Part shown: piece after piece, positions 1 to 64,000 of the stretch | How the letters are laid out: each line of letters opens with the position of its first letter | How positions within the stretch are numbered: the first letter of the stretch is position 1 | IMG/VR virus record: IMGVR_UViG_3300022538_000960 | Location: 34,002 to 98,001 of that record | Length of the DNA stretch: 64,000 bases | Strand: one strand, 5' to 3' | From: a virus | The notes under the pieces: generated by a model | What the model was told of the DNA's origin: nothing | The model's database searches: none | Seen by the model: the letters and a program-made list of their open reading frames with translations, nothing else | Program-made: the position numbers and the translations under genes

Positions 1-1281
1 GACGATCCCATGGATTATGTGAATAGATTTGGACGAACAGATAATATTCCTGCAGCTCATATAGATATGGAGCTCGAAATTACAGATCAAGAGAGCATCG
101 GAAAAATATTGAATGGCGTATATCTTACTGTTTCCCAGGGAGCGGATTGTGATGAGGTGAAATGTTCAATTTGTGACCAAAATATTTCTGAAGAAGGCCC
201 ATGTGATCATAAGAGAGGAAGAACCTACGATGGAGAATTAGCCTATTGGATTTTTGGTCCTTTGAATTATCAAGAACTTAGTATTGTTAATGTTCCCTCT
301 GATGAGTTCGCTATCCTTGAGCCTGTAAAAAATACTAATATGGAAAAACAAGAGGTTATGACTTTTCAGCCACCCGCAATGGATATGAACTGCGGCTTGG
401 AATTCATAACAATTAAAGATTCAAAGGAGGACAAATCATTGGCTAAGAAGACTCCGAATTTCGATGATTGGACTGAGGAAGATGTGAAGCTGAGCCAGGA
501 AATATGGAAGCAGGTTGATGAATTCCTGATGGATGGCCTAGAAGAGGAAGATAAGAAACTCACAGCTGCCGCAAGGAAGAAATTATCCGCTAATGTATTT
601 TGTGGACCAGAAAGATCTTTCCCAGTTCCAGATTGTCTTCACTATCGTGTGGCCAAAACATATCTTGGAAGATATAAGGGGCCTGGCGATAAGAAAAAAA
701 TCTTAGCTTGTATTGAGCGGCGCGGTAAACTTCTGAAGTGCGGAACCCAGGCAAAGAAGAAGGACGAACTCTTGGATCAGATCAATGAAGAAGTCAGACC
801 TTTCGTGGAGGAGAATTTCATCGCGAAGGACGAATTTGTTGAACTGAATGAGAAATTCGAGGATATTTCCGCAAAACAAGAAGATTCTGCCGGAGAAGCA
901 GAAATACAGAAAACTAAGATTGGCGGGCTCGAAAAACAAGTAGAGGAATATGAGAAGGAAGTCAAAGATTCCTTAGCCCACCGGATAGTAGATATCCGAC
1001 TTCTCTTTGGTGAGTATCGGTTTACCAAAGAGGATAAGAAAGAGCAATATAAAGAATGGAGTGGTGCATTGGCAGATAGGGCCAAGGAATCTCTGTTGGA
1101 TACATTGACTGATTTGCAAAATAAGATGTTTTCTGGAAAATTGGAACCAGTCATTGATCCCGGTGCTCATACTGTGATTGATAATCTGAATCCTAAACTG
1201 AAAGATAAACCAAAAAAATTCGATTCTACTAAAGATGTCTTACACTTTTTTGTGTTTGGAAAAGAACTAAAAAAAGAATAA
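1..1281 (+). CDS. Prohead (capsid maturation) protease fused to scaffold-like C-terminus; probably 5'-truncated by the window edge
   Basis: Frame is open from base 1. Protease-type motifs YLTVSQG..C.IC...C.H..G..Y and ELSIVNVPSD, then an acidic coiled-coil region. Lies upstream of the capsid genes. Confidence 0.75.
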   Translation, partial: DDPMDYVNRFGRTDNIPAAHIDMELEITDQESIGKILNGVYLTVSQGADCDEVKCSICDQNISEEGPCDHKRGRTYDGELAYWIFGPLNYQELSIVNVPSDEFAILEPVKNTNMEKQEVMTFQPPAMDMNCGLEFITIKDSKEDKSLAKKTPNFDDWTEEDVKLSQEIWKQVDEFLMDGLEEEDKKLTAAARKKLSANVFCGPERSFPVPDCLHYRVAKTYLGRYKGPGDKKKILACIERRGKLLKCGTQAKKKDELLDQINEEVRPFVEENFIAKDEFVELNEKFEDISAKQEDSAGEAEIQKTKIGGLEKQVEEYEKEVKDSLAHRIVDIRLLFGEYRFTKEDKKEQYKEWSGALADRAKESLLDTLTDLQNKMFSGKLEPVIDPGAHTVIDNLNPKLKDKPKKFDSTKDVLHFFVFGKELKKE

Positions 1282-1308
1282 AATTTAATTGAAGGAGGAA
1301 CATTAGTA

Positions 1309-2625
1309 ATGTCCTTACTCGATTTCCCAGGGGATAGAAGCCGAAATATTCCGGCAAGGCGGAGACCTAGTAAATATGCGGAAAGTCAGATACGTCCGAA
1401 TATTTTAACTTCGCCTGGAATTTTTGCTGATCGCCCATTCCCTCCTTACAAATATTTGCCTGTGATGTTCAGGGATGTCACGACCGAAGACTATGTTGTA
1501 CTACTCAAAGGAACTATTGTTTCTTGTCTGTCCAACATGAGTTCGGATCCTAAATATAATTTTACGGATCAGGCGGATTTGTCGGGAAAATTTGATCTTA
1601 TGACACCTTCTGGTTGTGCCGATGAAGGCCATATTTATATTGGTCTTGGCGCAAACAATGTCATGAGGCAAGCGGGCGTAGATAGCTCTTACTGGGGCTA
1701 TGAGGATAGTCAGGCGGGGTTGCTCGTTCCTTGTAATGGAGGATTTGATTCCCAATTGCTGTATACCACTGATGACGTTACCGCCCAGACGATTACTGTG
1801 TCTGGTACCGAGGTTACTACCACCAATGTTACCAATGAGTATACAGTTCCAGTGGAAGCCAATTTCCCAATCGGCGTTACATATCAGGACGTGTACCAGG
1901 ATATTGAAGGAAAATGGCTGAATTATAATTTGAATCCGAAAGCATCATGGGGCGTTGTATTTGACCATGTCATTGCGATTCCTTACGTTGATAACTATCA
2001 GCTGATTCATGGTGAAGGTGCTCATCCCTCTTGGACCAGAAATTGCTACGTGAATGATCGGAATTTCGATCTATCATGGCCATGGCAAACTGACGGAACC
2101 TATACGGGTGCGCATAACATCTATGAAAGTCTTAGACGGGAATTTGCATTCTTGTATTCTCCGATCATATCCGACTATTTGGAGGAAGGGACTTTGACGG
2201 ACGAAACTGCATTGCTTTATAAGATGCTGCGTCCGGGAAGCGCATTGGTCTCTGATAGATTTGGAAAGTTCATTCTATTGGACTGTTGGGGCACTGATGA
2301 TATTGCAACTGCAGAACTTAGAGGCCCAAGAGATGCTTTGAAGTTCTATTTCTGTCCGCCTTATTACTCCGTTGGAAAACTTATTACCACCGATTGTAGA
2401 TTTCCGAAGATGAGACTGGACACTGTTGACACATATCCAGGCTCTGGACTTACCGGAACTGAAACAGGTGGAATAGATTATCATCTATATCAATTTGCAT
2501 ATACTATACTGACTGCGTGCATTGCTGCCAATAGTCTGACTTCTGTTCCGACTATTGAGAATGTTGTAGACTTCATACAATGCGGCACTGTAGGGATGGC
2601 ATACATTAATCTTCAAGTAACCTAA
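1309..2625 (+). CDS. Putative capsid decoration / head structural protein
   Basis: Strong RBS (GAAGGAGG); position between protease/scaffold and major capsid protein; PIGV motif typical of decoration proteins. Confidence 0.5.
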   Translation: MSLLDFPGDRSRNIPARRRPSKYAESQIRPNILTSPGIFADRPFPPYKYLPVMFRDVTTEDYVVLLKGTIVSCLSNMSSDPKYNFTDQADLSGKFDLMTPSGCADEGHIYIGLGANNVMRQAGVDSSYWGYEDSQAGLLVPCNGGFDSQLLYTTDDVTAQTITVSGTEVTTTNVTNEYTVPVEANFPIGVTYQDVYQDIEGKWLNYNLNPKASWGVVFDHVIAIPYVDNYQLIHGEGAHPSWTRNCYVNDRNFDLSWPWQTDGTYTGAHNIYESLRREFAFLYSPIISDYLEEGTLTDETALLYKMLRPGSALVSDRFGKFILLDCWGTDDIATAELRGPRDALKFYFCPPYYSVGKLITTDCRFPKMRLDTVDTYPGSGLTGTETGGIDYHLYQFAYTILTACIAANSLTSVPTIENVVDFIQCGTVGMAYINLQVT

Positions 2626-2640
2626 AGGAGGCTAGCAATA

Positions 2641-4002
2641 ATGAAATTAAAGAAGTTGGAAAAATTGATCCTTACTGACGACGATAGAAAGAAAATTGCC
2701 GAGGATCAAGAGATTACGGAGAATATATATCGCATCTTCACTAATGATGGATATATAGTTGATGCTGGCTTCTCTCAGAAGGTTACGATTAATGACCTTT
2801 TGACATTACCGGATGTCCAAAGGTTCGTACCTCAAGTCGTTACCAGAATTCTTCATGAAGCTCGGGAACCGGCTCTTGTTATTTCGAGCATATTTGATAA
2901 AATTCGACTCGAGAGAGGTCAGACCATTCAAATCGGCGCCATTGGCGCAATAGCTGTTCACGAAGTGCCCGAAGGTGGAGAATACCAGCCATCCGATATC
3001 GTATACGATTCCGGGAATATGGTAGGACTTTCTGTCAGGAAATATGGAACTTTACTCCAATTTACTGAGGAAATGTTCGAAGAATCCCAATGGGACGTTA
3101 TAGGACTTTGGATGAGAGCAGCTGGTCGTGCTTTTGCTCGGAATAGAGAGCAAAGGGCATCTCTGCTTTTGAATGAGCAGGGGGTCGTATACTTCGATAA
3201 CCGTTCGCCAAGTACTGCTATCTCTGGAGTCACCCATGGTAGGAATATCGCGGGTGTCGCAAATGGTAGTATCACAGCGAATGATATATTCGATATGTAT
3301 GCGTTTCTTGCTATGAGGGGCTTTGTGCCTGACACTCTTCTGATTCACCCGTTGGCTTGGGCGGTTTTTGCAACCGATCCTGATATGAAAGAAATTGTTC
3401 TGGAAAATGGACAACTTACTTCTAGAAGGATGCCAGAAGGTGGACCAGATCCGGGTTGGGGAACGGAACTGAATAGACTTGGATGGAGAACCAAGGCTGA
3501 GGGAGTTGGACTCGGTTCTACTACTGGAGCAGGGACTGCTTATGCTGGATGGACTGATCCCAATATTCCTGCAGCCATGCAGAAGATCGGAGCCATCCCT
3601 TATACTACTTATCTGAGTGCTCTTGGGGCTACTTTCAATGTCCAGCCTCGCTATCTACCCGGACCCCTAACTGTTCTCGTGTCTCCATTTGTTCCGTTTA
3701 CTGCATCGACCAGTGCAACTGGCAATGAGAATACTGTTGCCACATGTTCGGTGATCATGTTGGATTCCAGTGCAACCGGAGCTTTCATTGAGAAAACTCC
3801 ATTGACCACGGAGGAATTCAATAATCCGATGACAGATACTCGGAGCCTGAAGCTAAGGGAGCGATGGGGAATGGCACTCTATGAACAGGGTAAAGGTGTT
3901 GTGATTGCTAAGAATCTCGTTGTCACTAGACACTATAATTTCCAGAATACTCATAATGTGACTTTGGGTGAAATCAACGATAGAACTGCAATCGTATCCT
4001 AA
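2641..4002 (+). CDS. Major capsid protein (HK97-like fold)
   Basis: RBS AAGGAGG; 453 aa; motifs EVPEGGEY, VRKYGTLLQFTEEMFEESQWDVI, PDTLLIHPLAW, LKLRERWG; followed by a hairpin. Confidence 0.85.
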   Translation: MKLKKLEKLILTDDDRKKIAEDQEITENIYRIFTNDGYIVDAGFSQKVTINDLLTLPDVQRFVPQVVTRILHEAREPALVISSIFDKIRLERGQTIQIGAIGAIAVHEVPEGGEYQPSDIVYDSGNMVGLSVRKYGTLLQFTEEMFEESQWDVIGLWMRAAGRAFARNREQRASLLLNEQGVVYFDNRSPSTAISGVTHGRNIAGVANGSITANDIFDMYAFLAMRGFVPDTLLIHPLAWAVFATDPDMKEIVLENGQLTSRRMPEGGPDPGWGTELNRLGWRTKAEGVGLGSTTGAGTAYAGWTDPNIPAAMQKIGAIPYTTYLSALGATFNVQPRYLPGPLTVLVSPFVPFTASTSATGNENTVATCSVIMLDSSATGAFIEKTPLTTEEFNNPMTDTRSLKLRERWGMALYEQGKGVVIAKNLVVTRHYNFQNTHNVTLGEINDRTAIVS

Positions 4003-4016
4003 TCACACTGGTAATC

Positions 4017-4039
4017 GGGGGGTGAATTTCTCACCCCCC
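4017..4039 (+). terminator. GC-rich hairpin after the capsid gene (terminator or mRNA-stabilising stem)
   Basis: GGGGGGTGA-atttc-TCACCCCCC, a perfect 9-bp stem; no U-tract follows. Confidence 0.55.
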
Positions 4040-4062
4040 ACTGCCAACGACTGGAGGAAATC

Positions 4063-4530
4063 ATGGCAGAAGATGTGAAACTTCAAGGAAAATTTATTCA
4101 GCTCAATACTAGGAGAGAGGGAATGTTTTATGATCCCTTGTCGGGGATCCAGATGGATGTTTTTGACAAAGGAACATATAAGGTAATTCCTAAAGATTTG
4201 GAAGACGAAAAGCTGGAGAATATTAAACGGGCATTACAATTTGGTATTCTATTCCTCAAAGAAGTTGCTCCTAAAGTTGTTGTCGATAATGATCAAAAGA
4301 CGCAGCAACTAAGGAACATATTGGCAATGAATGTTGATGCAGTTAGGAGTAGAGTATATAAAGTTAATGATCAAAAACTTTTGGATTTTCTGATGCAGGA
4401 GGAAGAAGCTGGTAAAAACCGAGTTTCTATTATTAAACTAATAAAATATAGAAAACAATCATTGGCTAGTGGAAATATAACAGCCAGGAAGGAAGCAAAG
4501 TACCAGATTAAGAATATCGTGGAGAAATAA
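4063..4530 (+). CDS. Hypothetical head-associated protein
   Basis: RBS GGAGG; 155 aa directly after the capsid gene; C-terminal E..GKNR.SII motif. Confidence 0.6.
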   Translation: MAEDVKLQGKFIQLNTRREGMFYDPLSGIQMDVFDKGTYKVIPKDLEDEKLENIKRALQFGILFLKEVAPKVVVDNDQKTQQLRNILAMNVDAVRSRVYKVNDQKLLDFLMQEEEAGKNRVSIIKLIKYRKQSLASGNITARKEAKYQIKNIVEK

Positions 4531-4535
4531 AAAAT

Positions 4536-5396
4536 ATGACTGAAGTATTATCCACTTCTCCGAGTGCTGGTGAAGTAAATGTACCATTAACTCAGATTGT
4601 CGAAGTGAAATTCGACGAACCTATGGATCCGTCAACTATAAATGAGTTGACGATCTTGCTATATTATGGGGATAATGTAGTTGTTTCTGGTACTGTCAAA
4701 TATTCAAACTCTACAATGATTGCGTATTTGACACCATCAACATACTTACTCCCAAGTACAGAATATGGCGTGATGGTAATTGGCGACTTTGGAGGATTGG
4801 GATCTGGTGTTAGATCAATAGAAGGGGTTGGATTAGCTTCTAATTATCTATTTTCATTCACCACCGCTCCCGAATTGCCGGAGACTTCTGGTCTGTATGT
4901 TGCAAAGGTTGAGTATTGGATTGATACGACTGGAGTATTTGATGCCGGATCATCCTGTAATCCAACTGATGGATCATATGATTCAGATTGGGAGAGCTTC
5001 TATGCGAATATTGATATTTCCCTATTAGCTACCGGCGATCACTCGGTCTATGTTCACGGAAAAGATTCATTCGATAATTGGGGAGCGATGCAATCAATTC
5101 CGTTTACTGTGACATCCGGAAGCTACCAAAGTAGTTATACTCAGATAGATTACGATCCCAATTATGAAGGACCATTTGTATTTGGATTGACTGTGACACC
5201 AACTCCTACGGCCGGTGCACCCGCGCTCAATCTTGTTGGAACTGCGACTACAAGAACAGCCTATTGGGAATCCCCCGTGGAGCCAGAAACCGAGCGGAGT
5301 GGATATTTGCAAGTGCGATCTGTAAATCCTGAGAACTATGATTCCCAGGTTTCACCATATATTCCAATAACCATAATATTCAGCGATAATTTATAA
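4536..5396 (+). CDS. Ig-like (Big_5/SbsA-type) virion protein; ends in the first half of a second Ig domain
   Basis: N-terminal VLSTSP..GEVNVP....EVKFDEPMD...YLFSFTT is a complete Big_5-like domain. C-terminal LQVRSVNPEN....PITIIFSDNL is the start of another copy. Confidence 0.7.
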   Translation: MTEVLSTSPSAGEVNVPLTQIVEVKFDEPMDPSTINELTILLYYGDNVVVSGTVKYSNSTMIAYLTPSTYLLPSTEYGVMVIGDFGGLGSGVRSIEGVGLASNYLFSFTTAPELPETSGLYVAKVEYWIDTTGVFDAGSSCNPTDGSYDSDWESFYANIDISLLATGDHSVYVHGKDSFDNWGAMQSIPFTVTSGSYQSSYTQIDYDPNYEGPFVFGLTVTPTPTAGAPALNLVGTATTRTAYWESPVEPETERSGYLQVRSVNPENYDSQVSPYIPITIIFSDNL

Positions 5397-5437
5397 AGAT
5401 GATTATATGTGATCATTAAATATTAGGATAGCAGACT

Positions 5438-5794
5438 ATGGACAATGACACCAAATTAATACTTGATAGAATAGAGGATCTTAAAAGTTATACAGTTGAA
5501 CGGACAAATGATTTAAAAAAGTTTTACAATGGGAAAATTAATCAATTTAAAGAATTCTATACTGCATCTAGACTTGACATGAAGGAAGATATTGGGGAAA
5601 TAAAACAGAGCAATAAAGAAGTATCGGAAACACTGGATAATTATGTAACCAATCATCAGCGGCATCACAATAAAATCTTAAAGTGGCAGACTAAAATAAT
5701 AATAATTGTTGCAGTAATTGGATTTTTGGCCTCTATAGGGAATCCTTTCGTGCTACCAATAATTATGAAATTTATCTTCGGAATAACATTATAA
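5438..5794 (+). CDS. Small coiled-coil protein with C-terminal transmembrane helix (holin/XhlA-like)
   Basis: Heptad-rich N-terminus, then IIIIVAVIGFLASIG; TAATG coupling to the HNH gene. Confidence 0.45.
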   Translation: MDNDTKLILDRIEDLKSYTVERTNDLKKFYNGKINQFKEFYTASRLDMKEDIGEIKQSNKEVSETLDNYVTNHQRHHNKILKWQTKIIIIVAVIGFLASIGNPFVLPIIMKFIFGITL

Positions 5795-6429
5795 TGTCCT
5801 TTCAAAAAGGAAATCAGATCTGGAAGTTAAAAAAGAGAATCGGATGCTGGTCAAGAAGATATGATTGCTGTCAAAAATGTGGGACTACCGAAATCAAACA
5901 TTGGGCTAAAGGATTGTGCGAAAAATGTTATTTGAAATTAATGGCTCCACGTATGAAACAACAAAATTTGATAAATTCCAGGAAAAGAAATGAAACAGAT
6001 CATAGACGGCAATATATGAAAGACTATGAGCAGGATCCAAAAAATAGGGAAATTATAAAAAGTCGGCGGCAAAGTATAAAATATAGAAATAAAAGAAAAG
6101 AGTATGAACAATCGCCAATAGGAAAAGATCGCAATAGGCAAAATGCGAATCGATATAAAGCCGCAAAGTTATTTGTAGATTTCTGGCAGCCTTGGATGAC
6201 TGAAAGATGGTGGTGGATGATAGATGTAACAGAAGGATATTGTCCAAATTGTGGGAAGTTATTCGATGATGGCGGTCATAAATTGACAATGGATCATATA
6301 ATTCCATTAAATTTGGTGGACAAGTTAGGAAAAGATAAAGCTGTTGAAATTGGTGCAATTCACCACATAAATAATATTCAGGTGTTGTGCAAGAGTTGTA
6401 ACAGTTCGAAAAATGGTAGAATAATATAA
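5794..6429 (+). CDS. HNH (His-Cys) homing endonuclease 1
   Basis: CPNCG...LTMDHIIPL...HHINNIQVLCKSCNSSKN; N-terminal Cys cluster CCQKCG...GLCEKCY. Confidence 0.85.
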   Translation: MSFQKGNQIWKLKKRIGCWSRRYDCCQKCGTTEIKHWAKGLCEKCYLKLMAPRMKQQNLINSRKRNETDHRRQYMKDYEQDPKNREIIKSRRQSIKYRNKRKEYEQSPIGKDRNRQNANRYKAAKLFVDFWQPWMTERWWWMIDVTEGYCPNCGKLFDDGGHKLTMDHIIPLNLVDKLGKDKAVEIGAIHHINNIQVLCKSCNSSKNGRII

Positions 6430-6434
6430 TCTCT

Positions 6435-7190
6435 ATGAACTATCAAGATTTCATTTTTATTCGCCAGTACAACGTTCTGGCTGGAATTTATGAGAGTGAT
6501 GTTTCTGGAACATTCACCCTCGCCGAAAATATTGTTACATTCACTCCGGCTTGTCCTTGGCCATATAATAAAGAAATCCACATCACTATTGAAGCCGGTC
6601 TAGAGGGAGTAAGTACGAATGCTCTGCAAGCTGACTATGAGAGCATCTTTACTACTGTGTTCTATCCGCTCTATTCCAGCGCCATACTTGTAAAGATGAC
6701 CGGGGGAGCATTATTGGATGCAATGAAAGAAGATCCGATTAATAGGCTGATACTCGAGCATTCGATTATAATGCAGAATCTGTGGTATGAAGATATTGAT
6801 GATTGTGATATCCGTTGGTTCATTCCTCGGTATGTCACCTGCAAAGTTGCATATGAGATATTATCCGGAAATATTCAGCAGTTTGTTGGAACTGCGATAT
6901 CAAAACGGCTGGGTGATTTTGAAATTGAAGGAATTCGGGATGTGCCAGGTCTTGTCCGACCCAAGTTGCAGGAATTAGACGCGTGTATCGCTTCGACCAT
7001 GGCTTTCATTTTGAATCAGGGCAAATTGCATGCTGAGCCAAGGTGGAGTGCCAGAGCAAAGCAGGCTCTGGAATCGTCCACACATCTCAATAGAGTTCCA
7101 TTTCGGCAGCCAAGTACGAGGGATATGGAAGATATTAGTTCAGAGAGGTATTACACGGATGGGCCTGGCCCAAAAAGGATCAGATTTTAA
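6435..7190 (+). CDS. Head-tail connector/neck protein; begins with the second half of an Ig domain
   Basis: N-terminal VSGTFTL..NIVTFTP...AGL.G...L..DY...FTT completes a Big_5-like domain; then YVTCKVAY and SKRLGDFEI; neck-gene synteny. Confidence 0.6.
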   Translation: MNYQDFIFIRQYNVLAGIYESDVSGTFTLAENIVTFTPACPWPYNKEIHITIEAGLEGVSTNALQADYESIFTTVFYPLYSSAILVKMTGGALLDAMKEDPINRLILEHSIIMQNLWYEDIDDCDIRWFIPRYVTCKVAYEILSGNIQQFVGTAISKRLGDFEIEGIRDVPGLVRPKLQELDACIASTMAFILNQGKLHAEPRWSARAKQALESSTHLNRVPFRQPSTRDMEDISSERYYTDGPGPKRIRF

Positions 7191-7206
7191 TGTATAAAAG
7201 GTGTCC

Positions 7207-7719
7207 ATGATGACAAGATACAGTTCGCAATATCAACCATATAAGCGGTTCGGGCCGGGATTAATTGATTTGCGTGCAGAACTGAAAAAGCTATTTGAGA
7301 TTGATAAAACCGCTCATTGGGTAATTTTGCGACAATTTGACAAGACAAAACCAACTGAACATTTGAATCCATTGACAAAAGAGGCTGTTGGCGGCCCTGC
7401 GTGGGAGTATGACGATCAATTAATTCTTGCCAGGAGATCTTCGGGGAGACAAGTTTTTTTTCCGGGAAGTCAGGAGTCATTCACTCCACCCGGATTAATG
7501 GATAATACTGAATTTAGATTTTATCTGACTTCTGATGTTACACCATACTTGGAAGATGTAATTTATGAAATAGAGTATCAGGGGGATAAAAAACCCACTA
7601 CTGTTGATTTGCCATTCGTAGCTAAATGGAATATTATAACTATAGTTCCCCTAAGAGAGCAGGAGTATGGGCGTGTAGAATATTGGATTTGTTTCGTGTC
7701 GGCAGAAGGGCACAAATAA
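7207..7719 (+). CDS. Putative head-closure/neck protein
   Basis: Synteny between connector and tail completion genes; C-terminal R...GRVEYW motif. Confidence 0.5.
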   Translation: MMTRYSSQYQPYKRFGPGLIDLRAELKKLFEIDKTAHWVILRQFDKTKPTEHLNPLTKEAVGGPAWEYDDQLILARRSSGRQVFFPGSQESFTPPGLMDNTEFRFYLTSDVTPYLEDVIYEIEYQGDKKPTTVDLPFVAKWNIITIVPLREQEYGRVEYWICFVSAEGHK

Positions 7720-7735
7720 TTGAACCCGATGAATT

Positions 7736-8425
7736 ATGAATTATGAAGAATATTTAAGACGATTTCTAATTAAACCGATTATCCTATCTGAAGTACCTGA
7801 ATGGATCTCAGATAACATTATTGATCCGGAGAGATTGCGTTTAGGTCAATCTGGAAATATAGCTGATTTTTTTGCAATTTTTTATGCCATTATGAAATTG
7901 GATTCTCCGAGTATTGTGACATGTCCGGCATATCCTGATGCTGTCATACAAAATAAGAATTTTACTCCGACTTTGGATAATCCAGTTCCAAAAATACCTG
8001 CAATTATCACTTGGAAGGTTGTTCGAAGGGCTCCCGCTGCGATCCGGGGGAAGCCATTCAATTCGCAACGACAGGTGAAACCGCGGACAATGGAGGAGGT
8101 TGCAAAAAATAAGAGATATTCTTATATATCAACTATAGTTCAAGATTTTGATAACATTGTACAGTTTGATTGCTGGGAGAAAACTCATTATCAGGCTGAG
8201 ATTTTGGCCGATTATATTGAACACAGTATGGTCATCTATGCTCAATTATTTAAAGAATTTGGAGTTAAGGAGCTGTTTTTCAGCGAAAGGCCGGAAGACG
8301 AAGTACTGAGAGATTTTAAAATTCCAGTGATCCCGATGCGTTACTATGTAAAAACTGAAACCATATATAAATTAGAAAGACATAAAATAGAGGAAATAAG
8401 ACTAAAATTAACTACAAAATCGTAA
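7736..8425 (+). CDS. Putative tail completion/terminator protein
   Basis: Immediately upstream of the sheath; motifs QDFDNIVQFDCW and YYVKTE. Confidence 0.5.
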   Translation: MNYEEYLRRFLIKPIILSEVPEWISDNIIDPERLRLGQSGNIADFFAIFYAIMKLDSPSIVTCPAYPDAVIQNKNFTPTLDNPVPKIPAIITWKVVRRAPAAIRGKPFNSQRQVKPRTMEEVAKNKRYSYISTIVQDFDNIVQFDCWEKTHYQAEILADYIEHSMVIYAQLFKEFGVKELFFSERPEDEVLRDFKIPVIPMRYYVKTETIYKLERHKIEEIRLKLTTKS

Positions 8426-8443
8426 TTAAGGAGGTTTTGATTA

Positions 8444-11161
8444 ATGCCTTTTAACGATAGCTCACTGAATCGGATAGGTTCAAACCTGATCGATTTCAAT
8501 CTTCGAGTTACTGCTCAGGCTGATATTGGAAAGAGTTTGCTGATCATTGGCACGTCTAGTGATGGACCTGTTAATGTTCCGATTAGAATAACGGAAATAG
8601 GTGGACTAGGCGCGGCAGCCGAGGTGTTCGGCGATGTTAGCAAAGGTTCTCTCCTGCATACAGCCATGGAAGCTAATCGTGCGAACAGGCGCGCAAAAGA
8701 TATCCGTCTCATGAGAATTAGTAACGGCAATGAAGCACAATTGTGTTTCAAAGAAGTTGATATTTCTGGTGAGTACGGAATATCTCCTCCAGCGAAAAGT
8801 GTTGACGAGGAATCTTATTATTGCACACCAGCTCCGGCAGTTCAAATGCCGGATGTGTTCTGTTTGACTGCAAAATACCCGGGTCAGATTTATAATCAAG
8901 TTTCGGTCAGAGCTGAAACCGGTGATGGCGACCTACATCCTGCGTCTCAATATATTGTGATTTATAATCCGAAAACTGCGAAGGAGTCCTGGTTTTCTTT
9001 TAATTACACAGATTTTGACGCAATTGTTGATTGCCATACTGTTGAAGACCTAGCTGATGCCATTAATGCGGATTCGAATTTGAATAGCATAATTATAGCA
9101 ACAGTTAAAGAATTGAACGCAATTTTTGAACTCACCGCTTCTGATCCAAATGATCCAGCAAATACCAGGTGTGACCGGGGTGTTTCATATGACAGCAACG
9201 GATATTTGAAGATCCAACTTAGTGAAATAACTCCAGTGTTTTATAATGATAATGCGAACTGCTGCATATCGAATGTTACTACCACTGGTGGAACTTGTAA
9301 TGTGCCCACGGCTGGTGATTTGATTGTGCAATTCAATGAGCTTTATGAGGTTCGTGAATATAAAGAATCAAATAAGAAACTCAAAGGACTTACCAACTGC
9401 ATTCTTGATCATATTCCTGTAAAAGGTGTTGCTACGATTCCAACGACTACTCTGATAAAATATCGAAGTTTCACCGATGCCGAGTATGCCACCCCGCAAC
9501 TGATCATGCATTACAGAGGAATTGTCATAGCAACCATAACCGATACCGGGACTTTGGCTTTTGAGTTTGCATCCGAGATTTGCCCCGATGATGGCTATGT
9601 GGATGATCTATACTGTTTAGCGACCGATAGTATGTATATGGCAAACTATGGCGCTATTGGTGCCCTTCGCTCTAATGTTCAATTGGATGCTCTTCAGACT
9701 ACGTTCCATTTGTATGGAACAAAAAGTAGTCTTAAATATGAAATTCCATCTGGCCATTATAGGTGCGAATATGTCCCTGGAACTGAAATAGTTACAGTGA
9801 GTTTCTGTTCTGGGGAGGTTTTGCCTGCAGTTGGAACCGTACTGAGCTGCGATTATGATTCTTGCATTGAGGATTTGTCGTCAGAGGCTGGAACTTTGAC
9901 CGCCTGTTTGAACAGTAATGACTGGCATACATGGTTTGTGAGTGGAAAGACACTAACATTTGGTAAATCTCTTCCTGGAAATGCATCCTTCAGATATAGA
10001 TATAAAAATAAATTGGAAGAGGGAGCTGATTTTGTCGTCACGAGTTCGACTGGAAGAAAAAATGATATTGTCCAATTCACAAGTCTTGAAACTCAGCCGG
10101 AATTGAGCGGAGCTATGGATACTTCTGGAGTATTGCTTGGATTTGATTATATTTATCTTCCAGAGTGGATATCAGATGGTGCGGTTAAAACACTTACTGG
10201 TGGCACGAATGGAATTGATATGAGCAACTATGAAAAGTATGAGATTTTGCGCGAAGCTCTTGAAGTTGTCCAAGATTATCCAGTGTCATACATAGTTTTA
10301 GCTGGAATATATTTTGATGATACCAAAATCGTGTATGATCCAGAAACCGGCATTCCGCTGGAAACCAATGCTGGATTTCATACATTGCTTCATAATCATC
10401 TTGAGGAATTGACCGGTTCGACCAGTGAGACCACTGGAATCATGTCGGCTAAACCCGCTGATGGAAATACGCCGGCAGATGTCAGAGCTTGGGTTGAAAG
10501 ACTCACAGTGACAGATGCCAGCGATCCGAATCGGGCAGCGAATATCTTATCAAGTTTCGGAAGCAAATATATGACCATTGTCGGTGGAGAATTAATTTTC
10601 TCTAATGAGGCGGCATATATTCCTTATGCAAATACTACTGAAGGTTTGTATGGGGGACTGCTTTCCGCACTGCCAATAAATACGTCTCCGAGTAATAAGA
10701 CAGTGTTTGGGGTGACGAATGTAAGATATCTGATGTCCGGTGGTGAAAATGGTCAATTGGATCGATTGACAAGACTCAGACTTGTGACTTTCAAGCAAAA
10801 GCAAGATGGTGATATTGCCGTTGTTTCCGGAGTTACTGCTGCTCCATCTGGAAGTGATTATCAACGAGAAATGACCAGGAATACTGTGTTTGAATCGATG
10901 GCGCTAATCCGTGCAGTCTGTGAACCATTTTTGGGTGAAGGTAATAGTCCACAAATTCGAGCTGCTATGGAAACTGCCATCAATTCGGCGCTCCAGAAAT
11001 TGGTCGAAATGAATCCTCCGGCTCTTAGTGAATATGATTTTACTATAAGATCTACCGCTGCTGATCAAGTACTAGGAATTGTAAACATTGATCTCGTGCT
11101 CGTTCCTGTGTTCGAGCTCAGAGAGATTCGCGTAACTGTAAAGTTGCGAGCTGAATTATAA
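8444..11161 (+). CDS. Contractile tail sheath protein with large insertion domains
   Basis: N-terminal LLIIGTSSDGPVNVP; AKYPG..YN; LTGGTNG; C-terminal sheath domain (CEPFLGEGN...VNIDLVLVPVFELREIRVTV). Confidence 0.9.
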   Translation: MPFNDSSLNRIGSNLIDFNLRVTAQADIGKSLLIIGTSSDGPVNVPIRITEIGGLGAAAEVFGDVSKGSLLHTAMEANRANRRAKDIRLMRISNGNEAQLCFKEVDISGEYGISPPAKSVDEESYYCTPAPAVQMPDVFCLTAKYPGQIYNQVSVRAETGDGDLHPASQYIVIYNPKTAKESWFSFNYTDFDAIVDCHTVEDLADAINADSNLNSIIIATVKELNAIFELTASDPNDPANTRCDRGVSYDSNGYLKIQLSEITPVFYNDNANCCISNVTTTGGTCNVPTAGDLIVQFNELYEVREYKESNKKLKGLTNCILDHIPVKGVATIPTTTLIKYRSFTDAEYATPQLIMHYRGIVIATITDTGTLAFEFASEICPDDGYVDDLYCLATDSMYMANYGAIGALRSNVQLDALQTTFHLYGTKSSLKYEIPSGHYRCEYVPGTEIVTVSFCSGEVLPAVGTVLSCDYDSCIEDLSSEAGTLTACLNSNDWHTWFVSGKTLTFGKSLPGNASFRYRYKNKLEEGADFVVTSSTGRKNDIVQFTSLETQPELSGAMDTSGVLLGFDYIYLPEWISDGAVKTLTGGTNGIDMSNYEKYEILREALEVVQDYPVSYIVLAGIYFDDTKIVYDPETGIPLETNAGFHTLLHNHLEELTGSTSETTGIMSAKPADGNTPADVRAWVERLTVTDASDPNRAANILSSFGSKYMTIVGGELIFSNEAAYIPYANTTEGLYGGLLSALPINTSPSNKTVFGVTNVRYLMSGGENGQLDRLTRLRLVTFKQKQDGDIAVVSGVTAAPSGSDYQREMTRNTVFESMALIRAVCEPFLGEGNSPQIRAAMETAINSALQKLVEMNPPALSEYDFTIRSTAADQVLGIVNIDLVLVPVFELREIRVTVKLRAEL

Positions 11162-11183
11162 TTCAAAAGGAGGTTAATAAATT

Positions 11184-11837
11184 ATGCCAGTTGGATTGGA
11201 AACTAGTTCAGTAACACGAACATATACGTCTTTTACGGGCGCGGATCTTAAAGCCATCTTCCATAACATCGTTATAGCTGAACTCATTGGTATTTCCTAT
11301 ACTATTACCAGAGAAATTGCTCCTATCTATACTACAGGTTCTGCTGATCCGAGAAGTTTTAGCAAAGGCAAAAGAGGAATAGCTGGAACCATGGTAATGC
11401 ACAATTTTGATAGGCACGCTTTGAGGAACATCATGGATAAGTCCACGTATGTAGCGAAGAATGACGACTTTCAAAGTGTAGGTTGGAAGCCAATAGATGA
11501 AATCAGTGGAATCGCTGGTGAAGGAAGATTAGGGGTCAGACTTGCAAATCCAATATATGTTGATCAGATTCCGCCATTTGATATTACAATTGCGTATGCG
11601 AATGAAACAGGACAAATGGCAACTGAGAGACTGATGGGGGTGCAAATTCTGAATGAAGGTCATGGGATCTCTATCGATGATCTAACAAATGAGACTAATA
11701 TGACCTTTGTGTGCAGACATATTCAGGGTATGATCCCGGCGGAAACCATTAGCCCGTCAACTCAAGACCTGGAAAGACCTAACTATTCACCGTGGCGCAA
11801 CCTCGGAGGTGGAGCATTTACAGCCCCCGGTGAATAA
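11184..11837 (+). CDS. Tail tube protein (paralogue 1)
   Basis: Directly after the sheath; SFTGAD...ISY...RE.AP.Y..G...PRSFSKGKRGIAGT...DQIPPFDITI. Confidence 0.8.
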   Translation: MPVGLETSSVTRTYTSFTGADLKAIFHNIVIAELIGISYTITREIAPIYTTGSADPRSFSKGKRGIAGTMVMHNFDRHALRNIMDKSTYVAKNDDFQSVGWKPIDEISGIAGEGRLGVRLANPIYVDQIPPFDITIAYANETGQMATERLMGVQILNEGHGISIDDLTNETNMTFVCRHIQGMIPAETISPSTQDLERPNYSPWRNLGGGAFTAPGE

Positions 11838-11840
11838 AGC

Positions 11841-11929
11841 ATTTATTTGGAGGAAAACTTCTTCATGGATCCTCCAGCCACGGTTGTGGGAGGGCCACTC
11901 CCCATGGTCCTCCTGCAGCCGAAATAAAT
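11841..11929 (+). ncRNA. Structured intergenic RNA element (two hairpins)
   Basis: 7-bp stem 11848-54/11870-76; 17-bp stem 11881-97/11905-21 including 4 G-U pairs; flanks ATTTATTT/AAATAAAT are complementary. Confidence 0.5.
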
Positions 11930-11931
11930 TT

Positions 11932-12120
11932 ATGAAAAAAATCATTGAATATACGTACGATGAGGAATCGGACGTTATGTATATATCCTTTGGTAAACCC
12001 AAACCTGCCGTTTGTCATGAAGTAGAAGAAGGGATGCTGCTTCGTAAAGATGCTGGTACGGGAATGTGGTGTGGTTTGACTATAATAAATTTTAGTAAGC
12101 GGTGTAATAAAGAAAAATGA
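11932..12120 (+). CDS. DUF2283-like small protein 1
   Basis: YTYDEESDVMYISFG...EVEEGMLLRKD..TG...GLTIINFSKR matches the DUF2283 pattern; real start is probably ATG 11932. Confidence 0.7.
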   Translation: MKKIIEYTYDEESDVMYISFGKPKPAVCHEVEEGMLLRKDAGTGMWCGLTIINFSKRCNKEK

Positions 12121-12296
12121 TTACATGGAATTACGATAAGAAAGCTGATGTAATGTATATCACTTTCGGTAAACGACAAAAAGACAATATTGATCACCAA
12201 GTTGAAGGGGGTATATACCTCAGCAAAAGCATAAATAATAAAAAGTGGTGTGGTCTAACAATTGTTGATTTCAGCAAGCGATGTAATTCGACATGA
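12117..12296 (+). CDS. DUF2283-like small protein 2 (59 aa, absent from the ORF track)
   Basis: Translated by hand: MITWNYDKKADVMYITFGKRQKDNIDHQVEGGIYLSKSINNKKWCGLTIVDFSKRCNST; ATGA overlaps at both ends; clear paralogue of the previous gene. Confidence 0.75.
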   Translation: MITWNYDKKADVMYITFGKRQKDNIDHQVEGGIYLSKSINNKKWCGLTIVDFSKRCNST

Positions 12297-13171
12297 AAAT
12301 ACAACATAGACAATATGGGAAGGTGGGAAATCTGCGGCCTGCGGCGTATGATTCTCCACAGTCTATAACCACATTCACTGGGGCTGATATTACAGCTGTC
12401 GCCTATATTCATGATCAGCTTAAAGTGTTGGGTGAATTACAGACGATCTCCTATTCGATTCATCGTGAGAAAAGTGCAGTCATGCTTTTAGGGAGAATAG
12501 ATCCTCCATGTTTTACTCGTGGTCCTCGGACGGTGGCCGGATCATTAATCTTTACAGTTTTTGATCGGGAAGTATTGGAAGAACTTCTTAATACATATCC
12601 GGACGATACCGTTGATAATGATTTCAGTACGCTCCTATTGGATCAGATTCCCCCATTTGATGTAACAATTTCGTTTATGAATGAGGATGGGTATCTATCC
12701 TCTATGGTTATCTACGGACTTGAAATTGTTGATGATGGGCAGGTTATGTCGATCAATGATATGATCATAGAAAATGTTAAAGCATATAAGGCTCGCGGAA
12801 TCGACCTGATGTATAAGAAATCTGGTGGAGTCTGGACTCCAGCTAGAAAATTTAATCCATCTGCTCGATTCGAATCTCTGAATCCAATGAAAGTTAGGAA
12901 TATTGAGGGGGATTATATAAAATATGTTGAAGAATTGGATGGTCAAATCGATGTTCTATACGCGCAAATAGTGGTTCTTAGTTCCGAGAATACTAGACTT
13001 GAGCTTACGGGCGGAAGCCAAAATGATATGGATGCAAATGAATTGGAAATTGTGAAATTGGAGGCACAAATTGAAAATTTGAGAAGAGAAAAGAGAACCA
13101 TAGAAGTTAAACTTGGAATTGAGGAAAGAAGGAAGGATTTAGGTTTATTGGGAACGAGCTGGGTTTCATAA
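12293..13171 (+). CDS. Tail tube-like protein (paralogue 2) with C-terminal coiled coil
   Basis: TFTGADI...ISYSIHREK...G...P..FTRGPRTVAGSLIF...DQIPPFDVTI aligns with tube 1. Confidence 0.75.
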   Translation: MKIQHRQYGKVGNLRPAAYDSPQSITTFTGADITAVAYIHDQLKVLGELQTISYSIHREKSAVMLLGRIDPPCFTRGPRTVAGSLIFTVFDREVLEELLNTYPDDTVDNDFSTLLLDQIPPFDVTISFMNEDGYLSSMVIYGLEIVDDGQVMSINDMIIENVKAYKARGIDLMYKKSGGVWTPARKFNPSARFESLNPMKVRNIEGDYIKYVEELDGQIDVLYAQIVVLSSENTRLELTGGSQNDMDANELEIVKLEAQIENLRREKRTIEVKLGIEERRKDLGLLGTSWVS

Positions 13172-13204
13172 GTTCCTATCTTACTCATATTCAATAACTT
13201 ATCG

Positions 13205-13237
13205 GGCGGATATAAATTTTAATATCCGCCATTTTTT
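13205..13237 (+). terminator. Rho-independent terminator
   Basis: GGCGGATAT-8nt-ATATCCGCC followed by aTTTTTT. Confidence 0.8.
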
Positions 13238-13255
13238 GTGGGAAAATTGGGAATT

Positions 13256-13269
13256 TGAGCTATAACATT
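13256..13269 (+). promoter_or_regulatory. Conserved motif TGAGCTATAACATT, copy 1 (candidate phage promoter)
   Basis: Exact 14-mer also at 30584 and 44560; here it lies just after a terminator and before an AGGAG RBS. Confidence 0.6.
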
Positions 13270-13284
13270 CGATAGGAGCAAATT

Positions 13285-14604
13285 ATGAATAAATTTCGTA
13301 GTGGAGAAAAATTGTCATCCATTGATATAACCAGTGAACGGAAGTTTGATCTTGATCAAATCCGATTAAAGCAGTTACGTAAGCTGAGAGAATATTACAC
13401 CGAATTTTATTCCGGGCAACAGGTAAAGGTGTATATTAACGATGTTCTTCTTGATTTAGTGGCTATTGCGTGGAATGCTACACAGAATAAGATGCCGGTG
13501 TATGGATTTGCCTCGCAGCTCTTTGATGCCGTTGCCGAAGGAACATTTATTGTCAATGGGGAATTTACATTAGCCTTCAAAGATGTTGCAACAATGCATT
13601 TCATAAATAGACATATCAAAGGTCAGGAATATGATGCAGAGACTTATGCCGCAAATATTAAAAAACTGCGGGCACTTCCTAGCGCGTCGGTCATACATGA
13701 AATGGGACCGGGTTCCGTTGGACTTACCCCGGTGGTTGCTCAAGTTCAGGAACTTACAATAGATGAAGAAGGGAATGTTGTTCCAGACGGAACCAAGGGC
13801 AAAATATACGTATCAAAAAATCGAGTAGAAGATCTTTTTGGTGGGCCAGATAATTTTGATGATCTATGTGATGCGATGGAGGATTCTATTTGGGGGATCG
13901 GAGACTACTATAAAAATCAATATAAAAGGCCTGACGAAATTGATAAGGAACAGAGATTTGATTCATATGGAATAGGCTATGATGTTGCAGGAAAAGGGTT
14001 TAATTTATTAGTCACATATGGTAATCCAAATAATTCTGAATCTGAACATACATTGAAAACGCTAAATGATGTGCATATCCTGGGTAGTGCCCAATCTATA
14101 GATCCAAATGCTGGATTCATTATCGAGACATATTCATTCTTTGCTAGGAATATGGATCAGCCCATGTCCAACTATAAGGGATTTGATAAACCGAATATTC
14201 CTACAGACAGAATTGGAAGGAGCCCAACTGTTCTTAATTTTACAGTTCCTCTCACCGCATTTGATCACTGCAATAGGGAATTTTTTGAAGAGCCAACAAG
14301 CATGATTCTGTCAATAAAAGATAAAATTTGGGATTTAAGGAGGGAGGACAAAAATTCAAAAACTTATTTTATAAGGTCGGAAATATTAATTCCAAGTGAT
14401 TGGACCGTTGATAATCCAGAAAATGAAACTAGAATTATTGAAAAAGGCCCCGTTACCAGAAAGAATCTTCTCAATTATTTTGCCAGCAAAATACATGAGG
14501 TTATTAAAGATGCTGCCAGGGCAACTGAGACCACTTTTTCATTCGTTACTAATATTTCATCTTCTCTTAAAACTGAATTTATCATAAATGTGTCGATTGA
14601 GTAA
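13285..14604 (+). CDS. Tail tube-like/tube initiator protein (paralogue 3)
   Basis: FYSGQQVKVYI...QNKMPVYGFAS..FDAVAEG..IVNG.F and VHILGS.QSI......IETYSFFARN; divergent tube fold with insertions. Confidence 0.6.
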   Translation: MNKFRSGEKLSSIDITSERKFDLDQIRLKQLRKLREYYTEFYSGQQVKVYINDVLLDLVAIAWNATQNKMPVYGFASQLFDAVAEGTFIVNGEFTLAFKDVATMHFINRHIKGQEYDAETYAANIKKLRALPSASVIHEMGPGSVGLTPVVAQVQELTIDEEGNVVPDGTKGKIYVSKNRVEDLFGGPDNFDDLCDAMEDSIWGIGDYYKNQYKRPDEIDKEQRFDSYGIGYDVAGKGFNLLVTYGNPNNSESEHTLKTLNDVHILGSAQSIDPNAGFIIETYSFFARNMDQPMSNYKGFDKPNIPTDRIGRSPTVLNFTVPLTAFDHCNREFFEEPTSMILSIKDKIWDLRREDKNSKTYFIRSEILIPSDWTVDNPENETRIIEKGPVTRKNLLNYFASKIHEVIKDAARATETTFSFVTNISSSLKTEFIINVSIE

Positions 14605-15232
14605 AATCGTAGAACTTCAAAGAAAATATACGGATATTTATTTATCAAACTTACGTGGTAAGACCTATATTTTTAGAGATCCTACTTTGGGCGAATGGAT
14701 GAAGCTGGAGAAGTTTGAATTTTCAAAATTGAATGCCAGCGCATACTTGGTCGATACCTTATTGCTTCATCCTTCGAAAGAAAGCCTACTAGCGGGCGAG
14801 ATCCTATCATTAGGCAATGAAATTTATAAGGTTGCTTCCAAATTTGCAGATGATAATGTAATTGCTGGAACGTTGGATACGATATCAAAGGACCTGAATA
14901 GTGGAGATAGTATAGAAAGTGTTATTATGATTATCTGTTCGGCATTTCCATCCTATAAACCCGAAGACATATATGAATTCAATTTTGATAGATTGATGAC
15001 AAGACTAGCTCAAGCTGAAAAAATTCTTTCCCCACCGGAAGTTCCAGGGACTGTTGGAGATGGAACTCCTATTTTGCCGGAACAGGCTTCAGGAATTGCC
15101 AGATCGAAAAATGATTTGCAAATTGCATTGGCAAAACATAGAAGCCAAATAAAGAAACTTACGCCACATAAAGATTCGAAACCTTATCAAGATCTGAACA
15201 CGAAAAAACCTAATAAGTTAAGGAGGGAATGA
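14588..15232 (+). CDS. Putative tail assembly chaperone
   Basis: YIFR.PTLGEW...LLHP; AFPSYKPEDIY; position between tube genes and the tape-measure locus. Confidence 0.5.
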   Translation: MCRLSKIVELQRKYTDIYLSNLRGKTYIFRDPTLGEWMKLEKFEFSKLNASAYLVDTLLLHPSKESLLAGEILSLGNEIYKVASKFADDNVIAGTLDTISKDLNSGDSIESVIMIICSAFPSYKPEDIYEFNFDRLMTRLAQAEKILSPPEVPGTVGDGTPILPEQASGIARSKNDLQIALAKHRSQIKKLTPHKDSKPYQDLNTKKPNKLRRE

Positions 15233-15233
15233 A

Positions 15234-15482
15234 ATGAGTTGGAAGATATGCCCCGCGTGCAAAGGAAAATGTTATATAATTTGCAAAGATTCGGATGGGA
15301 ATGAAATTCCTCATAAATGCCCGGTTTGTGATTCTAAAGGCGAAATTTTTGTTGACGAAGTAAATCCCTACAGATGGTGGAGCCATCCATGCTATCCTTG
15401 TTACCCCATTTCTCCATGCATTGAATCAGATAGTACCGGGAATTGGCCGCCCGATGGCATAATTATTCAATATCAATACTAA
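15234..15482 (+). CDS. Small zinc-ribbon protein (DnaJ-type CxxCxG repeats)
   Basis: CPACKG...CPVCDSKG; RBS GGAGG. Confidence 0.55.
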   Translation: MSWKICPACKGKCYIICKDSDGNEIPHKCPVCDSKGEIFVDEVNPYRWWSHPCYPCYPISPCIESDSTGNWPPDGIIIQYQY

Positions 15483-15498
15483 GGAAGGAAGGTAAATT

Positions 15499-15738
15499 AT
15501 GGATTTCCAAACTGGTGTATATTATTATCATTCAAAAGAAAAAAGAAATTACTTGTGTGTTGAAGTTAATAAAAGTCCGCATTGGGTTGAACCCGAAGAA
15601 CATGCTGCGGATGAAATACTTTATTCATTTAAGAGATGCAAGAAAAATAGTACTGCAATCGAAGATCATATCCCGGTCTATATATCTGATAGGCGATGGC
15701 TTAATCAATTAATTAATCAATTAAAGGAGGTGGAATGA
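15499..15738 (+). CDS. Hypothetical protein
   Basis: RBS AGGAAGGT; ATGA overlap with the next gene. Confidence 0.5.
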   Translation: MDFQTGVYYYHSKEKRNYLCVEVNKSPHWVEPEEHAADEILYSFKRCKKNSTAIEDHIPVYISDRRWLNQLINQLKEVE

Positions 15739-16142
15739 TGTCTGTGGATCAGAAAGAAGAACAGACAGAATGGACATACCCGTTTACTGCGGAAATGATG
15801 AATGGCTGGAAAGAAAAATTCAAGGATGTTTTTTGTCTTAAGATTAATGATAAGTTTTATGCTTATAAACCCTTGAGCGTGGGGGAACTTAGGGAACTTC
15901 AAGTTGCCGAGATGAAAACAATCAGAGAGCTGGAGTCAAATAATGAATTAACTGACGATGAAAAAATGACTTTTGTCCAAAGCAAATCGATGGAGCGGAC
16001 GGTCGCCACATGTGTCCTCTGGCCGGAGGATTTTAGTTCGCAATTAGATAGTGTCCCATGTGGAGTCGTTGATAGGTTGAACGCAGAAATATTCAAAGTT
16101 TCCGGTTATGAGGAAGCCACAACTGAGCCGATGAAATTATAA
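15735..16142 (+). CDS. Putative tail assembly chaperone
   Basis: RBS AAGGAGGT; WKEKF..V.......Y.YKPL...E; CVLWP; G....L...I...SG pattern. Confidence 0.55.
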   Translation: MMSVDQKEEQTEWTYPFTAEMMNGWKEKFKDVFCLKINDKFYAYKPLSVGELRELQVAEMKTIRELESNNELTDDEKMTFVQSKSMERTVATCVLWPEDFSSQLDSVPCGVVDRLNAEIFKVSGYEEATTEPMKL

Positions 16143-16184
16143 TGGGTAGGCTGGGGAGATAATAATTTCATGATATAAAATTAT

Positions 16185-16217
16185 GGCGGGAGGATTTGAT
16201 GATTCCCCCGCCTTTTT
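16185..16217 (+). terminator. Hairpin plus U-tract upstream of the first giant gene
   Basis: GGCGGG-aggat..attcc-CCCGCC-TTTTT. Confidence 0.65.
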
Positions 16218-16228
16218 CATTAATACTT

Positions 16229-19200
16229 ATGTACCAAGACTATTTTTACGAGCAAAGAGAGAATCTGGATTATAGGGATCGGCAACTACCCAGTCCTTTG
16301 AAAACTATAGGGGCTGGGGCGTTTTCACTCCTGGCTTTTGTGGTCATCAGGGGGGCGGCGGTTCGTGGGTCTTCTGCTGCGAGCAAAGCCCTGTCTCGCA
16401 ACTTGGCAAGAGTAGTAAGATCAGTTCAAGCCCCGGCATGGGCTAAATCCTATAGGAATTTAAGAGCTGCGGCGATAAGAAGTGGCCGGGCTGAAGCTAG
16501 GGAATTTGGAGTATTGGCTCCCAAGGATATTGGAATAGCCGCCACGGTAAAAGAAATACCCTTAATTCATAGAGCTCGAGCCAAATTTACAACTACCTTT
16601 GCAAAGCAAATTGAATCCAGGCGGCAGTATTATTATAGGGACTTAGGCTTACGCCAGAAAGAACTGTACGCCGCATTAAAGCATGGCCATCACCCAAAAT
16701 CTCTTGATCAAAGACTCAAGGCTTTAAAAACATTCATGAAACCCGATGGGGCATTTTCTGCCCGTTTCATGGCCGCTGCTGGGAAATGGGGCGAACGATA
16801 TGCCAAGATGATCCCTGGGTTTTATGTTGCGGATCAAGCATTGGGTCTATTTTCAAAGGCGCGACCAGAACACCTGAAACCAGCATGGTATAATATACCC
16901 GGACATGTCGCTGGGATGGTCAGATTTGGAATCGAATTTGCTCCAATTGATTTAGCATTTAGTGGTGCTTTGCGGGTGCTTAGATATGGCAGAGCCGTAG
17001 CTGCAAGAAGTGCCCAATTGGGCGTCCGCGAATTCCCACACGTAAGAGAGGGATTTACAAAAGCCGTTGAAACCTTGCACATAAAAGGTGCTCAATGGCA
17101 TGCGTCTATTTCTAAGCATTGGGCTACTCGCAGACGTGGAGCATGGCCTTCGATTCAGGAACTCAAACGTGGCATCAGAGATCGCAAGGCTCCGCATTCA
17201 ATGGATATTATCAGATTGTATTCTGATATCGTAAAAGATGCCAAAGTCCAGAGGAAACCCTATTTCAAAATGGAGCAGCAACTTACTCAGATCCTAGGTG
17301 TTCTTGGTATGAGGAAGGATCCCACACTGCTCCGCGAAATGTCTAGAAATACTGAAATCAAAAAGGCATTTGATGAAGTTCTTGCAAAATTTGAGAGGCG
17401 ACCAAAACAGACATTTATAGAATATGCACTTAAAACTCCGGAGAGGCCGGCGGATTGGGCTCCACGTAGGTTGTCAACTACATCATATATTAAGAGATAT
17501 GCGAAAGAAGCCCAATGGGATCCGGAAACTACAAATAATGCTTTAAAGTTGCTTGGAGGAAAAGAATTATATTATGGCCAAAATATCCTTAGAAAAGGCA
17601 ATTTTTCAATGTTCAATGCTAGCTTTGCGGCTGGCAAGGTAATAGATGTAATGGGGAAATGGAAGGTGCCGTTTATTAGCTGGCATCCTTTCAGACGAAT
17701 GATGGTTGCTGGAATTCCCAGAATAGGAATTCCGGGCAAAGGTCCCGCATTCAGAATTCTTGATGAAAAACAATCTGCATTGATGGCTGAGGCTGCAGCC
17801 AATGCCGATCTAAATGTTACTAGGTCTCCGCAACTCAAAGTCGGGGAATATTTCATGAGGATTGGAGATCATCTTTTTAGGCTTAGCCCTGAGAAACTTA
17901 TCGAAAGAGTTTCCGGACATTGGAGAGTCAGCGTTGATACAATTACTGCTGGAGAAAGAAGACATTTCCAAGGTCTGGTTGAAAGTCAGACTGATTATGA
18001 ACATACTGGTTGGTTGGGACATCTGCGGCAAAAGTTTGAATTAGGCCGATCTCCTCACTTCATAGGAAAGCGACTTAAAGAATATATTATTCAAGATTTT
18101 AATCCCGAGAGCCCCCACGTATTGATGCATGAAAAAGGGAAATATGTTAATATGCTCAGACATCTCCAAGGCGATAAGATCCTCAGTCCTCGAGAACAGA
18201 AGGAATTTATAAATTATTCAAGAGCGGTGGGTCGCCACTTATATGGATCAGAACAAACGGCTTTAGAAGTCTTTCATAATAATCAAGGTCTCAGAGGGAA
18301 AGTCCTTGATATCTTAGGTGGCGTTGATGCAAAGAAGGCTAAGAAGATTTTAAATGATGCAAATATAGATAGGGTAATTGACGATCTATCCTTATTTGAC
18401 TATGCACTACCAGAAACATATTCCCAAAGAACCATTCAACAAGTTCGCCGAGCACTCCACGATGTCCAAAATCTTACAGGCCCTGATCGAGAATTCCTAT
18501 TAAGATCAAGATCAAGTATTCTTGAACAGTCTAGCAATTTGACCGTGGAAGATTATCTGATGGGGCAGTATTTTAAGAAGACATTGGAAAATTACAGCCA
18601 GGCTGGAAAGATCACGGAAGGCGTCTACGATAAAATTTTCAAATCCATTGATGATACGCTCCTGGCCAAAAGGGAAAAATCTAAGGCAAAATCATTATTT
18701 ACTAGTATGAAAATTAATAGGCCTATGTCCGATTATCTGAATGTATATAGTGATCAGGAAGTAATCAATAGTTTGGATACTGTCGGGCATCTTAGGGATA
18801 TTATTACCCCAAATGAAAGTTTGCTTAGGGAAGTATTTAAATTGGATTATAAGTCTCTTCGGGAATCTATGAAAATAAATAGATTCATGAAGGACACTCT
18901 TGTTCCCCTTGAGATCCAAGGATTTTTGGGACCCATAGATGAGATATGGAGGGTTCAAGGTCATGGAGCTCCAGCTGCTCCAAAGGATCTTTTTGGCGCC
19001 GCCCCAGGATTTGGGGACATGCTTAAAAGCGATTTTAAAAAATTCTTTAGGATTTCTGATTCCGCAACCCAAATAAATTACGAGCCATATGTTACCAAGC
19101 AAAGCATGCTCCTTCATAGATGGGCAATTAGGCCATTCAATATGACATTAGGATGGATTGGTCTGGATTTACATTATAGATCAAACGCTGAATTTATGAA

Positions 19201-22200
19201 AAAATTCTTATGGAAACGCGCTTTGGCTATTCCCGCTGCCATTTATGGTTACCGCGCCCTCGATACCTTCCTGACGGTAAATCCACTCTTAGACCACACC
19301 ATGTTTGATGATGGTTTGACATCCGCTGGGGCGCAGGCAATCGGGAAAGCCAATCTTGCTAGGGCCGAAGTGTTTGACACATTGGGAATAACAGACTTTG
19401 CTCAACATATGGAAGGTCTTATGCCTGGCTCTATGGAATCCCCAGCCGCAAAACTATTTAGGGGTGCCGTCCTTCCACTCTTAGGAAGAAGATTTGGTGG
19501 GGGACCGGGACTTATGATTGGACTAGGAGCCGCGGCTGCAACAGGATTTGGACTCCCAGATCTTACGAGATCTGCGGATGAACTTCGAGATGTTTATTCT
19601 GGACGAAAGCTTTTACCTGTCAGGTCTGGCAGATTTTGGGAGACCTCAAAATTGTCGTATTTTGGAGGAAGAATATCATCATTTCAACCAAGTTGGTATA
19701 CGAAAATTGTAAGTCAATATAAATACACGGATGCTGCCTTGGGGACTAAATTAGAATCGCTATTATATACTGGTCCTTTGGGTGCAATAACCGATTCGTA
19801 CCACTACGAGCGTGTTCGGTACCACGATAGACCTTATCCCACGACGGCTCCATTGTTTAGCGACATTCCAATAATCGGATCCGTAGCAGATATGACGATT
19901 GGAAGACTCTTAAAACCCCAGACTATGATGCATGAAGATGAATTAGCTGCTGCCCAGATGGGATTTGATGTGGAGACGAAGAACCGGATTCTGCCGGGAT
20001 ATAATAAGAATACAATGCCACCCCTACATGAAGCCCGCCCAGGCTATTTTGCTCCTAGGCATACTGTCCCATCTGTGAGTATGAAGGGAATGTTGGGAGA
20101 GTCATTCTATAGACTTACTGAAGCGGCTGGACTTCGGGGATTTATGACACAAGCAATATTAGGTCGAGAGGGCATCGGTCAATATGCGCCAATATATGAT
20201 GATGCATCTGCAATCACCAGTTTCGGCCGACAATTTTGGGACCTTCAGGCTGGGGGTGGGCTGGCATCGGAAGCCTGGAGAAGATTGTATCCAAGAGAAA
20301 GATTTAAAAATTTGGTAAATCCAATTCGTAATTTGGCTCCGACGTGGTTGCCGGAAGATTTCAAATTCGGAGATCCGTATACAAAAATCAAAGGGGGTTT
20401 GATATTATTACCATCCCGAGCTCATGAGAAACTTTACAAAGTGCGTCATAATTTCCCAGTTGACCTAGAATATTTCGGATACGAACCAGGAGAAGCTGCT
20501 GGGAGGATGCTGAAGCTGATTAGACCAGAGAGAGAAGAGGAATATCATTACTCGTTCATTAAAGAGTTGGTTCAAAAACAATTACTGATGAATAGACAAT
20601 TGCTGAGCAAGGATGTTTTTCAATTTGATCCTTGGAATAAATTGGAGGGAACTGTTGATGCTATAATAATGAATCAATCAGGGAACCCAGAATTGATGCA
20701 GATAAAGGCGACCACTTCTGAAAAGCTTGGATTTATGCAGCAACCGAAGCCCGCGCACGTTGCTCAACTTAATTTTGCCATGAGACAGATGAAACGGAGA
20801 CATGGACAAATACTCTATGTCGCCTCGGATAATCCAGAACTAACTAAATCCTTCTATGTGGAATACAGCTCCGAACGATTTCATAATGACATGGCAAGAA
20901 TGAATGAAGCCCGAGAATTAGCATCGGATATGCTACTCAAGGGAATTGGTCAGGTTGGAGAATCCTATTCTTATCCAGATAGATTGCAGGTGTTGGCAAA
21001 TTCGGCTCCGTGGAGTCCAGAATATAAGAAGGTTTTGAAGCAATGTAAGATGTTAGATAAATTTGGATTGTTGGATGAAGAAGATCGGGTTAAAGTAAAT
21101 GAATCGCGCAGGCAGCACGACGCAATTATGCGGAAGTTTGATTTTTATCCTCATCGATTTAGTCATGGAAAATGGCTTACGCCTGATCCAATTTATAATT
21201 TGATGTCTCAGAATGTGAATATCAAGGCAGCGGCAGAATATAATGTTGTCGAAAGATTAATGGGAGCGGCATATGAACGACTATTAGAATTTGACATCCC
21301 AGTGGTGCACTCAAAACTGCTACCATATTACACAAGTGAACAAATGTATGAGAGACAGATCGGAGGCAGTTTCAGTGGAAACTGGTCTAGACCCATCCAT
21401 GATTATATAAGACCATGGTGGCATAGCTTCTTATTATCTTCTGGTCCTGCAGAAGCTGCGGCAAAACTTGGATTCGCAGGTGCGCTGTTTGCTGGTCCCC
21501 CCGGCGCCGCCATTGGTGTGAGTGCTGGACTATTATATGGCGGAGGGAGAGCTGTTGCCGGTCGAGGAACTTGGGTCCCAGGAGAAGTTAAGAGAATTCG
21601 GGAAATTGATGAATATTTTGATGCCTTGGAATATATAAAGAATAATCAATTGTATGAACAAACCGGGGATCCGGAATATCTTAAGCGCTCAAGGGAGACA
21701 ATCTATGGGATTACTCCTATGAGCACCCCAGCTGAATTTTATAGAGCAGTGCCGTACATGGAAAGACCATTTTTCTGGTCGTTCGCCTCTATTCAGGACA
21801 AGGCTCAGCAAAATAGAATTAAACAAAGAGTTTCACCGACTATGAGGACGCTTTTGGAACATTATTGGTCTGGAGATAAGAAATTTACGAATCCCATGAT
21901 AGAGGACTATAATCCAAAATTCCGAATGCCAGCAGAAGATTGGATGGGGTGGAGAGAAGATATTCCTCTGGAAGATATTCAGCTCAAGACCGTTAAGAAT
22001 GAAGGACTTGATAATTTTGACTTTGGATTGGGATGGAAACCACAGGAATTAAGAATGCATAATTCCCCATATGCAATCAAGCCGATAGATATTTCTAGTC
22101 CTTCTGGAGTTCCATATGGTCAGGAAGATTTGGATGCTGGCGACATAAAGAATTTTATTCGAAATGTTTTACAAAGGTATGGCGTAATGAATTCGAATGT

Positions 22201-22255
22201 AACCGTTACAAAATCTCAGGGCAAAGGTGCCCACATATCTTTAAATATTACATAA
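16229..22255 (+). CDS. Giant basic virion protein at the tape-measure position, with membrane segments and a PD-(D/E)xK (Cas4/RecB-like) nuclease-like domain; start may be 16199
   Basis: ~2010 aa; Gly/Ala-rich hydrophobic segments; LEGTVDAII...MQIKAT...HVAQLNFAM...GQILYV at about nt 20640-20830. Confidence 0.65.
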   Translation: MYQDYFYEQRENLDYRDRQLPSPLKTIGAGAFSLLAFVVIRGAAVRGSSAASKALSRNLARVVRSVQAPAWAKSYRNLRAAAIRSGRAEAREFGVLAPKDIGIAATVKEIPLIHRARAKFTTTFAKQIESRRQYYYRDLGLRQKELYAALKHGHHPKSLDQRLKALKTFMKPDGAFSARFMAAAGKWGERYAKMIPGFYVADQALGLFSKARPEHLKPAWYNIPGHVAGMVRFGIEFAPIDLAFSGALRVLRYGRAVAARSAQLGVREFPHVREGFTKAVETLHIKGAQWHASISKHWATRRRGAWPSIQELKRGIRDRKAPHSMDIIRLYSDIVKDAKVQRKPYFKMEQQLTQILGVLGMRKDPTLLREMSRNTEIKKAFDEVLAKFERRPKQTFIEYALKTPERPADWAPRRLSTTSYIKRYAKEAQWDPETTNNALKLLGGKELYYGQNILRKGNFSMFNASFAAGKVIDVMGKWKVPFISWHPFRRMMVAGIPRIGIPGKGPAFRILDEKQSALMAEAAANADLNVTRSPQLKVGEYFMRIGDHLFRLSPEKLIERVSGHWRVSVDTITAGERRHFQGLVESQTDYEHTGWLGHLRQKFELGRSPHFIGKRLKEYIIQDFNPESPHVLMHEKGKYVNMLRHLQGDKILSPREQKEFINYSRAVGRHLYGSEQTALEVFHNNQGLRGKVLDILGGVDAKKAKKILNDANIDRVIDDLSLFDYALPETYSQRTIQQVRRALHDVQNLTGPDREFLLRSRSSILEQSSNLTVEDYLMGQYFKKTLENYSQAGKITEGVYDKIFKSIDDTLLAKREKSKAKSLFTSMKINRPMSDYLNVYSDQEVINSLDTVGHLRDIITPNESLLREVFKLDYKSLRESMKINRFMKDTLVPLEIQGFLGPIDEIWRVQGHGAPAAPKDLFGAAPGFGDMLKSDFKKFFRISDSATQINYEPYVTKQSMLLHRWAIRPFNMTLGWIGLDLHYRSNAEFMKKFLWKRALAIPAAIYGYRALDTFLTVNPLLDHTMFDDGLTSAGAQAIGKANLARAEVFDTLGITDFAQHMEGLMPGSMESPAAKLFRGAVLPLLGRRFGGGPGLMIGLGAAAATGFGLPDLTRSADELRDVYSGRKLLPVRSGRFWETSKLSYFGGRISSFQPSWYTKIVSQYKYTDAALGTKLESLLYTGPLGAITDSYHYERVRYHDRPYPTTAPLFSDIPIIGSVADMTIGRLLKPQTMMHEDELAAAQMGFDVETKNRILPGYNKNTMPPLHEARPGYFAPRHTVPSVSMKGMLGESFYRLTEAAGLRGFMTQAILGREGIGQYAPIYDDASAITSFGRQFWDLQAGGGLASEAWRRLYPRERFKNLVNPIRNLAPTWLPEDFKFGDPYTKIKGGLILLPSRAHEKLYKVRHNFPVDLEYFGYEPGEAAGRMLKLIRPEREEEYHYSFIKELVQKQLLMNRQLLSKDVFQFDPWNKLEGTVDAIIMNQSGNPELMQIKATTSEKLGFMQQPKPAHVAQLNFAMRQMKRRHGQILYVASDNPELTKSFYVEYSSERFHNDMARMNEARELASDMLLKGIGQVGESYSYPDRLQVLANSAPWSPEYKKVLKQCKMLDKFGLLDEEDRVKVNESRRQHDAIMRKFDFYPHRFSHGKWLTPDPIYNLMSQNVNIKAAAEYNVVERLMGAAYERLLEFDIPVVHSKLLPYYTSEQMYERQIGGSFSGNWSRPIHDYIRPWWHSFLLSSGPAEAAAKLGFAGALFAGPPGAAIGVSAGLLYGGGRAVAGRGTWVPGEVKRIREIDEYFDALEYIKNNQLYEQTGDPEYLKRSRETIYGITPMSTPAEFYRAVPYMERPFFWSFASIQDKAQQNRIKQRVSPTMRTLLEHYWSGDKKFTNPMIEDYNPKFRMPAEDWMGWREDIPLEDIQLKTVKNEGLDNFDFGLGWKPQELRMHNSPYAIKPIDISSPSGVPYGQEDLDAGDIKNFIRNVLQRYGVMNSNVTVTKSQGKGAHISLNIT

Positions 22256-22264
22256 GGAAAAACT

Positions 22265-24523
22265 ATGAAAATTTCTGCGATAAACCTGACCGTTAATTCC
22301 ATCAAGGTTTTGGAGAGAAGGTATCTTAAGAAGGACAAAAACGGAAAGGTCGACGAAACCCCAGAAGAGCTCTTCTGGAGGGTGGCTGAGGTTATATCTT
22401 CTGCGGATAAGGATTATGGAGCTACCGAATCTGAGATAAAGAAGGCCAAAGAAGAATTCTATGAGATGATGGCAAAGTTGGAATTTATGCCCAACTCCCC
22501 CACCCTGATGAATGCGGGTAGACCTCTGGGCCAGCTCTCCGCCTGCTTTGTCATACCGATCGAAGATACCATGGAATCCATCTTCACTGCGGTGAAGGAT
22601 ACTGCCCTGATTCACAAAAGCGGAGGCGGAACCGGATTTTCATTCTCAAGATTAAGACCCAAAAATTCGCCTGTGGCATCCACCAGCGGGGTGGCTTCGG
22701 GTCCCATATCTTTCATGAAAGTTATCAATGCCGCAACTGAAGCGGTCAAGCAGGGAGGGACGCGACGTGGAGCTAACATGGCAATATTGAGGGTGGATCA
22801 TCCGGACATTCTGGAGTTTATCTGTTCCAAGGACGATCTGAAAGAACTTACCAATTTCAATATCTCTGTGGCTGTCACCGATGCCTTCACGAAGGCGATG
22901 GAAAAGGATAAGTACTACGATTTGATCGATCCCCGCACCGGAAAAGAATACAATTTGAACGATAAACCAGTTCGGTATAGGGCCAAAGAGATCTTCGACT
23001 TGATCGTGGAACATGCCTGGAGAACCGGTGAACCAGGGATGATGTTTCTGGATAAGATGAATCAGGGCAATCCCATTACCAAAGTTGGATTATATGAATC
23101 CACCAACCCCTGCGGAGAGCAGCCCCTTTTGCCTTACGAAAGCTGTAACTTAGGATCCATCAATCTCTCCAAGATGCTTAAAGTCAGTGGTCAGTCGTCA
23201 GTGGTCAGTGATCAGACCCCACCCACCACTGTTATGGAGGTGGATTGGGACAAATTGGAAACCACGGTCAAAAAGGCGGTTCATTTTCTGGATAATGTGA
23301 TAGACGCCAACAATCATCCGCTTTCAGAAATTAAAAAGAACACCGAAGCCAATCGGAAAATCGGCTTGGGGGTGATGGGTTGGGCAGATATGTTGGTTCA
23401 GTTAAGGATTCCATATAATTCCACTGAGGCGGTGAAGTTAGCTGATAAGGTGATGGGATTTATCAAAGAAAAATCTCACCAGACTTCGTCTGAATTAGGA
23501 AAAGAAAGGGGCAACTTCCCCAATTGGGAGAAAAGCGTCTATTACGAGAAAAAAATCCCCATGCGCAATTCCACCGTTACCACCATTGCGCCGGCAGGAA
23601 CCATCAGCATCATCGCTGGTTGTTCCTCCGGGATTGAGCCGCTTTTTGCCATCTCCTACATCCGCACGGTGATGGACAACACCAAACTGGTGGAGGTAAA
23701 TCCCTTCTTTGAAGAAGAGGCGAAAAAGAGAGGTTTTGACACCAAGGATTTGATGAAGAAAATTGCCCAGAAGGGATCGATTCAGGATCCCGATTTCATC
23801 GGGATTCCCGAGGACGTCAAAAAGGTATTTGTGGTTTCTCATGACATAGCACCGGAATGGCACGTGCGAATGCAGGCCGCTTTCCAGAAGTATACGGACA
23901 ATGCAGTTTCCAAGACTATAAACCTCCCCAACCAAGCCACGGTGGGGGACGTGGAGACTGCTTATAGATTAGCATACCAATTGGGTTGTAAGGGGGTGAC
24001 CATCTATCGGGATGGATCCAGAGAGGCACAAGTGTTATCCACCAAAAAGGAAAAAGAAAAAGAGCAGGAGAAAATCGCTCCCATGGAGAGACCGGCTTGC
24101 CTTTCCGGCATAACTGACAAGATTAAAACCGGATACGGGAATCTTTATGTGACCATCAACAGCTTAAATGGAAAGCCTTTTGAGGTTTTTGCCCAGATAG
24201 GAAAATCCGGATATTCCACCATGGCCGACACCGAAGCCATCTGCAGGTTGATCTCCCTGGCGCTTCGGAGCGGGATAAGTGTGGAAAAGACCATCGAGCA
24301 ACTGATTGGAATTGGCGGCGCATCTCCCATCTATCAGGAGGGCGGACTGGTCATGTCCATCCCGGATGCCATTGCCAAAGTTTTGAATAAGCATTTTGGT
24401 AATGGCCAAAATGCCAATCACGATATAGATCTTACTATGGAATTCTGTCCCGACTGTGGAGCTAAATTGAATCGTGATTCTGGGTGTATTGTCTGCACTC
24501 AATGTGGATTTTCAAAATGTTAA
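22265..24523 (+). CDS. nrdJ: Class II (adenosylcobalamin-dependent) ribonucleotide reductase with C-terminal TSCPD domain and Zn ribbon
   Basis: NSPTLMN, QLSACFV, GGTRRGANM, TNPCGEQPL, ESCNLGSINL, TIAPAGTIS, CKGVTIYRDGSR, CPDCG...CTQCGFSKC. Confidence 0.93.
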   Translation: MKISAINLTVNSIKVLERRYLKKDKNGKVDETPEELFWRVAEVISSADKDYGATESEIKKAKEEFYEMMAKLEFMPNSPTLMNAGRPLGQLSACFVIPIEDTMESIFTAVKDTALIHKSGGGTGFSFSRLRPKNSPVASTSGVASGPISFMKVINAATEAVKQGGTRRGANMAILRVDHPDILEFICSKDDLKELTNFNISVAVTDAFTKAMEKDKYYDLIDPRTGKEYNLNDKPVRYRAKEIFDLIVEHAWRTGEPGMMFLDKMNQGNPITKVGLYESTNPCGEQPLLPYESCNLGSINLSKMLKVSGQSSVVSDQTPPTTVMEVDWDKLETTVKKAVHFLDNVIDANNHPLSEIKKNTEANRKIGLGVMGWADMLVQLRIPYNSTEAVKLADKVMGFIKEKSHQTSSELGKERGNFPNWEKSVYYEKKIPMRNSTVTTIAPAGTISIIAGCSSGIEPLFAISYIRTVMDNTKLVEVNPFFEEEAKKRGFDTKDLMKKIAQKGSIQDPDFIGIPEDVKKVFVVSHDIAPEWHVRMQAAFQKYTDNAVSKTINLPNQATVGDVETAYRLAYQLGCKGVTIYRDGSREAQVLSTKKEKEKEQEKIAPMERPACLSGITDKIKTGYGNLYVTINSLNGKPFEVFAQIGKSGYSTMADTEAICRLISLALRSGISVEKTIEQLIGIGGASPIYQEGGLVMSIPDAIAKVLNKHFGNGQNANHDIDLTMEFCPDCGAKLNRDSGCIVCTQCGFSKC
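23183..23217. repeat. Five tandem heptamers (GTCAGTG-like) inside nrdJ
   Basis: gtcagtg gtcagtc gtcagtg gtcagtg atcagac; encodes an in-frame loop VSGQSSVVSDQT. Confidence 0.8.
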
Positions 24524-24535
24524 TGGGTGATTCTA

Positions 24536-27500
24536 ATGCCAATTATTTATGATCCGGAAGAAGATCAGTTTGTAGATCGGCACGGATATTTATTTCCAAC
24601 TGTCCTATTAGGTGGCGGGTTCCTGGCTTGGAAAAAATATTATGGATCTCCACAGCTTGGAAGGAAATTTTCGCCCCGAGCATTTGTAGGATTTGTTAAA
24701 GATTTAGACCCTCAAGATTATCTAAGGAAATATCTTACAAGACCAGACAAGCCAGAACTCCCTCTCCAACGTAGGTTGGTAGAAACTGCGGTAGAATATG
24801 AAAAAAGCAAATCAGTAATAGAATTTCTCACCGATGCCGATATGAAAACTATTCACTCAATCGGCTCAGCTCTTCCGACTCCGATGAAAGCGGAAGAGAT
24901 AGAATTCAAGCGGCAGGTAATTAGACAATTTAATCCGGTAACTTATGACTTGGTAAGATCCAATGTGGAAAAAACCCAGGAGGTATTCAACGAGTTGCTT
25001 GAAAATGTTGAAGAATCTAAACATTTACAAAGTGTTCTTAAACAACAGCTTGAACGATATAGATTTAAAAAATCTCGCCTATTGATATATTCGAAATTTT
25101 CTGAAATTATCAGTCCGGAAATGCTGAAGAGCGAAGCTGGACATCCTGTTTTGATGAGACAGCTATGGGATATGCAGAAGAAACAAGTTCAGGAAGCTAG
25201 GAGATTGGCGCAGATATTACAAAATGAAACTCCGGAAACTATAGTAAACTTAAAGATTCCAAAAGTTTTGGAGCGCATTGATCCAACCACTATCATAGAC
25301 GAGAGACGAGCGAGACTCCAACCCGCAGGGAAAACGATTAGTGATACGGGCATCAAGTTATCTTATACAAATTATAAATCATTTCTTCAGGAACTCCGAA
25401 GAGCGAGGGTCGATTCCAAAGCTGTGGCTGCAATCGAATCTATAGACCCATTACTAAGGCAGCATCTAAATGAACTTGCCCATACAAAACCTCGAATTAC
25501 GTATGCCCTTCGCGATAATGCATTCAACTTACAGGCCGTGATTAAATTATCTATTCAAACTAAAGAGGAAGGCAAAAGGGAGATCATTAATCTGAAAATT
25601 CCTCTTGCTCGTGGTGGGAGATTAAGAATCAATGGGACCGGGTACATCCCTCAGAGATACCGAGGCATTAAGCCGCTTATCCCAGAAATAGAACGAATTG
25701 AATCTGATATCTACGAGTCGGTGATTCGTAATTTGAATAAGAGATTCAAAAGTGAAGTTTGGCATAAAGTTATGGATGGAGATGCCCGTGGAGGTGAACG
25801 ATCCATTAATGCATTGATTAAGGAACCGATTGATGAAAGATTAATCATCGAATCGGGGCGCCCAGTCCATGATTTCATTGAGCAGAATATAATCCAGGAT
25901 GCTAGACTCGGCTATCTGTCGCCTACACGTGGATTCAGAACTGAAGATGAGCGGCGTGTGGTGCTTGATCGATTCAAAAAAATGCAAAAACTTAAATTAC
26001 TTCTATTGGAGGGTGGAGGAAAGTTAAAATTACCAAATAGATATGCATTTATAGATTTTGAAACATTCGGAACAAAAACGAATTACCTGCCGCATCAAGT
26101 GACCGTAGGTATAATTGAAAATGGCGCAGTCGTTGATTGGTATACAGGAAAAATCGATCCTCGAAGCATTAATACCAACTATGCTTTTCCGGAAGTTGAT
26201 TTGAAGTTGTCATTCAAGGGAAAAACGAGAGAACAAGTTATGAAGGAATTCGATGAAATTGGACAACCTATTAGTAAGATTCGGAGAGATTTGGAAGAAT
26301 TCCTGCGGAAAAATGCCAAAGGAGGAAAGCTTCCAGTTGCTGCTTGGAGTGCTGGATTCGATGTGGATCGGGTAATGGGGCAGCAATTCTTGGGGGCCAA
26401 AGCATATTTGGGAGAAACTTGGGATCCGATGGATCTCCAAAAAGCTATTGATCCAGATGTTCAAGCTTCAGTTTCTCTTAGATCCGTTGGGCGATCTCGT
26501 AAAATCTTTGTGCCAACTTCTTCGAAAAAAGATTTGATTCTTAATAAAAAAGTTATTGAATTATTTAAAAAGAATCGCAATTTAATGTCTATCTTGAAGG
26601 ACAAAGATCCTGGATTTCATGGTAAGTTAATGAAGGCAGTTTCCGAAAAACAAATAAGGGATCTGGTAATGCACGAGGCATCAATTGATGTACTTGTAGC
26701 AAATAAGGTCTTTCAGGATATTGCGAAAGATATTAATTTGCATTCATCTGTAGTGATGCGTGATTTGAATGCAATGTTATTGTCTTATCATAGAGCCCTG
26801 ACCCGCTCAATAAATCCAATAGGTATCAATCACTGGACAACCAGAGCACTGGGATCTAATTTCCCCTCACTTTCTCCAGCTCAAATTTTGCAAGGTAAAT
26901 TTACAAAATTTGATATCAGAGATTTAGCTCCCCTTACTAGGTTAGGCTTAGATCCAACACGGCCATTTTATCAACAATGGGTTTCAGCGCACTTAATTAC
27001 CAAAGATGTTCCCGACTTGATTACGAAAACGTATAAGAAGATTGCTGATAAGCATGGCGAGCTCTTTAAATCGATAGATACATTAACAATTTTTAATCCA
27101 TTAACTGCAGAAAGTGCAGGCCTAATAGATTTTCAGGCTGCGGATGAAATGGCAATTAAAATGGGGACAAAAGAGATTAGAATTCCGCATACGGGCAAAT
27201 TGAAGCTCATACCCGAACTCAGAGAATATTTTGAACAAATAAAATCAACAAGGAGTCCGAGAGAGCGTGAAATAGTTTTATCTAAATTAAGACAGAAAAT
27301 GGCGAAGTCATATCAAAAGGGATCTCATTTCCAGGAATGGTTGCCTGGGTATACCTTACTTGGAGAAGCAGAAGGATTTACATTTAATACCTCGACTCCA
27401 TTGATGTCAACAATCGAGAACATTGAATACAATAATGAGAACAAGGAAATAGCCATTCGTCTCCAGACGGCGAGCCGTCCTGAAAAGTATGGGCATCCAA

Positions 27501-30500
27501 TGAAAGTTTTTGCCCGTGAACATAAGGGGATGTTGACCCCTGTAGAGGGACTGAGATCCATTACATGGGTTGATGCGGTTCTTCGTAAAGATCTTGTAAA
27601 ACGCGGTAGGATGTCATTTATGTTGGGGCAAATTCAGAGATTAACCAGGAATTTTCAAGCAATTCATTCGAAATTAACCCCAGCTCAGACATTTCAATTT
27701 TTCGAAACAGTTAAGACTTTTGTAAGTAAGATAAACTCGATGGGGGGAATTAAATTAGATTGGCAAGTTAACCGAGGCAAACTTCAATTTATAGATGAAA
27801 TAACAGGTAAAGAGTGGCAAAAATTGGATCTTGGGAAAATCGAAAAAAACTGGTTGCAATTTTCCGAAGGTGGATGGGTTAAATTCATGAAAGAATATTC
27901 CCAAAAGATCCGGCATATGATGATTTCGTTTGGAGTTAAATATTCTAGGCATGATCCTCGCCTGCCCTATTGGACTCAGGGCCAAATTGAATCGATGTTA
28001 TCGACTGAGTGGGGTCGACGATTCCCCAAAAAGTTAGTGTTTGCTGATCTGTCCCGGGCTGAACAAAATGCATTCCGAGAGAAAATAGAGGTAGAAATGC
28101 ATGATCAGCTATCAAAAAGTGAATTATCCAAGTTTTTTACCAAAGCAGAATTAGAGCGATGGAAATCCGGAACCTTAATGAAAGGTCATCTTTCTTTGAT
28201 TCAGCTCTTTGGTGGTTCTTGGGGGGTTTTAGAAGTTACCCCAGCATCGAGGGCATATGAGGCCGGCGAATTATACGCAAAGGGAACCGATGTTGCAATT
28301 CCTCGTCTAAGTGAATTAGTTATATCAGGACCAGTTGGACAAAGATTGGCGCGATCATTTACCCCCCAGCAACGTGATATGATGAATTATATGTCAAACA
28401 TTCAACCCCTTTTAAGATATGGTGTTTTGCCGGAATCCCATTATCCGATTGTAAAAGCTTCGGAAATAAATCTTGACCCTATGACAACTCACTTGGGATT
28501 TAAGCAAGAAGTTGGGATTATAGAAGATAAATCCTTCAGAATTAAGTGTGTTGAAACTGGAGAAATTTTTAATTCTCTCGAAGAAGTTCCTGGCCGTTAT
28601 TTGAAACAATATACACTGAGGCCCATGGGCATGAATGCCTATATGCATCCTAAAACTTTGGAATCATTGTACGGACAGCAGCCAACCATAGCAGAATTTA
28701 ATATAGGGAAGAAGACAGTTTATGTTCCCAGACCAGCATTATCATTTATTCGGGGTGCCCCAGCGAAAGTTACAAAGAGTGGGGACCCTTATACAATAGT
28801 TGGGAAGGAAATCCAAACATTTAAAAACCTCTTTGTGATGGCTGCCGATTATAAGTTAATCGAAGATAAAGAGGCGAAGAAACTTGCCGAACGGGAATTT
28901 TTTGCAAGAGTTGAAGATTATAGAAATATGTTATTGACCGATAAGTCCGCCTATATAAAACTTACCAAGCCGACTATTCCAGGAGTACAAGGTAAAATTT
29001 CCATGGCATTCCCTCCAGGAATGGCCAAGGCATTGGGATTGCCGCAGGATATGTTCGCTCATATAACTACGGGATTTGGAGTCCAGGGTGTGTCCATGGA
29101 GTCGATTGGAGAGGAGTATTTTAATAAGGCCATGGATGCTCACCAGATAAAAATCGGGCCAGACACCGGAAAATTTAGGGGTGGCACAGGATCGATTTAT
29201 CCAAATAAATTGGCATTTAGAGAGTCCCTTAGTAAAGGCGAGGAACTGCTGGCTGGGACCCTTATTCGAATCCCACCAGAAAGTAAATTCGCAGCTTTTG
29301 ATACGTTAATTGACGTCAGAAGGGATCAAGCCGCTGGGATGCGTCTTCAGCTTAGAGAGGCTATGATGGCCCATTTCGATTTTGACGGGGATATTGCGCC
29401 ACTAGGATTTGCGAATCTTACACCGGAAGACCAGGAGCAGGTTTTGAAGGATCTTGTGAATAAGCAACATATTGATCGCGAGGCACATAAAACATTAGCT
29501 GAAAGAATAAAAAAGTTGCATGCCAATGTTCTTGAATATGAAACCAGCAAAGATGCTGCAACCAAGAAGCAACTTGTCAAAGAGCTTGAGCAAATTCAAG
29601 AACTCGAAAAGACAATGAATGTCAATGTCTATGGCCAGGGTATTTGGGTGAGGGAAGCCAAGCCGGGAGTAACTCCAAAGGAAATTAAATTAGGAGTTGG
29701 CGATGAGATGAGGTTCCGGAAGATGAATTTGCACCAGTTTATGAAGGGATTACCATCTATTGATCTTCCAGGAAAGTTGATTAGCCTTCCGGGTGAAGAA
29801 TTGGAGCTACATCTTTCTAATATGCTTACAAAGACGGCTACAGCGTATTCTTATCGAGAAACAATGAGAATGAGAGCGTCCGGCAGATTATTTGGCGGAA
29901 AGTTGACCCAACAATACTTGGATTTGTATGATCAACTGGTTGGGAAAGTTACCGCATTCAAAAAAATTCCGCTTGCGGATGCAGAGGCTTTGACTCGGGC
30001 ATTTATCGAGCCAACGGCTGCTGAATCAAAAACGATCATGACGAAATATTTGGACAAGGATGCAGAGCAACTTTGGTCACAATTTAAAGATTGGCACACC
30101 GAATTGGGTCGCCTTGGGGTGAGAAGACAAATCAATGACTTGATCAGCTCTGGGATGAAGCGCTCCCCTATCACAGGTGGGCAATTGGCTTTGTGGGGAC
30201 CGAGTGTGGAACTCCCCACAGGAAAAAGTCGCGCCATCCTAGATTTCTGGGGCAAGGAAAAATTCCTTGATAGTTTCAAACGGCATGGAAAAAAAGGTGG
30301 GATTGCAATAGCATTGGCTGCCCTTATCGCTCCAATTTTCTTGCCACATGATAATTTATATGACAAAGACGGATATCCAATAATTCCGACTAGTTTCAAC
30401 ATTTCGCGTCCAATATTCCCTTCGCCCATTCATGTGGTTCCAAATGATCCAACATCTCATCCAGTGAGGACATTTAGGCCCCAAATTATGGATCCCTTAC

Positions 30501-30580
30501 TTGTTAACTTTGGCTCTGACAATAATTTAACAATGAGACGGAATAGTGGGCAGTGGCCGAATAAATTGAGAAATTATTGA
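24536..30580 (+). CDS. Single-chain two-barrel (DPBB) RNA polymerase fused to a DEDDh 3'-5' exonuclease; candidate virion RNA polymerase
   Basis: ExoI FIDFETFG (26054), ExoII AAWSAGFD, ExoIII HEASID (26672); beta-type MKVFAREHKGML..VDAVL (27500); beta'-type LIRIPP...MAHFDFDGD (DFDGD at 29378-29392). Confidence 0.75.
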   Translation: MPIIYDPEEDQFVDRHGYLFPTVLLGGGFLAWKKYYGSPQLGRKFSPRAFVGFVKDLDPQDYLRKYLTRPDKPELPLQRRLVETAVEYEKSKSVIEFLTDADMKTIHSIGSALPTPMKAEEIEFKRQVIRQFNPVTYDLVRSNVEKTQEVFNELLENVEESKHLQSVLKQQLERYRFKKSRLLIYSKFSEIISPEMLKSEAGHPVLMRQLWDMQKKQVQEARRLAQILQNETPETIVNLKIPKVLERIDPTTIIDERRARLQPAGKTISDTGIKLSYTNYKSFLQELRRARVDSKAVAAIESIDPLLRQHLNELAHTKPRITYALRDNAFNLQAVIKLSIQTKEEGKREIINLKIPLARGGRLRINGTGYIPQRYRGIKPLIPEIERIESDIYESVIRNLNKRFKSEVWHKVMDGDARGGERSINALIKEPIDERLIIESGRPVHDFIEQNIIQDARLGYLSPTRGFRTEDERRVVLDRFKKMQKLKLLLLEGGGKLKLPNRYAFIDFETFGTKTNYLPHQVTVGIIENGAVVDWYTGKIDPRSINTNYAFPEVDLKLSFKGKTREQVMKEFDEIGQPISKIRRDLEEFLRKNAKGGKLPVAAWSAGFDVDRVMGQQFLGAKAYLGETWDPMDLQKAIDPDVQASVSLRSVGRSRKIFVPTSSKKDLILNKKVIELFKKNRNLMSILKDKDPGFHGKLMKAVSEKQIRDLVMHEASIDVLVANKVFQDIAKDINLHSSVVMRDLNAMLLSYHRALTRSINPIGINHWTTRALGSNFPSLSPAQILQGKFTKFDIRDLAPLTRLGLDPTRPFYQQWVSAHLITKDVPDLITKTYKKIADKHGELFKSIDTLTIFNPLTAESAGLIDFQAADEMAIKMGTKEIRIPHTGKLKLIPELREYFEQIKSTRSPREREIVLSKLRQKMAKSYQKGSHFQEWLPGYTLLGEAEGFTFNTSTPLMSTIENIEYNNENKEIAIRLQTASRPEKYGHPMKVFAREHKGMLTPVEGLRSITWVDAVLRKDLVKRGRMSFMLGQIQRLTRNFQAIHSKLTPAQTFQFFETVKTFVSKINSMGGIKLDWQVNRGKLQFIDEITGKEWQKLDLGKIEKNWLQFSEGGWVKFMKEYSQKIRHMMISFGVKYSRHDPRLPYWTQGQIESMLSTEWGRRFPKKLVFADLSRAEQNAFREKIEVEMHDQLSKSELSKFFTKAELERWKSGTLMKGHLSLIQLFGGSWGVLEVTPASRAYEAGELYAKGTDVAIPRLSELVISGPVGQRLARSFTPQQRDMMNYMSNIQPLLRYGVLPESHYPIVKASEINLDPMTTHLGFKQEVGIIEDKSFRIKCVETGEIFNSLEEVPGRYLKQYTLRPMGMNAYMHPKTLESLYGQQPTIAEFNIGKKTVYVPRPALSFIRGAPAKVTKSGDPYTIVGKEIQTFKNLFVMAADYKLIEDKEAKKLAEREFFARVEDYRNMLLTDKSAYIKLTKPTIPGVQGKISMAFPPGMAKALGLPQDMFAHITTGFGVQGVSMESIGEEYFNKAMDAHQIKIGPDTGKFRGGTGSIYPNKLAFRESLSKGEELLAGTLIRIPPESKFAAFDTLIDVRRDQAAGMRLQLREAMMAHFDFDGDIAPLGFANLTPEDQEQVLKDLVNKQHIDREAHKTLAERIKKLHANVLEYETSKDAATKKQLVKELEQIQELEKTMNVNVYGQGIWVREAKPGVTPKEIKLGVGDEMRFRKMNLHQFMKGLPSIDLPGKLISLPGEELELHLSNMLTKTATAYSYRETMRMRASGRLFGGKLTQQYLDLYDQLVGKVTAFKKIPLADAEALTRAFIEPTAAESKTIMTKYLDKDAEQLWSQFKDWHTELGRLGVRRQINDLISSGMKRSPITGGQLALWGPSVELPTGKSRAILDFWGKEKFLDSFKRHGKKGGIAIALAALIAPIFLPHDNLYDKDGYPIIPTSFNISRPIFPSPIHVVPNDPTSHPVRTFRPQIMDPLLVNFGSDNNLTMRRNSGQWPNKLRNY

Positions 30581-30583
30581 AAT

Positions 30584-30597
30584 TGAGCTATAACATT
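30584..30597 (+). promoter_or_regulatory. Conserved motif TGAGCTATAACATT, copy 2
   Basis: Exact repeat of the 13256 motif; 3 nt before ATG 30601. Confidence 0.6.
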
Positions 30598-30600
30598 GAT

Positions 30601-30798
30601 ATGAATTACCAAATCCGAATCTCGGGGAGATTTACCAAACCTATTGATATTCAGAGTCTCGAGACTGCGCTCGAATCCCTGTTTAAAAATTTGACTGGGG
30701 AGAATACAACTATTTTCAATAATAGCTCTCCATCTCCCATGAAAAACTGGAAAAATCCATCTCCAATTGGATTACAACTGAATCCTTTAAGGACATAA
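30601..30798 (+). CDS. Small hypothetical protein (65 aa)
   Basis: ATG at 30601 fills the gap between two giant genes; no Shine-Dalgarno, possibly leaderless. Confidence 0.45.
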   Translation: MNYQIRISGRFTKPIDIQSLETALESLFKNLTGENTTIFNNSSPSPMKNWKNPSPIGLQLNPLRT

Positions 30799-30800
30799 TT

Positions 30801-33800
30801 ATGAAAACGTATATTCCTCTTGAGTGGCGACCTGGGATCCATGGTGGATTCAGCAATCCGGATGACAGCAGAAATATAGTGCAACCTCTTCTTGACCTAC
30901 TAAATTATTTGAACCGACGGTGTCAAGATCGAGGGATGAATCACATTATTATTACTTCTGGAAGACGGGGTGTTGAATACAACGCCGGTATTGGAGGAAG
31001 TTCAACGAGCTATCACCTGACTGGGCACGCCGTGGATATTGCCGTAGTTGGGCGATATAATAGATGGGAGCAGGCAATGATTGATAATTGGCTGCATACT
31101 GTATATGGTGGACAGCTCGCCCAAGTTTTATTTCATAGTACGGGGAAAGGAAAGACCAGCACGTATCATTTGCATATAGGAATCCGGAAGGGATCAGAGG
31201 GGATGGGTCCACTTTTGGAGACGGAAAGTAAAAGTGAGGGGATTATTGAAGGAAAAAAGCCAGGTGCCAATTCCTATAGTATTATAAGTGATAATATTAC
31301 TGGATATACTGAAACAATTGCGACTCAGATTCCTCTCGATATTTACAAAACAAGCTACGAATTAATCGAAGACGTTGCTGAGGAAGAAAAAACTGACGCC
31401 CTAGTTGCATTGGCGCAGAAGCCAGGATCATTTAAATTTGGAACGCGGTGGTTAACAGTGCCTCCTACATCAATTGCTTTTACCGAACAGAATAATATTG
31501 TCGGGATTCCAACCCTTCGTACCAAAGGCAATGTATATTGGAGGACTGGCATTAATTCAATAAATATAGATCTTGAATTTTTGTTCCCGGGGTTAATTCA
31601 AATTAATGACGAATTGCGGCATATAATTGCTCAAATTAAAAGGTGCCCATTCTTACCTCTTGAGAACTACTATCTACATTCACTGATATTCCCGGAATTG
31701 AAATCTGCTAAGCCGCAACCCGATATTCCGTATGAATTTACCACGGAAGAGAAGTCGAAACATGAGAAACAGACTGGCACCCAGGACAGACTTCAGCCCC
31801 AGCAATGGCGGTTGAAAAATAAGAAAATTATGGATATAGTTAAATCCGGGGATGAAAAAAGCTTGGAGGAGTTTATAGAAAATGGTAAAAGACATGGGTA
31901 TTTTACTCAAGATATTGAATCCCAGGAGGATAGAGAGAGGAGGACTGAACAGCTCGAAGGACTGCACGAGTGGATGAAGAAATATAGACATATTGACGTA
32001 GATGAGACCAGCGGACTAAGCTACAGAGATCAGCAGATGGTGTCAGCAATACGGTCAATATCGGTCTCTTCGGTTCCAGGATTTCCCAGAACGCTCCAAA
32101 TGAATTGCTCTTGCGATATTTTCAATTATTTCCCTTATACGTCAGCATTTAGCTTTATAGAGGATGAAACGAAAAATGACAATCCGGTTTTCAACATTTC
32201 CAAAAGTGTCCTATTTGGAAAATATTACAAAGGAATGCTCACCAGGAATAATGCCCAGGAATTCAAAGATGCGTTTGAATCGACAACGAAATTGGAAGCA
32301 GTTGGGTCCGATGAACGTATGGATTATTTGCATCTAAGATATATCTATTCCGAGGAATTAAGAAACCGCTCCCAATTGGCTCAAAGAGCCTTATTGGAAT
32401 ACATAGAATGCCTCAAAAATTATGGAGAAAGCTACGAAGCAGCTCCAGCCGCAGAATTATATGAAAATCTTTTTATATTTCTTACGCATCCTAGTTTCGG
32501 AGGATGGCAGAATCTAGCTGATGTCCCAGGGAACGTGGTAGATATTGTAAAAGAATTAGGAAAAGATGCCGTAATCGCAGGAAAAAGCATTATTGCTGTA
32601 ATAAAATTTTACCAAGATTCTTTTGGCGAATATTTGCTTGGAATAAATGCGAATGATGAAATATATGTTATAGGCACCAGGAGGGGAATGGAATATTTCC
32701 TCCCGCTTAAGGACGCAGTTAGAAATCCCCAGTATCGGATGAGATTGTTGTCTTATATCAAAGAATATTCGGTTAAGATCAGCTCATTAAAGTATGAGCA
32801 GCGGGATCTGAAGTTTGGAGATCAGAATTCTCAAATAGTTGGGGTTTCTGCATCAATGGAGACAAAGCTTGTACCAATGAATATATTGGCATTTACGGCA
32901 CCGACTTTTCAACATCTCGGAAATTCAGAATGGGTTACTACGCTGACAATAGAAACATCGAATCCGAATTTGATAAGAGAACTTCGCATGATGACCGAAC
33001 GCCTTAATCAAACCGCATTATCGCAGATTGCTGTGTTGCCCGAAATTCGAGATTATGCCGATCTCTCCGCACAAATTGTCGAAGGCCCATTTTTTAAACT
33101 TTTAGGGATAGAGAATGTAATCCCCGGCAACTTCAGATATTCAACAGTGGAAGGAAAACCGGGAGTGTTTCATATTCAAATCGATTTTGTACAATCTGAT
33201 TTGCAATTGAAAACATACGAGGCGCTTCAAGCTCCGGCTTATTTTTCATCTGATTTCATCAAGCAGTTTATTGAGCTGATCCCAACTTCAGTGCTTGAGA
33301 ATATTTCTTCAAAACTTGGGGCTGACTGGGATAACTATCATACAGTTCATGAATATAAGATTGGTGCCCGCCCCTTGACTCAAGCTTTGGAAAACTATCC
33401 AAAATGGTCAAAGTTTTTATTTTATCTATGTAAACCAATTCCATCTAGCCTATCCGGTAAAAGAATCCCAGTCTATACATTCTTGTTGGAAAATTTTACA
33501 TTGGATCAGTTAATTGAAAAACCTGAACCAATTAGTTCCACGAAGAAATTTTTATTATCCCCAGTTATTGGCCCATATATTACAGCCAAGATATTATCAG
33601 AAATTGATTTTAGTAGGAAAAATCTTTTTACTCAGACAATATTTGCGCCGATTAGGGATCTCTCTAAAGTATTGATTTCGCCTCTGCAGGCGAATATTAA
33701 ATTTAAAAATCTATTTAGTGAAGCGATTTTCGCGACATATAGAGGAGCCGTCGGGCGTCAGCTCAAGGCGGTGTTGAATGAAGCTCTAATTGGGGAAGAT

Positions 33801-36800
33801 ATTCCTCCCGAATTAGAAATTGATTCAACGGAAAGTGGACGAAATCTTCTTGGATTATTGCGAGAGAACCAAAAGCGGCTCCATATCAGAAATTCGACAT
33901 ACCCGGATTTGGAACTCCCGATTACTGCTGACTCCCCCGATTTTTGGTTTTTCCGAGAACCCTTATACAATGATGAGATTCGGGAATTTGCCAACGCTAT
34001 GGTGAATGGACATGAAGAGATGGTTATCAAATTAGCGGAAATAAATTCTGCCAACAAACAGGGGAAAGCAACTACTCATGTGGCTAAACTGAATAAAATG
34101 GCTAAAGAGGCTAGAATCAAAGACATCACGGTCACGCAAAAACTCCGGGATACTTATATGAGCTACCTAAGAGATGCAAGTGAGGATTTGCAATTCGGAA
34201 GAGACAAATCTAAAGATCTTAAAGAAAATGCAAATCTTATGATGGAAACAAGAAGGTCGCCGGTTCAAAAGTACTTAGGCCGCGCAGATGAAGCCACCTT
34301 AAGGAGCAGGCTGGCAAGAATTAAAGATGATATGAGATACTATGACGATTCGTTGAAAATTATAGATCTAGGGGGATATGAAAATATTGATTTTGAATCT
34401 GCGGCCGACCTGTTGGATACAACAATAGTTTTGATGAAAATGTGGGGGATTTATACTCCGAGGGATGCCCAGCTTGAACGGCAGATGCTCCAAGATGCTA
34501 TGGAGCTTGATGAAAATAAAACTTTAAGACTAGGTCGGGCATTCCCAACTTTCAAGTTATATTTTATAGAGAAAGATAAAGAGGAATGGCTGTTATTCGA
34601 CGATTTTTATGGATATGGCGCAGTAAAAGAGATTCAAATTAGAAAAACTCGAAAATCCGCAATTCATACCGCGGTGATCTCATTGTCGAATATTACGAAT
34701 GTGCTTCAAGATATCCATGCTCCAAGAAATGAAAATATTTCCAAATCAGAAACTGCAGAAGAGCAACCGGATGTTGATACTATGATGCTCCAAGAAGGTT
34801 GTGAAATTATGATTAAGATGGGTTATGAAAATGATTCCAATAAATTGAAAATTGTATTTCAAGGATCCATTGTGAGCATACAGCCCGGACCGGAATTGCG
34901 ATTCGTTGCACAAGGATGGGGTGCAGAACTTGCACAGCCGATCCAGAATTTTAGTATTGGAAAGTGGAGTACAATACGAGATTTTGGAGATGTGTCGACC
35001 GCAATTTTAAATAAAGTTTCCGGATTACGACATTTTGGAACAACGTATAATTTAGCAGAAATGTTTGATGATCTGCCAAATGTTCGGTATTTTTCTGATC
35101 ACAGGGAAACATATGTTGGTAGATTAAAGAATTGGGCGCTCCAGGGATTAGGGCTCAATCCCTTACTTGATCACAGGGATGATAATATTTGGATGCCATA
35201 TCATACTCCGCCTACCATTTGGCCATTGGCTCATTATGTCGAAGGGAAAGGGTTTGCATTCGATTGGAGAGTATATAATAAAACTGCCTGGGGGGCGCTT
35301 GATGAAGTATTAAAATATATGCCGGGGTACATCATAAAAATTTTACCTTATAATGAGGATAATTTACAATCTGCCAGATGCACATTATATATAGGTCCGA
35401 GAGATGGCTATTATATGGCTACTGATGACTCAGAGGTTGTCGAAAGATCCTCGGAATCTGAGAAATATCAACAAAACAGGCTGCTATGGTATAAGGATGT
35501 AAAGAATGTAACTGCGTCGACCGAAAATGAATTAATTGAGAAACTTAAGAACTTTGATATTGATTATGATAATAAGGATACTGACATTTTCAAAAATTTT
35601 GTTGATAAAAGTATCACATATCAAAATGGGGATTATCGTTTATTAAAAGCCGATCCTGGCGATCCTTGTTTATGTATAAAAACAAAAGATATTTCTGATT
35701 TCTTCACTGTTGAAACTTTGATTCAGCATCCTGGGTTAGCTTTCGCCGCCTTGATTCCTGGATTGCCACAACTTATTGCTGGGGCATCTATTGTCTCAGA
35801 AGATATAGCACGGCTGATTTCTGGTAAGGAGATTTGTTTAGATTGGGCGCCAGATCTTATAAAAAGAAATTATTTTGAATTGATTAATAACCCAAATACA
35901 GTTTCGACTACAAGACTATATGACGTGTACGATAAAATTAATTATGATAAATATGAACTAATCTATGGCACGGGTGGGTTCTTTGATCCATTAATTAATT
36001 CTAGGAATCGATTTGTTTATGGAAAAGATGAAAATCCAAGAAGACTAGCTGGAAAACGGGGGTGGAAACGTGCATGTAAGACCCATTTTATTGATAGTTA
36101 TCATCATATAATCGAAAATAATATGAAAGCTTCACGCGAAAATATGTATAATAAAGTTCATCTGATTTACCCAAAGGGTGAGCCTCAAATGGCCGCATTC
36201 GAAACACATCCCGAAGCTGGCGATTTATCTGAATTCGAAATGCTTGCAGATGATAATATAAAACCGGATATGATAAGAACTCATAAATTATTTTTCACAA
36301 ATATTGACGTAGACAGGACAAGAAATTTTGTAGATACCATTACAGGCATTCTTCAAGGAATCGGCCAGATGGTTGGACGTAATGATCGGGGCAATTATCC
36401 TGATATTCCACCTTATGCTGTTGTTGCAAATTCGATACTTGCTGAAGATCTCAAGGATATGTACGATGGAGAAATTATTATTTTGATGGATCCGAATATT
36501 GACGTCCATGATATCGTATATATCTATGATGATGTAAATGAAATTTATGGCCCAGTCGGGGTAAAAGAAGTTTATCATTATTTTTCCATGGCACATGGGG
36601 CTTATACAGTGATTGTACCTGACCTTATGTCATATCCCAGTAACTTAGAACAAACTGTCGAATTAGGTTACGCTTCAGCATTATATTCCGCAATGGTTAA
36701 GGTAGCTCTTGGTGGAATAGTATTTGGTGGGGGAGCCTCGCTTTTGGCGGGGAAATTGCTTGGTCCGTGGACCGGAGTGGGCATTGCTGGATTCACTGCA

Positions 36801-37082
36801 GCGTTTACCTATAAGCTGGTTTCATCCATAGGTTCTGGCGGAATAAATAAACTTATGGGGAGGGAAGGTTCAGAATTCGTGCCAGTATGGAGAAAAGGTG
36901 CGCCATTTTTGGCGGGAATGGATGGATACAGGAAAGACGATCTTATAGTTCATTATATGGATAAAATCACTAGGATCAGTGGGACATTTAAGCAGTTGAG
37001 TGCAAGTTTGGTGGGACTAAGGGATAGACCAGAAGGAACCCAACTGCCACTAGCACCGCTCGAATATATGGAAAGGAGATAA
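30801..37082 (+). CDS. Giant baseplate hub / tail-tip protein with N-terminal peptidase M15-type Zn peptidoglycan hydrolase
   Basis: ITSGRR..YN..IGG.STSYHLTGHAVDI...HLHIG (H-x6-D, HxH); hub-like IKMGY...VFQGSI; C-terminal Gly-rich hydrophobic hairpin. Confidence 0.7.
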   Translation: MKTYIPLEWRPGIHGGFSNPDDSRNIVQPLLDLLNYLNRRCQDRGMNHIIITSGRRGVEYNAGIGGSSTSYHLTGHAVDIAVVGRYNRWEQAMIDNWLHTVYGGQLAQVLFHSTGKGKTSTYHLHIGIRKGSEGMGPLLETESKSEGIIEGKKPGANSYSIISDNITGYTETIATQIPLDIYKTSYELIEDVAEEEKTDALVALAQKPGSFKFGTRWLTVPPTSIAFTEQNNIVGIPTLRTKGNVYWRTGINSINIDLEFLFPGLIQINDELRHIIAQIKRCPFLPLENYYLHSLIFPELKSAKPQPDIPYEFTTEEKSKHEKQTGTQDRLQPQQWRLKNKKIMDIVKSGDEKSLEEFIENGKRHGYFTQDIESQEDRERRTEQLEGLHEWMKKYRHIDVDETSGLSYRDQQMVSAIRSISVSSVPGFPRTLQMNCSCDIFNYFPYTSAFSFIEDETKNDNPVFNISKSVLFGKYYKGMLTRNNAQEFKDAFESTTKLEAVGSDERMDYLHLRYIYSEELRNRSQLAQRALLEYIECLKNYGESYEAAPAAELYENLFIFLTHPSFGGWQNLADVPGNVVDIVKELGKDAVIAGKSIIAVIKFYQDSFGEYLLGINANDEIYVIGTRRGMEYFLPLKDAVRNPQYRMRLLSYIKEYSVKISSLKYEQRDLKFGDQNSQIVGVSASMETKLVPMNILAFTAPTFQHLGNSEWVTTLTIETSNPNLIRELRMMTERLNQTALSQIAVLPEIRDYADLSAQIVEGPFFKLLGIENVIPGNFRYSTVEGKPGVFHIQIDFVQSDLQLKTYEALQAPAYFSSDFIKQFIELIPTSVLENISSKLGADWDNYHTVHEYKIGARPLTQALENYPKWSKFLFYLCKPIPSSLSGKRIPVYTFLLENFTLDQLIEKPEPISSTKKFLLSPVIGPYITAKILSEIDFSRKNLFTQTIFAPIRDLSKVLISPLQANIKFKNLFSEAIFATYRGAVGRQLKAVLNEALIGEDIPPELEIDSTESGRNLLGLLRENQKRLHIRNSTYPDLELPITADSPDFWFFREPLYNDEIREFANAMVNGHEEMVIKLAEINSANKQGKATTHVAKLNKMAKEARIKDITVTQKLRDTYMSYLRDASEDLQFGRDKSKDLKENANLMMETRRSPVQKYLGRADEATLRSRLARIKDDMRYYDDSLKIIDLGGYENIDFESAADLLDTTIVLMKMWGIYTPRDAQLERQMLQDAMELDENKTLRLGRAFPTFKLYFIEKDKEEWLLFDDFYGYGAVKEIQIRKTRKSAIHTAVISLSNITNVLQDIHAPRNENISKSETAEEQPDVDTMMLQEGCEIMIKMGYENDSNKLKIVFQGSIVSIQPGPELRFVAQGWGAELAQPIQNFSIGKWSTIRDFGDVSTAILNKVSGLRHFGTTYNLAEMFDDLPNVRYFSDHRETYVGRLKNWALQGLGLNPLLDHRDDNIWMPYHTPPTIWPLAHYVEGKGFAFDWRVYNKTAWGALDEVLKYMPGYIIKILPYNEDNLQSARCTLYIGPRDGYYMATDDSEVVERSSESEKYQQNRLLWYKDVKNVTASTENELIEKLKNFDIDYDNKDTDIFKNFVDKSITYQNGDYRLLKADPGDPCLCIKTKDISDFFTVETLIQHPGLAFAALIPGLPQLIAGASIVSEDIARLISGKEICLDWAPDLIKRNYFELINNPNTVSTTRLYDVYDKINYDKYELIYGTGGFFDPLINSRNRFVYGKDENPRRLAGKRGWKRACKTHFIDSYHHIIENNMKASRENMYNKVHLIYPKGEPQMAAFETHPEAGDLSEFEMLADDNIKPDMIRTHKLFFTNIDVDRTRNFVDTITGILQGIGQMVGRNDRGNYPDIPPYAVVANSILAEDLKDMYDGEIIILMDPNIDVHDIVYIYDDVNEIYGPVGVKEVYHYFSMAHGAYTVIVPDLMSYPSNLEQTVELGYASALYSAMVKVALGGIVFGGGASLLAGKLLGPWTGVGIAGFTAAFTYKLVSSIGSGGINKLMGREGSEFVPVWRKGAPFLAGMDGYRKDDLIVHYMDKITRISGTFKQLSASLVGLRDRPEGTQLPLAPLEYMERR

Positions 37083-37084
37083 TT

Positions 37085-37663
37085 TTGATAAAGTTCTTTT
37101 CGCGTATAGAGGAATATGATGGCAAAACCAATCAGGTCAAGGTCAAAGACGATGAAGGTCTCATCTATGTAGTTCCCCTCGCATTCGCCGGCAATATGGT
37201 AAGAATAGATGAGCATACTCCGGTAATTGTCATAATGTCAGATCAAGCGATGAGTGATGTTGATTTTGATAGTGAGCAAAGAATTAGAATTGATGCGGTT
37301 GCCATTCCGATTTATAACAAAGAGAGATTGGATCCGGATGAAGTTACTAATAAGCAGAAACAAATTGGGAAGGTAGTTGATGGAAAAATTGAATCTTACA
37401 TAGAGACTGGGGACTCAATTTATATTCATTCTGGGCGCGCCGGGAAACAAACCTTGACTGTGACTGGCAATCAAACTATAGTTGAAGATGCCAAATTCAT
37501 GAATCCAGATTTTTCATATGGCGACTTCGCCGCCCCCGAAAATTTTCTATTAAGATTTCGTCCAGATTTCCCATATATATTACCTGAGCTATTGCCAAAT
37601 GCCGATATATTTAAAAAAGCAGCGAAATTGGGCAAGGCGCTGGTGAAGCTGATGAAAGGATAA
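37085..37663 (+). CDS. Putative baseplate spike/gpV-like protein
   Basis: TTG start with AAGGAG RBS; between hub and gp25-like genes; OB-fold-like N-terminus. Confidence 0.4.
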   Translation: MIKFFSRIEEYDGKTNQVKVKDDEGLIYVVPLAFAGNMVRIDEHTPVIVIMSDQAMSDVDFDSEQRIRIDAVAIPIYNKERLDPDEVTNKQKQIGKVVDGKIESYIETGDSIYIHSGRAGKQTLTVTGNQTIVEDAKFMNPDFSYGDFAAPENFLLRFRPDFPYILPELLPNADIFKKAAKLGKALVKLMKG

Positions 37664-37664
37664 A

Positions 37665-38135
37665 ATGGAGACGGATATATGTTTGTCATACGCAGGGGGT
37701 GGGATTATTACGGATGATGGGGATCTGAAGCTGACGCAGGATTTGGATGCCTTATCAAGAGAAATCAGTAGGATAGTGCGGACAGTCAATCCCGCATGGA
37801 AAATATATCCTAATATTGGCGCGGGAATTGAGGAATTTGTTGGAGAACCAAATACTCGCGGAATCGCTTTGGAAATTACAAAGCGCCTGAATTATATATT
37901 AAACCAGAATCAAATAGCTTATCCCGGGCGCCTATTCGCGCGCGTAGTCCCATCTGGAGATGAAACCTTGATGATCTTCATTTTTTTGAAAGATAGTAAA
38001 GGAAGAATTCTTATTGACAAAGAAGTATTCAATTTTAAGGATGGTGTGGCTGGGCATATTTATGATCCTAGCGAAGTCAAAGAAATTGTGCCTAATATCA
38101 GACATGCAATTCCAACAAATCCTTATCTGCAATGA
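37665..38135 (+). CDS. Baseplate wedge / sheath initiator, gp25-like
   Basis: DGDLKL....L..EI...V.T...W..YPNIGAGIEEFVGEPN motif; synteny. Confidence 0.7.
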   Translation: METDICLSYAGGGIITDDGDLKLTQDLDALSREISRIVRTVNPAWKIYPNIGAGIEEFVGEPNTRGIALEITKRLNYILNQNQIAYPGRLFARVVPSGDETLMIFIFLKDSKGRILIDKEVFNFKDGVAGHIYDPSEVKEIVPNIRHAIPTNPYLQ

Positions 38136-38824
38136 AAAATAAATTATGGTCTCGGAAATATAATTGCTGTCAAAATTGTGGAATCATTGAAATTCCACAT
38201 AAAGGGAATGGTTTATGTATCAAATGTTATGACAAAAAGTTCCAACATGGATATTATTTAATAAATAAAGAAAACTATAAAATTAAAAATAAACGTTATA
38301 GATTGTCTCATGAAGCATATTTTATAATGAAACGCAAGGAATATCATTACCCAAACCACAAAAAATATAATGAAAAACGAAAATTGAAATATCAACAAGA
38401 TAAAAGTTACTATATAAAATATTATGAAGCAAATAAATTGGAAATTTCTAGAAAACGCAAATTAAAATATTATCAAAATAATGAATTGGAAAAAACTAAG
38501 GAATATTATCGAACTGATAATGGCAGAGAAACCAGCAAAATGAATTCCCGCAAAAGAAGAGCAAGAAAAAGAAATCTTAATTTTTGGACAAAAGAAATGA
38601 CCCAAAGATGGTGGTGGATGCTTGATGCCACTGAAGGATATTGTCCAAATTGTGGAAATTATTTTGGAATTGATAAACTTCAGATGGATCACATAATTCC
38701 ATTATCTAAAAATGGAATTCATCATATAAATAATGTTCAAGCCTTATGTCAACATTGTAATTGTTCAAAAAATAATATACTTTATAGAAAGGAGGATTAT
38801 TTTGCGCTTTCTATCAAAATCTAA
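38132..38824 (+). CDS. HNH homing endonuclease 2 (paralogue of 5794-6429)
   Basis: CPNCG...LQMDHIIPLSKNG.HHINNVQALCQHCNCSKN; very AT-rich; overlaps both neighbours. Confidence 0.88.
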   Translation: MKNKLWSRKYNCCQNCGIIEIPHKGNGLCIKCYDKKFQHGYYLINKENYKIKNKRYRLSHEAYFIMKRKEYHYPNHKKYNEKRKLKYQQDKSYYIKYYEANKLEISRKRKLKYYQNNELEKTKEYYRTDNGRETSKMNSRKRRARKRNLNFWTKEMTQRWWWMLDATEGYCPNCGNYFGIDKLQMDHIIPLSKNGIHHINNVQALCQHCNCSKNNILYRKEDYFALSIKI

Positions 38825-40037
38825 AGATCAATTGATGGCAGAGTCCAAAAATTATTTGGTTGAAAATACAGAGCTTAGAAACTTTAAACCAGGCAGTGTA
38901 ATCCGATCAATTTTGGAGTCCATAAATGGCCATATAGCTGAACAATATGAAATTATGACAATGAATCTGCTGCAAACATATATAACAACTGCAGTAGGTG
39001 ATGCACTCGATGAAATTGGGGCCCTGTTTAGTTTAACCAGAAATGAATCCCAAAGAGCCGTGGATACATCGCATAATAATTTTAAATTCTATATTGATTC
39101 ATTAACCGGCTATGTAGCTCAAACCCTATCTTCTGAGCAATATACTGCGAATCAAAACTCTGAAGTTTCAGAAACATACGTGCACGAAAATAGTTTTACT
39201 GTTCCTGCTGGAACTACAGTGTTTGCTGGTGATATTACGTACAAAACTACTGAGGATGCAGTGTTTTCTGGGTCAACTGTCGATGTATACGTACCAGTTG
39301 TGGCATCTGGATATGGTCCAGCTTTTAATATTCCGGCGTACCAATTGAAATCTTATACATTGGGCATTGAATTTTCCATAATTTCAAAATATCTGTATTG
39401 CGAAAATACCCAAACTATAAATTCTGGTAAGTTCCAAGAAAGTGATGATGAATTTAGATATAGGATAATCCATGCTCATGTTGGAAGTGCTAAATCAAAT
39501 GAAACAAGCGTCCGCTTAGCCGCTTTATCAATTCCGGGCGTGATTGATGTGATACTTCGAGAGTATGCCGCAGGAATTGGAACATTTGCAGTTCATGTTA
39601 TTGCAGAAAGCCCCATTCCAAATGTCGGCTTACTAAGTGCAGTCCAACAGGCAGTTGATTCCACAAGGGCATTTGGGATTAAGGCGCTGGCCCAGTATCC
39701 AGACTATAAAGGATTTGAAGGGACATTCAAGTTAAGATTTGTCCTTGGAACAACTACAGATGAAAAGGTTTTAATCATGCAGCAAGTCAGGATTGCGGCT
39801 GAATTGTATATAAACAATTTAGGATTCGGTGGGGAATTTATAGCTAATGAACTGATCCAAAGAATCATGGAAGTTAATGACAAGATTAAAGATGTCTCAG
39901 TTGTAGCGTTCGGAGCTGGCGATTATAACCCTTTGACAGGAATCAACGAGAACTATGGTCCGCTGATTTTTATGAATCAGACTTGTGGTCCCGACGAGAT
40001 GTGCATTGCTACTCCCGGAGGGATAGTAATCTGCTAA
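38802..40037 (+). CDS. Baseplate J/gp6-like wedge protein
   Basis: TTG start after GGAGG (38791); PGSVIRSILE, TAVGDALDEIG, VPAGT, ESDDEFRYRI, AALSIPGV. Confidence 0.85.
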   Translation: MRFLSKSKDQLMAESKNYLVENTELRNFKPGSVIRSILESINGHIAEQYEIMTMNLLQTYITTAVGDALDEIGALFSLTRNESQRAVDTSHNNFKFYIDSLTGYVAQTLSSEQYTANQNSEVSETYVHENSFTVPAGTTVFAGDITYKTTEDAVFSGSTVDVYVPVVASGYGPAFNIPAYQLKSYTLGIEFSIISKYLYCENTQTINSGKFQESDDEFRYRIIHAHVGSAKSNETSVRLAALSIPGVIDVILREYAAGIGTFAVHVIAESPIPNVGLLSAVQQAVDSTRAFGIKALAQYPDYKGFEGTFKLRFVLGTTTDEKVLIMQQVRIAAELYINNLGFGGEFIANELIQRIMEVNDKIKDVSVVAFGAGDYNPLTGINENYGPLIFMNQTCGPDEMCIATPGGIVIC

Positions 40038-41833
40038 TGTTTGAAATTTACAAAATATTACTTGACAAACATCTCGAGTATCCTAGATGGATGAATGTGG
40101 GAAGTAATCCAAAGGATCCACTCTATCAAACTATTGGTATACATAAAAACCTCTCTCTTCATATGACATCGCAGGTACAGCCATTGCTTGATAAGTTTCA
40201 TTGGAATGAACTCGAACTTCAAATTCTCATCAATGAATCCGGGGATTTCTTTGGGGATGGCTGGGAAATTAAAAATGTGCTTGATTATTCTGATTATGAA
40301 AGTGATATCCCCACGAGTCTGGAATATATTTTATCGTTTTCTGGAGAATTTCCTTCGGACATCTATGAAGATTTGTATTCAATTTGTTACGTGGATGATC
40401 TCTCCGGGTTCTTTTATGTTGCGGGTACCAGCGGTATCTATTCCATGGATCTGAGCGGTTCAATATATGATTCATATTATTATAATTCGCGCTCGGTTGA
40501 AACGGATTTGGATATATTGGATAGTATGGCGGAGTTAGACTGCACACCCATATCGGGGTCTTTTCATCTATACGATATTTATGATCTTGATGCATTTGAT
40601 AATGCAGTTGAAGTGGACCAAGATCAATATATTTTATCCGGTAATTATGTTTATGTCCCCCACGTTAGTGGGGTCTATTTGGCTAAATATGATTGTTATC
40701 TGTATCAGCCGCCAATAAGTTTGAAAACGAAGAAAAAGCCATGGTGTCACTACTCGGATAGCGGATTTTTAATATTTGGGAATTCATATGAATATGATGG
40801 TACGCATGTACATTTTGAGAATTCCGACATTGAAATTGGAGCGGATCGAGTATTTTCTATTGTTCCATTTGATTGCCGCCCATGGAAGTCATTAGAAATT
40901 TGTTACGAATATATAAGACAATATCATATATTGTGGGATTCTTCTTCGCAGATAGTAATATACCCTGTTTCAGGAGAGAGTTTTTATCCGAATCCTTCGG
41001 CATTCTCTCAGACACTGACTAGCGACACAATTGCGTATTACTATGATGGTAAATTATATGGAGACTATGTTCCCGGAAGTTCGGTATATTATAAATTTGA
41101 AATCAGTGGGGACTATTCTGAAGAAATGCTGGATATTTATCCAATAAATGGGGGGATTTTCGATCTTTTTTATTGGACGCATGGGAGTGTCTGTTATCCA
41201 GTTTCTGGACATAGTGCCCTTGAGTATTCTGAATCTGGGGATATAGATGATTATGTCATGGCTGGGGATCATTATGTTCCATCTACGATTATTCATTTTT
41301 ACGCAGATGAATTTGCGGAACAGGTTCAGTCTGCGCCACTTAGTCGGTTTTCTGTAAAAAAATTCATATATTGTGCGGGCATGACCAAATATTTTGATAG
41401 GACATTCTTTTTAACAGATGAATTAGTAATATATGATGATCATGGAAATCGTTATTACATATTGACGCAGGAACCAGAAACATTTTATGTTGTTGACGAA
41501 AATGGAAATATTTATAATCGATCATACATGCATCTGGAATACAGTCCTGAGATCAAGGCGGTTGGACTGACATCAGTTGGAGATTATTTGGTTGTCGGTT
41601 TATATTACAAGAGATTTATATTGATTTATTACAATCCGAGAACTGGAAATAAAATTGGTTATGAATTCCAATTCGAATTGGACGATCCAAAAGATTTTAC
41701 TATTGGATACGACCGACTATATATTTTGGACGATAATAGAATACACGAAATCAAATTAAGGCACGATTATGGCATATATGTAAATGATGCGACATATCTG
41801 CGAGAAAATTATAATAGAATATGGAAGGTATAG
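40037..41833 (+). CDS. Acidic baseplate/outer virion protein A (full-length copy)
   Basis: TAATG coupling to the J gene; Tyr/Asp/Ser-Gly rich; N-terminal YP.WM motif. Confidence 0.65.
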   Translation: MFEIYKILLDKHLEYPRWMNVGSNPKDPLYQTIGIHKNLSLHMTSQVQPLLDKFHWNELELQILINESGDFFGDGWEIKNVLDYSDYESDIPTSLEYILSFSGEFPSDIYEDLYSICYVDDLSGFFYVAGTSGIYSMDLSGSIYDSYYYNSRSVETDLDILDSMAELDCTPISGSFHLYDIYDLDAFDNAVEVDQDQYILSGNYVYVPHVSGVYLAKYDCYLYQPPISLKTKKKPWCHYSDSGFLIFGNSYEYDGTHVHFENSDIEIGADRVFSIVPFDCRPWKSLEICYEYIRQYHILWDSSSQIVIYPVSGESFYPNPSAFSQTLTSDTIAYYYDGKLYGDYVPGSSVYYKFEISGDYSEEMLDIYPINGGIFDLFYWTHGSVCYPVSGHSALEYSESGDIDDYVMAGDHYVPSTIIHFYADEFAEQVQSAPLSRFSVKKFIYCAGMTKYFDRTFFLTDELVIYDDHGNRYYILTQEPETFYVVDENGNIYNRSYMHLEYSPEIKAVGLTSVGDYLVVGLYYKRFILIYYNPRTGNKIGYEFQFELDDPKDFTIGYDRLYILDDNRIHEIKLRHDYGIYVNDATYLRENYNRIWKV

Positions 41834-41836
41834 ATT

Positions 41837-42256
41837 ATGGCTGAAAGCGTCGGAAATTTTAATTGGCACTACGACAATAATGGCCATTATGAGTTGTCTT
41901 GGGATCTAACCCCCGGGGCTGGATCATTATTTATTGGCATATCTGATGATCAATTTTTGGATCTTGTGGGGTGCAACAATATTGGAAATGTAACAACACA
42001 TACATTTGATGGTGACCTAAATGCATATTATGTTGTAATTTATAAATCGGATGCTGATACGGTTACAAAAATTAAAATTTATCCCCCAGGATTGCTGATG
42101 CGTGGCTACCAAGATTCCACGATTGGAAAAGATAATATTTTATATATTGCATACGGCGTATATCTATTGAAGATACAATTAAGATTTGATTTTTGCAAAG
42201 CCATCGGTGGAAAAGTATATACAAAGGAACTATATAATCGGATAAGGACTTTTTGA
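41837..42256 (+). CDS. Virion protein whose C-terminal ~50 aa match the C-terminus of protein A
   Basis: QDSTIGKDNILYI....KIQLRFDF....VYTKELYNRI vs KDFTIGYDRLYI....EIKLRHDY....TYLRENYNRI. Confidence 0.6.
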   Translation: MAESVGNFNWHYDNNGHYELSWDLTPGAGSLFIGISDDQFLDLVGCNNIGNVTTHTFDGDLNAYYVVIYKSDADTVTKIKIYPPGLLMRGYQDSTIGKDNILYIAYGVYLLKIQLRFDFCKAIGGKVYTKELYNRIRTF

Positions 42257-42257
42257 A

Positions 42258-42737
42258 ATGAATTTCTATGATCCAAGTAATGGCGATCCAATAAATGTCT
42301 CCGGGATTGTATTTAGCGGCATAGAAGGAATGGATTGTCAAATACCCGCGGGCGAATTCCAATCAAGAACTTATGATGGGGCAGGATCGGAATTAAATAA
42401 TACGAAATACGTAAATAAGTATTTTGCAGAATCGAATAGATCAATAAATAGGAATCTGTCTGAATTCGAAGCAGAATATGCGACAATTAAGATCACCGGT
42501 TTGGATGGCGATGAATATATTACTGCCCATGGGGATACCCAGACAGAACCTCCGGGTGGAAGCGGGAACGTATCAGTATATGCATTTTGCCCGGGGTATG
42601 AAGAGTGGTATGAATTAGATAATTGTGCTGGAAAATCTATGAAATTGGACATTGACGGAGGAATAGCTTATGTGGGTTTATCTGCAAAACTATTAAGGAA
42701 TGTAGATAACCCTATAATCAATTTTTGGATTTATTAA
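42258..42737 (+). CDS. Hypothetical virion protein
   Basis: Tightly packed + strand ORF, acidic. Confidence 0.55.
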   Translation: MNFYDPSNGDPINVSGIVFSGIEGMDCQIPAGEFQSRTYDGAGSELNNTKYVNKYFAESNRSINRNLSEFEAEYATIKITGLDGDEYITAHGDTQTEPPGGSGNVSVYAFCPGYEEWYELDNCAGKSMKLDIDGGIAYVGLSAKLLRNVDNPIINFWIY

Positions 42738-43564
42738 TGAACACGACTCTTAATACATTGCTTGATAAATATCCGTCATGGATGAGATTGCGAAAATTGG
42801 GGGACCCCATTCATGGAATTTTCGAATCTCTTGGGATTCATCTGCTTAATCTTGAGAGAGGGAGTAGACGTTCATATTATAGCAGTTTCTTGGTTACAAG
42901 CGATGTAGATGCTGATTCCAGTTATAATATGTATCATATTCTTTCTGGAGATATCAATGAAACGAGTATAATTTCTGGCTATTATGACACCATGGATGCA
43001 ACTGGCGAAATGGATCTCATAAAATTGGATGAGGATGAAACCGAGGATTATTATCCAACTCGCGCATTTGCAATGGAAAAAATTTTACTGCCGGAATCTG
43101 GGTATATTGCTGGACTTTGCTATTTGGATGAAATTATATCTGGCATTTTATTAGTAAGTTATGATCAATATGGTTCGGTATTTTCTTTGGATGAAAATTA
43201 TGAATCTCTGGGTAGCACTTCGTATTGCCTAGCCACGGCCGAGTTTTATCCAGAATTTGTGCCTCTTTCTGGGGATTTATATAAAGCTGATTTATTTCAT
43301 GAACCATTGACTTATGAATTTGAAGATATTTATAATGCAGGTGTTTCAATTAGTGGGGTTTTTGTGGAAGGACAATATGCATTTGCTTTTGAAAGTGATT
43401 TGCAAAGCTATGGTAGGGTTTTGGCGCACATAACTTATGAATTATGTGCATGCCCCTATCGAATTAAAACCGACATATACAAGTGGCAGTATTTTTATGA
43501 ATCAGAAATGCCAGATATATTACTGGCTAATTATATAGTGATTTCAGGATCGGAGCTATGTTAG
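42737..43564 (+). CDS. Paralogue of the N-terminal part of protein A
   Basis: LLDKYPSWM, LGIH, LCYLDEIISG, PYRIKTDIYKW align with LLDKHLEYPRWM, IGIH, ICYVDDLSG, PISLKTKKKPW. Confidence 0.65.
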   Translation: MNTTLNTLLDKYPSWMRLRKLGDPIHGIFESLGIHLLNLERGSRRSYYSSFLVTSDVDADSSYNMYHILSGDINETSIISGYYDTMDATGEMDLIKLDEDETEDYYPTRAFAMEKILLPESGYIAGLCYLDEIISGILLVSYDQYGSVFSLDENYESLGSTSYCLATAEFYPEFVPLSGDLYKADLFHEPLTYEFEDIYNAGVSISGVFVEGQYAFAFESDLQSYGRVLAHITYELCACPYRIKTDIYKWQYFYESEMPDILLANYIVISGSELC

Positions 43565-44529
43565 AGAGCGGCGTATATTTAACCTGGGACAGAATACCAT
43601 TCGAATTCTCGGATACCATCTCGGGGGATTATATCTATTTGAAGTGTGACCCATATGACGTCTTGCCGGGTGAAATTGCAATGGTGGAGTTTGATTATCA
43701 AACATTCCATTGTGAACAACATCTTGGCAACATGGTTCATATTTTTGCTGATAATCTTCTTGAGGATTCTGTGAGATGTTTCATTCCAAATCCAAATGGT
43801 AATGATCCGATTTTTTACCAGCCCGGGCTTAATTTTGTGTATGATTCTGATGTTTCCGGATCGATTCCCTTATACTCAGTCGAATTTTCTGGGAATTATT
43901 ATCCGGATGATATGTACTTATACTTGCCATGTGATGATACATACTATATTACATATTATACTCAAGAGTCCAAGACATATTATCCCAGAGGACAATCCTC
44001 ACATGAAGTCTGGCCGGTCGTTGATTATACTTGGAACGCTGACTATGAGTTGAGGAATGGAATTGTATATCCTTCGACGATATTGACCCTGTGTGATCCG
44101 GATGAACACATAAATCGGATATTGACCTCGAGTCCGCAGAGGGCATTCACGATTTACCATCAAATTTATTTCTGTGGATCTGCATTCGACATCAGGAATA
44201 GTAAATTCTTATTTATTAATCATAAAGGCCTTTTGGTAAGTGAAAGCGGAGAGAGATGGTACATAAGATATCCGGAAGGCGGGGCTATGACCGCCATTCT
44301 GAATCCTCAATCCAAGCAGACAGTAAATGGAAGGGCGGCGGAACTTAAGGAGTTGCAATGCTTTGAGCCAAATTGGGATATTACTTTTCGGAGCATGGTT
44401 AATTACCAAAATTATATCCTACTGGTCGGTGATTATGATGGAAAATTATACTTATTTGTATTGGACCCAACTAGATTGCCAAGAATTGTTAAGTGTATAG
44501 AAATCAGCAATTTAGGCAACGTTGTATAA
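43558..44529 (+). CDS. Paralogue of the middle part of protein A
   Basis: PYDVLP, PNP, EFSGNY, YPSTIL, SSPQRAFTI..IYFCG, GERWYI align with PFDCRP, PNP, EISGDY, VPSTII, SAPLSRFSV..IYCAG, GNRYYI. Confidence 0.65.
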   Translation: MLESGVYLTWDRIPFEFSDTISGDYIYLKCDPYDVLPGEIAMVEFDYQTFHCEQHLGNMVHIFADNLLEDSVRCFIPNPNGNDPIFYQPGLNFVYDSDVSGSIPLYSVEFSGNYYPDDMYLYLPCDDTYYITYYTQESKTYYPRGQSSHEVWPVVDYTWNADYELRNGIVYPSTILTLCDPDEHINRILTSSPQRAFTIYHQIYFCGSAFDIRNSKFLFINHKGLLVSESGERWYIRYPEGGAMTAILNPQSKQTVNGRAAELKELQCFEPNWDITFRSMVNYQNYILLVGDYDGKLYLFVLDPTRLPRIVKCIEISNLGNVV

Positions 44530-44559
44530 AATAAATTATAGTTGGTGAGAATCGGGATC

Positions 44560-44573
44560 TGAGCTATAACATT
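44560..44573 (+). promoter_or_regulatory. Conserved motif TGAGCTATAACATT, copy 3
   Basis: Exact repeat in a 65-nt intergenic gap. Confidence 0.6.
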
Positions 44574-44594
44574 GGTTGAAATAGTATATAAACG

Positions 44595-46262
44595 ATGGAA
44601 GAAATAACTAGTTTTATCAAAATTCCCCTGTGGAACAGTTTCGACGAATTTGGCCTTCTTTTAGGACTGGAACGGCTTCCAGGAGAAACCAATCGGGAAT
44701 TTAGGATCAGAATCTATAATGCGGGCAAGTATTTTGGTTCCTCAACAAAACAAGGAATAATAAATGCTACCAGTGTGGAATTAGGCTTAGCCCGTTATTG
44801 TTCAACAGATAAAACTTTCTTCTTTCTTACATATCAACCTCTTCTGTGGGATCCAGATACAAGAGAGCCGTTGTCAATTAGAGTCTGGGTAAATGGCGAA
44901 GAATGGCAAGATTACGACACAGATCCTACATTGAATCGGTATTTCAGACTTTGGAAGCTACCTAATGGTGAGACCACACGGGCTGTAGAAATTAGCGAAG
45001 GATTTACTAATGGCAGCAGTGTTAAAATTGTTTATTATAGAATAGAAGATGAGTCCGCAGAGCGATGGGTTGATGAGTCTATCTATCCGGATGAAACATT
45101 TATTGCGTATCACGAAGAGACTCCAACCGCCGGACAGATTGAAATTTTTGAAATAAATGACCCCGATTTTAAAGAACGATATTTTTTCGATAGTGATGGG
45201 AATCCCAATAGCCTATATGAATCAATTGTTAAGCAAATTCATCAGCTCTATCCAATTCTCTGGGGACAGTTTATATGGGACAAAACCTATTTTGATGTCG
45301 GAGATGAGAAATTTAGTGGTCTGGAATATATGCCTTCCAGATTTGATGCTTCAAAAGAATTTTTAGCATCGGGAGATTTTGGATCTGGAATTGGCTATGG
45401 GACGGATTGCGCAGTATATGATAGTGTAAATCTATCAGGAGGATATCAGTATGTACTAATCCACCCTGGATATTTTTACCTGACAAATCGAGAATACTAT
45501 CTATACGGCCAAAAATGTCGAGAAATTGATCCTTCAGGACTCTACACTTATCATAGCCCAATAGTCGTTAGCATTCCAGATGTTTCTGGAATTCCTGGGG
45601 AAAGTCTTTATTATGATGATCACTTTGGTGAAACATGGATGGATGAACGGATCCATTATCAATACTTGCACGTTTCTGATCTTTCAGGATGTCTGAGCGG
45701 GGATTACGATGGAATGTGGGATGTTCCATGGTTCCATATAGATCAGTCCGGCAATTTTACCATTAGTGGGGATCCGGCAGAATATCTGGTTGAATATGAC
45801 ATAAGTGGATATTATGAATTTGGTTTGGATTTTAATCCTTGCCATCATTCGAATATTTCGGACAGATTCCTTGTGATAAGGGAAGAACCTCTTGTTCCGT
45901 GGCGCGTGGAAGTTACATATGTGGATGGATATTTGAAGCGAGCTCCAAATCTCTATGATCCTCCATCTCCTCATCCATATCCGGATAATGATTTGACAGT
46001 CAGAGTTGATGTCTATGATCAATTTGGGGCGCTCATAACTGATCCCGAATGGACGGTGAGACTAATATTGAAATACCACAATATTATAATTGGGACCATT
46101 ACGGAATCTTTGGATGAAGATGGGAGCTTCTATCATAATTTCGAAAATATTCTCGATTTTAGTTTAACTACTCCCGAGGATATATTGGCCACTGCCACTT
46201 TATTATTGAATGGAATAGAAACCACTGTCAAGGGTTATTTAACAATACCAGTAGGATTATGA
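44595..46262 (+). CDS. Baseplate wedge-associated protein
   Basis: N-terminal WNSFDEFGLLLGLERLPGETNREFRIRI resembles baseplate wedge (gp7/gpI-like) N-termini. Confidence 0.55.
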   Translation: MEEITSFIKIPLWNSFDEFGLLLGLERLPGETNREFRIRIYNAGKYFGSSTKQGIINATSVELGLARYCSTDKTFFFLTYQPLLWDPDTREPLSIRVWVNGEEWQDYDTDPTLNRYFRLWKLPNGETTRAVEISEGFTNGSSVKIVYYRIEDESAERWVDESIYPDETFIAYHEETPTAGQIEIFEINDPDFKERYFFDSDGNPNSLYESIVKQIHQLYPILWGQFIWDKTYFDVGDEKFSGLEYMPSRFDASKEFLASGDFGSGIGYGTDCAVYDSVNLSGGYQYVLIHPGYFYLTNREYYLYGQKCREIDPSGLYTYHSPIVVSIPDVSGIPGESLYYDDHFGETWMDERIHYQYLHVSDLSGCLSGDYDGMWDVPWFHIDQSGNFTISGDPAEYLVEYDISGYYEFGLDFNPCHHSNISDRFLVIREEPLVPWRVEVTYVDGYLKRAPNLYDPPSPHPYPDNDLTVRVDVYDQFGALITDPEWTVRLILKYHNIIIGTITESLDEDGSFYHNFENILDFSLTTPEDILATATLLLNGIETTVKGYLTIPVGL

Positions 46263-48661
46263 GACTTTTAACACAAGAAAAATTATTCGGGAAGGAATGG
46301 ATTCAGGAATATCAGCAGACTGAACCAGATAGGGCGAATTTCCAGGTTGATGAACAGGATACTGGCTTCGGTTATCCACAGCCAGACATATCAATGAATT
46401 CCGATGGGTACTTTGTAATAGTTTGGCCCTCAGTGTATGGGGGTAGTAACTATGAAAGTATTTTGGCTAAGGTGTATGATGCCAATGGAGATCAAGTTGG
46501 TCCCATAATTGATGTCGTCTCACATGCGTCTGGATCGTATGGGCCATCTGTTGCCCTCAACGATGATGGAAATTTCTTAGTGGCGTGGGTCGACGAAAGA
46601 TTGAATCCGACTTTTCAAGATGTAGTGTATGCTAAACAATATGACTTAGCAGGAGATGTGGTGACGCCAGAATACCTAGTGAGCGTTGATATTAGTGGAA
46701 CCGCCACCAGAGCTTGGCCCACTAGATTGGCCTGCGGTAATGATAGATTTGTGGTTGTCTGGGGTGAATATGATAATTTGTGTGCCCAATTACGTAATTC
46801 TGATCTCGACATAGTTGGACATGAGAATTTTCCTGTAATGAGTGGAATGGAAAATTCTGACAATTATATGTTTGATGTGGATATGGCGGCTGGGGGAGAT
46901 TTTGTAATTGTCGGCGTTAGCGGCGAGGATGTATATGCCGCAACATATGATTTGGATGGAAATCGAGACCAAGATTGGGGAGATGAAATTCGATGTAATG
47001 AAGTCAATGACGAGTGTATATATTGGGACGTTGGAATTGGGATGAATGACGCCAGAGAGTGGGTTGTTGCATGGGGAAGCAATAGAGATTGGATACCAGA
47101 TGTTAATGGTCATAATATATATGCACAAAAATATAATTTCCTCACACCCCATGGAGCCAATTTCAAAGTTAATGATACCCTCGATTGGCTTTGGAATGCA
47201 TATCCTGATGCCAGCGTAGCCAATGATGGCAATTTTATTATCACATGGGACGATACAAGAAATGATCCTTGGAATAATTCGGACATATATGCTCAAATAT
47301 TCGACTCCAGTTGTAATCCGACAGCAGTGGGAAATATTCCAATTGTCGATTTTGACCAGCTTGGCGTTATATATCAAGCTAGTAGTGAAGTTGCATTCTT
47401 GAGTCCGAGTAGATACGCGGTTGCATTCGATGACGATAGAAATAGCTATGCACAACTGGGTGTATGGGCTCAATTTTCAGCTTTTAGTTTCCAAGTATCT
47501 GGTGAGTATAAGGAGATATCTTGTTGCCCATTAGCATATGTTTCCGCTGGTCAATCATTGCCAGGCACTGCATCTTTTGGAGCCGATCATTGCAATGAAA
47601 TTTATCCGAATATTACGCCTTCGACGTACTTCTTTGAAATGCCATTTGTTGAAACAGATTTGGGCGAGTTGCTAGAATTGCCATTTACTCAATTTGGGAT
47701 GCTCCCAATGCAACATTTAAATGCATTCATTTTTAGCCCCTACGCATTGTATGAGGGTCTTGAATATTCTGCCAAGTTTAATAAAATAATACTGCCATAT
47801 AAATATGAACTGAGATTTGATCACCTTGTTCGGAGTAAATCCCCCGGTGAAAATATCAAGCTCTATGATCATAATGGTGTTGAAATCCCGAAGCAATATT
47901 ATCAAGTTTTAATCTTTGACTCGTATAGGATATTTCCTGAAACATATGATCCTAGAGCATACGGGCCATTCATTGTTGGAATTTCACAAGTAGATTGTGC
48001 GAAAGCCAGATCTTGTCAGGGGAAAAACATTTGGGGAGAAGATTGGGGCACTTCGGAATTTTTAGAACGGCGACTTTGGGAATCTGAGCACCCAGAATCT
48101 GAGCGGCCGACGACAAGTGGGGATTATGATGCGGATGAGAATGAAGGATATTGGAATAGAATTGACGATGGAAGATATACTGTCGGGGCGTTTGAGGATT
48201 TCTATGTTTCTGAAGCCGGATTTTGGGGACAAGATTGTATTTCCGGCCATGTTATATATACTGATAGCGATTCAGATACAATAGATCGAGGTGTAGGCAT
48301 TGGCGATGCAACTTTCGATATTTCTGGCGTATATATTTCTGGTGAATGCTATCCAATTTCATTATTAACCTCATATAAATATTTAAGTGGTGATGATTAT
48401 TATGACGAAGAGCCGAAAAGAATTGTATTGTTACTTCCAGAATTCCTTTGTTTCCAGGATGGATTAACAGTATGGGTTGAATATAATAAATTTGTAAGAT
48501 ATATTGACCACAGAGGAGCCATAGTTGAATACTTTCATCCCAGATATCGAGAGATTATAAATCCAAGACTGTTGGCTAGGCAAAACAAAGACTATATGCT
48601 GGTGAGTCCTGATGGTGTAAGATTATATTTTGCATGGATCGTTGAGGCGCTGAATATATAA
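46259..48661 (+). CDS. Virion protein with beta-propeller-like repeats
   Basis: Repeats P.(V/I)(A/S)....G.F...W.D.R....IYAQ.(F/Y) over the first ~410 aa. Confidence 0.65.
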   Translation: MRLLTQEKLFGKEWIQEYQQTEPDRANFQVDEQDTGFGYPQPDISMNSDGYFVIVWPSVYGGSNYESILAKVYDANGDQVGPIIDVVSHASGSYGPSVALNDDGNFLVAWVDERLNPTFQDVVYAKQYDLAGDVVTPEYLVSVDISGTATRAWPTRLACGNDRFVVVWGEYDNLCAQLRNSDLDIVGHENFPVMSGMENSDNYMFDVDMAAGGDFVIVGVSGEDVYAATYDLDGNRDQDWGDEIRCNEVNDECIYWDVGIGMNDAREWVVAWGSNRDWIPDVNGHNIYAQKYNFLTPHGANFKVNDTLDWLWNAYPDASVANDGNFIITWDDTRNDPWNNSDIYAQIFDSSCNPTAVGNIPIVDFDQLGVIYQASSEVAFLSPSRYAVAFDDDRNSYAQLGVWAQFSAFSFQVSGEYKEISCCPLAYVSAGQSLPGTASFGADHCNEIYPNITPSTYFFEMPFVETDLGELLELPFTQFGMLPMQHLNAFIFSPYALYEGLEYSAKFNKIILPYKYELRFDHLVRSKSPGENIKLYDHNGVEIPKQYYQVLIFDSYRIFPETYDPRAYGPFIVGISQVDCAKARSCQGKNIWGEDWGTSEFLERRLWESEHPESERPTTSGDYDADENEGYWNRIDDGRYTVGAFEDFYVSEAGFWGQDCISGHVIYTDSDSDTIDRGVGIGDATFDISGVYISGECYPISLLTSYKYLSGDDYYDEEPKRIVLLLPEFLCFQDGLTVWVEYNKFVRYIDHRGAIVEYFHPRYREIINPRLLARQNKDYMLVSPDGVRLYFAWIVEALNI

Positions 48662-50019
48662 TGACTTGTACAAATGTAATGATTAATCCTTCGTATCTTA
48701 CGTTGGACGATTTTTTTCCTGTGGTTACTCCAATAGGAATAAATAATTTCATGGTTGTTTGGGGGCACGCCACATGGGGGCATAATGATAATTATGCTGG
48801 CATATTTGGATGACGGGTTCGATTTGAAGATACTGAGACTTCCAAAACTGTTATTCCCTATGGAAATTTGATTACATCAGGGGTTTCTTCATATGGAGCA
48901 GATAGGGGAGTGATGGCACGTTTTACCTGGGGACTTACTCCAAGGAGTGCTTCTGATTCTGATGGGAACACTTACGTGATAGTTCGACAGGGTGGCACCT
49001 ATTCTGAGGGCGGATTTATCATGTGTAAAATTAATTCCGATGGAAATGTTACTGTAGTAAGTGACCACTGGGCTCGGTGTGACAATATAGATCGCTGGTT
49101 TAAATTCAGACCTTATATTGGAGCTTGCACAACAAAGGTAATTGCTACCGGTGAACACTCTGTAAATCCGGCAGCTTCCGGCGTTCCAAAGTGGAATACC
49201 TGGGGCACATATTATAAAATTCTGGATACAAATTTGAATATTTCTAGTTGCGCCTATTTGCAAGATGCTGATGGAGAGGGTCATACATCTGTAGATTGCA
49301 ATTCAACTGGTAACTTCATAATTGTTTGGCATCATCATGGAGAAAATCATCCTTTTATCGGCCCAACAAGTATTTACCGTTCTATCAATGGTGGGGCTGG
49401 CTCAATAATTGGAGAAGGAGTATTTCCGAAAGTTGAGATAGATAATAATGGGAACCATATTGTGGCATGGGAGAATAATGGGGAGGTTTATGTTCAATTA
49501 TATGATAATGTTGGGGAATCAGTTGGTCAGAATATTCTGGTTGGATCCGTTGGCGGGATGATAAAATATTGGGAAGCTTGGATGGCGCTGATCAATCATG
49601 GATCCAATGCAATTGTTGTCCCCAGACTTTGGCCCGCGTTCGATATTGCAATTTCAAAGCAAACTGGAAATTTTGCTGTAGCTTGGAGCGACGCCCGATA
49701 TGGTGGTATCGTTGTGGTAAAATTCTACAATACTCTTGGGATTGAAATTGGTGAGCATATTGTTCCATGCCGATATCAGTTTAGTGCGAATCCATCAGTT
49801 GCAATAGATAATGAAGATAATGCGCTTGTGTGTTGGAATTCGTATCGGGAGGGTGGAGGATTCCTTGATATATATTCAAGATCCTTCAATATTGATGATG
49901 ATTCCGAGAATTATGTGATAATGGGCGGCGAGTCTGGTGGGCATCCAGGTGGGGCGGGAGCTGCAATGCCACACAAGAATATAGTTAAATTCCATTCGCC
50001 AGATGCGATAGGGAGATAA
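48661..50019 (+). CDS. Beta-propeller-like repeat protein interrupted by one in-frame TGA (48811-48813)
   Basis: ATG 48661 overlaps the upstream TAA and is in frame with the ORF-track entry 48868-50019; only codon 51 is a stop; same repeat family as 46259. Confidence 0.6.
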
Positions 50020-50020
50020 A

Positions 50021-50761
50021 ATGAATCAGAAGCAGGCATGGTTTCCTGAAATATCAAAGGGATTATTCAGACTGGGAGACAATATATACTCAACATTCCG
50101 AATGATACAACAATTGGCGCATGCCGTTGATTGGTTTAAGAGGGATCTGTCGGAACTCATGCCTTATGCGCAATTTCCAATTAAAACTCCGAATGGAAAC
50201 TATTGCGGGAAAGTTATAAAAGAGAAAGTAAAAGTTTTGGATCCTTACACTATACAGGTATCTCGCAAACCATTGTACTTTTGGGATGGCCCTCGGGGTT
50301 TAGCTTTTTGGTCGGAGGAATACGGATACGAAATAGAAACTGGAGATGGGGGAGAGGTGATTTATGATATCAGTGGGCATTTTGATTTGAGTGGGGAAAT
50401 ACCAGCAAATAATCCATGGCCATTATATGTTCCACCACATATATATGATTCCCCAGCTGACGTTGATGATTATGGGTTTATGCCAACTGTTGATTTTGAC
50501 GATGATAATAATACTCCAGTTTATTCGCATGGAATAAACATATACGTCAATGAGGCACTCATTACCAATGAAATCATAGAGACTTATGATTTTTGGAATG
50601 GATTAATTAAGTTTAAATGGCCTGTAAATGTTGATGATAAAATTGAAGTGACTTATTTATATGAGCAAGTGAAAGCAGTTATTCCCGATATCAATTTGAA
50701 CCCTGTATATCCTGAGATGTTATACAGTGGGGAATACGATTTCGTTGAATGTATAAAGTGA
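50021..50761 (+). CDS. Hypothetical baseplate/tail structural protein
   Basis: D..NG.I.F......D.IEVTY.Y beta-sandwich motif; RBS GGGAG. Confidence 0.55.
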   Translation: MNQKQAWFPEISKGLFRLGDNIYSTFRMIQQLAHAVDWFKRDLSELMPYAQFPIKTPNGNYCGKVIKEKVKVLDPYTIQVSRKPLYFWDGPRGLAFWSEEYGYEIETGDGGEVIYDISGHFDLSGEIPANNPWPLYVPPHIYDSPADVDDYGFMPTVDFDDDNNTPVYSHGINIYVNEALITNEIIETYDFWNGLIKFKWPVNVDDKIEVTYLYEQVKAVIPDINLNPVYPEMLYSGEYDFVECIK

Positions 50762-50770
50762 GGTAAGGTC

Positions 50771-51403
50771 ATGGCATTTCCCCGAAATGGATTATATAGG
50801 TATTGGATCACTCCTGTTGTCACCTATCCTGGTTCGTCCTGCATTAATGTAAGGAAATTGAATCCAGAAAATGCGACCGCGTCTACTCCTGAAGGCAGTG
50901 AAATTGTAGTTGGCGACGAATCTGTTGGATTCGCGGTAAAGCGGCAACTTGATATTTTGGATGCTCGACGTCGTCCGAAACTTACGGATCCAGATAGGTG
51001 TGGATCCAAGCAACAGGAAGTTCAGTACTATACAGACATCGGATATGTGGACGGGCTCCCATATCAAGGCGATGCTGTCATTATTATAAAAATTCCATTC
51101 TCCAGATTGAGATCCATGGCGCAAAAAATTTATGATTTATCGGCATCCATGCAGGATGTTTCAGTAGATATTAAGGATATAATTTATCAGAACTATCAAC
51201 AAACTTTTTCTGAGACCGGCCTATTAGATTTTGATGAATTGGTTGCAGCTCAGGGTTGGTCTGATGAAGAACAAGGATATGCGTCGGACCACATTCAGTT
51301 TATTGATACGTGTTATCAGGAAGCACAAGAGAAAATTAGACAACTTACTAAGAAATATATAGCTTTTGGGGTTTTCCCTATAATCATATATAAAGACGAA
51401 TAA
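50771..51403 (+). CDS. Hypothetical baseplate/tail structural protein
   Basis: RBS GAGGT; in frame with the previous gene; YTDIGYVDG.PY motif. Confidence 0.55.
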   Translation: MAFPRNGLYRYWITPVVTYPGSSCINVRKLNPENATASTPEGSEIVVGDESVGFAVKRQLDILDARRRPKLTDPDRCGSKQQEVQYYTDIGYVDGLPYQGDAVIIIKIPFSRLRSMAQKIYDLSASMQDVSVDIKDIIYQNYQQTFSETGLLDFDELVAAQGWSDEEQGYASDHIQFIDTCYQEAQEKIRQLTKKYIAFGVFPIIIYKDE

Positions 51404-51404
51404 A

Positions 51405-54080
51405 ATGAATCTCCTGACCCAATATCAAAGTATTATACCAAAATTTCAATTTGAACAATTCAAAGAATATTTCCAACACCAGGCAGATATTGGAGAATTG
51501 AGATCAACCCAGGATTTTAGTCATCAACTAGACGAAGCAATCAAGTTGATAGATCCAAACAATTTGCCGACTTTTACGTCACCACATTTTTCCCTATTTG
51601 GCAGAACCCGTTCCAGAATCTATAATAAGATGATGGATTATATTAAAATAGATTTATCATCTCTGTACAAGGAATCCAATCTTTCATTTCATATTTTGGG
51701 AATTCAGGAAAATTTGAGTAAGGATTTTAATGATAATGTTAATGATGCTATAATTCATCTAAAGGGGGAGTTGATCGCTCAAAAAATCAAGTTTGGAAAT
51801 GTGTTTGGTCAAAAACGCACCACATTTGAATCCTTTACGGACATGGTTGGAAAGATGTATGTTAATACCAGGGTCCGGCATGGCGATTTGACATTGGATA
51901 CATATTCAACGGAAATCCATATTTATACAGTGGAAAATGCTGAAGTCTATAGATATCCTGGAGGTGGAGTTGAAATATTCAAATCGAAGGTGAATGATGT
52001 TGAACTAACTCCAGAAATTTTACAGCCTGGGCTTCATCTTGGATATTGGGCAGAGATGATTTTGAGTGATGTCATCCCTGGACTACAATTTTACAATCAT
52101 GACATTGTGCCTCAAAACAAAACATTTATGGGCATTCTTGCTGTTTTAAGACTAACTTTTGCTACTCCCATATCTCTAAATGGATTGGACATCGATCCAT
52201 TTACTATTTTCGATATTAGGATTCCATGGATCAGATATCGCCGGGATGATTCAGATGAGTGGATATATCTGACTTCGGATTCCATAAGAATTTCAGGAAT
52301 AGGTCGAGAAATTATCACTTTCAAGAATATTGATAGAATAAACCATGTCAAATATCTTGAAATTCCATTTTGGCAGGTAAATTCTATCACTGATAGGTAT
52401 ACAATTCCGAAGATTACCAAAAGCAAGATAGAATTTTTGGAAGATGTCTTTACAGAAAAATACAAAAACATTCAAAACATCCAAACGAATGATATTTATC
52501 TTCCCTCTGAAGAAACAGGTTATGATATAGCTAACAATATAGTAATGACAGACCGAATTAGCGAAGTTTTTGACAAATTGTCTGCATTATTGGGGATAGA
52601 TCCAATAAGATTTAGACGAGTTGGGTCCAATTTTATTCGAGAAGAACAGCCAAAAGATGAATTATTTTTGGATCAGACCGAGAAATATGAATATGTATAT
52701 GGGGCATATTCAATACTACCGATGGATATTAAGTATAGACCGAGGGGTGCGTTTTTTTCATCACCAATAGATTTAGTGCCAGAGTCAATAAATTCATTTT
52801 CTATCTTTGTGTCTGATAGTCAACCAGATATAACGTCTGCCAATTATTTTATTCAGATTGATTCTGGACAGAAATATCAGCTTTTGCCAATGGGACGAAG
52901 AAGAATTAAAGAACATATCCCAGTAGAAGACGATATTACGATACTTCCCCGCGCTTATACGACCGATGAATTTTCTGCGAATGAATACAATATCCAATCA
53001 GGCTGCCTGCCTACCACTTTCAATAAATTCATTCCCACGTTTTATGTAGATACGTCATATTATTACAAGGTATACAGGAATGGAATTGAAATATCTGGAA
53101 TTATGGTAGATCCGAAGGAAAGATATCTGTATAATGAAGTTAGTGGAGAAATTGCTGAGCTTTCGTCCTTGGCATCCACAGATATTATCGTTGCTGATTA
53201 CTATGTAGATGACCTGTATCAGCCGCCGGGGCGAATCATATTTCCATCTGTTTTTGACGCTGATATTTCAGGGGAGACATCTGGTACATTTGCTTTTTCA
53301 CTCGAGGGAATGAATCCTCTGGATATATCAAAAGATTATGATCTCTATTTTGGACTCCCGGAGACTCAATGGATTAAACTATTGTCTTCAGAATATTTAT
53401 TGGAAGATGAAATAATACTTGTTTCTGGAGATGTAGTATATAATTATATCAGCGGTTGCGTAAATATCACATCTCTAGATGGTCTTAGATTTATGTTTGA
53501 ATATTATTCAACTACTGATGAGTTCAATGGAAACTTTGGCAGAAGGGATTTCCCTGGAAGTCCGTATATTGTTGATCTCACTCAGTTTCATCTGGGACGA
53601 CTGATGCCGGATTTTGGAGAGCCGCCAAAACCCGTTGTATTTAAAATGCTTGGTTTGCAGCGTTTTTCTGGAAAATTCAAACTTAATAACTATGTGATCG
53701 AACTTCCAGTTGCGCCTGCAATCGATTTTAGGCTCTACAATTATGATGGCACATGGAATGATGATCCAAATACAGGAAAGATGTATACTCCAATAGAAGT
53801 CAAATTCGGAGACATTGTTGCGGTTGATAGAACAAACTACTTGGCAGAAAAGGATACTCTGCATCCATTTGAAGAAATTGGCGAACATGAATTTTATTTG
53901 AAGAAGAATTTTCTCTATTTTAATATTAAAGAATCATTAACGGATGTAACAGTTGCATATAATTATGTAACAAAAGATGCGAAACTGAAGATAGAATTGG
54001 ATTCGAATGTGCCACTTACCTCCTCGTATACGCCTGTGGTGCATGATTACACCTTAGGTTTCGGAACTATCGATTGGTAA
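51405..54080 (+). CDS. Large baseplate/fibre-associated protein, family B copy 1
   Basis: N-terminal YN....I..DL..LY helix; C-terminal YTPVVHDYTL; shared with downstream paralogues. Confidence 0.6.
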   Translation: MNLLTQYQSIIPKFQFEQFKEYFQHQADIGELRSTQDFSHQLDEAIKLIDPNNLPTFTSPHFSLFGRTRSRIYNKMMDYIKIDLSSLYKESNLSFHILGIQENLSKDFNDNVNDAIIHLKGELIAQKIKFGNVFGQKRTTFESFTDMVGKMYVNTRVRHGDLTLDTYSTEIHIYTVENAEVYRYPGGGVEIFKSKVNDVELTPEILQPGLHLGYWAEMILSDVIPGLQFYNHDIVPQNKTFMGILAVLRLTFATPISLNGLDIDPFTIFDIRIPWIRYRRDDSDEWIYLTSDSIRISGIGREIITFKNIDRINHVKYLEIPFWQVNSITDRYTIPKITKSKIEFLEDVFTEKYKNIQNIQTNDIYLPSEETGYDIANNIVMTDRISEVFDKLSALLGIDPIRFRRVGSNFIREEQPKDELFLDQTEKYEYVYGAYSILPMDIKYRPRGAFFSSPIDLVPESINSFSIFVSDSQPDITSANYFIQIDSGQKYQLLPMGRRRIKEHIPVEDDITILPRAYTTDEFSANEYNIQSGCLPTTFNKFIPTFYVDTSYYYKVYRNGIEISGIMVDPKERYLYNEVSGEIAELSSLASTDIIVADYYVDDLYQPPGRIIFPSVFDADISGETSGTFAFSLEGMNPLDISKDYDLYFGLPETQWIKLLSSEYLLEDEIILVSGDVVYNYISGCVNITSLDGLRFMFEYYSTTDEFNGNFGRRDFPGSPYIVDLTQFHLGRLMPDFGEPPKPVVFKMLGLQRFSGKFKLNNYVIELPVAPAIDFRLYNYDGTWNDDPNTGKMYTPIEVKFGDIVAVDRTNYLAEKDTLHPFEEIGEHEFYLKKNFLYFNIKESLTDVTVAYNYVTKDAKLKIELDSNVPLTSSYTPVVHDYTLGFGTIDW

Positions 54081-54908
54081 ATGCTTAAACACTTATTTGC
54101 TTTCCCATATATTATCGACAAGAATCGGTTGTCTGAACAACTTGATGAACTTCTCGTACGCCTGAAAGATCTAAATATTGTTGGGGAATATGATATTACA
54201 GAGGAATTGCTTCGGCTGATTTTAAAATTTTATACCACGGTCGGCAGCCCCAAATTCAATAAAAGCTTTTTGGTTGATGGAAGGGAATGCCCATCTTCCA
54301 CAAAGATGAATGAAACTTGGCTATCCTTAGATTCGGATTTGAAAACTCTATTCGTTCAACAAAATGTGATTGATGAGACCTTGGTCGTGGGATATAATTA
54401 TTTTTCGGTTGGAAAAGAAAACATTTTAAATAAGTTAAAAGACTGCAATGAGAAACTTACGAAAGTTTCATCCATCTGCTCATCTAAAAATAGCCCCGTA
54501 TTTGAGGTAACGGAAAATTTTGATACAAATAGTGGGATTGATTTTGAATTTGTTCCTGGTGGGCAACAAGTCAATTATGATCAATTTATTGGGGCAATTA
54601 CTTTGGGGGCAGAATCCCCCGAATCCACTCTTGAATCGAATATTTCAAATATTGCCGTAAAAGCATATTGGAATAATTTGGAGATATCTGATCAAGAATT
54701 TTTGACATCGCCAGACGTTTCTGATGGCAAAATGTATGGTATTTATGGAGACCACGGAGAGAACGGAATCCGGATTGGTCCACTGGTTTTGATAAATCAT
54801 TCCGAATCTGTTGAACCTCCAGTTATTGAACCCCCAACTATTGAGCAACCTCCAGATTATCCCGAATCAAAAGATGATGCCAAAGCGGAAAGAAGAAGAG
54901 GGCTATGA
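54081..54908 (+). CDS. Family B copy 2, N-terminal piece
   Basis: SSTKMNETW..L.SDL..LF and ENFDTNSGIDF; lacks the family C-terminus; ends in a Pro-rich tract. Confidence 0.55.
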   Translation: MLKHLFAFPYIIDKNRLSEQLDELLVRLKDLNIVGEYDITEELLRLILKFYTTVGSPKFNKSFLVDGRECPSSTKMNETWLSLDSDLKTLFVQQNVIDETLVVGYNYFSVGKENILNKLKDCNEKLTKVSSICSSKNSPVFEVTENFDTNSGIDFEFVPGGQQVNYDQFIGAITLGAESPESTLESNISNIAVKAYWNNLEISDQEFLTSPDVSDGKMYGIYGDHGENGIRIGPLVLINHSESVEPPVIEPPTIEQPPDYPESKDDAKAERRRGL

Positions 54909-56224
54909 ATCTATCTGAATTGTATAAACAAAAAGTTTTTGATATTCAGGATTCCAAAGCGAATTTAAAAAGTTTTTTGGAAGTTGAGCGTATCATATTA
55001 TTGGACAATCCGGTGGCAGCTATAGATCGAGCGAGAAGCGAGGTCATTCGTAAATATGGGTCGGGGAGTGTAAAAATTCTTTATAAACAAAATTTCTCTC
55101 AGAGTTTTGATCCAACAAAAAATAAATTGGTTGCCCAATATATTATTTCGTTAGTTCGAAAAATGCCGATCAATCAAATTACTCTCGCCGCTCATAATTT
55201 TGGAGAGAACTGTTATATTAAAGTTAATCGTCTCCAAATATTCAATGAAGAACTCAAAAATGTTCCTACATTTAAGAGGGGTCAAATGATTGCAGGTTCC
55301 ACCTCTCTTTCAAGTAACCAGTATTCCAGATCAATAAGATGGATATTTCCATCGAGGGATATATCCCAAATAATTATAGAATTGGAGCAAGATTATTGCT
55401 ATCCTGTAAGATATTCTTTAGCGGCTTTTTCCCCGTATTGCGGAACCGAGGAGTTGGGAAATTTGGGTATTACTCTGCTTGATATTTCCAGTAAAAAATT
55501 ATTTGGTGACATTATTGGAAGTATCGGTGCTACATCTTTGGTTGACGTGGAAGCTATAAATACGTCTCTTGATTTATCAGTGGCACATTTAGCTGAATAC
55601 TACAGTTCCACAGATCTATATAATCCGGTGTGCCCAGGGATGGAAAATTGGAAACCTGGGGATCCTATCACTTTATGTAAGCCGGTTCCGATTACCGGAG
55701 TTCATTTAAATAGGGATGTTGGGAAGGATGGCATAATTGATATCCCTAGGGAAGAATCAAATAGATATCGATATGCAATTGGGATTTCCGATATGAATTT
55801 TGGAATTCAGGAGTATAAATCTACTTCAATTTTTGTCTCCAAACAATATAAGATTAAAACGCTGGCTGAAATTTCACTTGCAGTAAATGATTTTGTACCA
55901 TCGGAATTCGGATCGGGAGAATGGCTGAAATATTATGTCTCGCTTGATAATGGTGCAACTTTTCTCAGAATTAATCCTACGAATTATAATGATAAAAAAT
56001 TTCTGGATGGGTTCGTTATTCCAAAAATAATTTATTGTAATTCAGAGATTCCTGCTGAATTTCGTGCAAAAACTCCGACTGGTGTTTATGCATACTATGA
56101 TTCTCCATCGGAAATAAAAAATGTTAGAGTTAAGACCGAAATGTCGAGACCATCAGGGAATGAATTTAAAAATTTTACCCCAATAGTGTATTCATTCAGT
56201 TTAAATATTAAACCAAGTAGATAA
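54905..56224 (+). CDS. Family B copy 2, C-terminal piece
   Basis: Y..GI.D.....Y.....FVSK, LKYYVS and C-terminal FTPIVYSFSL; ATGA overlap with the previous gene. Confidence 0.55.
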   Translation: MNLSELYKQKVFDIQDSKANLKSFLEVERIILLDNPVAAIDRARSEVIRKYGSGSVKILYKQNFSQSFDPTKNKLVAQYIISLVRKMPINQITLAAHNFGENCYIKVNRLQIFNEELKNVPTFKRGQMIAGSTSLSSNQYSRSIRWIFPSRDISQIIIELEQDYCYPVRYSLAAFSPYCGTEELGNLGITLLDISSKKLFGDIIGSIGATSLVDVEAINTSLDLSVAHLAEYYSSTDLYNPVCPGMENWKPGDPITLCKPVPITGVHLNRDVGKDGIIDIPREESNRYRYAIGISDMNFGIQEYKSTSIFVSKQYKIKTLAEISLAVNDFVPSEFGSGEWLKYYVSLDNGATFLRINPTNYNDKKFLDGFVIPKIIYCNSEIPAEFRAKTPTGVYAYYDSPSEIKNVRVKTEMSRPSGNEFKNFTPIVYSFSLNIKPSR

Positions 56225-58755
56225 TGTCCATAGCAAGAGAGCAGTTAAAAGCATTTTATAATTTAGCCATCAACCATTTTATCTTTGATGTTGGTTCACT
56301 CCCCAGCAATTGGAAGTTATTTAATTATGTGGATGCATATCTTAGTTCCAATGATATTTCTCTGGGATATCCGATATTTAAAGCTCATCATCAAAGTAAA
56401 AAATCGAAGTCAGATATTCAGAAGTATAATACGAATATCAGTGATTTAATTTTTGATCTTGTGATTGCTTATAATGAAATGACCAATCAGAGCATTAAAA
56501 TTTCCGAATTTTTGGGTGGGTCAGAGTGCCAGCATAGAGGATTAATGAAGGAATTGAATAAATTACTTTTCCAATATGGAAATCTATTGAACTTTGAGAC
56601 AGAGATGTATGTTCTAGGTGATAATTTCGCAGACTCGTCTAATATTGATTTTAATAGAACTACCGCGAAAGTAGATGTTTCATCCGGGAAAATAATTATT
56701 GGGGATGGCGCTTCAAAAAAATTGCATTTTGGTTTCCTCGAGAATATATCGGAACCACCGAATCTCGAATTTTTAATGCCGTATGTTTCAAGGACAAAAC
56801 TCTTGGATAGCTCGTTTTCGAACGTTTTAATTTCCTCTAATTCATTATGGTCAGAATATGTATTAACTGACCTGCTTCCTGAATTCGCAATAAGATTTGA
56901 ATTGCCGCTATCTAGGTTCGGAAAAGAAATCAACATCAATAGAATTTATATTAATTTGGTATCTCCTAAGGCCGTCGATATTACGGTAGAATATTTAAAA
57001 GATGGGGCATGGCGGTGGATCTTTAATAATGATATTGAGTCGGTAGATGTGATATCATTCAGTCCTATTGTTACTAGCAAATTGCGATTCACCCTGAGGA
57101 AGAAATCTCCCGATGCCATTTATGGATCGCGTAGTACGTATTCCTTTATGATTAAGCAAATAGAGGTTTATAAATTCGATTCATTGAATATGTCAGAGCT
57201 GGTATCAACTCCTTTACGAATAGCATCTAATACAGTGGAAGACGTAGCTGCTGGGGAAATTACCCTGGAGGTTGATGAGAATATTCCAGCTGGTACACAA
57301 ATTAAATATTTCATTGCGGAGGACCCATATGTTACTGGAGCTTTCGTTTTGGAAACAGATTCTTCGGTGGTTGTAGATGCCGACTATGGGGTCGGATCTT
57401 ATTTCAGTGTAGGGCATGAAGATTATAGTGAACATCTGTGGGATATTTTGGAAAGTGGAGTTGATGTTTCTGGTGAATTACCAAATAGTGGGGAATTTTC
57501 TTGGATTGGAATAGAGCCGCATAACCGCGAAGATGCGGAAAATACGAAAATTTATTTTGATTATTTGACTGAATCAGACATAAATGAATTTTCCGATGGA
57601 TATGTCCTAGAGATTGATGACGTCGCATTCACAATTGGAAAACTGAAGCTCTATAAAATATATGAATGGCTTGATCCAGCTAATTTAGTAGAAAGTGCGG
57701 TTCCTTTTAAAATTGGAGTTCGAGGCGGGAAAAATTGTTGGATGTTTGAAGAAAAATATTATGAATATATCCAATGGTTTGAAGGCGAGGGAGATCTTGT
57801 TGATGGAGAATGTGTGATACTTGGATCAAAAGAAAATCGCATTCTAAATAATTCAATAAAATCTATTCGATCCGCTGGTTCCCTTGAGGAATTTACACCA
57901 ATAGAGGATTATATTGTTGTATATGGTGTCCCTGCCTATGGTGCAACTATTAAGTCAAATGCCGGGAAAATGATTGCAGAAGCAGAGGAAAGTCTGCCAT
58001 TGATTTATATGTACGGAGTGAATATGTTGACGCCAAGATATATCTATAGATGCTATATTGACCTTCCCTGGCGTGTGTATGAAACTGCTAAACAGACTGA
58101 CGCAGATGTTCCCCTCATTACTGTCAAATGGTGGAATACTGGTGATGGAAAAATAAAAAGCTTTGCAATTACCAATTTTGACGATGAAATGAGAGAAATA
58201 GAAAAAAAAGTTGAATATGAGCATGAACATGATGTTATACGATCAATAAATCTACTTGATATTGGTCGCGGATATGGAAAATTTAAGTTGGAATTAGACT
58301 TAGAACTTTCCGAAGACGTTTTGAATATGGCCGAGGGTTTGGTGCAGCATATAATAAATAGTTTGGATCCAATAAGTCGTTTAACTCTTCCCTCTTATCT
58401 TCCCCCGTATGGTTGGGCAAGTCCCCTTTGTCAGGTCAGCCCGGATACGTTGAAATATGCAACACATAAGTATGATCATTCTAGATTTGCTATTTATCAA
58501 CATAGACTAGGATATTATGCACTGATGACAAATAATTTTGGTCAATTCTTTGGCAACTCCGTGTTGGTTTTTAAAAATATCATAGTGAATCCAGAGACTG
58601 GTTTTATTGGAATTGACCCATATGATTTTTTTGATATATCATTTAATATTGTAAATAAGAAATGTGACTCATTTTTATTTAAAGCTCGGCTGACGAGTGA
58701 GGGGCAGACGACGCCAGAACTTAGAAACTATAAGATATTAGTGAGGAATGAATAA
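56224..58755 (+). CDS. Family B copy 3
   Basis: KYN..I..L..DL...Y; DNFADSSNIDF; IKYFI; C-terminal TTPELRNYKI. Confidence 0.6.
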   Translation: MSIAREQLKAFYNLAINHFIFDVGSLPSNWKLFNYVDAYLSSNDISLGYPIFKAHHQSKKSKSDIQKYNTNISDLIFDLVIAYNEMTNQSIKISEFLGGSECQHRGLMKELNKLLFQYGNLLNFETEMYVLGDNFADSSNIDFNRTTAKVDVSSGKIIIGDGASKKLHFGFLENISEPPNLEFLMPYVSRTKLLDSSFSNVLISSNSLWSEYVLTDLLPEFAIRFELPLSRFGKEININRIYINLVSPKAVDITVEYLKDGAWRWIFNNDIESVDVISFSPIVTSKLRFTLRKKSPDAIYGSRSTYSFMIKQIEVYKFDSLNMSELVSTPLRIASNTVEDVAAGEITLEVDENIPAGTQIKYFIAEDPYVTGAFVLETDSSVVVDADYGVGSYFSVGHEDYSEHLWDILESGVDVSGELPNSGEFSWIGIEPHNREDAENTKIYFDYLTESDINEFSDGYVLEIDDVAFTIGKLKLYKIYEWLDPANLVESAVPFKIGVRGGKNCWMFEEKYYEYIQWFEGEGDLVDGECVILGSKENRILNNSIKSIRSAGSLEEFTPIEDYIVVYGVPAYGATIKSNAGKMIAEAEESLPLIYMYGVNMLTPRYIYRCYIDLPWRVYETAKQTDADVPLITVKWWNTGDGKIKSFAITNFDDEMREIEKKVEYEHEHDVIRSINLLDIGRGYGKFKLELDLELSEDVLNMAEGLVQHIINSLDPISRLTLPSYLPPYGWASPLCQVSPDTLKYATHKYDHSRFAIYQHRLGYYALMTNNFGQFFGNSVLVFKNIIVNPETGFIGIDPYDFFDISFNIVNKKCDSFLFKARLTSEGQTTPELRNYKILVRNE

Positions 58756-59024
58756 TGGAATTTCCTTATAGTAGAAGAATTTTTAGATCGAATTATCCAC
58801 TTTCTTCGCGGCTATGGAATTCAATTTTGGAGGAGATTCAAATAATATTTTGCCGATTTTTTGGCAACACCATAAATAAGACCGTAGTTTCAGCGGGAAA
58901 ATTGGGGGAAGAAAGAGAGAATCTGAATTCGCAGTTTGAATCTAATTTGAATTCAGTAAATGCATTATTTAATTCGTTTTCGGGTTTAAAGGAAAATGTA
59001 ACTAATTCTGGATCGAGGTCATAA
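58755..59024 (+). CDS. Small structural protein (PLSS..WN...EEI motif)
   Basis: TAATG coupling on both sides; N-terminus resembles that of the next gene. Confidence 0.55.
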   Translation: MEFPYSRRIFRSNYPLSSRLWNSILEEIQIIFCRFFGNTINKTVVSAGKLGEERENLNSQFESNLNSVNALFNSFSGLKENVTNSGSRS

Positions 59025-60148
59025 TGAATCTTACTCACTGGAAACAAAAATTTCGGGGCCCATTGTCTAGTGCATTGTTAAATGGAGCATTTGAAGAAAT
59101 TTACCGCGAATTGGGTGTTGCCATAAATCATTTGCAACAGCTTTCCGGATCAAAGAATGCACTTTTATCTGCATTGGCATACCAGCTGCAGGCGGTAAAT
59201 AGTCTGTATGCGGGAACTGCATCGGAAGTTGGTATCATGAATACCACAAGAGGAATTTTACATAGGAATATGTATACTTCTGATGGATTGACAGCTGAAG
59301 CCGGCAGTCGAATTGCCAGCGTCTCTAATATGTATGGAATTGCAATGCTTCCAATTGGAAGAAAATTGAGTTTTATTCCTCAAATTGTTGACTCCTTTGG
59401 TGAGAGTATTGCGGATCCCTCCATAAAATTATATCTCGACGATGAATTTCAAGATGCTGACAACGCCGTATATAATATGCTGCATCATAACGAGTCGTCT
59501 CTATGGTTTGAAACGAATTCTGGGGTTGATTTGAAATCTCTCAAACTTGAGCTTCCAAAACCACCGACGACTATATTGAATTACATTGAGATTCAACCCA
59601 TTCCAAACTTTGTTCAGACGATTGACAACTTGGAAATAAGGAATTTTGATGGGATTTTTGCTTCCCCATATGATGGATTTCCGGATATTCAGCAGAATTC
59701 TTTTACGTCATTTGAAAACAATTCGTTTAACGATTCTATCCAATTTGAATTGTCTCCATGGAATGTTGATGATGGGGTCTGTGGAATAAAGTATTTTGAT
59801 TGTGGCTACATTGACTTTATCGGTTCTGCCAACTTACGTTTTGAATTAACAACTACTTCTACAATCAATCAAATTACTGACATTTTCCATACTCCAAGAA
59901 ATCGGGAATTTGTCAATCCAGGAGCCAGCTACCTAGGATTTGTGGATGATCCATCTGTTGTAATTACAATAAGAAGTGGAAGCCACGGTGGAGCGGTACT
60001 ATGGGATAATCTTTCCCATGCATATCCCCAGGATTCTAATATTCCAATATCGGCTGGTGGAGTTAATACCCTATATGTGAATGTCGATTTTTATAAAATC
60101 AATAATAGTACTCCAATTTTTAAAGATTTAACCGTTTATTTTATATGA
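59024..60148 (+). CDS. Structural protein, family B-related
   Basis: FRGPLSS..LN...EEI; C-terminal STPIFKDLTV. Confidence 0.55.
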   Translation: MNLTHWKQKFRGPLSSALLNGAFEEIYRELGVAINHLQQLSGSKNALLSALAYQLQAVNSLYAGTASEVGIMNTTRGILHRNMYTSDGLTAEAGSRIASVSNMYGIAMLPIGRKLSFIPQIVDSFGESIADPSIKLYLDDEFQDADNAVYNMLHHNESSLWFETNSGVDLKSLKLELPKPPTTILNYIEIQPIPNFVQTIDNLEIRNFDGIFASPYDGFPDIQQNSFTSFENNSFNDSIQFELSPWNVDDGVCGIKYFDCGYIDFIGSANLRFELTTTSTINQITDIFHTPRNREFVNPGASYLGFVDDPSVVITIRSGSHGGAVLWDNLSHAYPQDSNIPISAGGVNTLYVNVDFYKINNSTPIFKDLTVYFI

Positions 60149-61158
60149 GCAATTTATTCGAATCAACTGATAGATTTCTAGCAACTGGAGTACCAAAAGC
60201 CTCCAAGTTTCAAAAAATTGTAAGATTTTTCAATAAACATGTTTGGAATAGAGGGGGGAAAAGCCAAGATCCAGGAAATTACGAACATTGGGCCGAGTCA
60301 ATAAAATATGATGATGGGGGAGATGGTACTTCAGTATATGCTAAAATAAAAGAACAACTGAATACATCCTTAGCCGACGAAAAATGTTCCACGATAATTA
60401 TATCCAGATTGCCAGACCAGATATCTACGAAATATGTTTTTAGAGGTTCATATGATTTTGCATGTGATGGGTATAATGATGAGGCGCAAATTCAACAAGC
60501 TTATAATATTATTAGTGAAGTTGGATATGGGAAAATATTCTTAAGGAAGGGAAAATACAATATAGAGTCTTCCATGAATTTTCCGTTCCCGCCGTCCGGG
60601 AAAGAGTCATCGTCATTTTCAATGATGATTCAAGGAGAGGAGGGGACAATTATTAAACAAAAAAGTACTCATCTACATCAACCAGCAGCATTTATGTTAA
60701 CTTTGAATGCTCACACATGCTTTGATAGACCTACCATGCTTATATTTAAAAATTTGATTTTTGAAACAGATTTTTCCTGGTCGGGTCCAACTTCGCCGCC
60801 CGTATTGGTGAGTAGTCTTATTGATCTTGAGGATACTTCTTCAACCGCGTTCCATATTATATTTGACAATTGTGGATTTATAATTTCGGATGAATATTTT
60901 GTTAACAGGCTTGGTTGGGTTGCAATAAATTTAATCGGCACGAGTAGATTGGGAAATGTAACATTTAATGAATGCTATTTTAAACGAAGATATCTTTCAT
61001 ATGATGGTTTATATCTGGAAGGAGCACAGAATCATTTGGGGAATATTATAAAAGCAGAAAAATTAAATTCCATTATAATTAAGGATTGTATTTTCGAGGA
61101 TAGAGGTGCCAGGCATGAATTTGATCCGTTTATCTACACCACTCCGGAGGACCGATGA
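60145..61158 (+). CDS. Tail spike/depolymerase-like protein 1 (beta-helix), N-terminal piece
   Basis: Anchor motif N.H...PG.YEHWA..I.YD...K.ST; DFACDG.NDE.QIQQA...GKIFLRKGKY...IQGE pectate-lyase-like start. Confidence 0.65.
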   Translation: MSNLFESTDRFLATGVPKASKFQKIVRFFNKHVWNRGGKSQDPGNYEHWAESIKYDDGGDGTSVYAKIKEQLNTSLADEKCSTIIISRLPDQISTKYVFRGSYDFACDGYNDEAQIQQAYNIISEVGYGKIFLRKGKYNIESSMNFPFPPSGKESSSFSMMIQGEEGTIIKQKSTHLHQPAAFMLTLNAHTCFDRPTMLIFKNLIFETDFSWSGPTSPPVLVSSLIDLEDTSSTAFHIIFDNCGFIISDEYFVNRLGWVAINLIGTSRLGNVTFNECYFKRRYLSYDGLYLEGAQNHLGNIIKAEKLNSIIIKDCIFEDRGARHEFDPFIYTTPEDR

Positions 61159-61658
61159 AACCGCCACCGCCGCCACCTCCGGGTTCATTTCCAGCATCAG
61201 CACAGGATCTTAGTTTACCGCTTGTCACGATAAAAGATTGTAAGCAAGTAGTTGTGCGATTTTCCTCTTTTCATGGGCAAAATTGTATGATTACAGTTAA
61301 AGGCGATAATCCGAATTTCTCTAACTTAATATTTCATGGAAATCATTTGCTTCTATATGGTTATAACATGAATGATCCAGCATATCAAAATTCTGTTTTG
61401 GTATTTACTTCAATAAGTGGATCCGTTACTGACAATGTATGCGTTAGACTGTTGGATACAAAACCATCTGGTGAGAGTATTCAACTATTGACTGCGGTGG
61501 AGTGCATTATATCGAAGCGATTCAATATACTAACTTTTCCTTCTATTGGTGTGCAAAATTATAGTTCGCTTACACCCTATTGGTTTTGGGGAAGTCCAAA
61601 TTTAGGATCGAATCTATGGTTTGGACGGAGACACATGAAAATTCCAAAATCTACATAA
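61155..61658 (+). CDS. Probable C-terminal continuation of spike 1 (beta-helix rungs)
   Basis: ATGA overlap; poly-Pro start; VTIKDC, LIFHGN, VTDNVC rung-like pattern. Confidence 0.45.
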   Translation: MKPPPPPPPGSFPASAQDLSLPLVTIKDCKQVVVRFSSFHGQNCMITVKGDNPNFSNLIFHGNHLLLYGYNMNDPAYQNSVLVFTSISGSVTDNVCVRLLDTKPSGESIQLLTAVECIISKRFNILTFPSIGVQNYSSLTPYWFWGSPNLGSNLWFGRRHMKIPKST

Positions 61659-61670
61659 CTTTGAGTCAAA

Positions 61671-62678
61671 ATGAAATTTGAAACCAACTACTGGAAAAGA
61701 TTTGAGTTCCCATCATTCGAGAAATTAAATACAGTAATAGATGCCCTCAATTTTCACATCAAACATGACAAAACTGCGGAAGATGATTATGCAGAAACTG
61801 ATCCCGCTGGTGATTATGAGCATTGGGCATCTGTCATAAAGTTTTCGGATTTTGATGATATTCAGAGCTTGTTGGATTCTGTATTGTCTGGAGCATACGA
61901 TACTAAGATTTCTACTATCATAGTTGCTCCGATTTCCAGAAGACCGGTTGTTGCGGCCGATTATTATATATCGGATCCTTCGACACAATTACCCGGCATC
62001 GTAAATTCTATGTCTCCAGGATCTTCGCTATTCTTTCTGGCTGGAAATTATATATTTTCTGCTAATTTTTCATTTTCTGTACCAGTTGTTTTTATCGGGG
62101 AAGTAGCAGGAGGAACAAATTTTATTTTTGATGATTCATGTGCGATAACATATGGGGGGCATGCTGATTCTGATGCACCACCTGCAATATTCAAGAATAT
62201 ATTATTTATGGGCAGCTACGAAAAATTCATCAATGGTATGGGGATGAAATTTGAACACTGTGTATTTTATTACAAAGGGAGTGGGCATATTATAGGAACT
62301 CCATGTGAGGACTCTGTGGATCATTCGCGGCCTCTGATTGAAACCACTGATGGCGATTATCCAGCATATATCAAAATTTTAAATTGTAGATTCGTTCTGG
62401 AAGGCCCTGGAGTAATGTGTAATGTATCTGATGACATGACATATGAACATTTGTGTGCAGTCAGACATAAATATAAGACGTTTATTATGATAGATTCGGT
62501 AATTGATCAATATGGCCCCCCGACATTGTATTTTTATCGAGGGATTGTGATAGAAGATGATGGAACGCCAGAAGAATGCAAAATATCTGGATCTAGGATT
62601 ATTACGTATGGAGATCCAATTCGAATGCAACAAGGGGGTTTATTGATAGATAATTGTGAGATAGGGAGGACAAATTAA
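61671..62678 (+). CDS. Tail spike/depolymerase-like protein 2 (beta-helix)
   Basis: Same anchor motif (DPAGDYEHWASVIKF...DTKISTI); PGSSLFFLAGNY; IFKNILF, FEHCVF, ILNCRF rungs. Confidence 0.65.
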   Translation: MKFETNYWKRFEFPSFEKLNTVIDALNFHIKHDKTAEDDYAETDPAGDYEHWASVIKFSDFDDIQSLLDSVLSGAYDTKISTIIVAPISRRPVVAADYYISDPSTQLPGIVNSMSPGSSLFFLAGNYIFSANFSFSVPVVFIGEVAGGTNFIFDDSCAITYGGHADSDAPPAIFKNILFMGSYEKFINGMGMKFEHCVFYYKGSGHIIGTPCEDSVDHSRPLIETTDGDYPAYIKILNCRFVLEGPGVMCNVSDDMTYEHLCAVRHKYKTFIMIDSVIDQYGPPTLYFYRGIVIEDDGTPEECKISGSRIITYGDPIRMQQGGLLIDNCEIGRTN

Positions 62679-62921
62679 ATGACAATTCGTGCTGGAATAA
62701 TGGTGGATGGTGCAGCTACTCTTTGTGTTACCAGAACTCGGATACAAGTTCCAACGTCCGACCCGGATGCTGCGGGATATTTTTCAATTTACTCCAGCGG
62801 AGCAATTGCAAATCTTCATATTTCCATGAATTTGTTTAATGCTAATGTGGATATAAATGGGATCGGTATTGCTAATTGGGATGGATTCAATAGTATAGAG
62901 GCTGGGAAACCGGTATTTTAA
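62679..62921 (+). CDS. Probable C-terminal continuation of spike 2
   Basis: TAA-ATG directly adjacent and in frame; own GGGAGG RBS; beta-rich. Confidence 0.45.
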   Translation: MTIRAGIMVDGAATLCVTRTRIQVPTSDPDAAGYFSIYSSGAIANLHISMNLFNANVDINGIGIANWDGFNSIEAGKPVF

Positions 62922-62923
62922 TT

Positions 62924-64000
62924 ATGGGAACTTTAGTACTAAATTTTCGTAAATTCCGGAAGTTGATGGCTAGATCATTAAATACCTTGGTGCATAAATT
63001 TAATGATCATACCAATGCGAATAAATATACGCCAACGTATCCTGGAAGACAATTTGAACATTGGGCATCTGCAATTCGTTACGATAATACTTCATTAGAA
63101 GATATATTAAATATTTTATATAATCAAACTCGTCCAAATGTCGATACAAAGTGTTCAACCTTGGTTTTGTCCCCACATGTAGACCAGGCAGACCCGGGAT
63201 ATCAGGTTGATACCAGCAGAGCCCAAGATGTGCTGAATGATGCTATTTCTTTTGCTTCAGCAACTGAAGGTTCATCCATTCATATATTAGATGGGGAATA
63301 CACATTTACTGGGAAAGTAGAATGTAATTCTTATATAGAGCTAATTGGGGAATCGAAAGATTCTGTTACTTTTCTATCAGATTTCTCTGGAACAGATTCT
63401 TTCAAATTTACCAAGGGCACATTTAGGAATATCACATTCATAGCAGAAAGTGGCGCTTATTTTATTGGGGCCGGGGAGTTCGATGCTAATTATTATCCAA
63501 TTGATTTAATTTTTGATAATTGCCGATTCGAATTTACTGGGAGTGAAGATACAAAAACGATTTATTATAATTTAACGGAATCAAATGCATATGCTTATAG
63601 CAAAATTGTTTTCAAGGATTGCGAATTTATAAATAATAGAGCGAATGAAATCGCGGGCGGTCGGACAGGATTGATTCGTTCTGAAAATCAGACCACATCT
63701 CCTATGAGAATAATTTGTCATGGATGTAATTTTTCGTTTAAAACAGACTTGATTGCACCATACGCATCTTTCATTAGCATGTATACGAATATTGTTGCTA
63801 ACCAAAGTGCCGTGGGTTGGAATAGCTCTGAAAGCAATATTGATAAACTTTCATTGTATAGGTGTAATTTCTACTCTTCTACTGCGGCTCCTCCGCTGGG
63901 ATTAAGCACCAAACCAATATTAGTTACTGGTTGCGCGGCTGAAATGTATCATTGTAATGTGTCGACAAAGTGTTCCACATTCTTGAGATCATATTATGGA
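62924..64000 (+). CDS. Tail spike/depolymerase-like protein 3, 3'-truncated by the window (absent from the ORF track)
   Basis: Hand translation MGTLVLNFRK...FNDH...YPGRQFEHWASAIRYD...VDTKCSTL...IHILDGEY...IELIGES...FRNITF. Confidence 0.7.
   Translation, partial: MGTLVLNFRKFRKLMARSLNTLVHKFNDHTNANKYTPTYPGRQFEHWASAIRYDNTSLEDILNILYNQTRPNVDTKCSTLVLSPHVDQADPGYQVDTSRAQDVLNDAISFASATEGSSIHILDGEYTFTGKVECNSYIELIGESKDSVTFLSDFSGTDSFKFTKGTFRNITFIAESGAYFIGAGEFDANYYPIDLIFDNCRFEFTGSEDTKTIYYNLTESNAYAYSKIVFKDCEFINNRANEIAGGRTGLIRSENQTTSPMRIICHGCNFSFKTDLIAPYASFISMYTNIVANQSAVGWNSSESNIDKLSLYRCNFYSSTAAPPLGLSTKPILVTGCAAEMYHCNVSTKCSTFLRSYYG

Follow-up and report, generated by a model that had tools for sequence, protein, structure and literature searches.

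Three giant proteins in the tail block of a 0305phi8-36-lineage jumbo myovirus, including a probable injected RNA polymerase, with nrdJ inserted between them

We analyzed a window of 64,000 nucleotides (the whole stretch of DNA under study), which represents the late structural module of a jumbo myovirus. The phage is uncultured and belongs to the lineage of Bacillus phage 0305phi8-36. Three giant ORFs and nrdJ sit between the sheath, tube and chaperone genes and the baseplate genes, in the order giant 1, nrdJ, giant 2, giant 3, all on the + strand. With moderate confidence, we favor a reading in which these giants are the virion trio of the 0305phi8-36 lineage, giant 2 is a probable injected RNA polymerase (RNAP), and nrdJ has been inserted among them.

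Results

The three giants are a known block of 0305phi8-36-like phages

The three-giant block is the conserved block of 0305phi8-36-like jumbo myoviruses formed by gp145, the "tape measure" gp146 and the gp147 hub. It is thus already known and no new cassette: the gp145-gp146-gp147 arrangement, with its "hyperplastic" hub, was described by Hardies et al. 2007 (PMC2147016). Synteny with 0305phi8-36 extends gene by gene over the sheath, tube, tube paralogue, gp142, chaperonins, gp145, gp146, gp147, gp150 and gp151 (Table 1), and the order from the sheath to the gpJ-like wedge is identical in both phages (Thomas et al. 2007; Hardies et al. 2007, PMC2147016). The cultured phages MTATph1 and ME3 have the same gene order as the 0305phi8-36 block, and the order giant 1-giant 2-giant 3 is retained in four related loci (L002, L003, L012 and L013; 29-46% identity). 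Our survey therefore confirmed that the three ~2000-aa proteins, placed between tail chaperones and baseplate by the sequence-only reading, form a unit that is conserved at the position of the tape measure, both in these loci and in the cultured 0305phi8-36-like phages. In 0305phi8-36, gp145 and gp146 are virion proteins detected by mass spectrometry, according to the record annotation.

The two chaperone-like genes lie 502 nt apart, with small ORFs in between, and their BLASTP matches to the gp144 and ME3_33 chaperonins are weak but consistent (2e-5 to 1e-4). They show weak mutual similarity, as do the two genes of the 0305phi8-36 chaperonin (PMC2147016), a two-gene arrangement that both phages have in common.

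Table 1. Positions of the late structural genes and of the domains within the giants, in window coordinates.
Feature	Position	Strand	Evidence or remark
Tail sheath	8444..11161	+	phrog_16991 tail sheath, E 1.1e-51
Tail tube	11184-11837	+	BLASTP to 0305phi8-36 gp140, 2e-34
Tube paralogue	12293-13171	+	BLASTP to 0305phi8-36 gp141, 4e-30
gp142-like protein	13285-14604	+	BLASTP to 0305phi8-36 gp142, 4e-11
Two chaperone-like genes	14588-15232, 15735-16142	+	BLASTP to 0305phi8-36 gp144 and ME3_33 chaperonins
Giant 1 (P0001), gp145-like virion protein	16196..22255	+	2019 aa; likely ATG at 16229
PD-(D/E)XK (Cas4/lambda-exonuclease-like) insert, giant 1	20432..20950	+	Residues ~1413-1585; fold confirmed structurally
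nrdJ, class II (B12-dependent) ribonucleotide reductase	22265..24523	+	752 aa; PF02867 E 9e-137, PF00317, TSCPD
Giant 2 (P0003), tape-measure slot	24527..30580	+	2017 aa (2014 aa from conserved ATG, 24536)
DEDDh (DnaQ-like) 3'-5' exonuclease domain, giant 2	26009..26731	+	Residues ~495-735
Candidate two-barrel RNA polymerase region, giant 2	28214..30226	+	Residues ~1230-1900; invariant motifs
C-terminal hydrophobic (TM-like) segment, giant 2	30302..30358	+	Residues 1926-1944; hydropathy 1.66 over 19 residues
Giant 3 (P0004), gp147-type "hyperplastic" baseplate hub	30801..37082	+	2093 aa
M15 (VanY / L-Ala-D-Glu type) zinc peptidase, giant 3 N-terminus	30888..31199	+	PF08291 E 2.3e-9
Downstream baseplate genes	37085..40037	+	PHROG matches; first is a 192-aa ORF
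gp150-like gene	37665-38135	+	BLASTP to 0305phi8-36 gp150, 5e-11
HNH endonuclease	38132-38824	+	PHROG match
gpJ/gp151-like wedge	38733-40037	+	BLASTP to 0305phi8-36 gp151, 5e-23

Membrane-like segments and the search for a tape measure

Giants 1 and 2 are basic, as their pI values of 9.59 and 9.54 indicate, while that of giant 3 is 5.62. In each of the two basic giants, the N terminus is acidic and gives way to a hydrophobic segment (residues 38-56 in giant 1 and ~20-34 in giant 2). Gly/Ala-rich hydrophobic segments were located in all three proteins, at residues ~1035-1060 and 1758-1780 of giant 1, 1634-1665 and 1958-1986 of giant 3, and at the C terminus of giant 2. This agrees with the earlier description of the giants, as does the lack of a classical repeat-rich tape measure: no internal repeats were found in the three giants, PF10145 had no match anywhere in the 98-kb contig, which is 38% complete, and the block held no separate tape measure gene and no other ORF of sufficient size. 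As the contig covers only 38% of the genome, the remainder may encode a tape measure or another RNAP.

Giant 1 is a gp145 homologue with a probably inactive nuclease fold

Giant 1 has an N-terminal TM segment, and its N-terminal half is basic. Its C-terminal core (residues 1040-2019; pLDDT 68.9 in the AF2 model) is conserved. The protein is homologous to gp145: tblastn matched it to 0305phi8-36 ORF145 (E 2e-20), recorded as an MS-detected virion protein, and also to MTATph1, WH1, KLEB27-3 and ME3, and thirty homologous clusters were found. The nuclease-like character proposed for this protein was upheld for the fold of its insert and became doubtful for the activity, because QIK replaces the expected catalytic ExK; the motif-IV Tyr is also lost. 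This Cas4-fold insert of the core, found in this sub-lineage, is probably inactive.

nrdJ is a clean insertion at the giant 1/giant 2 junction

The domain identity of NrdJ is unambiguous (Pfam, PHROGs). Its gene is separated from giant 1 by 9 nt and from the conserved giant 2 ATG by 12 nt, the 9-12 nt noticed previously, and such gaps imply co-transcription with the giants. From this, and from nuclease folds that recur in giant 1 (PD-(D/E)XK), giant 2 (DEDDh) and the L013 hub (SNase-like), one could argue for the full model of the sequence-only reading, where NrdJ and active nucleases are co-ejected with the polymerase and remodel host nucleotides and nucleic acids. In contrast, nrdJ is absent from the junction in 4/4 related loci, where the giant 1 and giant 2 genes are 0-3 nt apart; among the loci compared it is present there in the window phage only, and the junction alignment reveals a clean insertion. 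Moreover, the MTATph1 RNR (46% identical to NrdJ) is encoded far from the tail genes of that phage, in a separate module, no hydrophobic or targeting segment is visible in the NrdJ sequence, and the giant 1 nuclease has the motif changes noted above. We therefore consider this model highly improbable and remove NrdJ from the proposed co-ejected system. Judged from these alignments, nrdJ is a lineage-specific insertion and not part of the giant-protein system. It would be a nucleotide-metabolism gene that landed in a 2-nt spot between giants 1 and 2, and it could be expressed from the late operon without being a component of the machine.

Giant 2 combines a DEDDh exonuclease with candidate RNAP motifs

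Synteny with orf146 of 0305phi8-36 assigns giant 2 to its slot. Since no similarity of giant 2 to gp146 of 0305phi8-36, MTATph1 CDS0027 or ME3_36 was detectable, we infer its virion location only from this position. Only six proteins make up the giant 2 family (P0003, P0006, P0007, P0008, P0009 and the L012 protein), with identities down to 29%. The ExoI [IV]DFE, ExoII F[DE] and ExoIII H-x4-D motifs are retained in 6/6 members, and the match to the Rv2179c-like exoribonuclease family (PF16473, E 3.5e-4) falls under the cut-off.

Two further motifs are invariant in the six proteins. The first, "SRA.E..E...KG....IP.L..LV" (K1252), has its "KG....IP" 366 aa upstream, where a beta-like barrel would sit; the second, "IR.P.E - 37 aa - H.D.DGD" (R1581, P1583; D1618-D1622), holds down to the lowest identity. 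An R-x-P to DxDxD pattern is common to phi14:2 gp66, P23-45 gp96 and gp64, and 0305phi8-36 gp99, with a spacing of 37-39 residues in the first three and a longer one in gp99. When the loose pattern R.P.{33,45}D.D.D was scanned over 483 ORFs (155,759 aa), it matched 11: the four known RNAPs, five giant 2 family members, ME3_36 and one other, a 351-aa P23-45 ORF, which is the sole match beyond the RNAP and candidate families when ME3_36 is counted with the candidates. On the basis of motifs only, giant 2 may thus be assigned as an RNAP, and we regard it as a probable fusion of a DEDDh exonuclease, a single-chain two-barrel RNAP and a C-terminal membrane segment. Because it joins an exonuclease to the metal-binding signature of cell-type RNAPs, giant 2 may act as an enzyme that enters the cell along with the DNA. 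An AEP-primase reading of the motif was rejected as unlikely, since no invariant His lies within 150 residues downstream.

Alternatively, giant 2 could be a structural tape-measure or ejection protein with an exonuclease and no polymerase, in which H-x-D-x-DGD is a metal (e.g. Ca2+) site or an unrelated active site. DxDGD-type loops are known from Ca2+-binding proteins too, and the loose pattern also hits the 351-aa P23-45 ORF. In addition, no RNAP test by profile, HMM or fold was positive for giant 2: phmmer and hmmsearch against the PDB found no significant similarity to any RNAP, Pfam and PHROGs gave no significant RNAP match, hhalign against gp66, gp96, gp64 and gp99 revealed no significant similarity, and an HMM of known-RNAP motifs scored the family at noise level. 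PF05183, which gp99 matches at E 1e-20, had no match in the window contig or its two close relatives. The AlphaFold model of residues 780-1920 reached a pLDDT of 39.7, and a fold search with this low-confidence model returned generic helical bundles only. However, verified RNAPs fail those tests as well: gp66, gp96 and gp64 likewise get no Pfam RNAP match, so the negative profile results weigh little. The coupling of R-x-P, ~37 residues and DxDGD, common to four phage RNAPs and invariant at 29% identity, also speaks against a polymerase-free giant 2, which we consider rather unlikely. Of the exonuclease-RNAP giant proposed earlier, both motif sets stand as invariant across the family, while the RNAP part found no fold or profile match.

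Another possibility is that giant 2 is a true two-barrel polymerase that is not injected, acting as a late non-virion RNAP or in PolD-like DNA synthesis with DEDDh proofreading; its location among the tail genes would then be historical. Proofreading exonucleases of the DnaQ type typically accompany DNA polymerases, not RNAPs. The YonO-like RNAP of 0305phi8-36 (gp99, orf99) is a further point for it; like other YonO and QDE-1-type RNAPs (Pfam PF05183), it resembles giant 2 in having an R-x-P ... DxDGD beta'-like motif on one polypeptide chain, yet its gene lies apart from the block of virion-protein genes, in the non-structural "right arm" of the genome (PMC2147016). In contrast, the giant 2 gene is locked between virion-protein genes in 5/5 loci, the occupant of its slot in 0305phi8-36 is a virion protein, giant 2 resembles its neighbours in having hydrophobic segments at both termini, and its Pfam match is to an exoribonuclease family. 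We find a non-injected polymerase improbable and retain the injected one as our preferred reading.

Giant 3 is a gp147-type hub with a wall peptidase

By tblastn, giant 3 matched hub and baseplate proteins of 0305phi8-36 (ORF147), KLEB27-3, MTATph1 and ME3; it matched phrog_20474 at E 5e-61 and is 34% identical over its full length to the L005/L013 homologue. Its M15 domain scores 37.8 bits for PF08291, against a cut-off of 23.2, with SYHLTGHAVD and HLH motifs visible. The peptidase-hub assignment made from sequence is thus supported in both its parts. The L013 hub carries an SNase-like insert.

Discussion

The trio resembles that of 0305phi8-36 in giant 1 (gp145) and giant 3 (gp147, a gp27/gpD-type hub), and the hub bears exchangeable wall-degrading domains in both phages, M15 here versus SLT, NlpC/P60 and M23 there. 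In contrast, giant 2 shows no gp146 similarity and carries a DFDGD motif that gp146, the "hypothetical tape measure", does not have, and the Cas4-fold insert and the inserted nrdJ are features of the window phage.

The closest precedent for giant 2 is gp96 of Thermus phage P23-45, a tape-measure-fused virion RNAP (Chaban et al. 2024, PMC10770324). Both are tape-measure-slot proteins with a two-barrel-type DFDGD motif, an R-x-P 37-38 residues upstream, a membrane segment and a proposed role in transcribing first-entering genes. P23-45, however, is a siphovirus and its tail does not contract, whereas the tail of the window phage is contractile. In gp96 the RNAP is N-terminal, and ordinary tape measure sequence with a metallopeptidase makes up the ~3800 residues after it; in giant 2 the candidate RNAP is C-terminal to the exonuclease, no long stretch of tape measure remains, and the neighbouring hub protein carries the peptidase. 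Sequence comparison revealed no significant similarity between gp96 and giant 2. A folded exonuclease and polymerase of ~1400 residues would also be hard to fit as a classical extended tape measure within the tail tube.

The cargo trio of crAss-like phages, to which the locus had been likened, comprises in phi14:2 the zincin protease protein gp65, the vRNAP gp66 and gp67 (Drobysheva et al., bioRxiv 10.1101/2020.03.07.982082). It too has three adjacent giant virion proteins, one with a two-barrel RNAP motif (R-I-P ... DFDxD) and a peptidase domain in its neighbour. In contrast, crAss-like phages are podoviruses that keep the cargo in the capsid or muzzle, an exonuclease domain is missing from gp66, and no sequence similarity was detected between the window giants and gp65, gp66 or gp67. 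The layout is comparable, and we treat the resemblance as an analogy.

Our model proposes that the three giants are assembled in or at the tail lumen and hub, with giant 3 as a gp27/gpD-type hub enlarged by an M15 peptidoglycan peptidase and Gly-rich hydrophobic segments. Upon sheath contraction, the hub peptidase would cut the wall; giants 1 and 2 would then be expelled, and their hydrophobic segments would insert and line the DNA path. Finally, the polymerase domain of giant 2 would transcribe the first-entering genes, as proposed for the tape-measure-fused vRNAP of P23-45.

A block of three giant genes marks the 0305phi8-36 lineage

The 98-kb IMG/VR contig, of which the window forms the final 64 kb, was estimated by CheckV to be approximately 38% complete, so the full genome would be of jumbo size. 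All substantial open reading frames (ORFs) of the window are located on the plus strand, and PHROG and BLAST annotation identified the region as a late structural module. The sequence-only reading had described the coordinates, sizes, charges and hydrophobic segments of the three giant proteins, together with the 9- and 12-nt gaps around nrdJ, and all of these were found as it had given them. A scan for sigma-70 promoters and terminators performed no better than on shuffled sequence.

Genes of the late structural module in the window
Feature	Position (nt)	Strand	Basis or remark
Prohead protease and major capsid protein	10-4002	+	PHROG/BLAST; virion protein genes come next
Tail sheath	8444-11161	+	PHROG/BLAST
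Tail tube and two paralogues	11184-14604	+	PHROG/BLAST
Two chaperone-like genes	14588-15232 and 15735-16142	+	PHROG/BLAST
Giant 1 (P0001)	16196-22255	+	2019 aa
nrdJ	22265-24523	+
Giant 2 (P0003)	24527/24536-30580	+	2017/2014 aa
Giant 3 (P0004)	30801-37082	+	2093 aa
gp150-like gene, HNH endonuclease, gpJ-like wedge (38733-40037)	downstream of the giants	+	PHROG/BLAST

Between the two chaperone-like genes, a gap of 502 nt (15233-15734) carries an 82-aa Cys-rich ORF (15234-15482) with a zinc ribbon-like CPACKGKC...CPVCDSKG pattern, and a 79-aa ORF at 15499-15738.

When 50,697 phage records were searched by tblastn, the C-terminal half of giant 1 and giant 3 matched the same eight records, corresponding to six phages: Bacillus phages 0305phi8-36, WH1, Edson and KLEB27-3, Moorella phage MTATph1 and Acinetobacter phage ME3. 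The gene order of 0305phi8-36 starts with the sheath, the tube, a tube paralogue, gp142 and the chaperonins gp143 and gp144, and continues with gp145 (1930 aa), gp146 (2537 aa, annotated as ‘hypothetical tape measure’) and gp147 (1903 aa, the baseplate hub), followed by a gpV-like gene and, further along, the gpJ-like gp151. According to the record annotation, both gp145 and gp146 were detected in virions by MS. The synteny survey that had been proposed as a check on the giant locus also recovered the same trio in MTATph1 and ME3, and individual neighbouring genes match as well. Thus, since 0305phi8-36, MTATph1 and ME3 share this arrangement, three giants between the chaperones and the baseplate are a hallmark of the 0305phi8-36 lineage and not a new cassette. 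The 1309-aa middle protein and the hub gene of MTATph1 are separated by a transposase gene plus three small ORFs (L006:19539-21026), where the middle gene may have been split or cut short.

nrdJ is a lineage-specific insertion

NrdJ had been proposed to belong to a co-ejected system with the giants. The gene encodes an intact class II ribonucleotide reductase (RNR; PF00317, 5e-26; PF02867, 9e-137; PF12637, 5e-21), having the all-alpha and barrel domains and the C-terminal TSCPD/zinc-ribbon region of this class, which needs no R2 partner, and its best phage matches carry a B12-dependent RNR annotation. The spacing between giants 1 and 2 is 2 nt in two related loci that are 84-85% identical (L002 and L003) and 0-3 nt in two that are 29% identical (L012 and L013). 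nrdJ was absent from this junction in all four, and the close relatives lack it throughout their partial contigs. Alignment of the junctions placed the nrdJ ORF of the window, with its 9- and 12-nt flanks, precisely in that intergenic spot. The MTATph1 RNR, 46% identical to NrdJ, is encoded ~70 kb from the tail genes of that phage. Because of its absence from the four junctions, its clean insertion and the distant location of the MTATph1 enzyme, nrdJ is a lineage-specific insertion of a common phage metabolic gene, co-transcribed with the late genes, and no component of the machine. The junction alignment and the absence from related junctions led us to reject it as a part of the system.

Giant 1 contains a nuclease-fold domain of doubtful activity

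The C-terminal ~980 residues of giant 1 represent a family that comprises at least 30 clusters and has strongly invariant motifs. Neither PDB nor Pfam gave a convincing match to a profile of this gp145-like core. AlphaFold modelled the core from a 20-sequence alignment with a pLDDT of 68.9, and in the model residues ~1413-1585 adopt a PD-(D/E)XK nuclease fold, of the restriction-endonuclease-like alpha/beta type (Foldseek E 2.5e-4); the clear fold match was confined to these residues. In BFVD, the domain matched Cas4- and YqaJ-type phage nucleases, and also A7KUR9, which we take to be the C-terminal half of 0305phi8-36 gp145. The domain is an insert, present in 6 of the 20 aligned family members. 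Giant 1 keeps the catalytic Asp (GTVDAI), has Q-I-K in place of ExK and has lost the motif-IV Tyr; both changes are common to its whole subclade, while more distant members keep LEIKT...QLNFY. Consequently, the earlier description of a nuclease-like giant is right, but with ExK reading QIK and the Tyr gone, it is doubtful that giant 1 is an active nuclease.

The N-terminal profile positions, which stem from full-length homologues (the row of the window covers residues 1040-2019 only), gave weak, non-significant matches (E 0.25-6), exclusively to helical-bundle and coiled-coil entries. The N-terminal half of giant 1 is basic and carries an N-terminal transmembrane segment, features that are compatible with a tape-measure-like or channel-forming role.

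Homologues of giant 1 carry LAGLIDADG inteins: one in L002 (2793-10004), about four in L003 (3-10004), and others in several distant homologues. The insertion points fall on invariant core motifs, at P0001 positions ~1150 (PVR.GR.W..G), ~1355, directly after GDPY (1392-1395) and ~1950. This suggests that the gp145-like core holds a critical, possibly catalytic, site. Two HNH endonuclease genes are also found within the structural module (5794-6429 and 38132-38824). Together with the inteins of the relatives and the nrdJ insertion, they make the late operon a hot spot for mobile DNA.

Giant 3 is a baseplate hub with an M15 peptidase domain

Giant 3 is homologous to gp147-type hubs (phrog_20474, E 5e-61), with tblastn E values of 1e-10 to 2e-14 against 0305phi8-36, KLEB27-3, WH1 and ME3, and it is followed by gp150- and gp151-like genes, as expected for a gp27/gpD-type hub, whose gene adjoins the gpV/gpW/gpJ-like genes on their upstream side. 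The gp27 link of these hubs is taken from Hardies et al. 2007, who described gp147 as a hyperplastic homologue of T4 gp27 and P2 gpD with exchangeable enzyme domains (PMC2147016). From end to end, with the N-terminal M15 domain included, giant 3 is 34% identical to its relative from the loci L005/L013. The M15 peptidase previously proposed in this protein was confirmed by PF08291 (37.8 bits against a cut-off of 23.2), with H72, D79 and the HLH at ~123-125 read from the sequence as zinc ligands. In contrast, the hub of 0305phi8-36 carries SLT, NlpC/P60 and M23 domains; variable decorating enzymes on hubs were noted by Hardies et al. (PMC2147016). The L013 hub (L013:9266-15727, adjacent to the giant 2 homologue P0008) has at residues ~836-930 a staphylococcal-nuclease (thermonuclease)-like insert, ‘VIDGDTVVL...VRLIGVDTPE’, which is absent from giant 3, and the ME3 hub has a similar ‘VDGDT’ stretch.

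Giant 2 combines exonuclease and polymerase-type motifs

The giant 2 family is rare. A word-indexed search of 5.8 billion proteins returned close relatives only, an exhaustive HMMER search, covering 1.84 billion representatives, contributed no more than two distant relatives, both of full length, and a metagenome scan provided one more member. Neither giant 2 nor the whole locus had a match in the 50,697 phage records (tblastn and megablast). The family proteins have a constant length of 2000-2055 aa and are conserved from end to end. All six members keep the DEDDh exonuclease motifs: ExoI [IV]-D510-F-E512, ExoII F-[DE]612 and ExoIII H716-x4-D721. PF16473 (Rv2179c-like 3'-5' exoribonuclease) scored 20.8 bits on giant 2, with a cut-off of 27 (E 3.5e-4), and a PDB profile search gave no match.

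Two-barrel RNA polymerases (RNAPs) are recognised by a DxDxD loop, usually D[FY]DGD, and an R-x-P located 35-45 residues upstream of the Asp triad. Giant 2 has both, in the motif ‘ELL..[ST][LI]-I-R1581-x-P-x-E ... G1604 ... H-x-D1618-x-D-G-D1622’. H-x-D1618-x-D1620-G-D1622 is invariant in the six family members, down to 29% identity, and R1581-x-P1583, also invariant, is positioned 37 residues before the first Asp. The verified or accepted phage two-barrel RNAPs used for comparison show the same layout: RIPNQG, 39 residues and DFDID in gp66 of the crAss-like phage phi14:2; RNP, 38 residues and DFDGD in gp96 of Thermus phage P23-45; RRP, 37 residues and DYDGD in gp64 of the same phage; and RSP ... 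DTDGD in gp99 of 0305phi8-36. A deliberately loose pattern, R.P.{33,45}D.D.D, was searched in all ORFs of the fetched loci (483 ORFs, 155,759 residues) and matched 11: these four RNAPs, the five locus-encoded giant 2 family members, the middle giant of ME3 (ME3_36) and one other. Across the 98-kb contig, giant 2 was the sole match.

Another invariant motif of the family, ‘SRA.E..E...K1252-G-[TA]...[IV]-P.L..LV’ (with R1242), is located 366 residues upstream, approximately where the beta-like barrel of gp66 lies relative to its Asp triad, and G-x-x-G-K1490 is invariant too. The K1252-G...P motif resembles the beta-subunit motif ‘GNKGV.SKI.P’. By resemblance, R1242/K1252-G...I-P and G-x-x-G-K1490 are candidates for the second (beta-like) double-psi barrel, which in two-barrel RNAPs contributes two basic residues. 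A different reading of ‘FDFDGD’, as an AEP primase-polymerase, was rejected because the invariant downstream His is lacking.

Searches for a polymerase profile or fold in giant 2

Neither phmmer nor profile hmmsearch with giant 2 and its family found anything among PDB sequences. No RNAP family was detected by Pfam or PHROGs in the whole protein, or by Pfam in 140-160-aa crops around both motifs, and PF05183 (RdRP/YonO) was absent from the contig and two close relatives. In hhalign, the alignment of the giant 2 RNAP region had probabilities below 1% against all of gp66, gp96, gp64, gp99, gp65, gp67, gp146, MT_27 and ME3_36, and the giant 2 family (A1) had a probability of 0.7% against the ME3_36 family (A6). 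Forward and reciprocal motif HMMs between the giant 2 family and known RNAPs scored at noise level, and an ESM Atlas search with giant 2 gave no usable match. AF2 modelled residues 780-1920 from a shallow alignment with a pLDDT of 39.7, and a fold search with that model returned generic helical bundles only.

As a control, we ran Pfam on gp66, on residues 1-1237 of gp96 and on 141 residues of gp64 that surround DYDGD, and no RNAP match was obtained for any of them. Chaban et al. reported that these RNAP families have no significant similarity outside the DxDxD region (PMC10770324). As verified RNAPs fail the same scan and these families are alike only near DxDxD, the negative searches weigh little. 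Of the exonuclease-RNAP giant proposed in the sequence-only reading, both motif sets stand, invariant in all six members, while the RNAP profile searches came back empty. On balance, we predict from these motifs that giant 2 is probably a two-barrel RNAP.

The tape-measure slot and proposed delivery by the virion

Giants 1 and 2 both occupy the tape-measure position, directly behind the tail chaperones and ahead of the hub. The absence of a classical repeat-rich tape measure gene, observed earlier, was borne out: no ORF of the contig matched a tape-measure family of Pfam or PHROG, PF10145 was found nowhere in it, and internal repeats are absent from the giants. In 0305phi8-36, the second gene after the chaperones was assigned as the tape measure through a tail-length correlation, and the YonO/RdRP-like RNAP (orf99) was placed in the non-structural arm (PMC2147016). 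By synteny, the annotated tape-measure slot corresponds to giant 2; the chaperones directly adjoin giant 1, whose build is more tape-measure-like than that of giant 2. Both giants may be in the tail lumen. In 0305phi8-36, gp146 (L004:22624-30237) carries an ExoI-like ‘YLDIETTG’ near residue ~1222, without a DxDxD motif.

We infer that giant 2 is carried in and delivered by the virion, given that its gene keeps a constant position between the genes of two virion proteins, that a virion protein occupies the same slot in 0305phi8-36, that its termini bear hydrophobic segments and that P23-45 sets a precedent. The closest functional precedent is gp96 of that phage, a tape measure of a siphovirus that has a vRNAP at its N-terminus (PMC10770324). 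The relation of the giants in the window to the gp65/66/67 trio of crAss-like phages is one of analogy only, with hhalign probabilities below 1% for each of gp65, gp66 and gp67. The crAss cargo protein families are extremely divergent.

Implications for the lineage

Literature searches did not turn up any contractile-tail phage for which an RNAP in the tape-measure slot has been described. The jumbo-phage survey of Iyer et al. 2021 includes two-barrel RNAPs in 0305phi8-36 (gp99) and c-st, with no such entry for ME3-type phages or tail-block proteins. In the ME3_36 family (L007:15173-19984; proteins P0044-P0052), ‘REPAQG ... G-D-x-D-Q-D’ is invariant in eight members, namely ME3 and seven relatives with identities as low as 28%. 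This motif is close to ‘RIPNQG ... DFDID’ of gp66, which suggests that the RNAP theme is wider in the lineage.

It is possible, if somewhat short of probable, that the tape-measure-slot protein of the giant 2 sub-lineage is an injected single-chain two-barrel RNAP fused to a DEDDh exo(ribo)nuclease. It would then be without precedent, both as a virion RNAP that enters by way of a contractile tail lumen and as a two-barrel RNAP bearing a DnaQ-type domain for editing or processing, and RNAPs in this slot may be a recurrent, unrecognised feature of the lineage, the ME3_36 family being unrelated. We know of no described counterpart of a DnaQ-type exonuclease on a two-barrel RNAP; such a domain might serve to proofread or process RNA, or to attack the nucleic acids of the host during entry. 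If the polymerase assignment is true, tape-measure-fused virion RNAPs would extend from one thermophilic siphovirus (P23-45) to contractile-tailed jumbo phages, raising the question of how a ~2000-residue enzyme is stored in and traverses the tail tube. Our analysis also re-reads the annotation ‘hypothetical tape measure’, which has long stood in the 0305phi8-36 lineage, and the ME3_36 family offers a concrete candidate that makes the idea directly testable in a cultured phage of Acinetobacter.

Follow-up and report, generated by a model that had tools for sequence, protein, structure and literature searches.

A giant tail-module protein of a contractile-tailed phage combines a DEDDh exonuclease-like domain with candidate motifs of a two-barrel RNA polymerase

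The locus and the protein family

The window analyzed here, a 64,000-nucleotide stretch of the genome of an uncultured jumbo phage (IMG/VR record IMGVR_UViG_3300022538_000960, positions 34,002 to 98,001), contains on its plus strand a frame of 2,017 open codons (24527 to 30580) that opens at a GTG at 24527. Because homologues of the encoded protein begin at MPIIYD, we placed its start at the ATG at 24536, which bears out the start given in an initial annotation of this DNA, and every motif string quoted there was found at its codons within this single open reading frame (ORF). Residue numbers are counted from 24527, not from the ATG. The gene, called giant ORF B below, lies among the following features:

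8444 to 11161, sheath (tail module)
11184 to 14604, tube paralogues (tail module)
16196 to 22255, plus strand, giant ORF A, 2,019 aa, homologue of 0305phi8-36 virion protein gp145
24536 to 30580, plus strand, giant ORF B, 2,014 aa from the ATG
30801 to 37082, plus strand, giant ORF C, 2,093 aa, with an N-terminal M15 peptidase and homology to the 0305phi8-36 gp147 baseplate hub
38733 to 40037, baseplate wedge (tail module)

The proposed location of the gene within the tail/baseplate block of a contractile-tailed phage holds, as sheath, tube paralogues, hub-like ORF, and baseplate wedge were all found around it. In BLASTP, giant ORF A matches gp145 (E 3e-26), and additional segments of the two are colinear. 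It shares 44% identity with the ORF that precedes the B homologue in L004 and has PD-(D/E)xK/Cas4-like PHROG matches at aa 1477 to 1578. The three-giant cassette of A, B, and C is kept in a relative at 34% identity. In 0305phi8-36, gp145, gp147, and the 2,537-aa gp146 (“hypothetical tape measure”) are virion proteins by mass spectrometry. Since B is flanked by homologues of gp145 and gp147, it occupies the place of gp146, and the order of sheath, tube paralogues, gp145-like giant, intervening gene, and hub giant is the same in both phages, with the intervening proteins in a similar size class. The gene also lies between tail tube/chaperone genes and the baseplate hub, as tape measure genes do. 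No similarity between B and gp146 was found by BLASTP or hhalign, and B had no PHROG or Pfam match to tape-measure families. The gp146 protein carries an ExoI-like YLDIETTG near aa 1222 and has neither DxDGD nor a Pfam domain. A ribonucleotide reductase gene is located between giant A and B in the window and is absent from the flanks of the relatives.

The B family is tiny, with three deep lineages and one fragment (P0007) among billions of proteins, and identity across the lineages is 27 to 34%. Invariant across lineages are D510/E512, H716..D721, P991-x-K993..K1000-G, D1016, R1026-x-R1028, G-x-x-G-K1490, I-R1581-x-P-x-E, and H-x-D1618-x-D-G-D1622; the sole change among the quoted motif residues is Asp612 of exonuclease motif II, which is Glu in two distant lineages. 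In a conservation scan, the exonuclease region (aa 481 to 580) forms a peak, aa 781 to 880 and 1221 to 1280 form strong peaks without an explanation, and the polymerase-like catalytic-motif segments are not among the strongest peaks.

Exonuclease-like and polymerase-like motifs

Within giant ORF B, we located the following features, all on the plus strand:

26024 to 26716, DEDDh-type 3'-5' exonuclease-like domain, aa ~500 to 730, from Pfam PF16473 and invariant residues
27479 to 27616, candidate beta-type (Lys-bearing) barrel motifs P991-x-K993-x6-K1000-G, D1016, and (K)R1026-x-R1028
28964 to 29416, candidate beta'-type (Asp-bearing) barrel, with invariant columns G-V-x-G-K1490-[IV]-S..P-G, I-R1581-x-P1583-x-E1585, and H1616-x-D1618-x-D1620-G-D1622
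29378 to 29392, DFDGD, putative metal-binding Asp triad (D1618 to D1622) within HFDFDGD; DYDGD, DPDGD, or DADGD in homologues
29810 to 29881, candidate bridge-helix-like segment LSNMLTKTATAYSYRETMRMRA, aa 1762 to 1785 (..LTKTATAYSYR..), with T1768, K1769, and R1783 invariant
30287 to 30349, C-terminal hydrophobic segment GKKGGIAIALAALIAPIFL(PH); no other 19-mer of the protein exceeds a Kyte-Doolittle mean of 1.5

The complete DEDDh motif set reported upstream of the polymerase-like motifs is present and in the expected order: ExoI is FIDFETFG (aa 508 to 515; D510 codon 26054, E512 codon 26060), ExoII is AAWSAGFD (aa 605 to 612), and ExoIII is HEASID (aa 716 to 721, H716-x4-D721). Motif II ends in FD612 in the lineage of the window and has Glu in the P0005/P0008/P0006 lineages. 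The protein matches Pfam PF16473 (Rv2179c-like) with an E value of 8e-5 and 22.8 bits, below the curated cut-off of 27, and this weak match recurs in four of five family members (20.8 to 22.8 bits against the same cut-off; best E 7.3e-6). A PDB profile search with the exonuclease region gave no match. As in Rv2179c-like (PF16473), DnaQ, and RNase T-like exonucleases, DxE, (D/E), and H-x4-D follow one another over ~210 residues; the B domain differs from PF16473-type enzymes in its sub-cut-off scores and in the motif II Glu of two lineages and, unlike typical DEDDh enzymes, it sits inside a 2,000-residue protein from a virion module.

Downstream, beta-like and then beta'-like motifs, described in the initial annotation as a Lys pair followed by LIRIPP...DFDGD, were confirmed as colinear and invariant across the lineages, so that the order along the protein is exonuclease, Lys motif, Asp motif. 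The segment GHPMKVFAREHKGML carries K993 (codon 27503) and K1000 (codon 27524), and WVDAVL..KRGRM spans aa 1015 to 1029. The basic residues of this set (K993, K1000-G, and R1026/R1028), all upstream of the Asp triad, are invariant in every lineage, the P0007 fragment included. A K-G-[VLM] motif, which in B lies N-terminal of the Asp motif and follows a basic residue by 7 positions, is common to B, Escherichia coli beta, YonO, P23-45 gp64 and gp96, and phi14:2 gp66, as a comparison of motifs, the cross-family alignment not being reliable. In all single-chain two-barrel RNA polymerases (RNAPs), the Lys-bearing barrel precedes the Asp-bearing barrel. By our own motif reading, the Lys-to-Asp spacing is 625 residues in B, 356 in gp66 (K1005 to D1361), and 274 in YonO (K261 to D535), and the longer distance in B speaks against a polymerase.

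At the Asp motif, exactly one DxDxD occurs per ~2,000-residue protein in all six full-length members, at the same homologous site, with R-x-P (within LIRIPP, aa 1579 to 1584) exactly 37 residues upstream each time; DxDGD never varies at its Gly or its third Asp. The family thus contains the pattern [RK]xPx{20,100}DxDxD (R1581-x-P1583 plus the triad), the filter by which Chaban et al. called two-barrel RNAPs (PMC10770324, Suppl. Data 4). This loose regex was found in 10.6% of shuffles of B and in 7 of 270 decoy ORFs, whereas the tight form R.P.{32,41}D.D[GIV]D was found in 0.19% of 20,000 shuffles and in none of the decoys. In 16 reference enzymes (E. coli beta', four YonO-like proteins, P23-45 gp64 and gp96, and nine crAss-like proteins), the distance from R-x-P to the first Asp is 35 to 44 residues and R-x-P has a hydrophobic strand before and after it, a pattern that B shares.

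Two further C-terminal segments are candidates. Judged by eye, LSNMLTKTATAYSYRETMRMRA resembles the beta' sequence ..TALKTANSGYLTRRL.. and may be bridge-helix-like; the AlphaFold model has low confidence there. The hydrophobic segment GKKGGIAIALAALIAPIFL(PH) is possibly a membrane-inserting helix, and the neighboring giant proteins hold similar Gly-rich hydrophobic stretches.

Comparison with known RNA polymerases

We found no significant similarity of B to known RNAP families by Pfam profile searches, no significant RNAP match in PDB sequence searches, and nothing significant by HMMER against E. coli beta/beta' and gp99, by Smith-Waterman alignment to E. coli catalytic segments, or by hhalign against crAss, P23-45, beta, and beta' profiles. 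The missing Pfam match is uninformative, because the validated RNAPs gp66, gp96 (residues 1 to 2000), and YonO had no Pfam match either. The YonO-family profile was the only family profile whose best local hhalign match fell on the DxDGD segment of B (P 0.055), and a pan-family Asp-barrel HMM had its top match in B at aa 1614 to 1624 (conditional E 0.03). In a leave-one-family-out test, beta', P23-45, and the majority of the crAss enzymes came out on top at 6 to 15 bits; the B family scored 0 to 3.5 bits, inside the decoy range, and genuine YonO also scored 0.0 bits. AlphaFold2 models had mean pLDDT values of 43.9 (aa 840 to 1900) and 56.5 (aa 1470 to 1745), with motif segments below 50, and are uninformative on a double-psi beta-barrel; a fold search with the low-confidence model gave helical noise only.

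The closest parallels are in architecture. P23-45 gp96 is a giant virion two-barrel RNAP at a tape-measure position similar to that of B (Chaban et al. 2024, PMC10770324), with FRNP..x..VDFDGD at an R-x-P spacing of 38 (37 in B), preceded by a K-G-[TV] motif; it has been proposed to transcribe the first genes while the DNA is entering. P23-45 is a siphovirus, whereas the phage of B is contractile-tailed, and no gp96/B sequence similarity is detectable. The gp96 RNAP is the N-terminal ~1,200 residues of a 5,002-aa tape measure, whereas the RNAP-like part of B is C-terminal and is preceded by a DEDDh exonuclease of which no counterpart is detectable in gp96 (residues 1 to 2000). The phi14:2 gp66 protein (Drobysheva et al., bioRxiv 10.1101/2020.03.07.982082), a virion protein of ~2,000 residues and similar in size to B, combines the two barrels in a single chain, and both gp66 and B have only short motif-level likeness to cellular RNAPs. 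It reads YRIP..x..SDFDID with a spacing of 39, its Lys motif is MKLAAQPLKG against PMKVFAREHKG in B, and its gene neighbors those of other giant virion proteins, much as B lies beside giants A and C. However, gp66 comes from a podovirus-like crAss phage, its profile similarity to B is not significant, its inter-barrel connector is ~140 residues (~450 in B), and it has no exonuclease domain. SPbeta YonO and 0305phi8-36 gp99 share the single-chain two-barrel layout and have LRSP..x..FDNDGD, like the B motif. In contrast to B in its tail module, YonO-like proteins are nonstructural, 840 to 1,220 aa long, and encoded outside the virion module, and gp99 matches Pfam RdRP (E 1e-18), whereas B has no such match. 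That no RNAP with such an exonuclease fusion was known agrees with our Pfam searches, in which no exonuclease domain was found in gp66, gp96 (residues 1 to 2000), or YonO.

Interpretation and alternatives

We give somewhat better than an even chance to the reading that B represents a new family of single-chain two-barrel RNAPs, is delivered with the virion, carries a fused DEDDh exonuclease, and is akin to gp66 and gp96. Here we infer the fold, the polymerase activity, the packaging and injection (from synteny), and the exonuclease substrate. The protein would be a giant multidomain component built into the tail of a contractile-tailed jumbo phage like 0305phi8-36, where it would take the tape-measure/ejection-protein position, and it would enter the host along with the DNA. 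Residues ~500 to 730 would be a DEDDh 3'-5' exonuclease, and the C-terminal half (aa ~940 to 1830) would be a very divergent polymerase, in which the Lys-bearing barrel (K993, K1000, R1026/R1028) leads through a ~450-residue connector to the Asp-bearing barrel (R1581-x-P ... D1618-x-D-G-D), which would bind the catalytic Mg2+. Without need of the host RNAP, such an enzyme would transcribe the first phage genes, as do crAss-like gp66 and P23-45 gp96, both precedents for giant virion RNAPs in tail/cargo positions. The attached exonuclease may trim RNA or DNA 3' ends at the site of entry, for instance by clearing transcript ends that are misincorporated or backtracked. The initial annotation's idea of an injected RNAP with an exonuclease is partly supported, by the motifs, their order and invariance, the R-x-P spacing, weak Pfam support for the exonuclease, and the tail setting, but not by significant similarity to a known RNAP family. 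That an injected RNAP of this kind gains from its own exonuclease a DNA-polymerase-style exonucleolytic proofreading or 3'-end rescue of transcription seems distinctly unlikely to us. Two-barrel RNAPs cleave endonucleolytically at the polymerase site, YonO does not proofread, and no cellular or viral member is known to have built-in exonucleolytic proofreading.

The main rival, which we hold to be somewhat unlikely, is that B is a tape-measure/ejection protein with the DEDDh exonuclease as its only enzymatic module, its RNAP-like residues being another conserved site (one that binds a metal or nucleotide in a different fold, or that makes a structural contact) with a chance likeness. The position shared with gp146, the lack of significant RNAP similarity by any profile method, the frequency of the loose regex in shuffles and decoys, and conservation peaks that lie elsewhere all fit this view, and because our first-stage scan covered some 250,000 windows, the odds of meeting such a set of motifs somewhere by chance are not negligible. 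Phage tape measures can also bear enzymatic domains, such as the metallopeptidase domain noted in the P23-45 record and the peptidoglycan-hydrolase motif reported for the TM4 tape measure. Against chance stand the rarity of the tight signature and its identical form and spacing in lineages at ~30% identity, accompanied by Lys/Arg residues upstream in the proper order, and an RNAP triad explains the invariance of the Gly and third Asp in DxDGD. By motif logic, other sites fit less well: an AEP primase needs a downstream His motif that is absent in B, a Toprim site reads DxDxxG, and a Pol-beta nucleotidyltransferase reads G[GS]..DhDh.

If B is instead a real enzyme that is not packaged, it would be a nonstructural gene residing in the tail module, as the ribonucleotide reductase gene between giants A and B shows can happen. 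We consider this very unlikely, as the reductase gene is absent from the relatives' flanks whereas B keeps its place between gp145-like and hub-like genes at 34% identity, its positional counterpart gp146 was detected in virions, and its C-terminal hydrophobic segment is like those of the flanking giants. The least likely of the readings is a two-barrel polymerase with PolD-like chemistry that makes or repairs DNA, for example, filling or processing injected genome ends, and that has its errors removed in the classical way by the DnaQ-type domain. In proofreading DNA polymerases, the usual arrangement is a DEDDh exonuclease ahead of the polymerase. The two-barrel core of archaeal PolD is capable of DNA synthesis (PMC6355029), and since the related single-chain RNAP YonO has no proofreading activity, RNAPs are not known to carry a fused exonuclease. 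However, every phage two-barrel enzyme known so far is an RNAP, the Pfam family that the exonuclease matches best (Rv2179c-like) is one of exoribonucleases, and the B sequence carries no sign that bears on sugar selectivity.

If only the exonuclease is real, B would still be a new example of an enzyme-loaded ejection/tape-measure protein. If the polymerase reading is true, the range of two-barrel RNAPs delivered with the virion, now comprising crAss-like podoviruses and Thermus siphoviruses, would come to include contractile-tailed jumbo phages, which would support giant tail/cargo proteins as a recurrent hiding place of early transcription enzymes. The two-barrel superfamily would gain a further deep family, invisible to Pfam, PHROGs, and profile searches; families of this kind are relevant to how RNA polymerases and the polymerases of eukaryotic RNAi arose. 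The covalently attached DEDDh exonuclease would then be an accessory new to this enzyme class, raising the question of whether a minimal RNAP without trigger-loop-based cleavage may outsource proofreading to an exonuclease.

Frame and relatives of the giant gene

ORF B, the giant gene at 24536-30580 on the plus strand, encodes a protein of 2014 residues, numbered here from a GTG at 24527. Translation places all of the motif strings quoted in the initial annotation at the codons given for them, in a frame without a stop, and since the homologues begin at MPIIYD, translation probably starts at the ATG at 24536. Relatives were sought in a word index of 5.8 billion proteins, among 1.84 billion cluster representatives (full HMMER scan), and in IMG/VR, JGI metagenomes, and GTDB genomes. 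Together, these searches returned three lineages and one fragment: the window's own lineage (proteins P0003 and P0004 and loci L002 and L003; 83-85% identity), a second lineage at ~34% identity (P0005 and P0008), a third at 29% identity (P0006), and a 189-residue fragment at 46% identity (P0007). The full-length members are 2000-2055 residues long and can be aligned end to end. We found no tblastn match among 50,697 phage records, zero PHROGs matches, no usable match in the ESM Atlas, and nothing, or noise, in phmmer and hmmsearch comparisons with PDB sequences.

A contractile-tail module with three giant genes

The window covers the right-hand 64 kb of a 98-kb IMG/VR viral record. CheckV puts the completeness of this record at 38%, and because of this low value, the phage genome is probably of jumbo size. 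Every large gene in the window lies on the plus strand, in a contractile-tail virion module with the following features:

2641-4002, +, major head protein-like gene
5794-6429, +, HNH/endonuclease VII-like gene
8444-11161, +, sheath gene
11184-14604, +, three tail tube paralogues (11184-11837, 12293-13171, and 13285-14604)
16196-22255, +, giant ORF A (2019 aa)
22265-24523, +, ribonucleotide reductase (RNR; 752 aa), with Ribonuc_red_lgN, Ribonuc_red_lgC barrel, and TSCPD domains
24527/24536-30580, +, ORF B
30801-37082, +, giant ORF C (2093 aa)
38132-38824, +, HNH/endonuclease VII-like gene
38733-40037, +, baseplate wedge gene

The three ORFs at the tube position, directly after the sheath, each have a match to phrog_9206, whose label is "major head protein"; in Bacillus phage 0305phi8-36, the tube and its paralogue (gp140/gp141) are placed likewise. 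The two HNH/endonuclease VII-like genes within the structural module are probably mobile homing endonucleases. The RNR gene between ORFs A and B appears to have been inserted recently in this phage, because tblastn detected no copy when run on the 10-kb flanks of L002 and L003, the relatives with 85% identity; in the more distant relative L004, only a 119-aa ORF (L004:16322-16681) matches the C-terminal TSCPD part of RNR, with 62% identity.

By sheath and hub, the nearest cultured relatives are 0305phi8-36 and its kin and Moorella phage MTATph1. The "moraphage" jumbo lineage (PMC12619734) was set aside as a different, T4-like group. The gene order in 0305phi8-36 is sheath (gp139), tube (gp140/141), gp142-144, and then the giants gp145 (1930 aa), gp146 (2537 aa), and gp147 (hub). 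ORF A is a colinear homologue of gp145 (E = 3e-26) and ORF C is a homologue of gp147, which makes ORF B the positional counterpart of gp146, annotated in its record as "hypothetical tape measure protein"; the sequences of ORF B and gp146 have no detectable similarity (hhalign not significant). According to the 0305phi8-36 record, gp145 and gp146 were seen in virions by mass spectrometry, and gp147 carries no such note. The order A, B, C is kept in the 34%-identity relative L004. Thus, the placement of ORF B in a tail operon by the initial annotation holds, as the gene lies among the sheath, tube paralogues, hub-like ORF C, and baseplate wedge of a contractile-tail virion module.

The neighboring giants have features of their own. 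At aa 1477-1578, ORF A has PHROG matches to exonuclease families of the Cas4/PD-(D/E)xK type (E = 3e-7 and 7e-4), so the cassette may carry a second nuclease-like domain. ORF C, with an M15 peptidase domain at its N terminus (E = 2e-9), is a candidate for a hub or tape-measure protein that cuts the cell wall. There is a hydrophobic helix-like segment at the end of ORF B (aa 1921-1941), and similar Gly-rich hydrophobic stretches occur in the flanking giants; these segments would fit insertion into the host envelope on ejection.

The probable exonuclease domain and conservation along the protein

The region at aa ~500-730 of ORF B matches Pfam family PF16473 (Rv2179c-like 3'-5' exoribonuclease) with an E value of 8e-5 and 22.8 bits, below the cut-off of 27, and the family is matched in four of five members (best E, 7.3e-6). 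The DxE, D/E, and H-x4-D motifs follow one another in the correct order across ~210 residues. A PDB profile search with this region gave no result. Based on the PF16473 matches and the ordered motif set, we consider a DEDDh exonuclease fold very likely. The DEDDh set described earlier as complete is indeed present in the window's protein, but the ExoII Asp (D612) is replaced by Glu in both distant lineages. In gp146 (L007:16624-24237), we observed an ExoI-like YLDIETTG near aa 1222 and possible ExoII- and ExoIII-like strings further on; hhalign of gp146 with the ORF B exonuclease profile was negative.

With the exception of this ExoII Asp, catalytic-type residues of the exonuclease, Lys, and Asp motifs are kept across the three deep lineages, as the initial annotation would require. 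The invariant residues are D510 and E512 (IDFE), F611, H716, A718, and D721 in the exonuclease; P991, K993, K1000, D1016, R1026, and R1028 in the Lys region; G1486, V1487, G1489, K1490, P1497, and G1498 ahead of the Asp region; I1580, R1581, P1583, E1585, and A1589 around R-x-P; and H1616, D1618, D1620, G1621, and D1622 at the Asp triad. The Gly after K1000 is kept except in P0006, where it is Ser, and the residue between the first two Asps is F, Y, P, or A, as expected for DxDGD. In a sliding-window analysis, conservation peaks at aa 481-580 in the exonuclease and at aa 1381-1540, 1561-1600, 1701-1740, and 1801-1840, and the two strongest peaks outside the exonuclease are aa 781-880 and 1221-1280 (window positions 26867-27166 and 28187-28366; in one stretch, with ..ASRAYEAGELYAKGTDVAIPRLSELVISGP.., 16 of 40 residues are invariant). 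These two segments match no nameable motif, and both exceed the putative catalytic motifs in conservation; the windows that hold the Lys motif and DFDGD fall outside the top peaks.

The polymerase-like half and its proposed role

We compared the C-terminal half of ORF B with E. coli beta and beta', four YonO-like enzymes (including SPbeta-type YonO and 0305phi8-36 gp99), P23-45 gp64 and gp96, and phi14:2 gp66 with eight crAss-like orthologues. In 16 of 16 reference Asp-barrel sequences, R-x-P lies 35-44 residues ahead of the first Asp, with a hydrophobic strand before R-x-P and another after the triad. All six members of the ORF B family have I-R-x-P-x-E exactly 37 residues before D1618, and each has a single DxDxD in its ~2000 residues. 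The family also matches the filter of Chaban et al. for candidate two-barrel RNAPs, "[RK]xPx{20,100}DxDxD" (PMC10770324, Suppl. Data 4), a pattern loose enough to occur commonly, in 10.6% of shuffles and in 7 of 270 decoy ORFs. The tight pattern R.P.{32,41}D.D[GIV]D turns up rarely, in 0.19% of 20,000 shuffles and in none of the 270 decoys. On the Lys side, the invariant P-x-K-x6-K-G-[MVL] resembles GDKMAGRHGNKGV of E. coli beta, MKLAAQPLKGV of gp66, ..RLPWVKGLL of YonO, and ..KG[VT][IV] of P23-45 gp64/gp96, and D1016-A-V-L..K-R-G-R-M resembles D-I-V-L..P-S-R-M of beta. The candidate Lys barrel precedes the candidate Asp barrel, the order of all single-chain two-barrel RNAPs. By eye, and as leads only, G-V-Q-G-K-I-S..P-G looks like S-G-R-S-V-I..G-P of beta', and LTKTATAYSYR looks like the bridge-helix LKTANSGYLTRR. 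Readings of the Asp motif as an AEP primase, Toprim, or Pol-beta nucleotidyltransferase were judged a poorer fit, from motif logic alone.

No comparison of ORF B with RNAP families reached statistical significance. The Pfam RNAP families PF00623, PF00562, and PF05183 have no match in the whole 98-kb record, and HMMs of the ORF B family gave no match to E. coli beta or beta'. Smith-Waterman alignments with E. coli catalytic segments were not significant: the DFDGD site ranks fourth in the window, and the top beta match, on an irrelevant C-terminal hydrophobic segment, was rejected as spurious. Against crAss, P23-45, beta, and beta' profiles, hhalign gave unrelated, nonsignificant top matches, and the DxDGD segment is the site of the best match for the YonO-family profile only (P = 0.055). 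A pan-family Asp-barrel HMM matched aa 1614-1624 (conditional E, 0.03), with the family ranked among decoys. When each family was left out in turn, beta', both P23-45 enzymes, and most crAss enzymes were recovered at rank 1 (6-15 bits), while genuine YonO scored 0.0 bits (rank 29), Fpv2 0.5 bits, and the ORF B family 0-3.5 bits; this HMM is thus insensitive, with genuine YonO and the ORF B family both indistinguishable from decoys. The cross-family Lys-barrel alignment was unreliable and was abandoned. Since the experimentally validated gp66, gp96(1-2000), and YonO have zero Pfam matches and YonO is missed by the leave-one-out test, the negative searches reduce the odds of a polymerase only modestly. 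AlphaFold2 models of aa 840-1900 (six sequences) and aa 1470-1745 (seven sequences) had mean pLDDT values of 43.9 and 56.5, respectively, with values of <50 at the motif segments, and a fold search with the former, low-confidence model yielded noise-level helical matches.

Taken as sequence evidence, these data incline us, with moderate confidence, toward a two-barrel polymerase core in ORF B. For the injected RNAP-exonuclease proposed in the initial annotation, the motifs, their invariance, the R-x-P spacing, and the tail-module synteny speak in favor, but similarity to known RNAPs is not significant, and we place the whole picture just on the probable side. ORF B would be assembled into the tail together with ORFs A and C and exit via the tube upon contraction, and its C-terminal half would transcribe the first genes on the incoming DNA, a role that has been shown for gp66 and suggested for the TMP-fused gp96. 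YonO-type single-chain relatives have no recognizable trigger loop and no transcript-cleavage proofreading; the attached DEDDh exonuclease could remove 3' ends of misincorporated or backtracked RNA or, alternatively, process the ends of DNA or RNA at the site of entry. We infer this mechanism as a whole from anatomy and precedent.

In 0305phi8-36, the YonO-like RNAP gp99 is a separate gene close to the genome end. In the available 98 kb, rated as 38% of the genome, we saw no other RNAP-sized gene and no RNAP family match. A Pfam scan found no fused exonuclease in the characterized enzymes gp66, gp96(1-2000), and YonO, and we found no description of an RNAP-exonuclease fusion in the literature searched. 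If the RNAP-exonuclease reading is correct, ORF B and its relatives would represent a new sequence family of virion-delivered single-chain two-barrel RNAP, fused to an exonuclease, in a contractile-tailed jumbo phage.

Follow-up and report, generated by a model that had tools for sequence, protein, structure and literature searches.

The window analysed here is a 64,000-nucleotide stretch of DNA (positions 34,002 to 98,001 of the IMG/VR record IMGVR_UViG_3300022538_000960) from an uncultured jumbo myovirus. Directly after a Baseplate_J gene lies a cluster of genes for an Ig-like/all-beta protein family, and all five ORFs (P0001 to P0005, 40037-44529) were found at their coordinates. Two family members are considered, a full-length protein A and its paralogue B, which in the window is borne by two ORFs (P0004 and P0005). 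Relatives of the locus are referred to as L003, L004, L005 (a metagenome contig, distantly related) and L008. The features are as follows:

38132..38824, + strand: HNH homing endonuclease gene (PHROG HNH / endonuclease VII families, E=3e-16)
38733..40037, + strand: Baseplate J-like (T4 gp6-type) wedge protein (Pfam PF04865 Baseplate_J, E=7e-19; phrog_6 baseplate wedge subunit, E=3.7e-33)
40037..41833, + strand: protein A (P0001, 598 aa), full-length family member (alignments, AF2 model, fold searches)
41684..41830, + strand: C-terminal motif of A, residues ~550-598 (alignments)
41837..42256, + strand: P0002, 139 aa, a more variable N-terminal ~85 aa followed by an A-type C-terminal motif
42110..42253, + strand: C-terminal motif of P0002, residues 92-139 (BLASTP E=1e-4; hhalign E=4.9e-5; A-family HMM E=2.5e-5)
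42258..42737, + strand: P0003, a 159-aa ORF separating the "C" piece from the "N" piece; L003 and L004 conserve it, L005 lacks it
42737..43564, + strand: P0004, 275 aa, N-terminal fission product of B, corresponding to residues ~12-280 of unsplit B (P0009)
43558..43564, + strand: fission junction ATGTTAG, where the P0005 start overlaps the P0004 stop and P0005 is in the -1 frame
43558..44529, + strand: P0005, 323 aa, second fission product of B, corresponding to residues ~285-612 of P0009
44595..46262, + strand: 555-aa conserved virion protein (phrog_21059, E=1.4e-23), used as synteny anchor

On the second of these ORFs PF04865 scores 68.5 bits against a gathering cut-off of 21.1, and its true start probably lies ~20 codons inside, since relatives match query residues 22-434 only. 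The synteny around the A/B cluster is kept in L003, L004, L005 and L008, in each of which the 555-aa protein closes the cluster; its phrog_21059 family is also matched in L005 and L008. As judged from gene position, with Baseplate_J upstream, a conserved virion protein downstream and the synteny between relatives, A and B are likely to be proteins of the baseplate periphery. The HNH gene is an insertion upstream of the baseplate J gene that the ORF maps of L003, L004 and L005 lack at this place; a paralogue with 37% identity lies at 5794-6429. HNH homing endonucleases are at work in the neighbourhood, with genes at 38132-38824 of the window and at 12234-12980 of L004.

Protein A, its C-terminal motif and the small protein P0002

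Protein A begins with a predicted helical region bearing a YPxWM motif; an Ig-like domain at ~150-221 and an all-beta part at ~230-598 follow, and it has the C-terminal motif, which in alignments is kept in 6 of 6 full-length A-family members. In P0008 an insertion of ~400 aa precedes the motif, which still stands at the extreme C-terminus. The A-like protein of L008 has extra loops and length ahead of its own motif, again retained at the end, and L008 contains neither B nor a small motif-bearing ORF. Neither A nor B was matched in Pfam, PHROG or PDB sequences, the last by profile search, and no sequence or fold match to the gp7, TssG, P2 gpI or Mu gp48 wedge families was obtained (the N-terminal ~125 residues of the model have pLDDT <50). 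The AF2 models of A and of A 245-598 have a mean pLDDT of 58 each, the last ~40 residues being below 50. When A 443-598 was used for a fold search (VIA), all top 50 matches were beta-propellers with about 100-125 residues aligned, at Z scores of 6.6-8.5, a range which the tool calls common for unrelated models, and from models of pLDDT 58. The fold matches of A include the oligomeric propellers Ph1500 (PDB 2m3x) and RSL lectin (7p2j). The Atlas leads for a beta-repeat/propeller character of A stand at 0.77-0.78, and Foldseek gave TM scores of only about 0.1.

An own-genome search of the 98-kb record returned residues 92-139 of P0002 as the sole match to the last ~48 residues of A. Among relatives P0002 is best conserved in this motif (83-87% identity, against 62-66% for the N-terminal part). 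The N-terminal ~85 aa are possibly Ig/FN3-like, which we give as a lead; they showed no supported relation to A 472-550 and no similarity to A or B. In L005, a 147-aa ORF between A and B (P0010) bears the C-terminal motif at its own C-terminus. An HMM of the C-motif found this terminus at E=1.3e-4 as the only non-training match in 138 ORFs, and hhalign of the P0002 family against P0010 gave E=5e-4. P0010 thus appears to be the L005 counterpart of P0002, the orthology being based on E values of ~1e-4 together with position. For P0003, no relation to A, B or P0002 was detectable.

Apparently complementary coverage of A and the fission of B

The original prediction held that A is repeated as three intact ORFs in the order C-terminal, N-terminal, middle. 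Pairwise BLASTP against A gave weak matches only: P0004 aligns with just the first 31 aa (E=0.004), P0005 12-236 with A 257-475 (E=2e-6) and P0002 92-136 with A 552-595 (E=1e-4). We then built an A-family HMM from six A-family members, leaving out all pieces, and searched it against 138 ORFs. With this, P0005 was found at E=1e-12 (HMM positions 267-448), P0004 at E=1.3e-5 (its L004 homologue at E=1e-7, HMM positions 9-245) and P0002 at E=2.5e-5, in HMM positions 582-626 of 628. The intermediate sequence P0007 matched P0005 at E=3e-17 and P0004 at E=2e-5 over about 205 aa. The profile searches confirm the assignment of P0004 to the N-terminal part, P0005 to the middle and the last ~48 residues of P0002 to the C-terminal end of A, and the missing end does lie upstream of the other two pieces, on 41837-42256. 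By comparison of two tail profiles, B ends near residue 541 of A (E=5e-4). It may be noted that the last ~70 residues of B align with A at low confidence, and that one MAFFT run put the end of B on the last repeat of A, a placement by which the coverage would be overlapping and not complementary. As far as can be read from sequence, the coverage of A by the pieces appears complementary.

The relation between A and B was clear in profile comparison (hhalign Prob 99%, E=6e-18, B 16-531 against A 5-484) and also between P0009 and P0007 (E=9e-18). Also, the YPxWM motif and a predicted helical N-terminus are common to both. On this evidence A and B are ancient tandem paralogues. In L005, B is a single 612-aa ORF, P0009, which aligns at 23-280 with P0004 (E=1e-19) and at 285-589 with P0005 10-299 (E=9e-15). 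The match is collinear, with about 20 residues at most left unaligned at the junction. The unsplit ORF supports P0004 and P0005 as products of a true gene fission of B, and the claim of a split gene is borne out to this extent. The cut in B falls near a predicted domain boundary, where the N-terminal/Ig-like part gives way to the all-beta part, and yields the translationally coupled cistrons P0004 and P0005. Whether split or unsplit, B ends about 50 residues short of A; P0005 stops where unsplit B stops and is without the A-type C-terminal motif, and the C-motif HMM found no match in B tails (E>0.5). Since the unsplit B of L005 has no motif and the small upstream ORF P0010 has one, the layout with the C piece upstream is older than the split of B. 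The claim that the gene is permuted is therefore kept in part: the sole match to the C-terminal end of A is indeed upstream, on P0002, but this layout predates the split, and the unsplit B also lacks the motif. Only two deep lineages carry B, and the co-occurrence argument for P0002 and B is thin.

Proposed assembly of the pieces and alternative explanations

The explanation that we favour as a whole, with moderate confidence, is that A is accompanied by a truncated B split in two, and that the C-motif of P0002 docks on B in a non-covalent baseplate assembly. The pieces would be separate polypeptides that assemble in the baseplate periphery, and non-covalent reassembly of them is plausible. 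The C-terminal motif of P0002, probably one beta-repeat or blade, would dock onto the truncated beta-region of B and may so complete B in trans. The product would correspond to A but have three chains, and would in addition display the small N-terminal domain of P0002. The layout is most simply derived from a tandem duplication followed by complementary truncations, i.e. a permutation by duplication that would have been left unfused, and a later fission of B. We hold it as a tentative possibility that B itself extends over three cistrons in permuted order, with the final beta-repeat of P0002 completing P0005 and P0004 anchoring in the baseplate. If so, an operon-level circular permutation would have been kept through deep divergence, the A-family being ~30% identical.

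A different reading, which we consider rather unlikely, is that the motif is a shared docking peptide by which A and P0002 bind the same third baseplate partner or site, B never having had the motif or having lost it, and P0002 being unrelated to B. The position of the motif at the extreme C-terminus of very different architectures (the insertion of P0008, the extra loops of L008) fits an autonomous attachment module, and the N-terminal part of P0002, which is without similarity to A or B, is in keeping with it. Yet this reading leaves unexplained why the small motif ORF is directly upstream of B, and translationally coupled, in both B-bearing deep lineages, why it is missing in L008, which has no B, and why the end of B roughly coincides with the expected start of the motif. 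It is quite improbable that the P0002 match is a matter of chance or convergence in generic beta-hairpin repeat composition, with only the A/B paralogy and the fission being real. The pairwise E value is modest, and the region is built of similar strand-turn-strand repeats that are easily cross-aligned. But the HMM built without P0002 recovers it at the very end of both proteins, the syntenic P0010 C-terminus is the only motif match outside the training set, and the remaining repeats of A and B give no score.

Decay usually shows itself in broken paralogues beside an intact copy, and the pieces could be read as pseudogene fragments of a dead duplicate or as an assembly artefact. This we regard as very improbable, in line with the claim that simple decay would not readily give such a layout. 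The ORFs are intact, with their own starts and stops kept in three independently assembled phages, and dN/dS is 0.06-0.23 at near-saturated dS (0.5-1.6) for the five ORFs (P0002 0.10-0.23; P0003 0.09-0.14; P0004 0.08-0.14; P0005 0.06-0.10). The same layout, minus the B fission and P0003, is also present in L005, whose A-family protein is ~30% identical to A. Every piece is thus a gene under strong purifying selection, and is translated on its own.

That the pieces are covalently joined, by programmed frameshifting, trans-splicing, protein splicing or DNA inversion/recombination, is hardly credible, and the RNA or DNA joining that the original prediction had offered as a second option found no support. 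The genes leave little space between them, and 7 nt are shared by P0004 and P0005, as also in L003, but there is no slippery X XXY YYZ heptamer at 43530-43564. In L004, 51 nt are inserted between the B pieces in the DNA alignment, the ORFs lying 44 nt apart, and this spacer carries stop codons in every frame; a programmed frameshift fusion was rejected on both counts. L004 also has an HNH gene together with P0003 between P0002 and P0004. Intein or intron splicing was rejected, as no Pfam family matched any piece at E<=0.1, so that no intein or Hint domain was detected, and no Rfam family, introns included, matched at E<=0.1 in 37000-47000. An invertible or recombining DNA segment (shufflon, Cin/Gin-type) was likewise rejected: the repeats are only 14-32 nt long, 66-100% identical and not consistently placed, the direct and inverted ones being short and at chance level, and a scan of neighbouring proteins found no recombinase. 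The Met-proximal N-terminal residues and the C-terminal ends are conserved for every ORF. These are conserved separate genes and not one gene needing rejoining.

Distribution, significance and known systems

The A/B family is very rare, all its known members being from metagenomes. Megablast of the region gave no match in GenBank phages, nor did tblastn of the family member P0007 against 50,697 GenBank phage records. In a word-index of 5.8 billion proteins, A and the A-family profile found only the query and one 83% relative, and P0005 had no match to longer proteins. A search of 1.8 billion representatives returned only P0007 and P0008, and for P0008 no locus was found in viral or genome contigs. 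The only further loci from scans with profiles of J and of the 555-aa protein were L008/L009 and L010. In Moorella phage MTATph1, the proteins encoded after J were considered as family members and rejected.

The locus defines a rare baseplate protein family without match in Pfam, PHROGs or PDB sequences. If the trans-completion is true, it would be a natural case of a virion protein fold shared between three polypeptides whose genes stand out of order. The case would then be informative on how baseplates gain subunits by duplication, complementary truncation and fission, and on how a donated repeat or domain may tether accessory domains, and would bear on how annotation pipelines handle "fragments" beside intact paralogues. 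Even without it, the locus is a clean and datable case of a structural gene that was split near a predicted domain boundary, and the lineage abounds in homing endonucleases.

Four known systems may be compared. In contractile tails, the Baseplate_J gene is neighboured by genes of wedge proteins (T4 gp7, P2 gpI, Mu gp48, T6SS TssG). Similarly, A lies directly downstream of the gp6/J homologue, and A and B have the predicted helical N-terminus with YPxWM, but no match to these families was obtained for them by sequence or fold, and the 555-aa phrog_21059 protein could equally be the gp7-like component. Completion of a beta-propeller in trans is known from the open propellers of Sec13-Nup145C and Seh1-Nup85 and from the oligomeric Ph1500 and RSL lectin. 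The same is proposed for B, where a beta-repeat domain one unit short would be completed by a unit of another polypeptide, the latter so becoming tethered; here, unlike there, the propeller-like fold of A 443-598 comes from low-confidence models. Circular permutation by tandem duplication and complementary truncation is a known model for DNA methyltransferases and other proteins. The order of C-piece and then N/middle-piece, beside the unpermuted paralogue A, is what is expected when, after duplication, one copy loses its 5′ part and the following copy its 3′ end. In our case, however, the pieces are not fused into one chain, and the N-terminal part of P0002 showed no similarity to the family, so that the origin by duplication is a proposed one. 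Finally, phage "genes in pieces" arise by gene fission, as in nrdA of Aeromonas phage Aeh1, split by mobE, and in the T4 topoisomerase gp39/gp60. In the same way, the single ORF of a relative corresponds to two adjacent cistrons here, both under selection, and HNH genes are nearby. In contrast to those cases, no endonuclease gene is at the P0004/P0005 junction in the three phages, B is structural rather than enzymatic, and a third, upstream ORF bears the C-terminal module of the family.

Gene order of the locus

The 98-kb IMG/VR virus record, of which the window covers bases 34002-98001, is estimated by CheckV to be 38% complete, which makes this a phage of jumbo size. All the long ORFs are on the + strand, and the locus of A (P0001) with the four ORFs P0002 to P0005 is within the tail and baseplate module, as follows.

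30801-37082, +, 2093-aa protein of the virion module with lysin-like parts (endolysin-like segments, phrog_20474, E=5e-61)
between this gene and the HNH gene, two small ORFs
38132-38824, +, HNH endonuclease gene
38733-40037, +, Baseplate_J / gp6-type gene (PF04865, E=7e-19; phrog_6, E=3.7e-33)
40037-41833, +, A, 598 aa
41837-42256, +, P0002, 139 aa
42258-42737, +, P0003, 159 aa
42737-43564, +, P0004, 275 aa
43558-44529, +, P0005, 323 aa
44595-46262, +, 555-aa virion protein (phrog_21059)

Pfam and PHROGs gave no match for A or P0002-P0005, and gene position suggests a baseplate role for A and for its paralogue B (P0004 and P0005). The ORFs of 40037-44600 are joined via overlaps or spacers of 1-3 nt, and no clear Shine-Dalgarno example was seen there before any ORF start in the four phages inspected. 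This suggests either translational coupling or a host making little use of such sequences.

The virion module has three ORFs of ~2000 aa each (16196-22255, 24527-30580 and 30801-37082), the first two with a ribonucleotide reductase gene wedged between them (22265-24523; phrog_84, E=5e-165). The HNH gene at 38132-38824, which overlaps the long Baseplate_J ORF and is inserted just upstream, is missing there in the related viral contigs L003 and L004 and in the more distant metagenome contig L005; it is paralogous to the HNH gene at 5794-6429 (37% identical, E=3e-41). The 555-aa protein (44595-46262) has homologues in L005 (6857-8533) and at 13384-15894 in L008, a locus with an A-like protein. 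They share a strongly conserved N-terminus (W-N-S-F-D-E-F-G-L-L-L-G-x-E-R-L-P-x-E-x-N-x-E-F-R), with a phrog_21059 match in 3 of 3 lineages, which makes this post-cluster protein a candidate for the actual wedge component of gp7/gp48 type. The products of 46259-48661 and 48868-50019 have common repeated segments (E ~2e-4 to 6e-4, two offsets), suggesting a repeat-containing fibre or receptor-binding family.

The pieces of A and the split paralogue

The original prediction, which called for pairwise and HMM alignments, described A as repeated in three ORFs in C-N-middle order. By BLASTP the matches are weak: for P0004 only the first 31 residues of A are covered (E=0.004), P0005 aligns through its residues 12-236 with A 257-475 (E=2e-6), and P0002 through its residues 92-136 with A 552-595 (E=1e-4). 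An HMM of six full-length members (A and the orthologous proteins of L003 and L004, P0007 of L005, the 1099-aa P0008 and the L008 protein), searched against 138 ORFs, picked up P0005 over HMM positions 267-448 (E=1e-12), P0004 (E=1.3e-5; L004 copy 1e-7, positions 9-245) and the P0002 C-terminus over positions 582-626/628 (E=2.5e-5). With P0007 as intermediate, E was 3e-17 for P0005 and, over ~205 residues, 2e-5 for P0004. Once profiles are used all three matches are solid, with P0004, P0005 and the P0002 tail corresponding to the N-terminal, middle and C-end parts of A, so that the description was correct.

The family is very rare. A search of 1.8 billion representatives gave only P0007 (643 aa, 31% identical) and P0008, word-index searches just one further relative (83%), and tblastn with P0007 against 50,697 GenBank phage records no match. 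L003 and L004, in which A is 83-84% identical, carry all five ORFs in unchanged order; the L004 copy of A has 599 aa, and flanking HNH genes occur there. In L008 the A-like protein (721 aa) bears a C-motif itself, and both B and the small ORF are lacking. The order in L005 is J (415 aa), A' (P0007), P0010 (147 aa), P0009 (a single 612-aa ORF) and a 558-aa homologue of the 555-aa protein.

P0009 bears out the idea of a split gene, as its residues 23-280 align with P0004 (E=1e-19) and 285-589 with residues 10-299 of P0005 (E=9e-15), collinearly and with at most ~20 residues unaligned at the junction. P0009 is also paralogous to A' (E=9e-18), and the B-family profile matches that of A (Prob 99%, E=6e-18, B 16-531 to A 5-484). 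These matches show A and B to be ancient tandem paralogues, of which B underwent fission in the window's lineage. The fission point is at about A residue 255, shortly past a low-confidence linker (residues 222-257) which in the AF2 model of A lies between an N-terminal region, helical plus Ig-like, and the all-beta region.

At the junction, start overlaps stop (ATGTTAG) identically in the window and L003. L004 has a 51-nt insertion in the DNA alignment, leaving a 44-nt gap between the ORFs (14287-14330), with stop and start both kept and stops in all three frames; these features show that P0004 and P0005 are translated separately and not fused by frameshifting. An imperfect copy of the junction (GGAATTATGCTAAG vs AAATTATGTTAGAA) opens the insert, with AT-rich sequence after it; an insertion or a duplication may have left this insert as a scar.

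The detached C-terminal end

P0005 stops at the position where the unsplit P0009 does, which tail-to-tail profile alignment (E=5e-4) places at ~A residue 541. When a motif HMM was made from A-family and P0002-family C-termini, it matched none of the B tails (E>0.5), and its only non-training match was the P0010 C-terminus (residues 100-144, E=1.3e-4); hhalign aligned the P0002 family with P0010 collinearly along 77 columns at the C-terminus (E=5e-4). Thus both deep lineages with B have, between A and B, a small ORF ending in the family's C-terminal motif. These alignments show that in two deep lineages the C-motif is absent from B and is carried by a small protein encoded upstream, and that its detachment predates the fission of B. 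Exactly complementary coverage of A is the better-supported reading, with the caveat that the alignment of B's last ~70 residues to A is of low confidence, and that one MAFFT run put B's end on A's last repeat.

AF2 reached a mean pLDDT of only 58 both for A, modelled from a 13-sequence alignment, and for A 245-598. In the better parts, residues 150-221 form an Ig-like sandwich (Z ~8 against Ig-like domains in virion proteins of phages), and the remainder is all-beta. For A 443-598 all of the top 50 structural matches are beta-propellers (Z 6.6-8.5, a range common for unrelated models, with rank 50 above the usual). Language-model look-alikes agree with this (Kelch, Vgb_lyase and SGL in phages, scores 0.77-0.78), and for P0002 they are FN3/Ig-like domains (0.81-0.84). 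All these fold results serve as leads only; they suggest that the ~48-residue motif is one four-stranded beta unit. It is the best-conserved part of P0002 (83-87% identity vs 62-66% for the N-terminal part), and the main rival to its completing B is that it would be a docking peptide in its own right, used to bind a third partner.

Rejoining, decay and proposed assembly

Joining of the pieces by RNA or DNA rearrangement, also proposed originally, found no support, as every test for covalent rejoining was negative. Rfam gave no match at E<=0.1 over 37000-47000, direct or inverted repeats were only short, chance-level ones, no Pfam family and hence no intein domain was matched by any piece, and the P0004/P0005 junction has no slippery site. 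Also, two extra genes separate the 'C' and 'N' pieces in L004. An HNH endonuclease gene lies, in L004 only, between the P0002 and P0003 homologues (12234-12980; PF01844, E=1e-7), which shows continuing homing-endonuclease traffic within the cluster.

Decay or misassembly is ruled out by the low Nei-Gojobori dN/dS of all five ORFs among the window, L003 and L004 (A and P0004 0.08-0.14, P0002 0.10-0.23, P0003 0.09-0.14, P0005 0.06-0.10; dS 0.5-1.6 throughout), which shows selection on all the pieces and agrees with the earlier view that this is not simple decay.

We propose that the products of the pieces assemble non-covalently, whereby the P0002 tail would plug into B's truncated beta-region and thereby tether P0002's small domain. 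The layout may have originated by tandem duplication followed by complementary truncations. Such completion of B by the P0002 tail would be similar to that of Sec13, which is completed by Nup145C.
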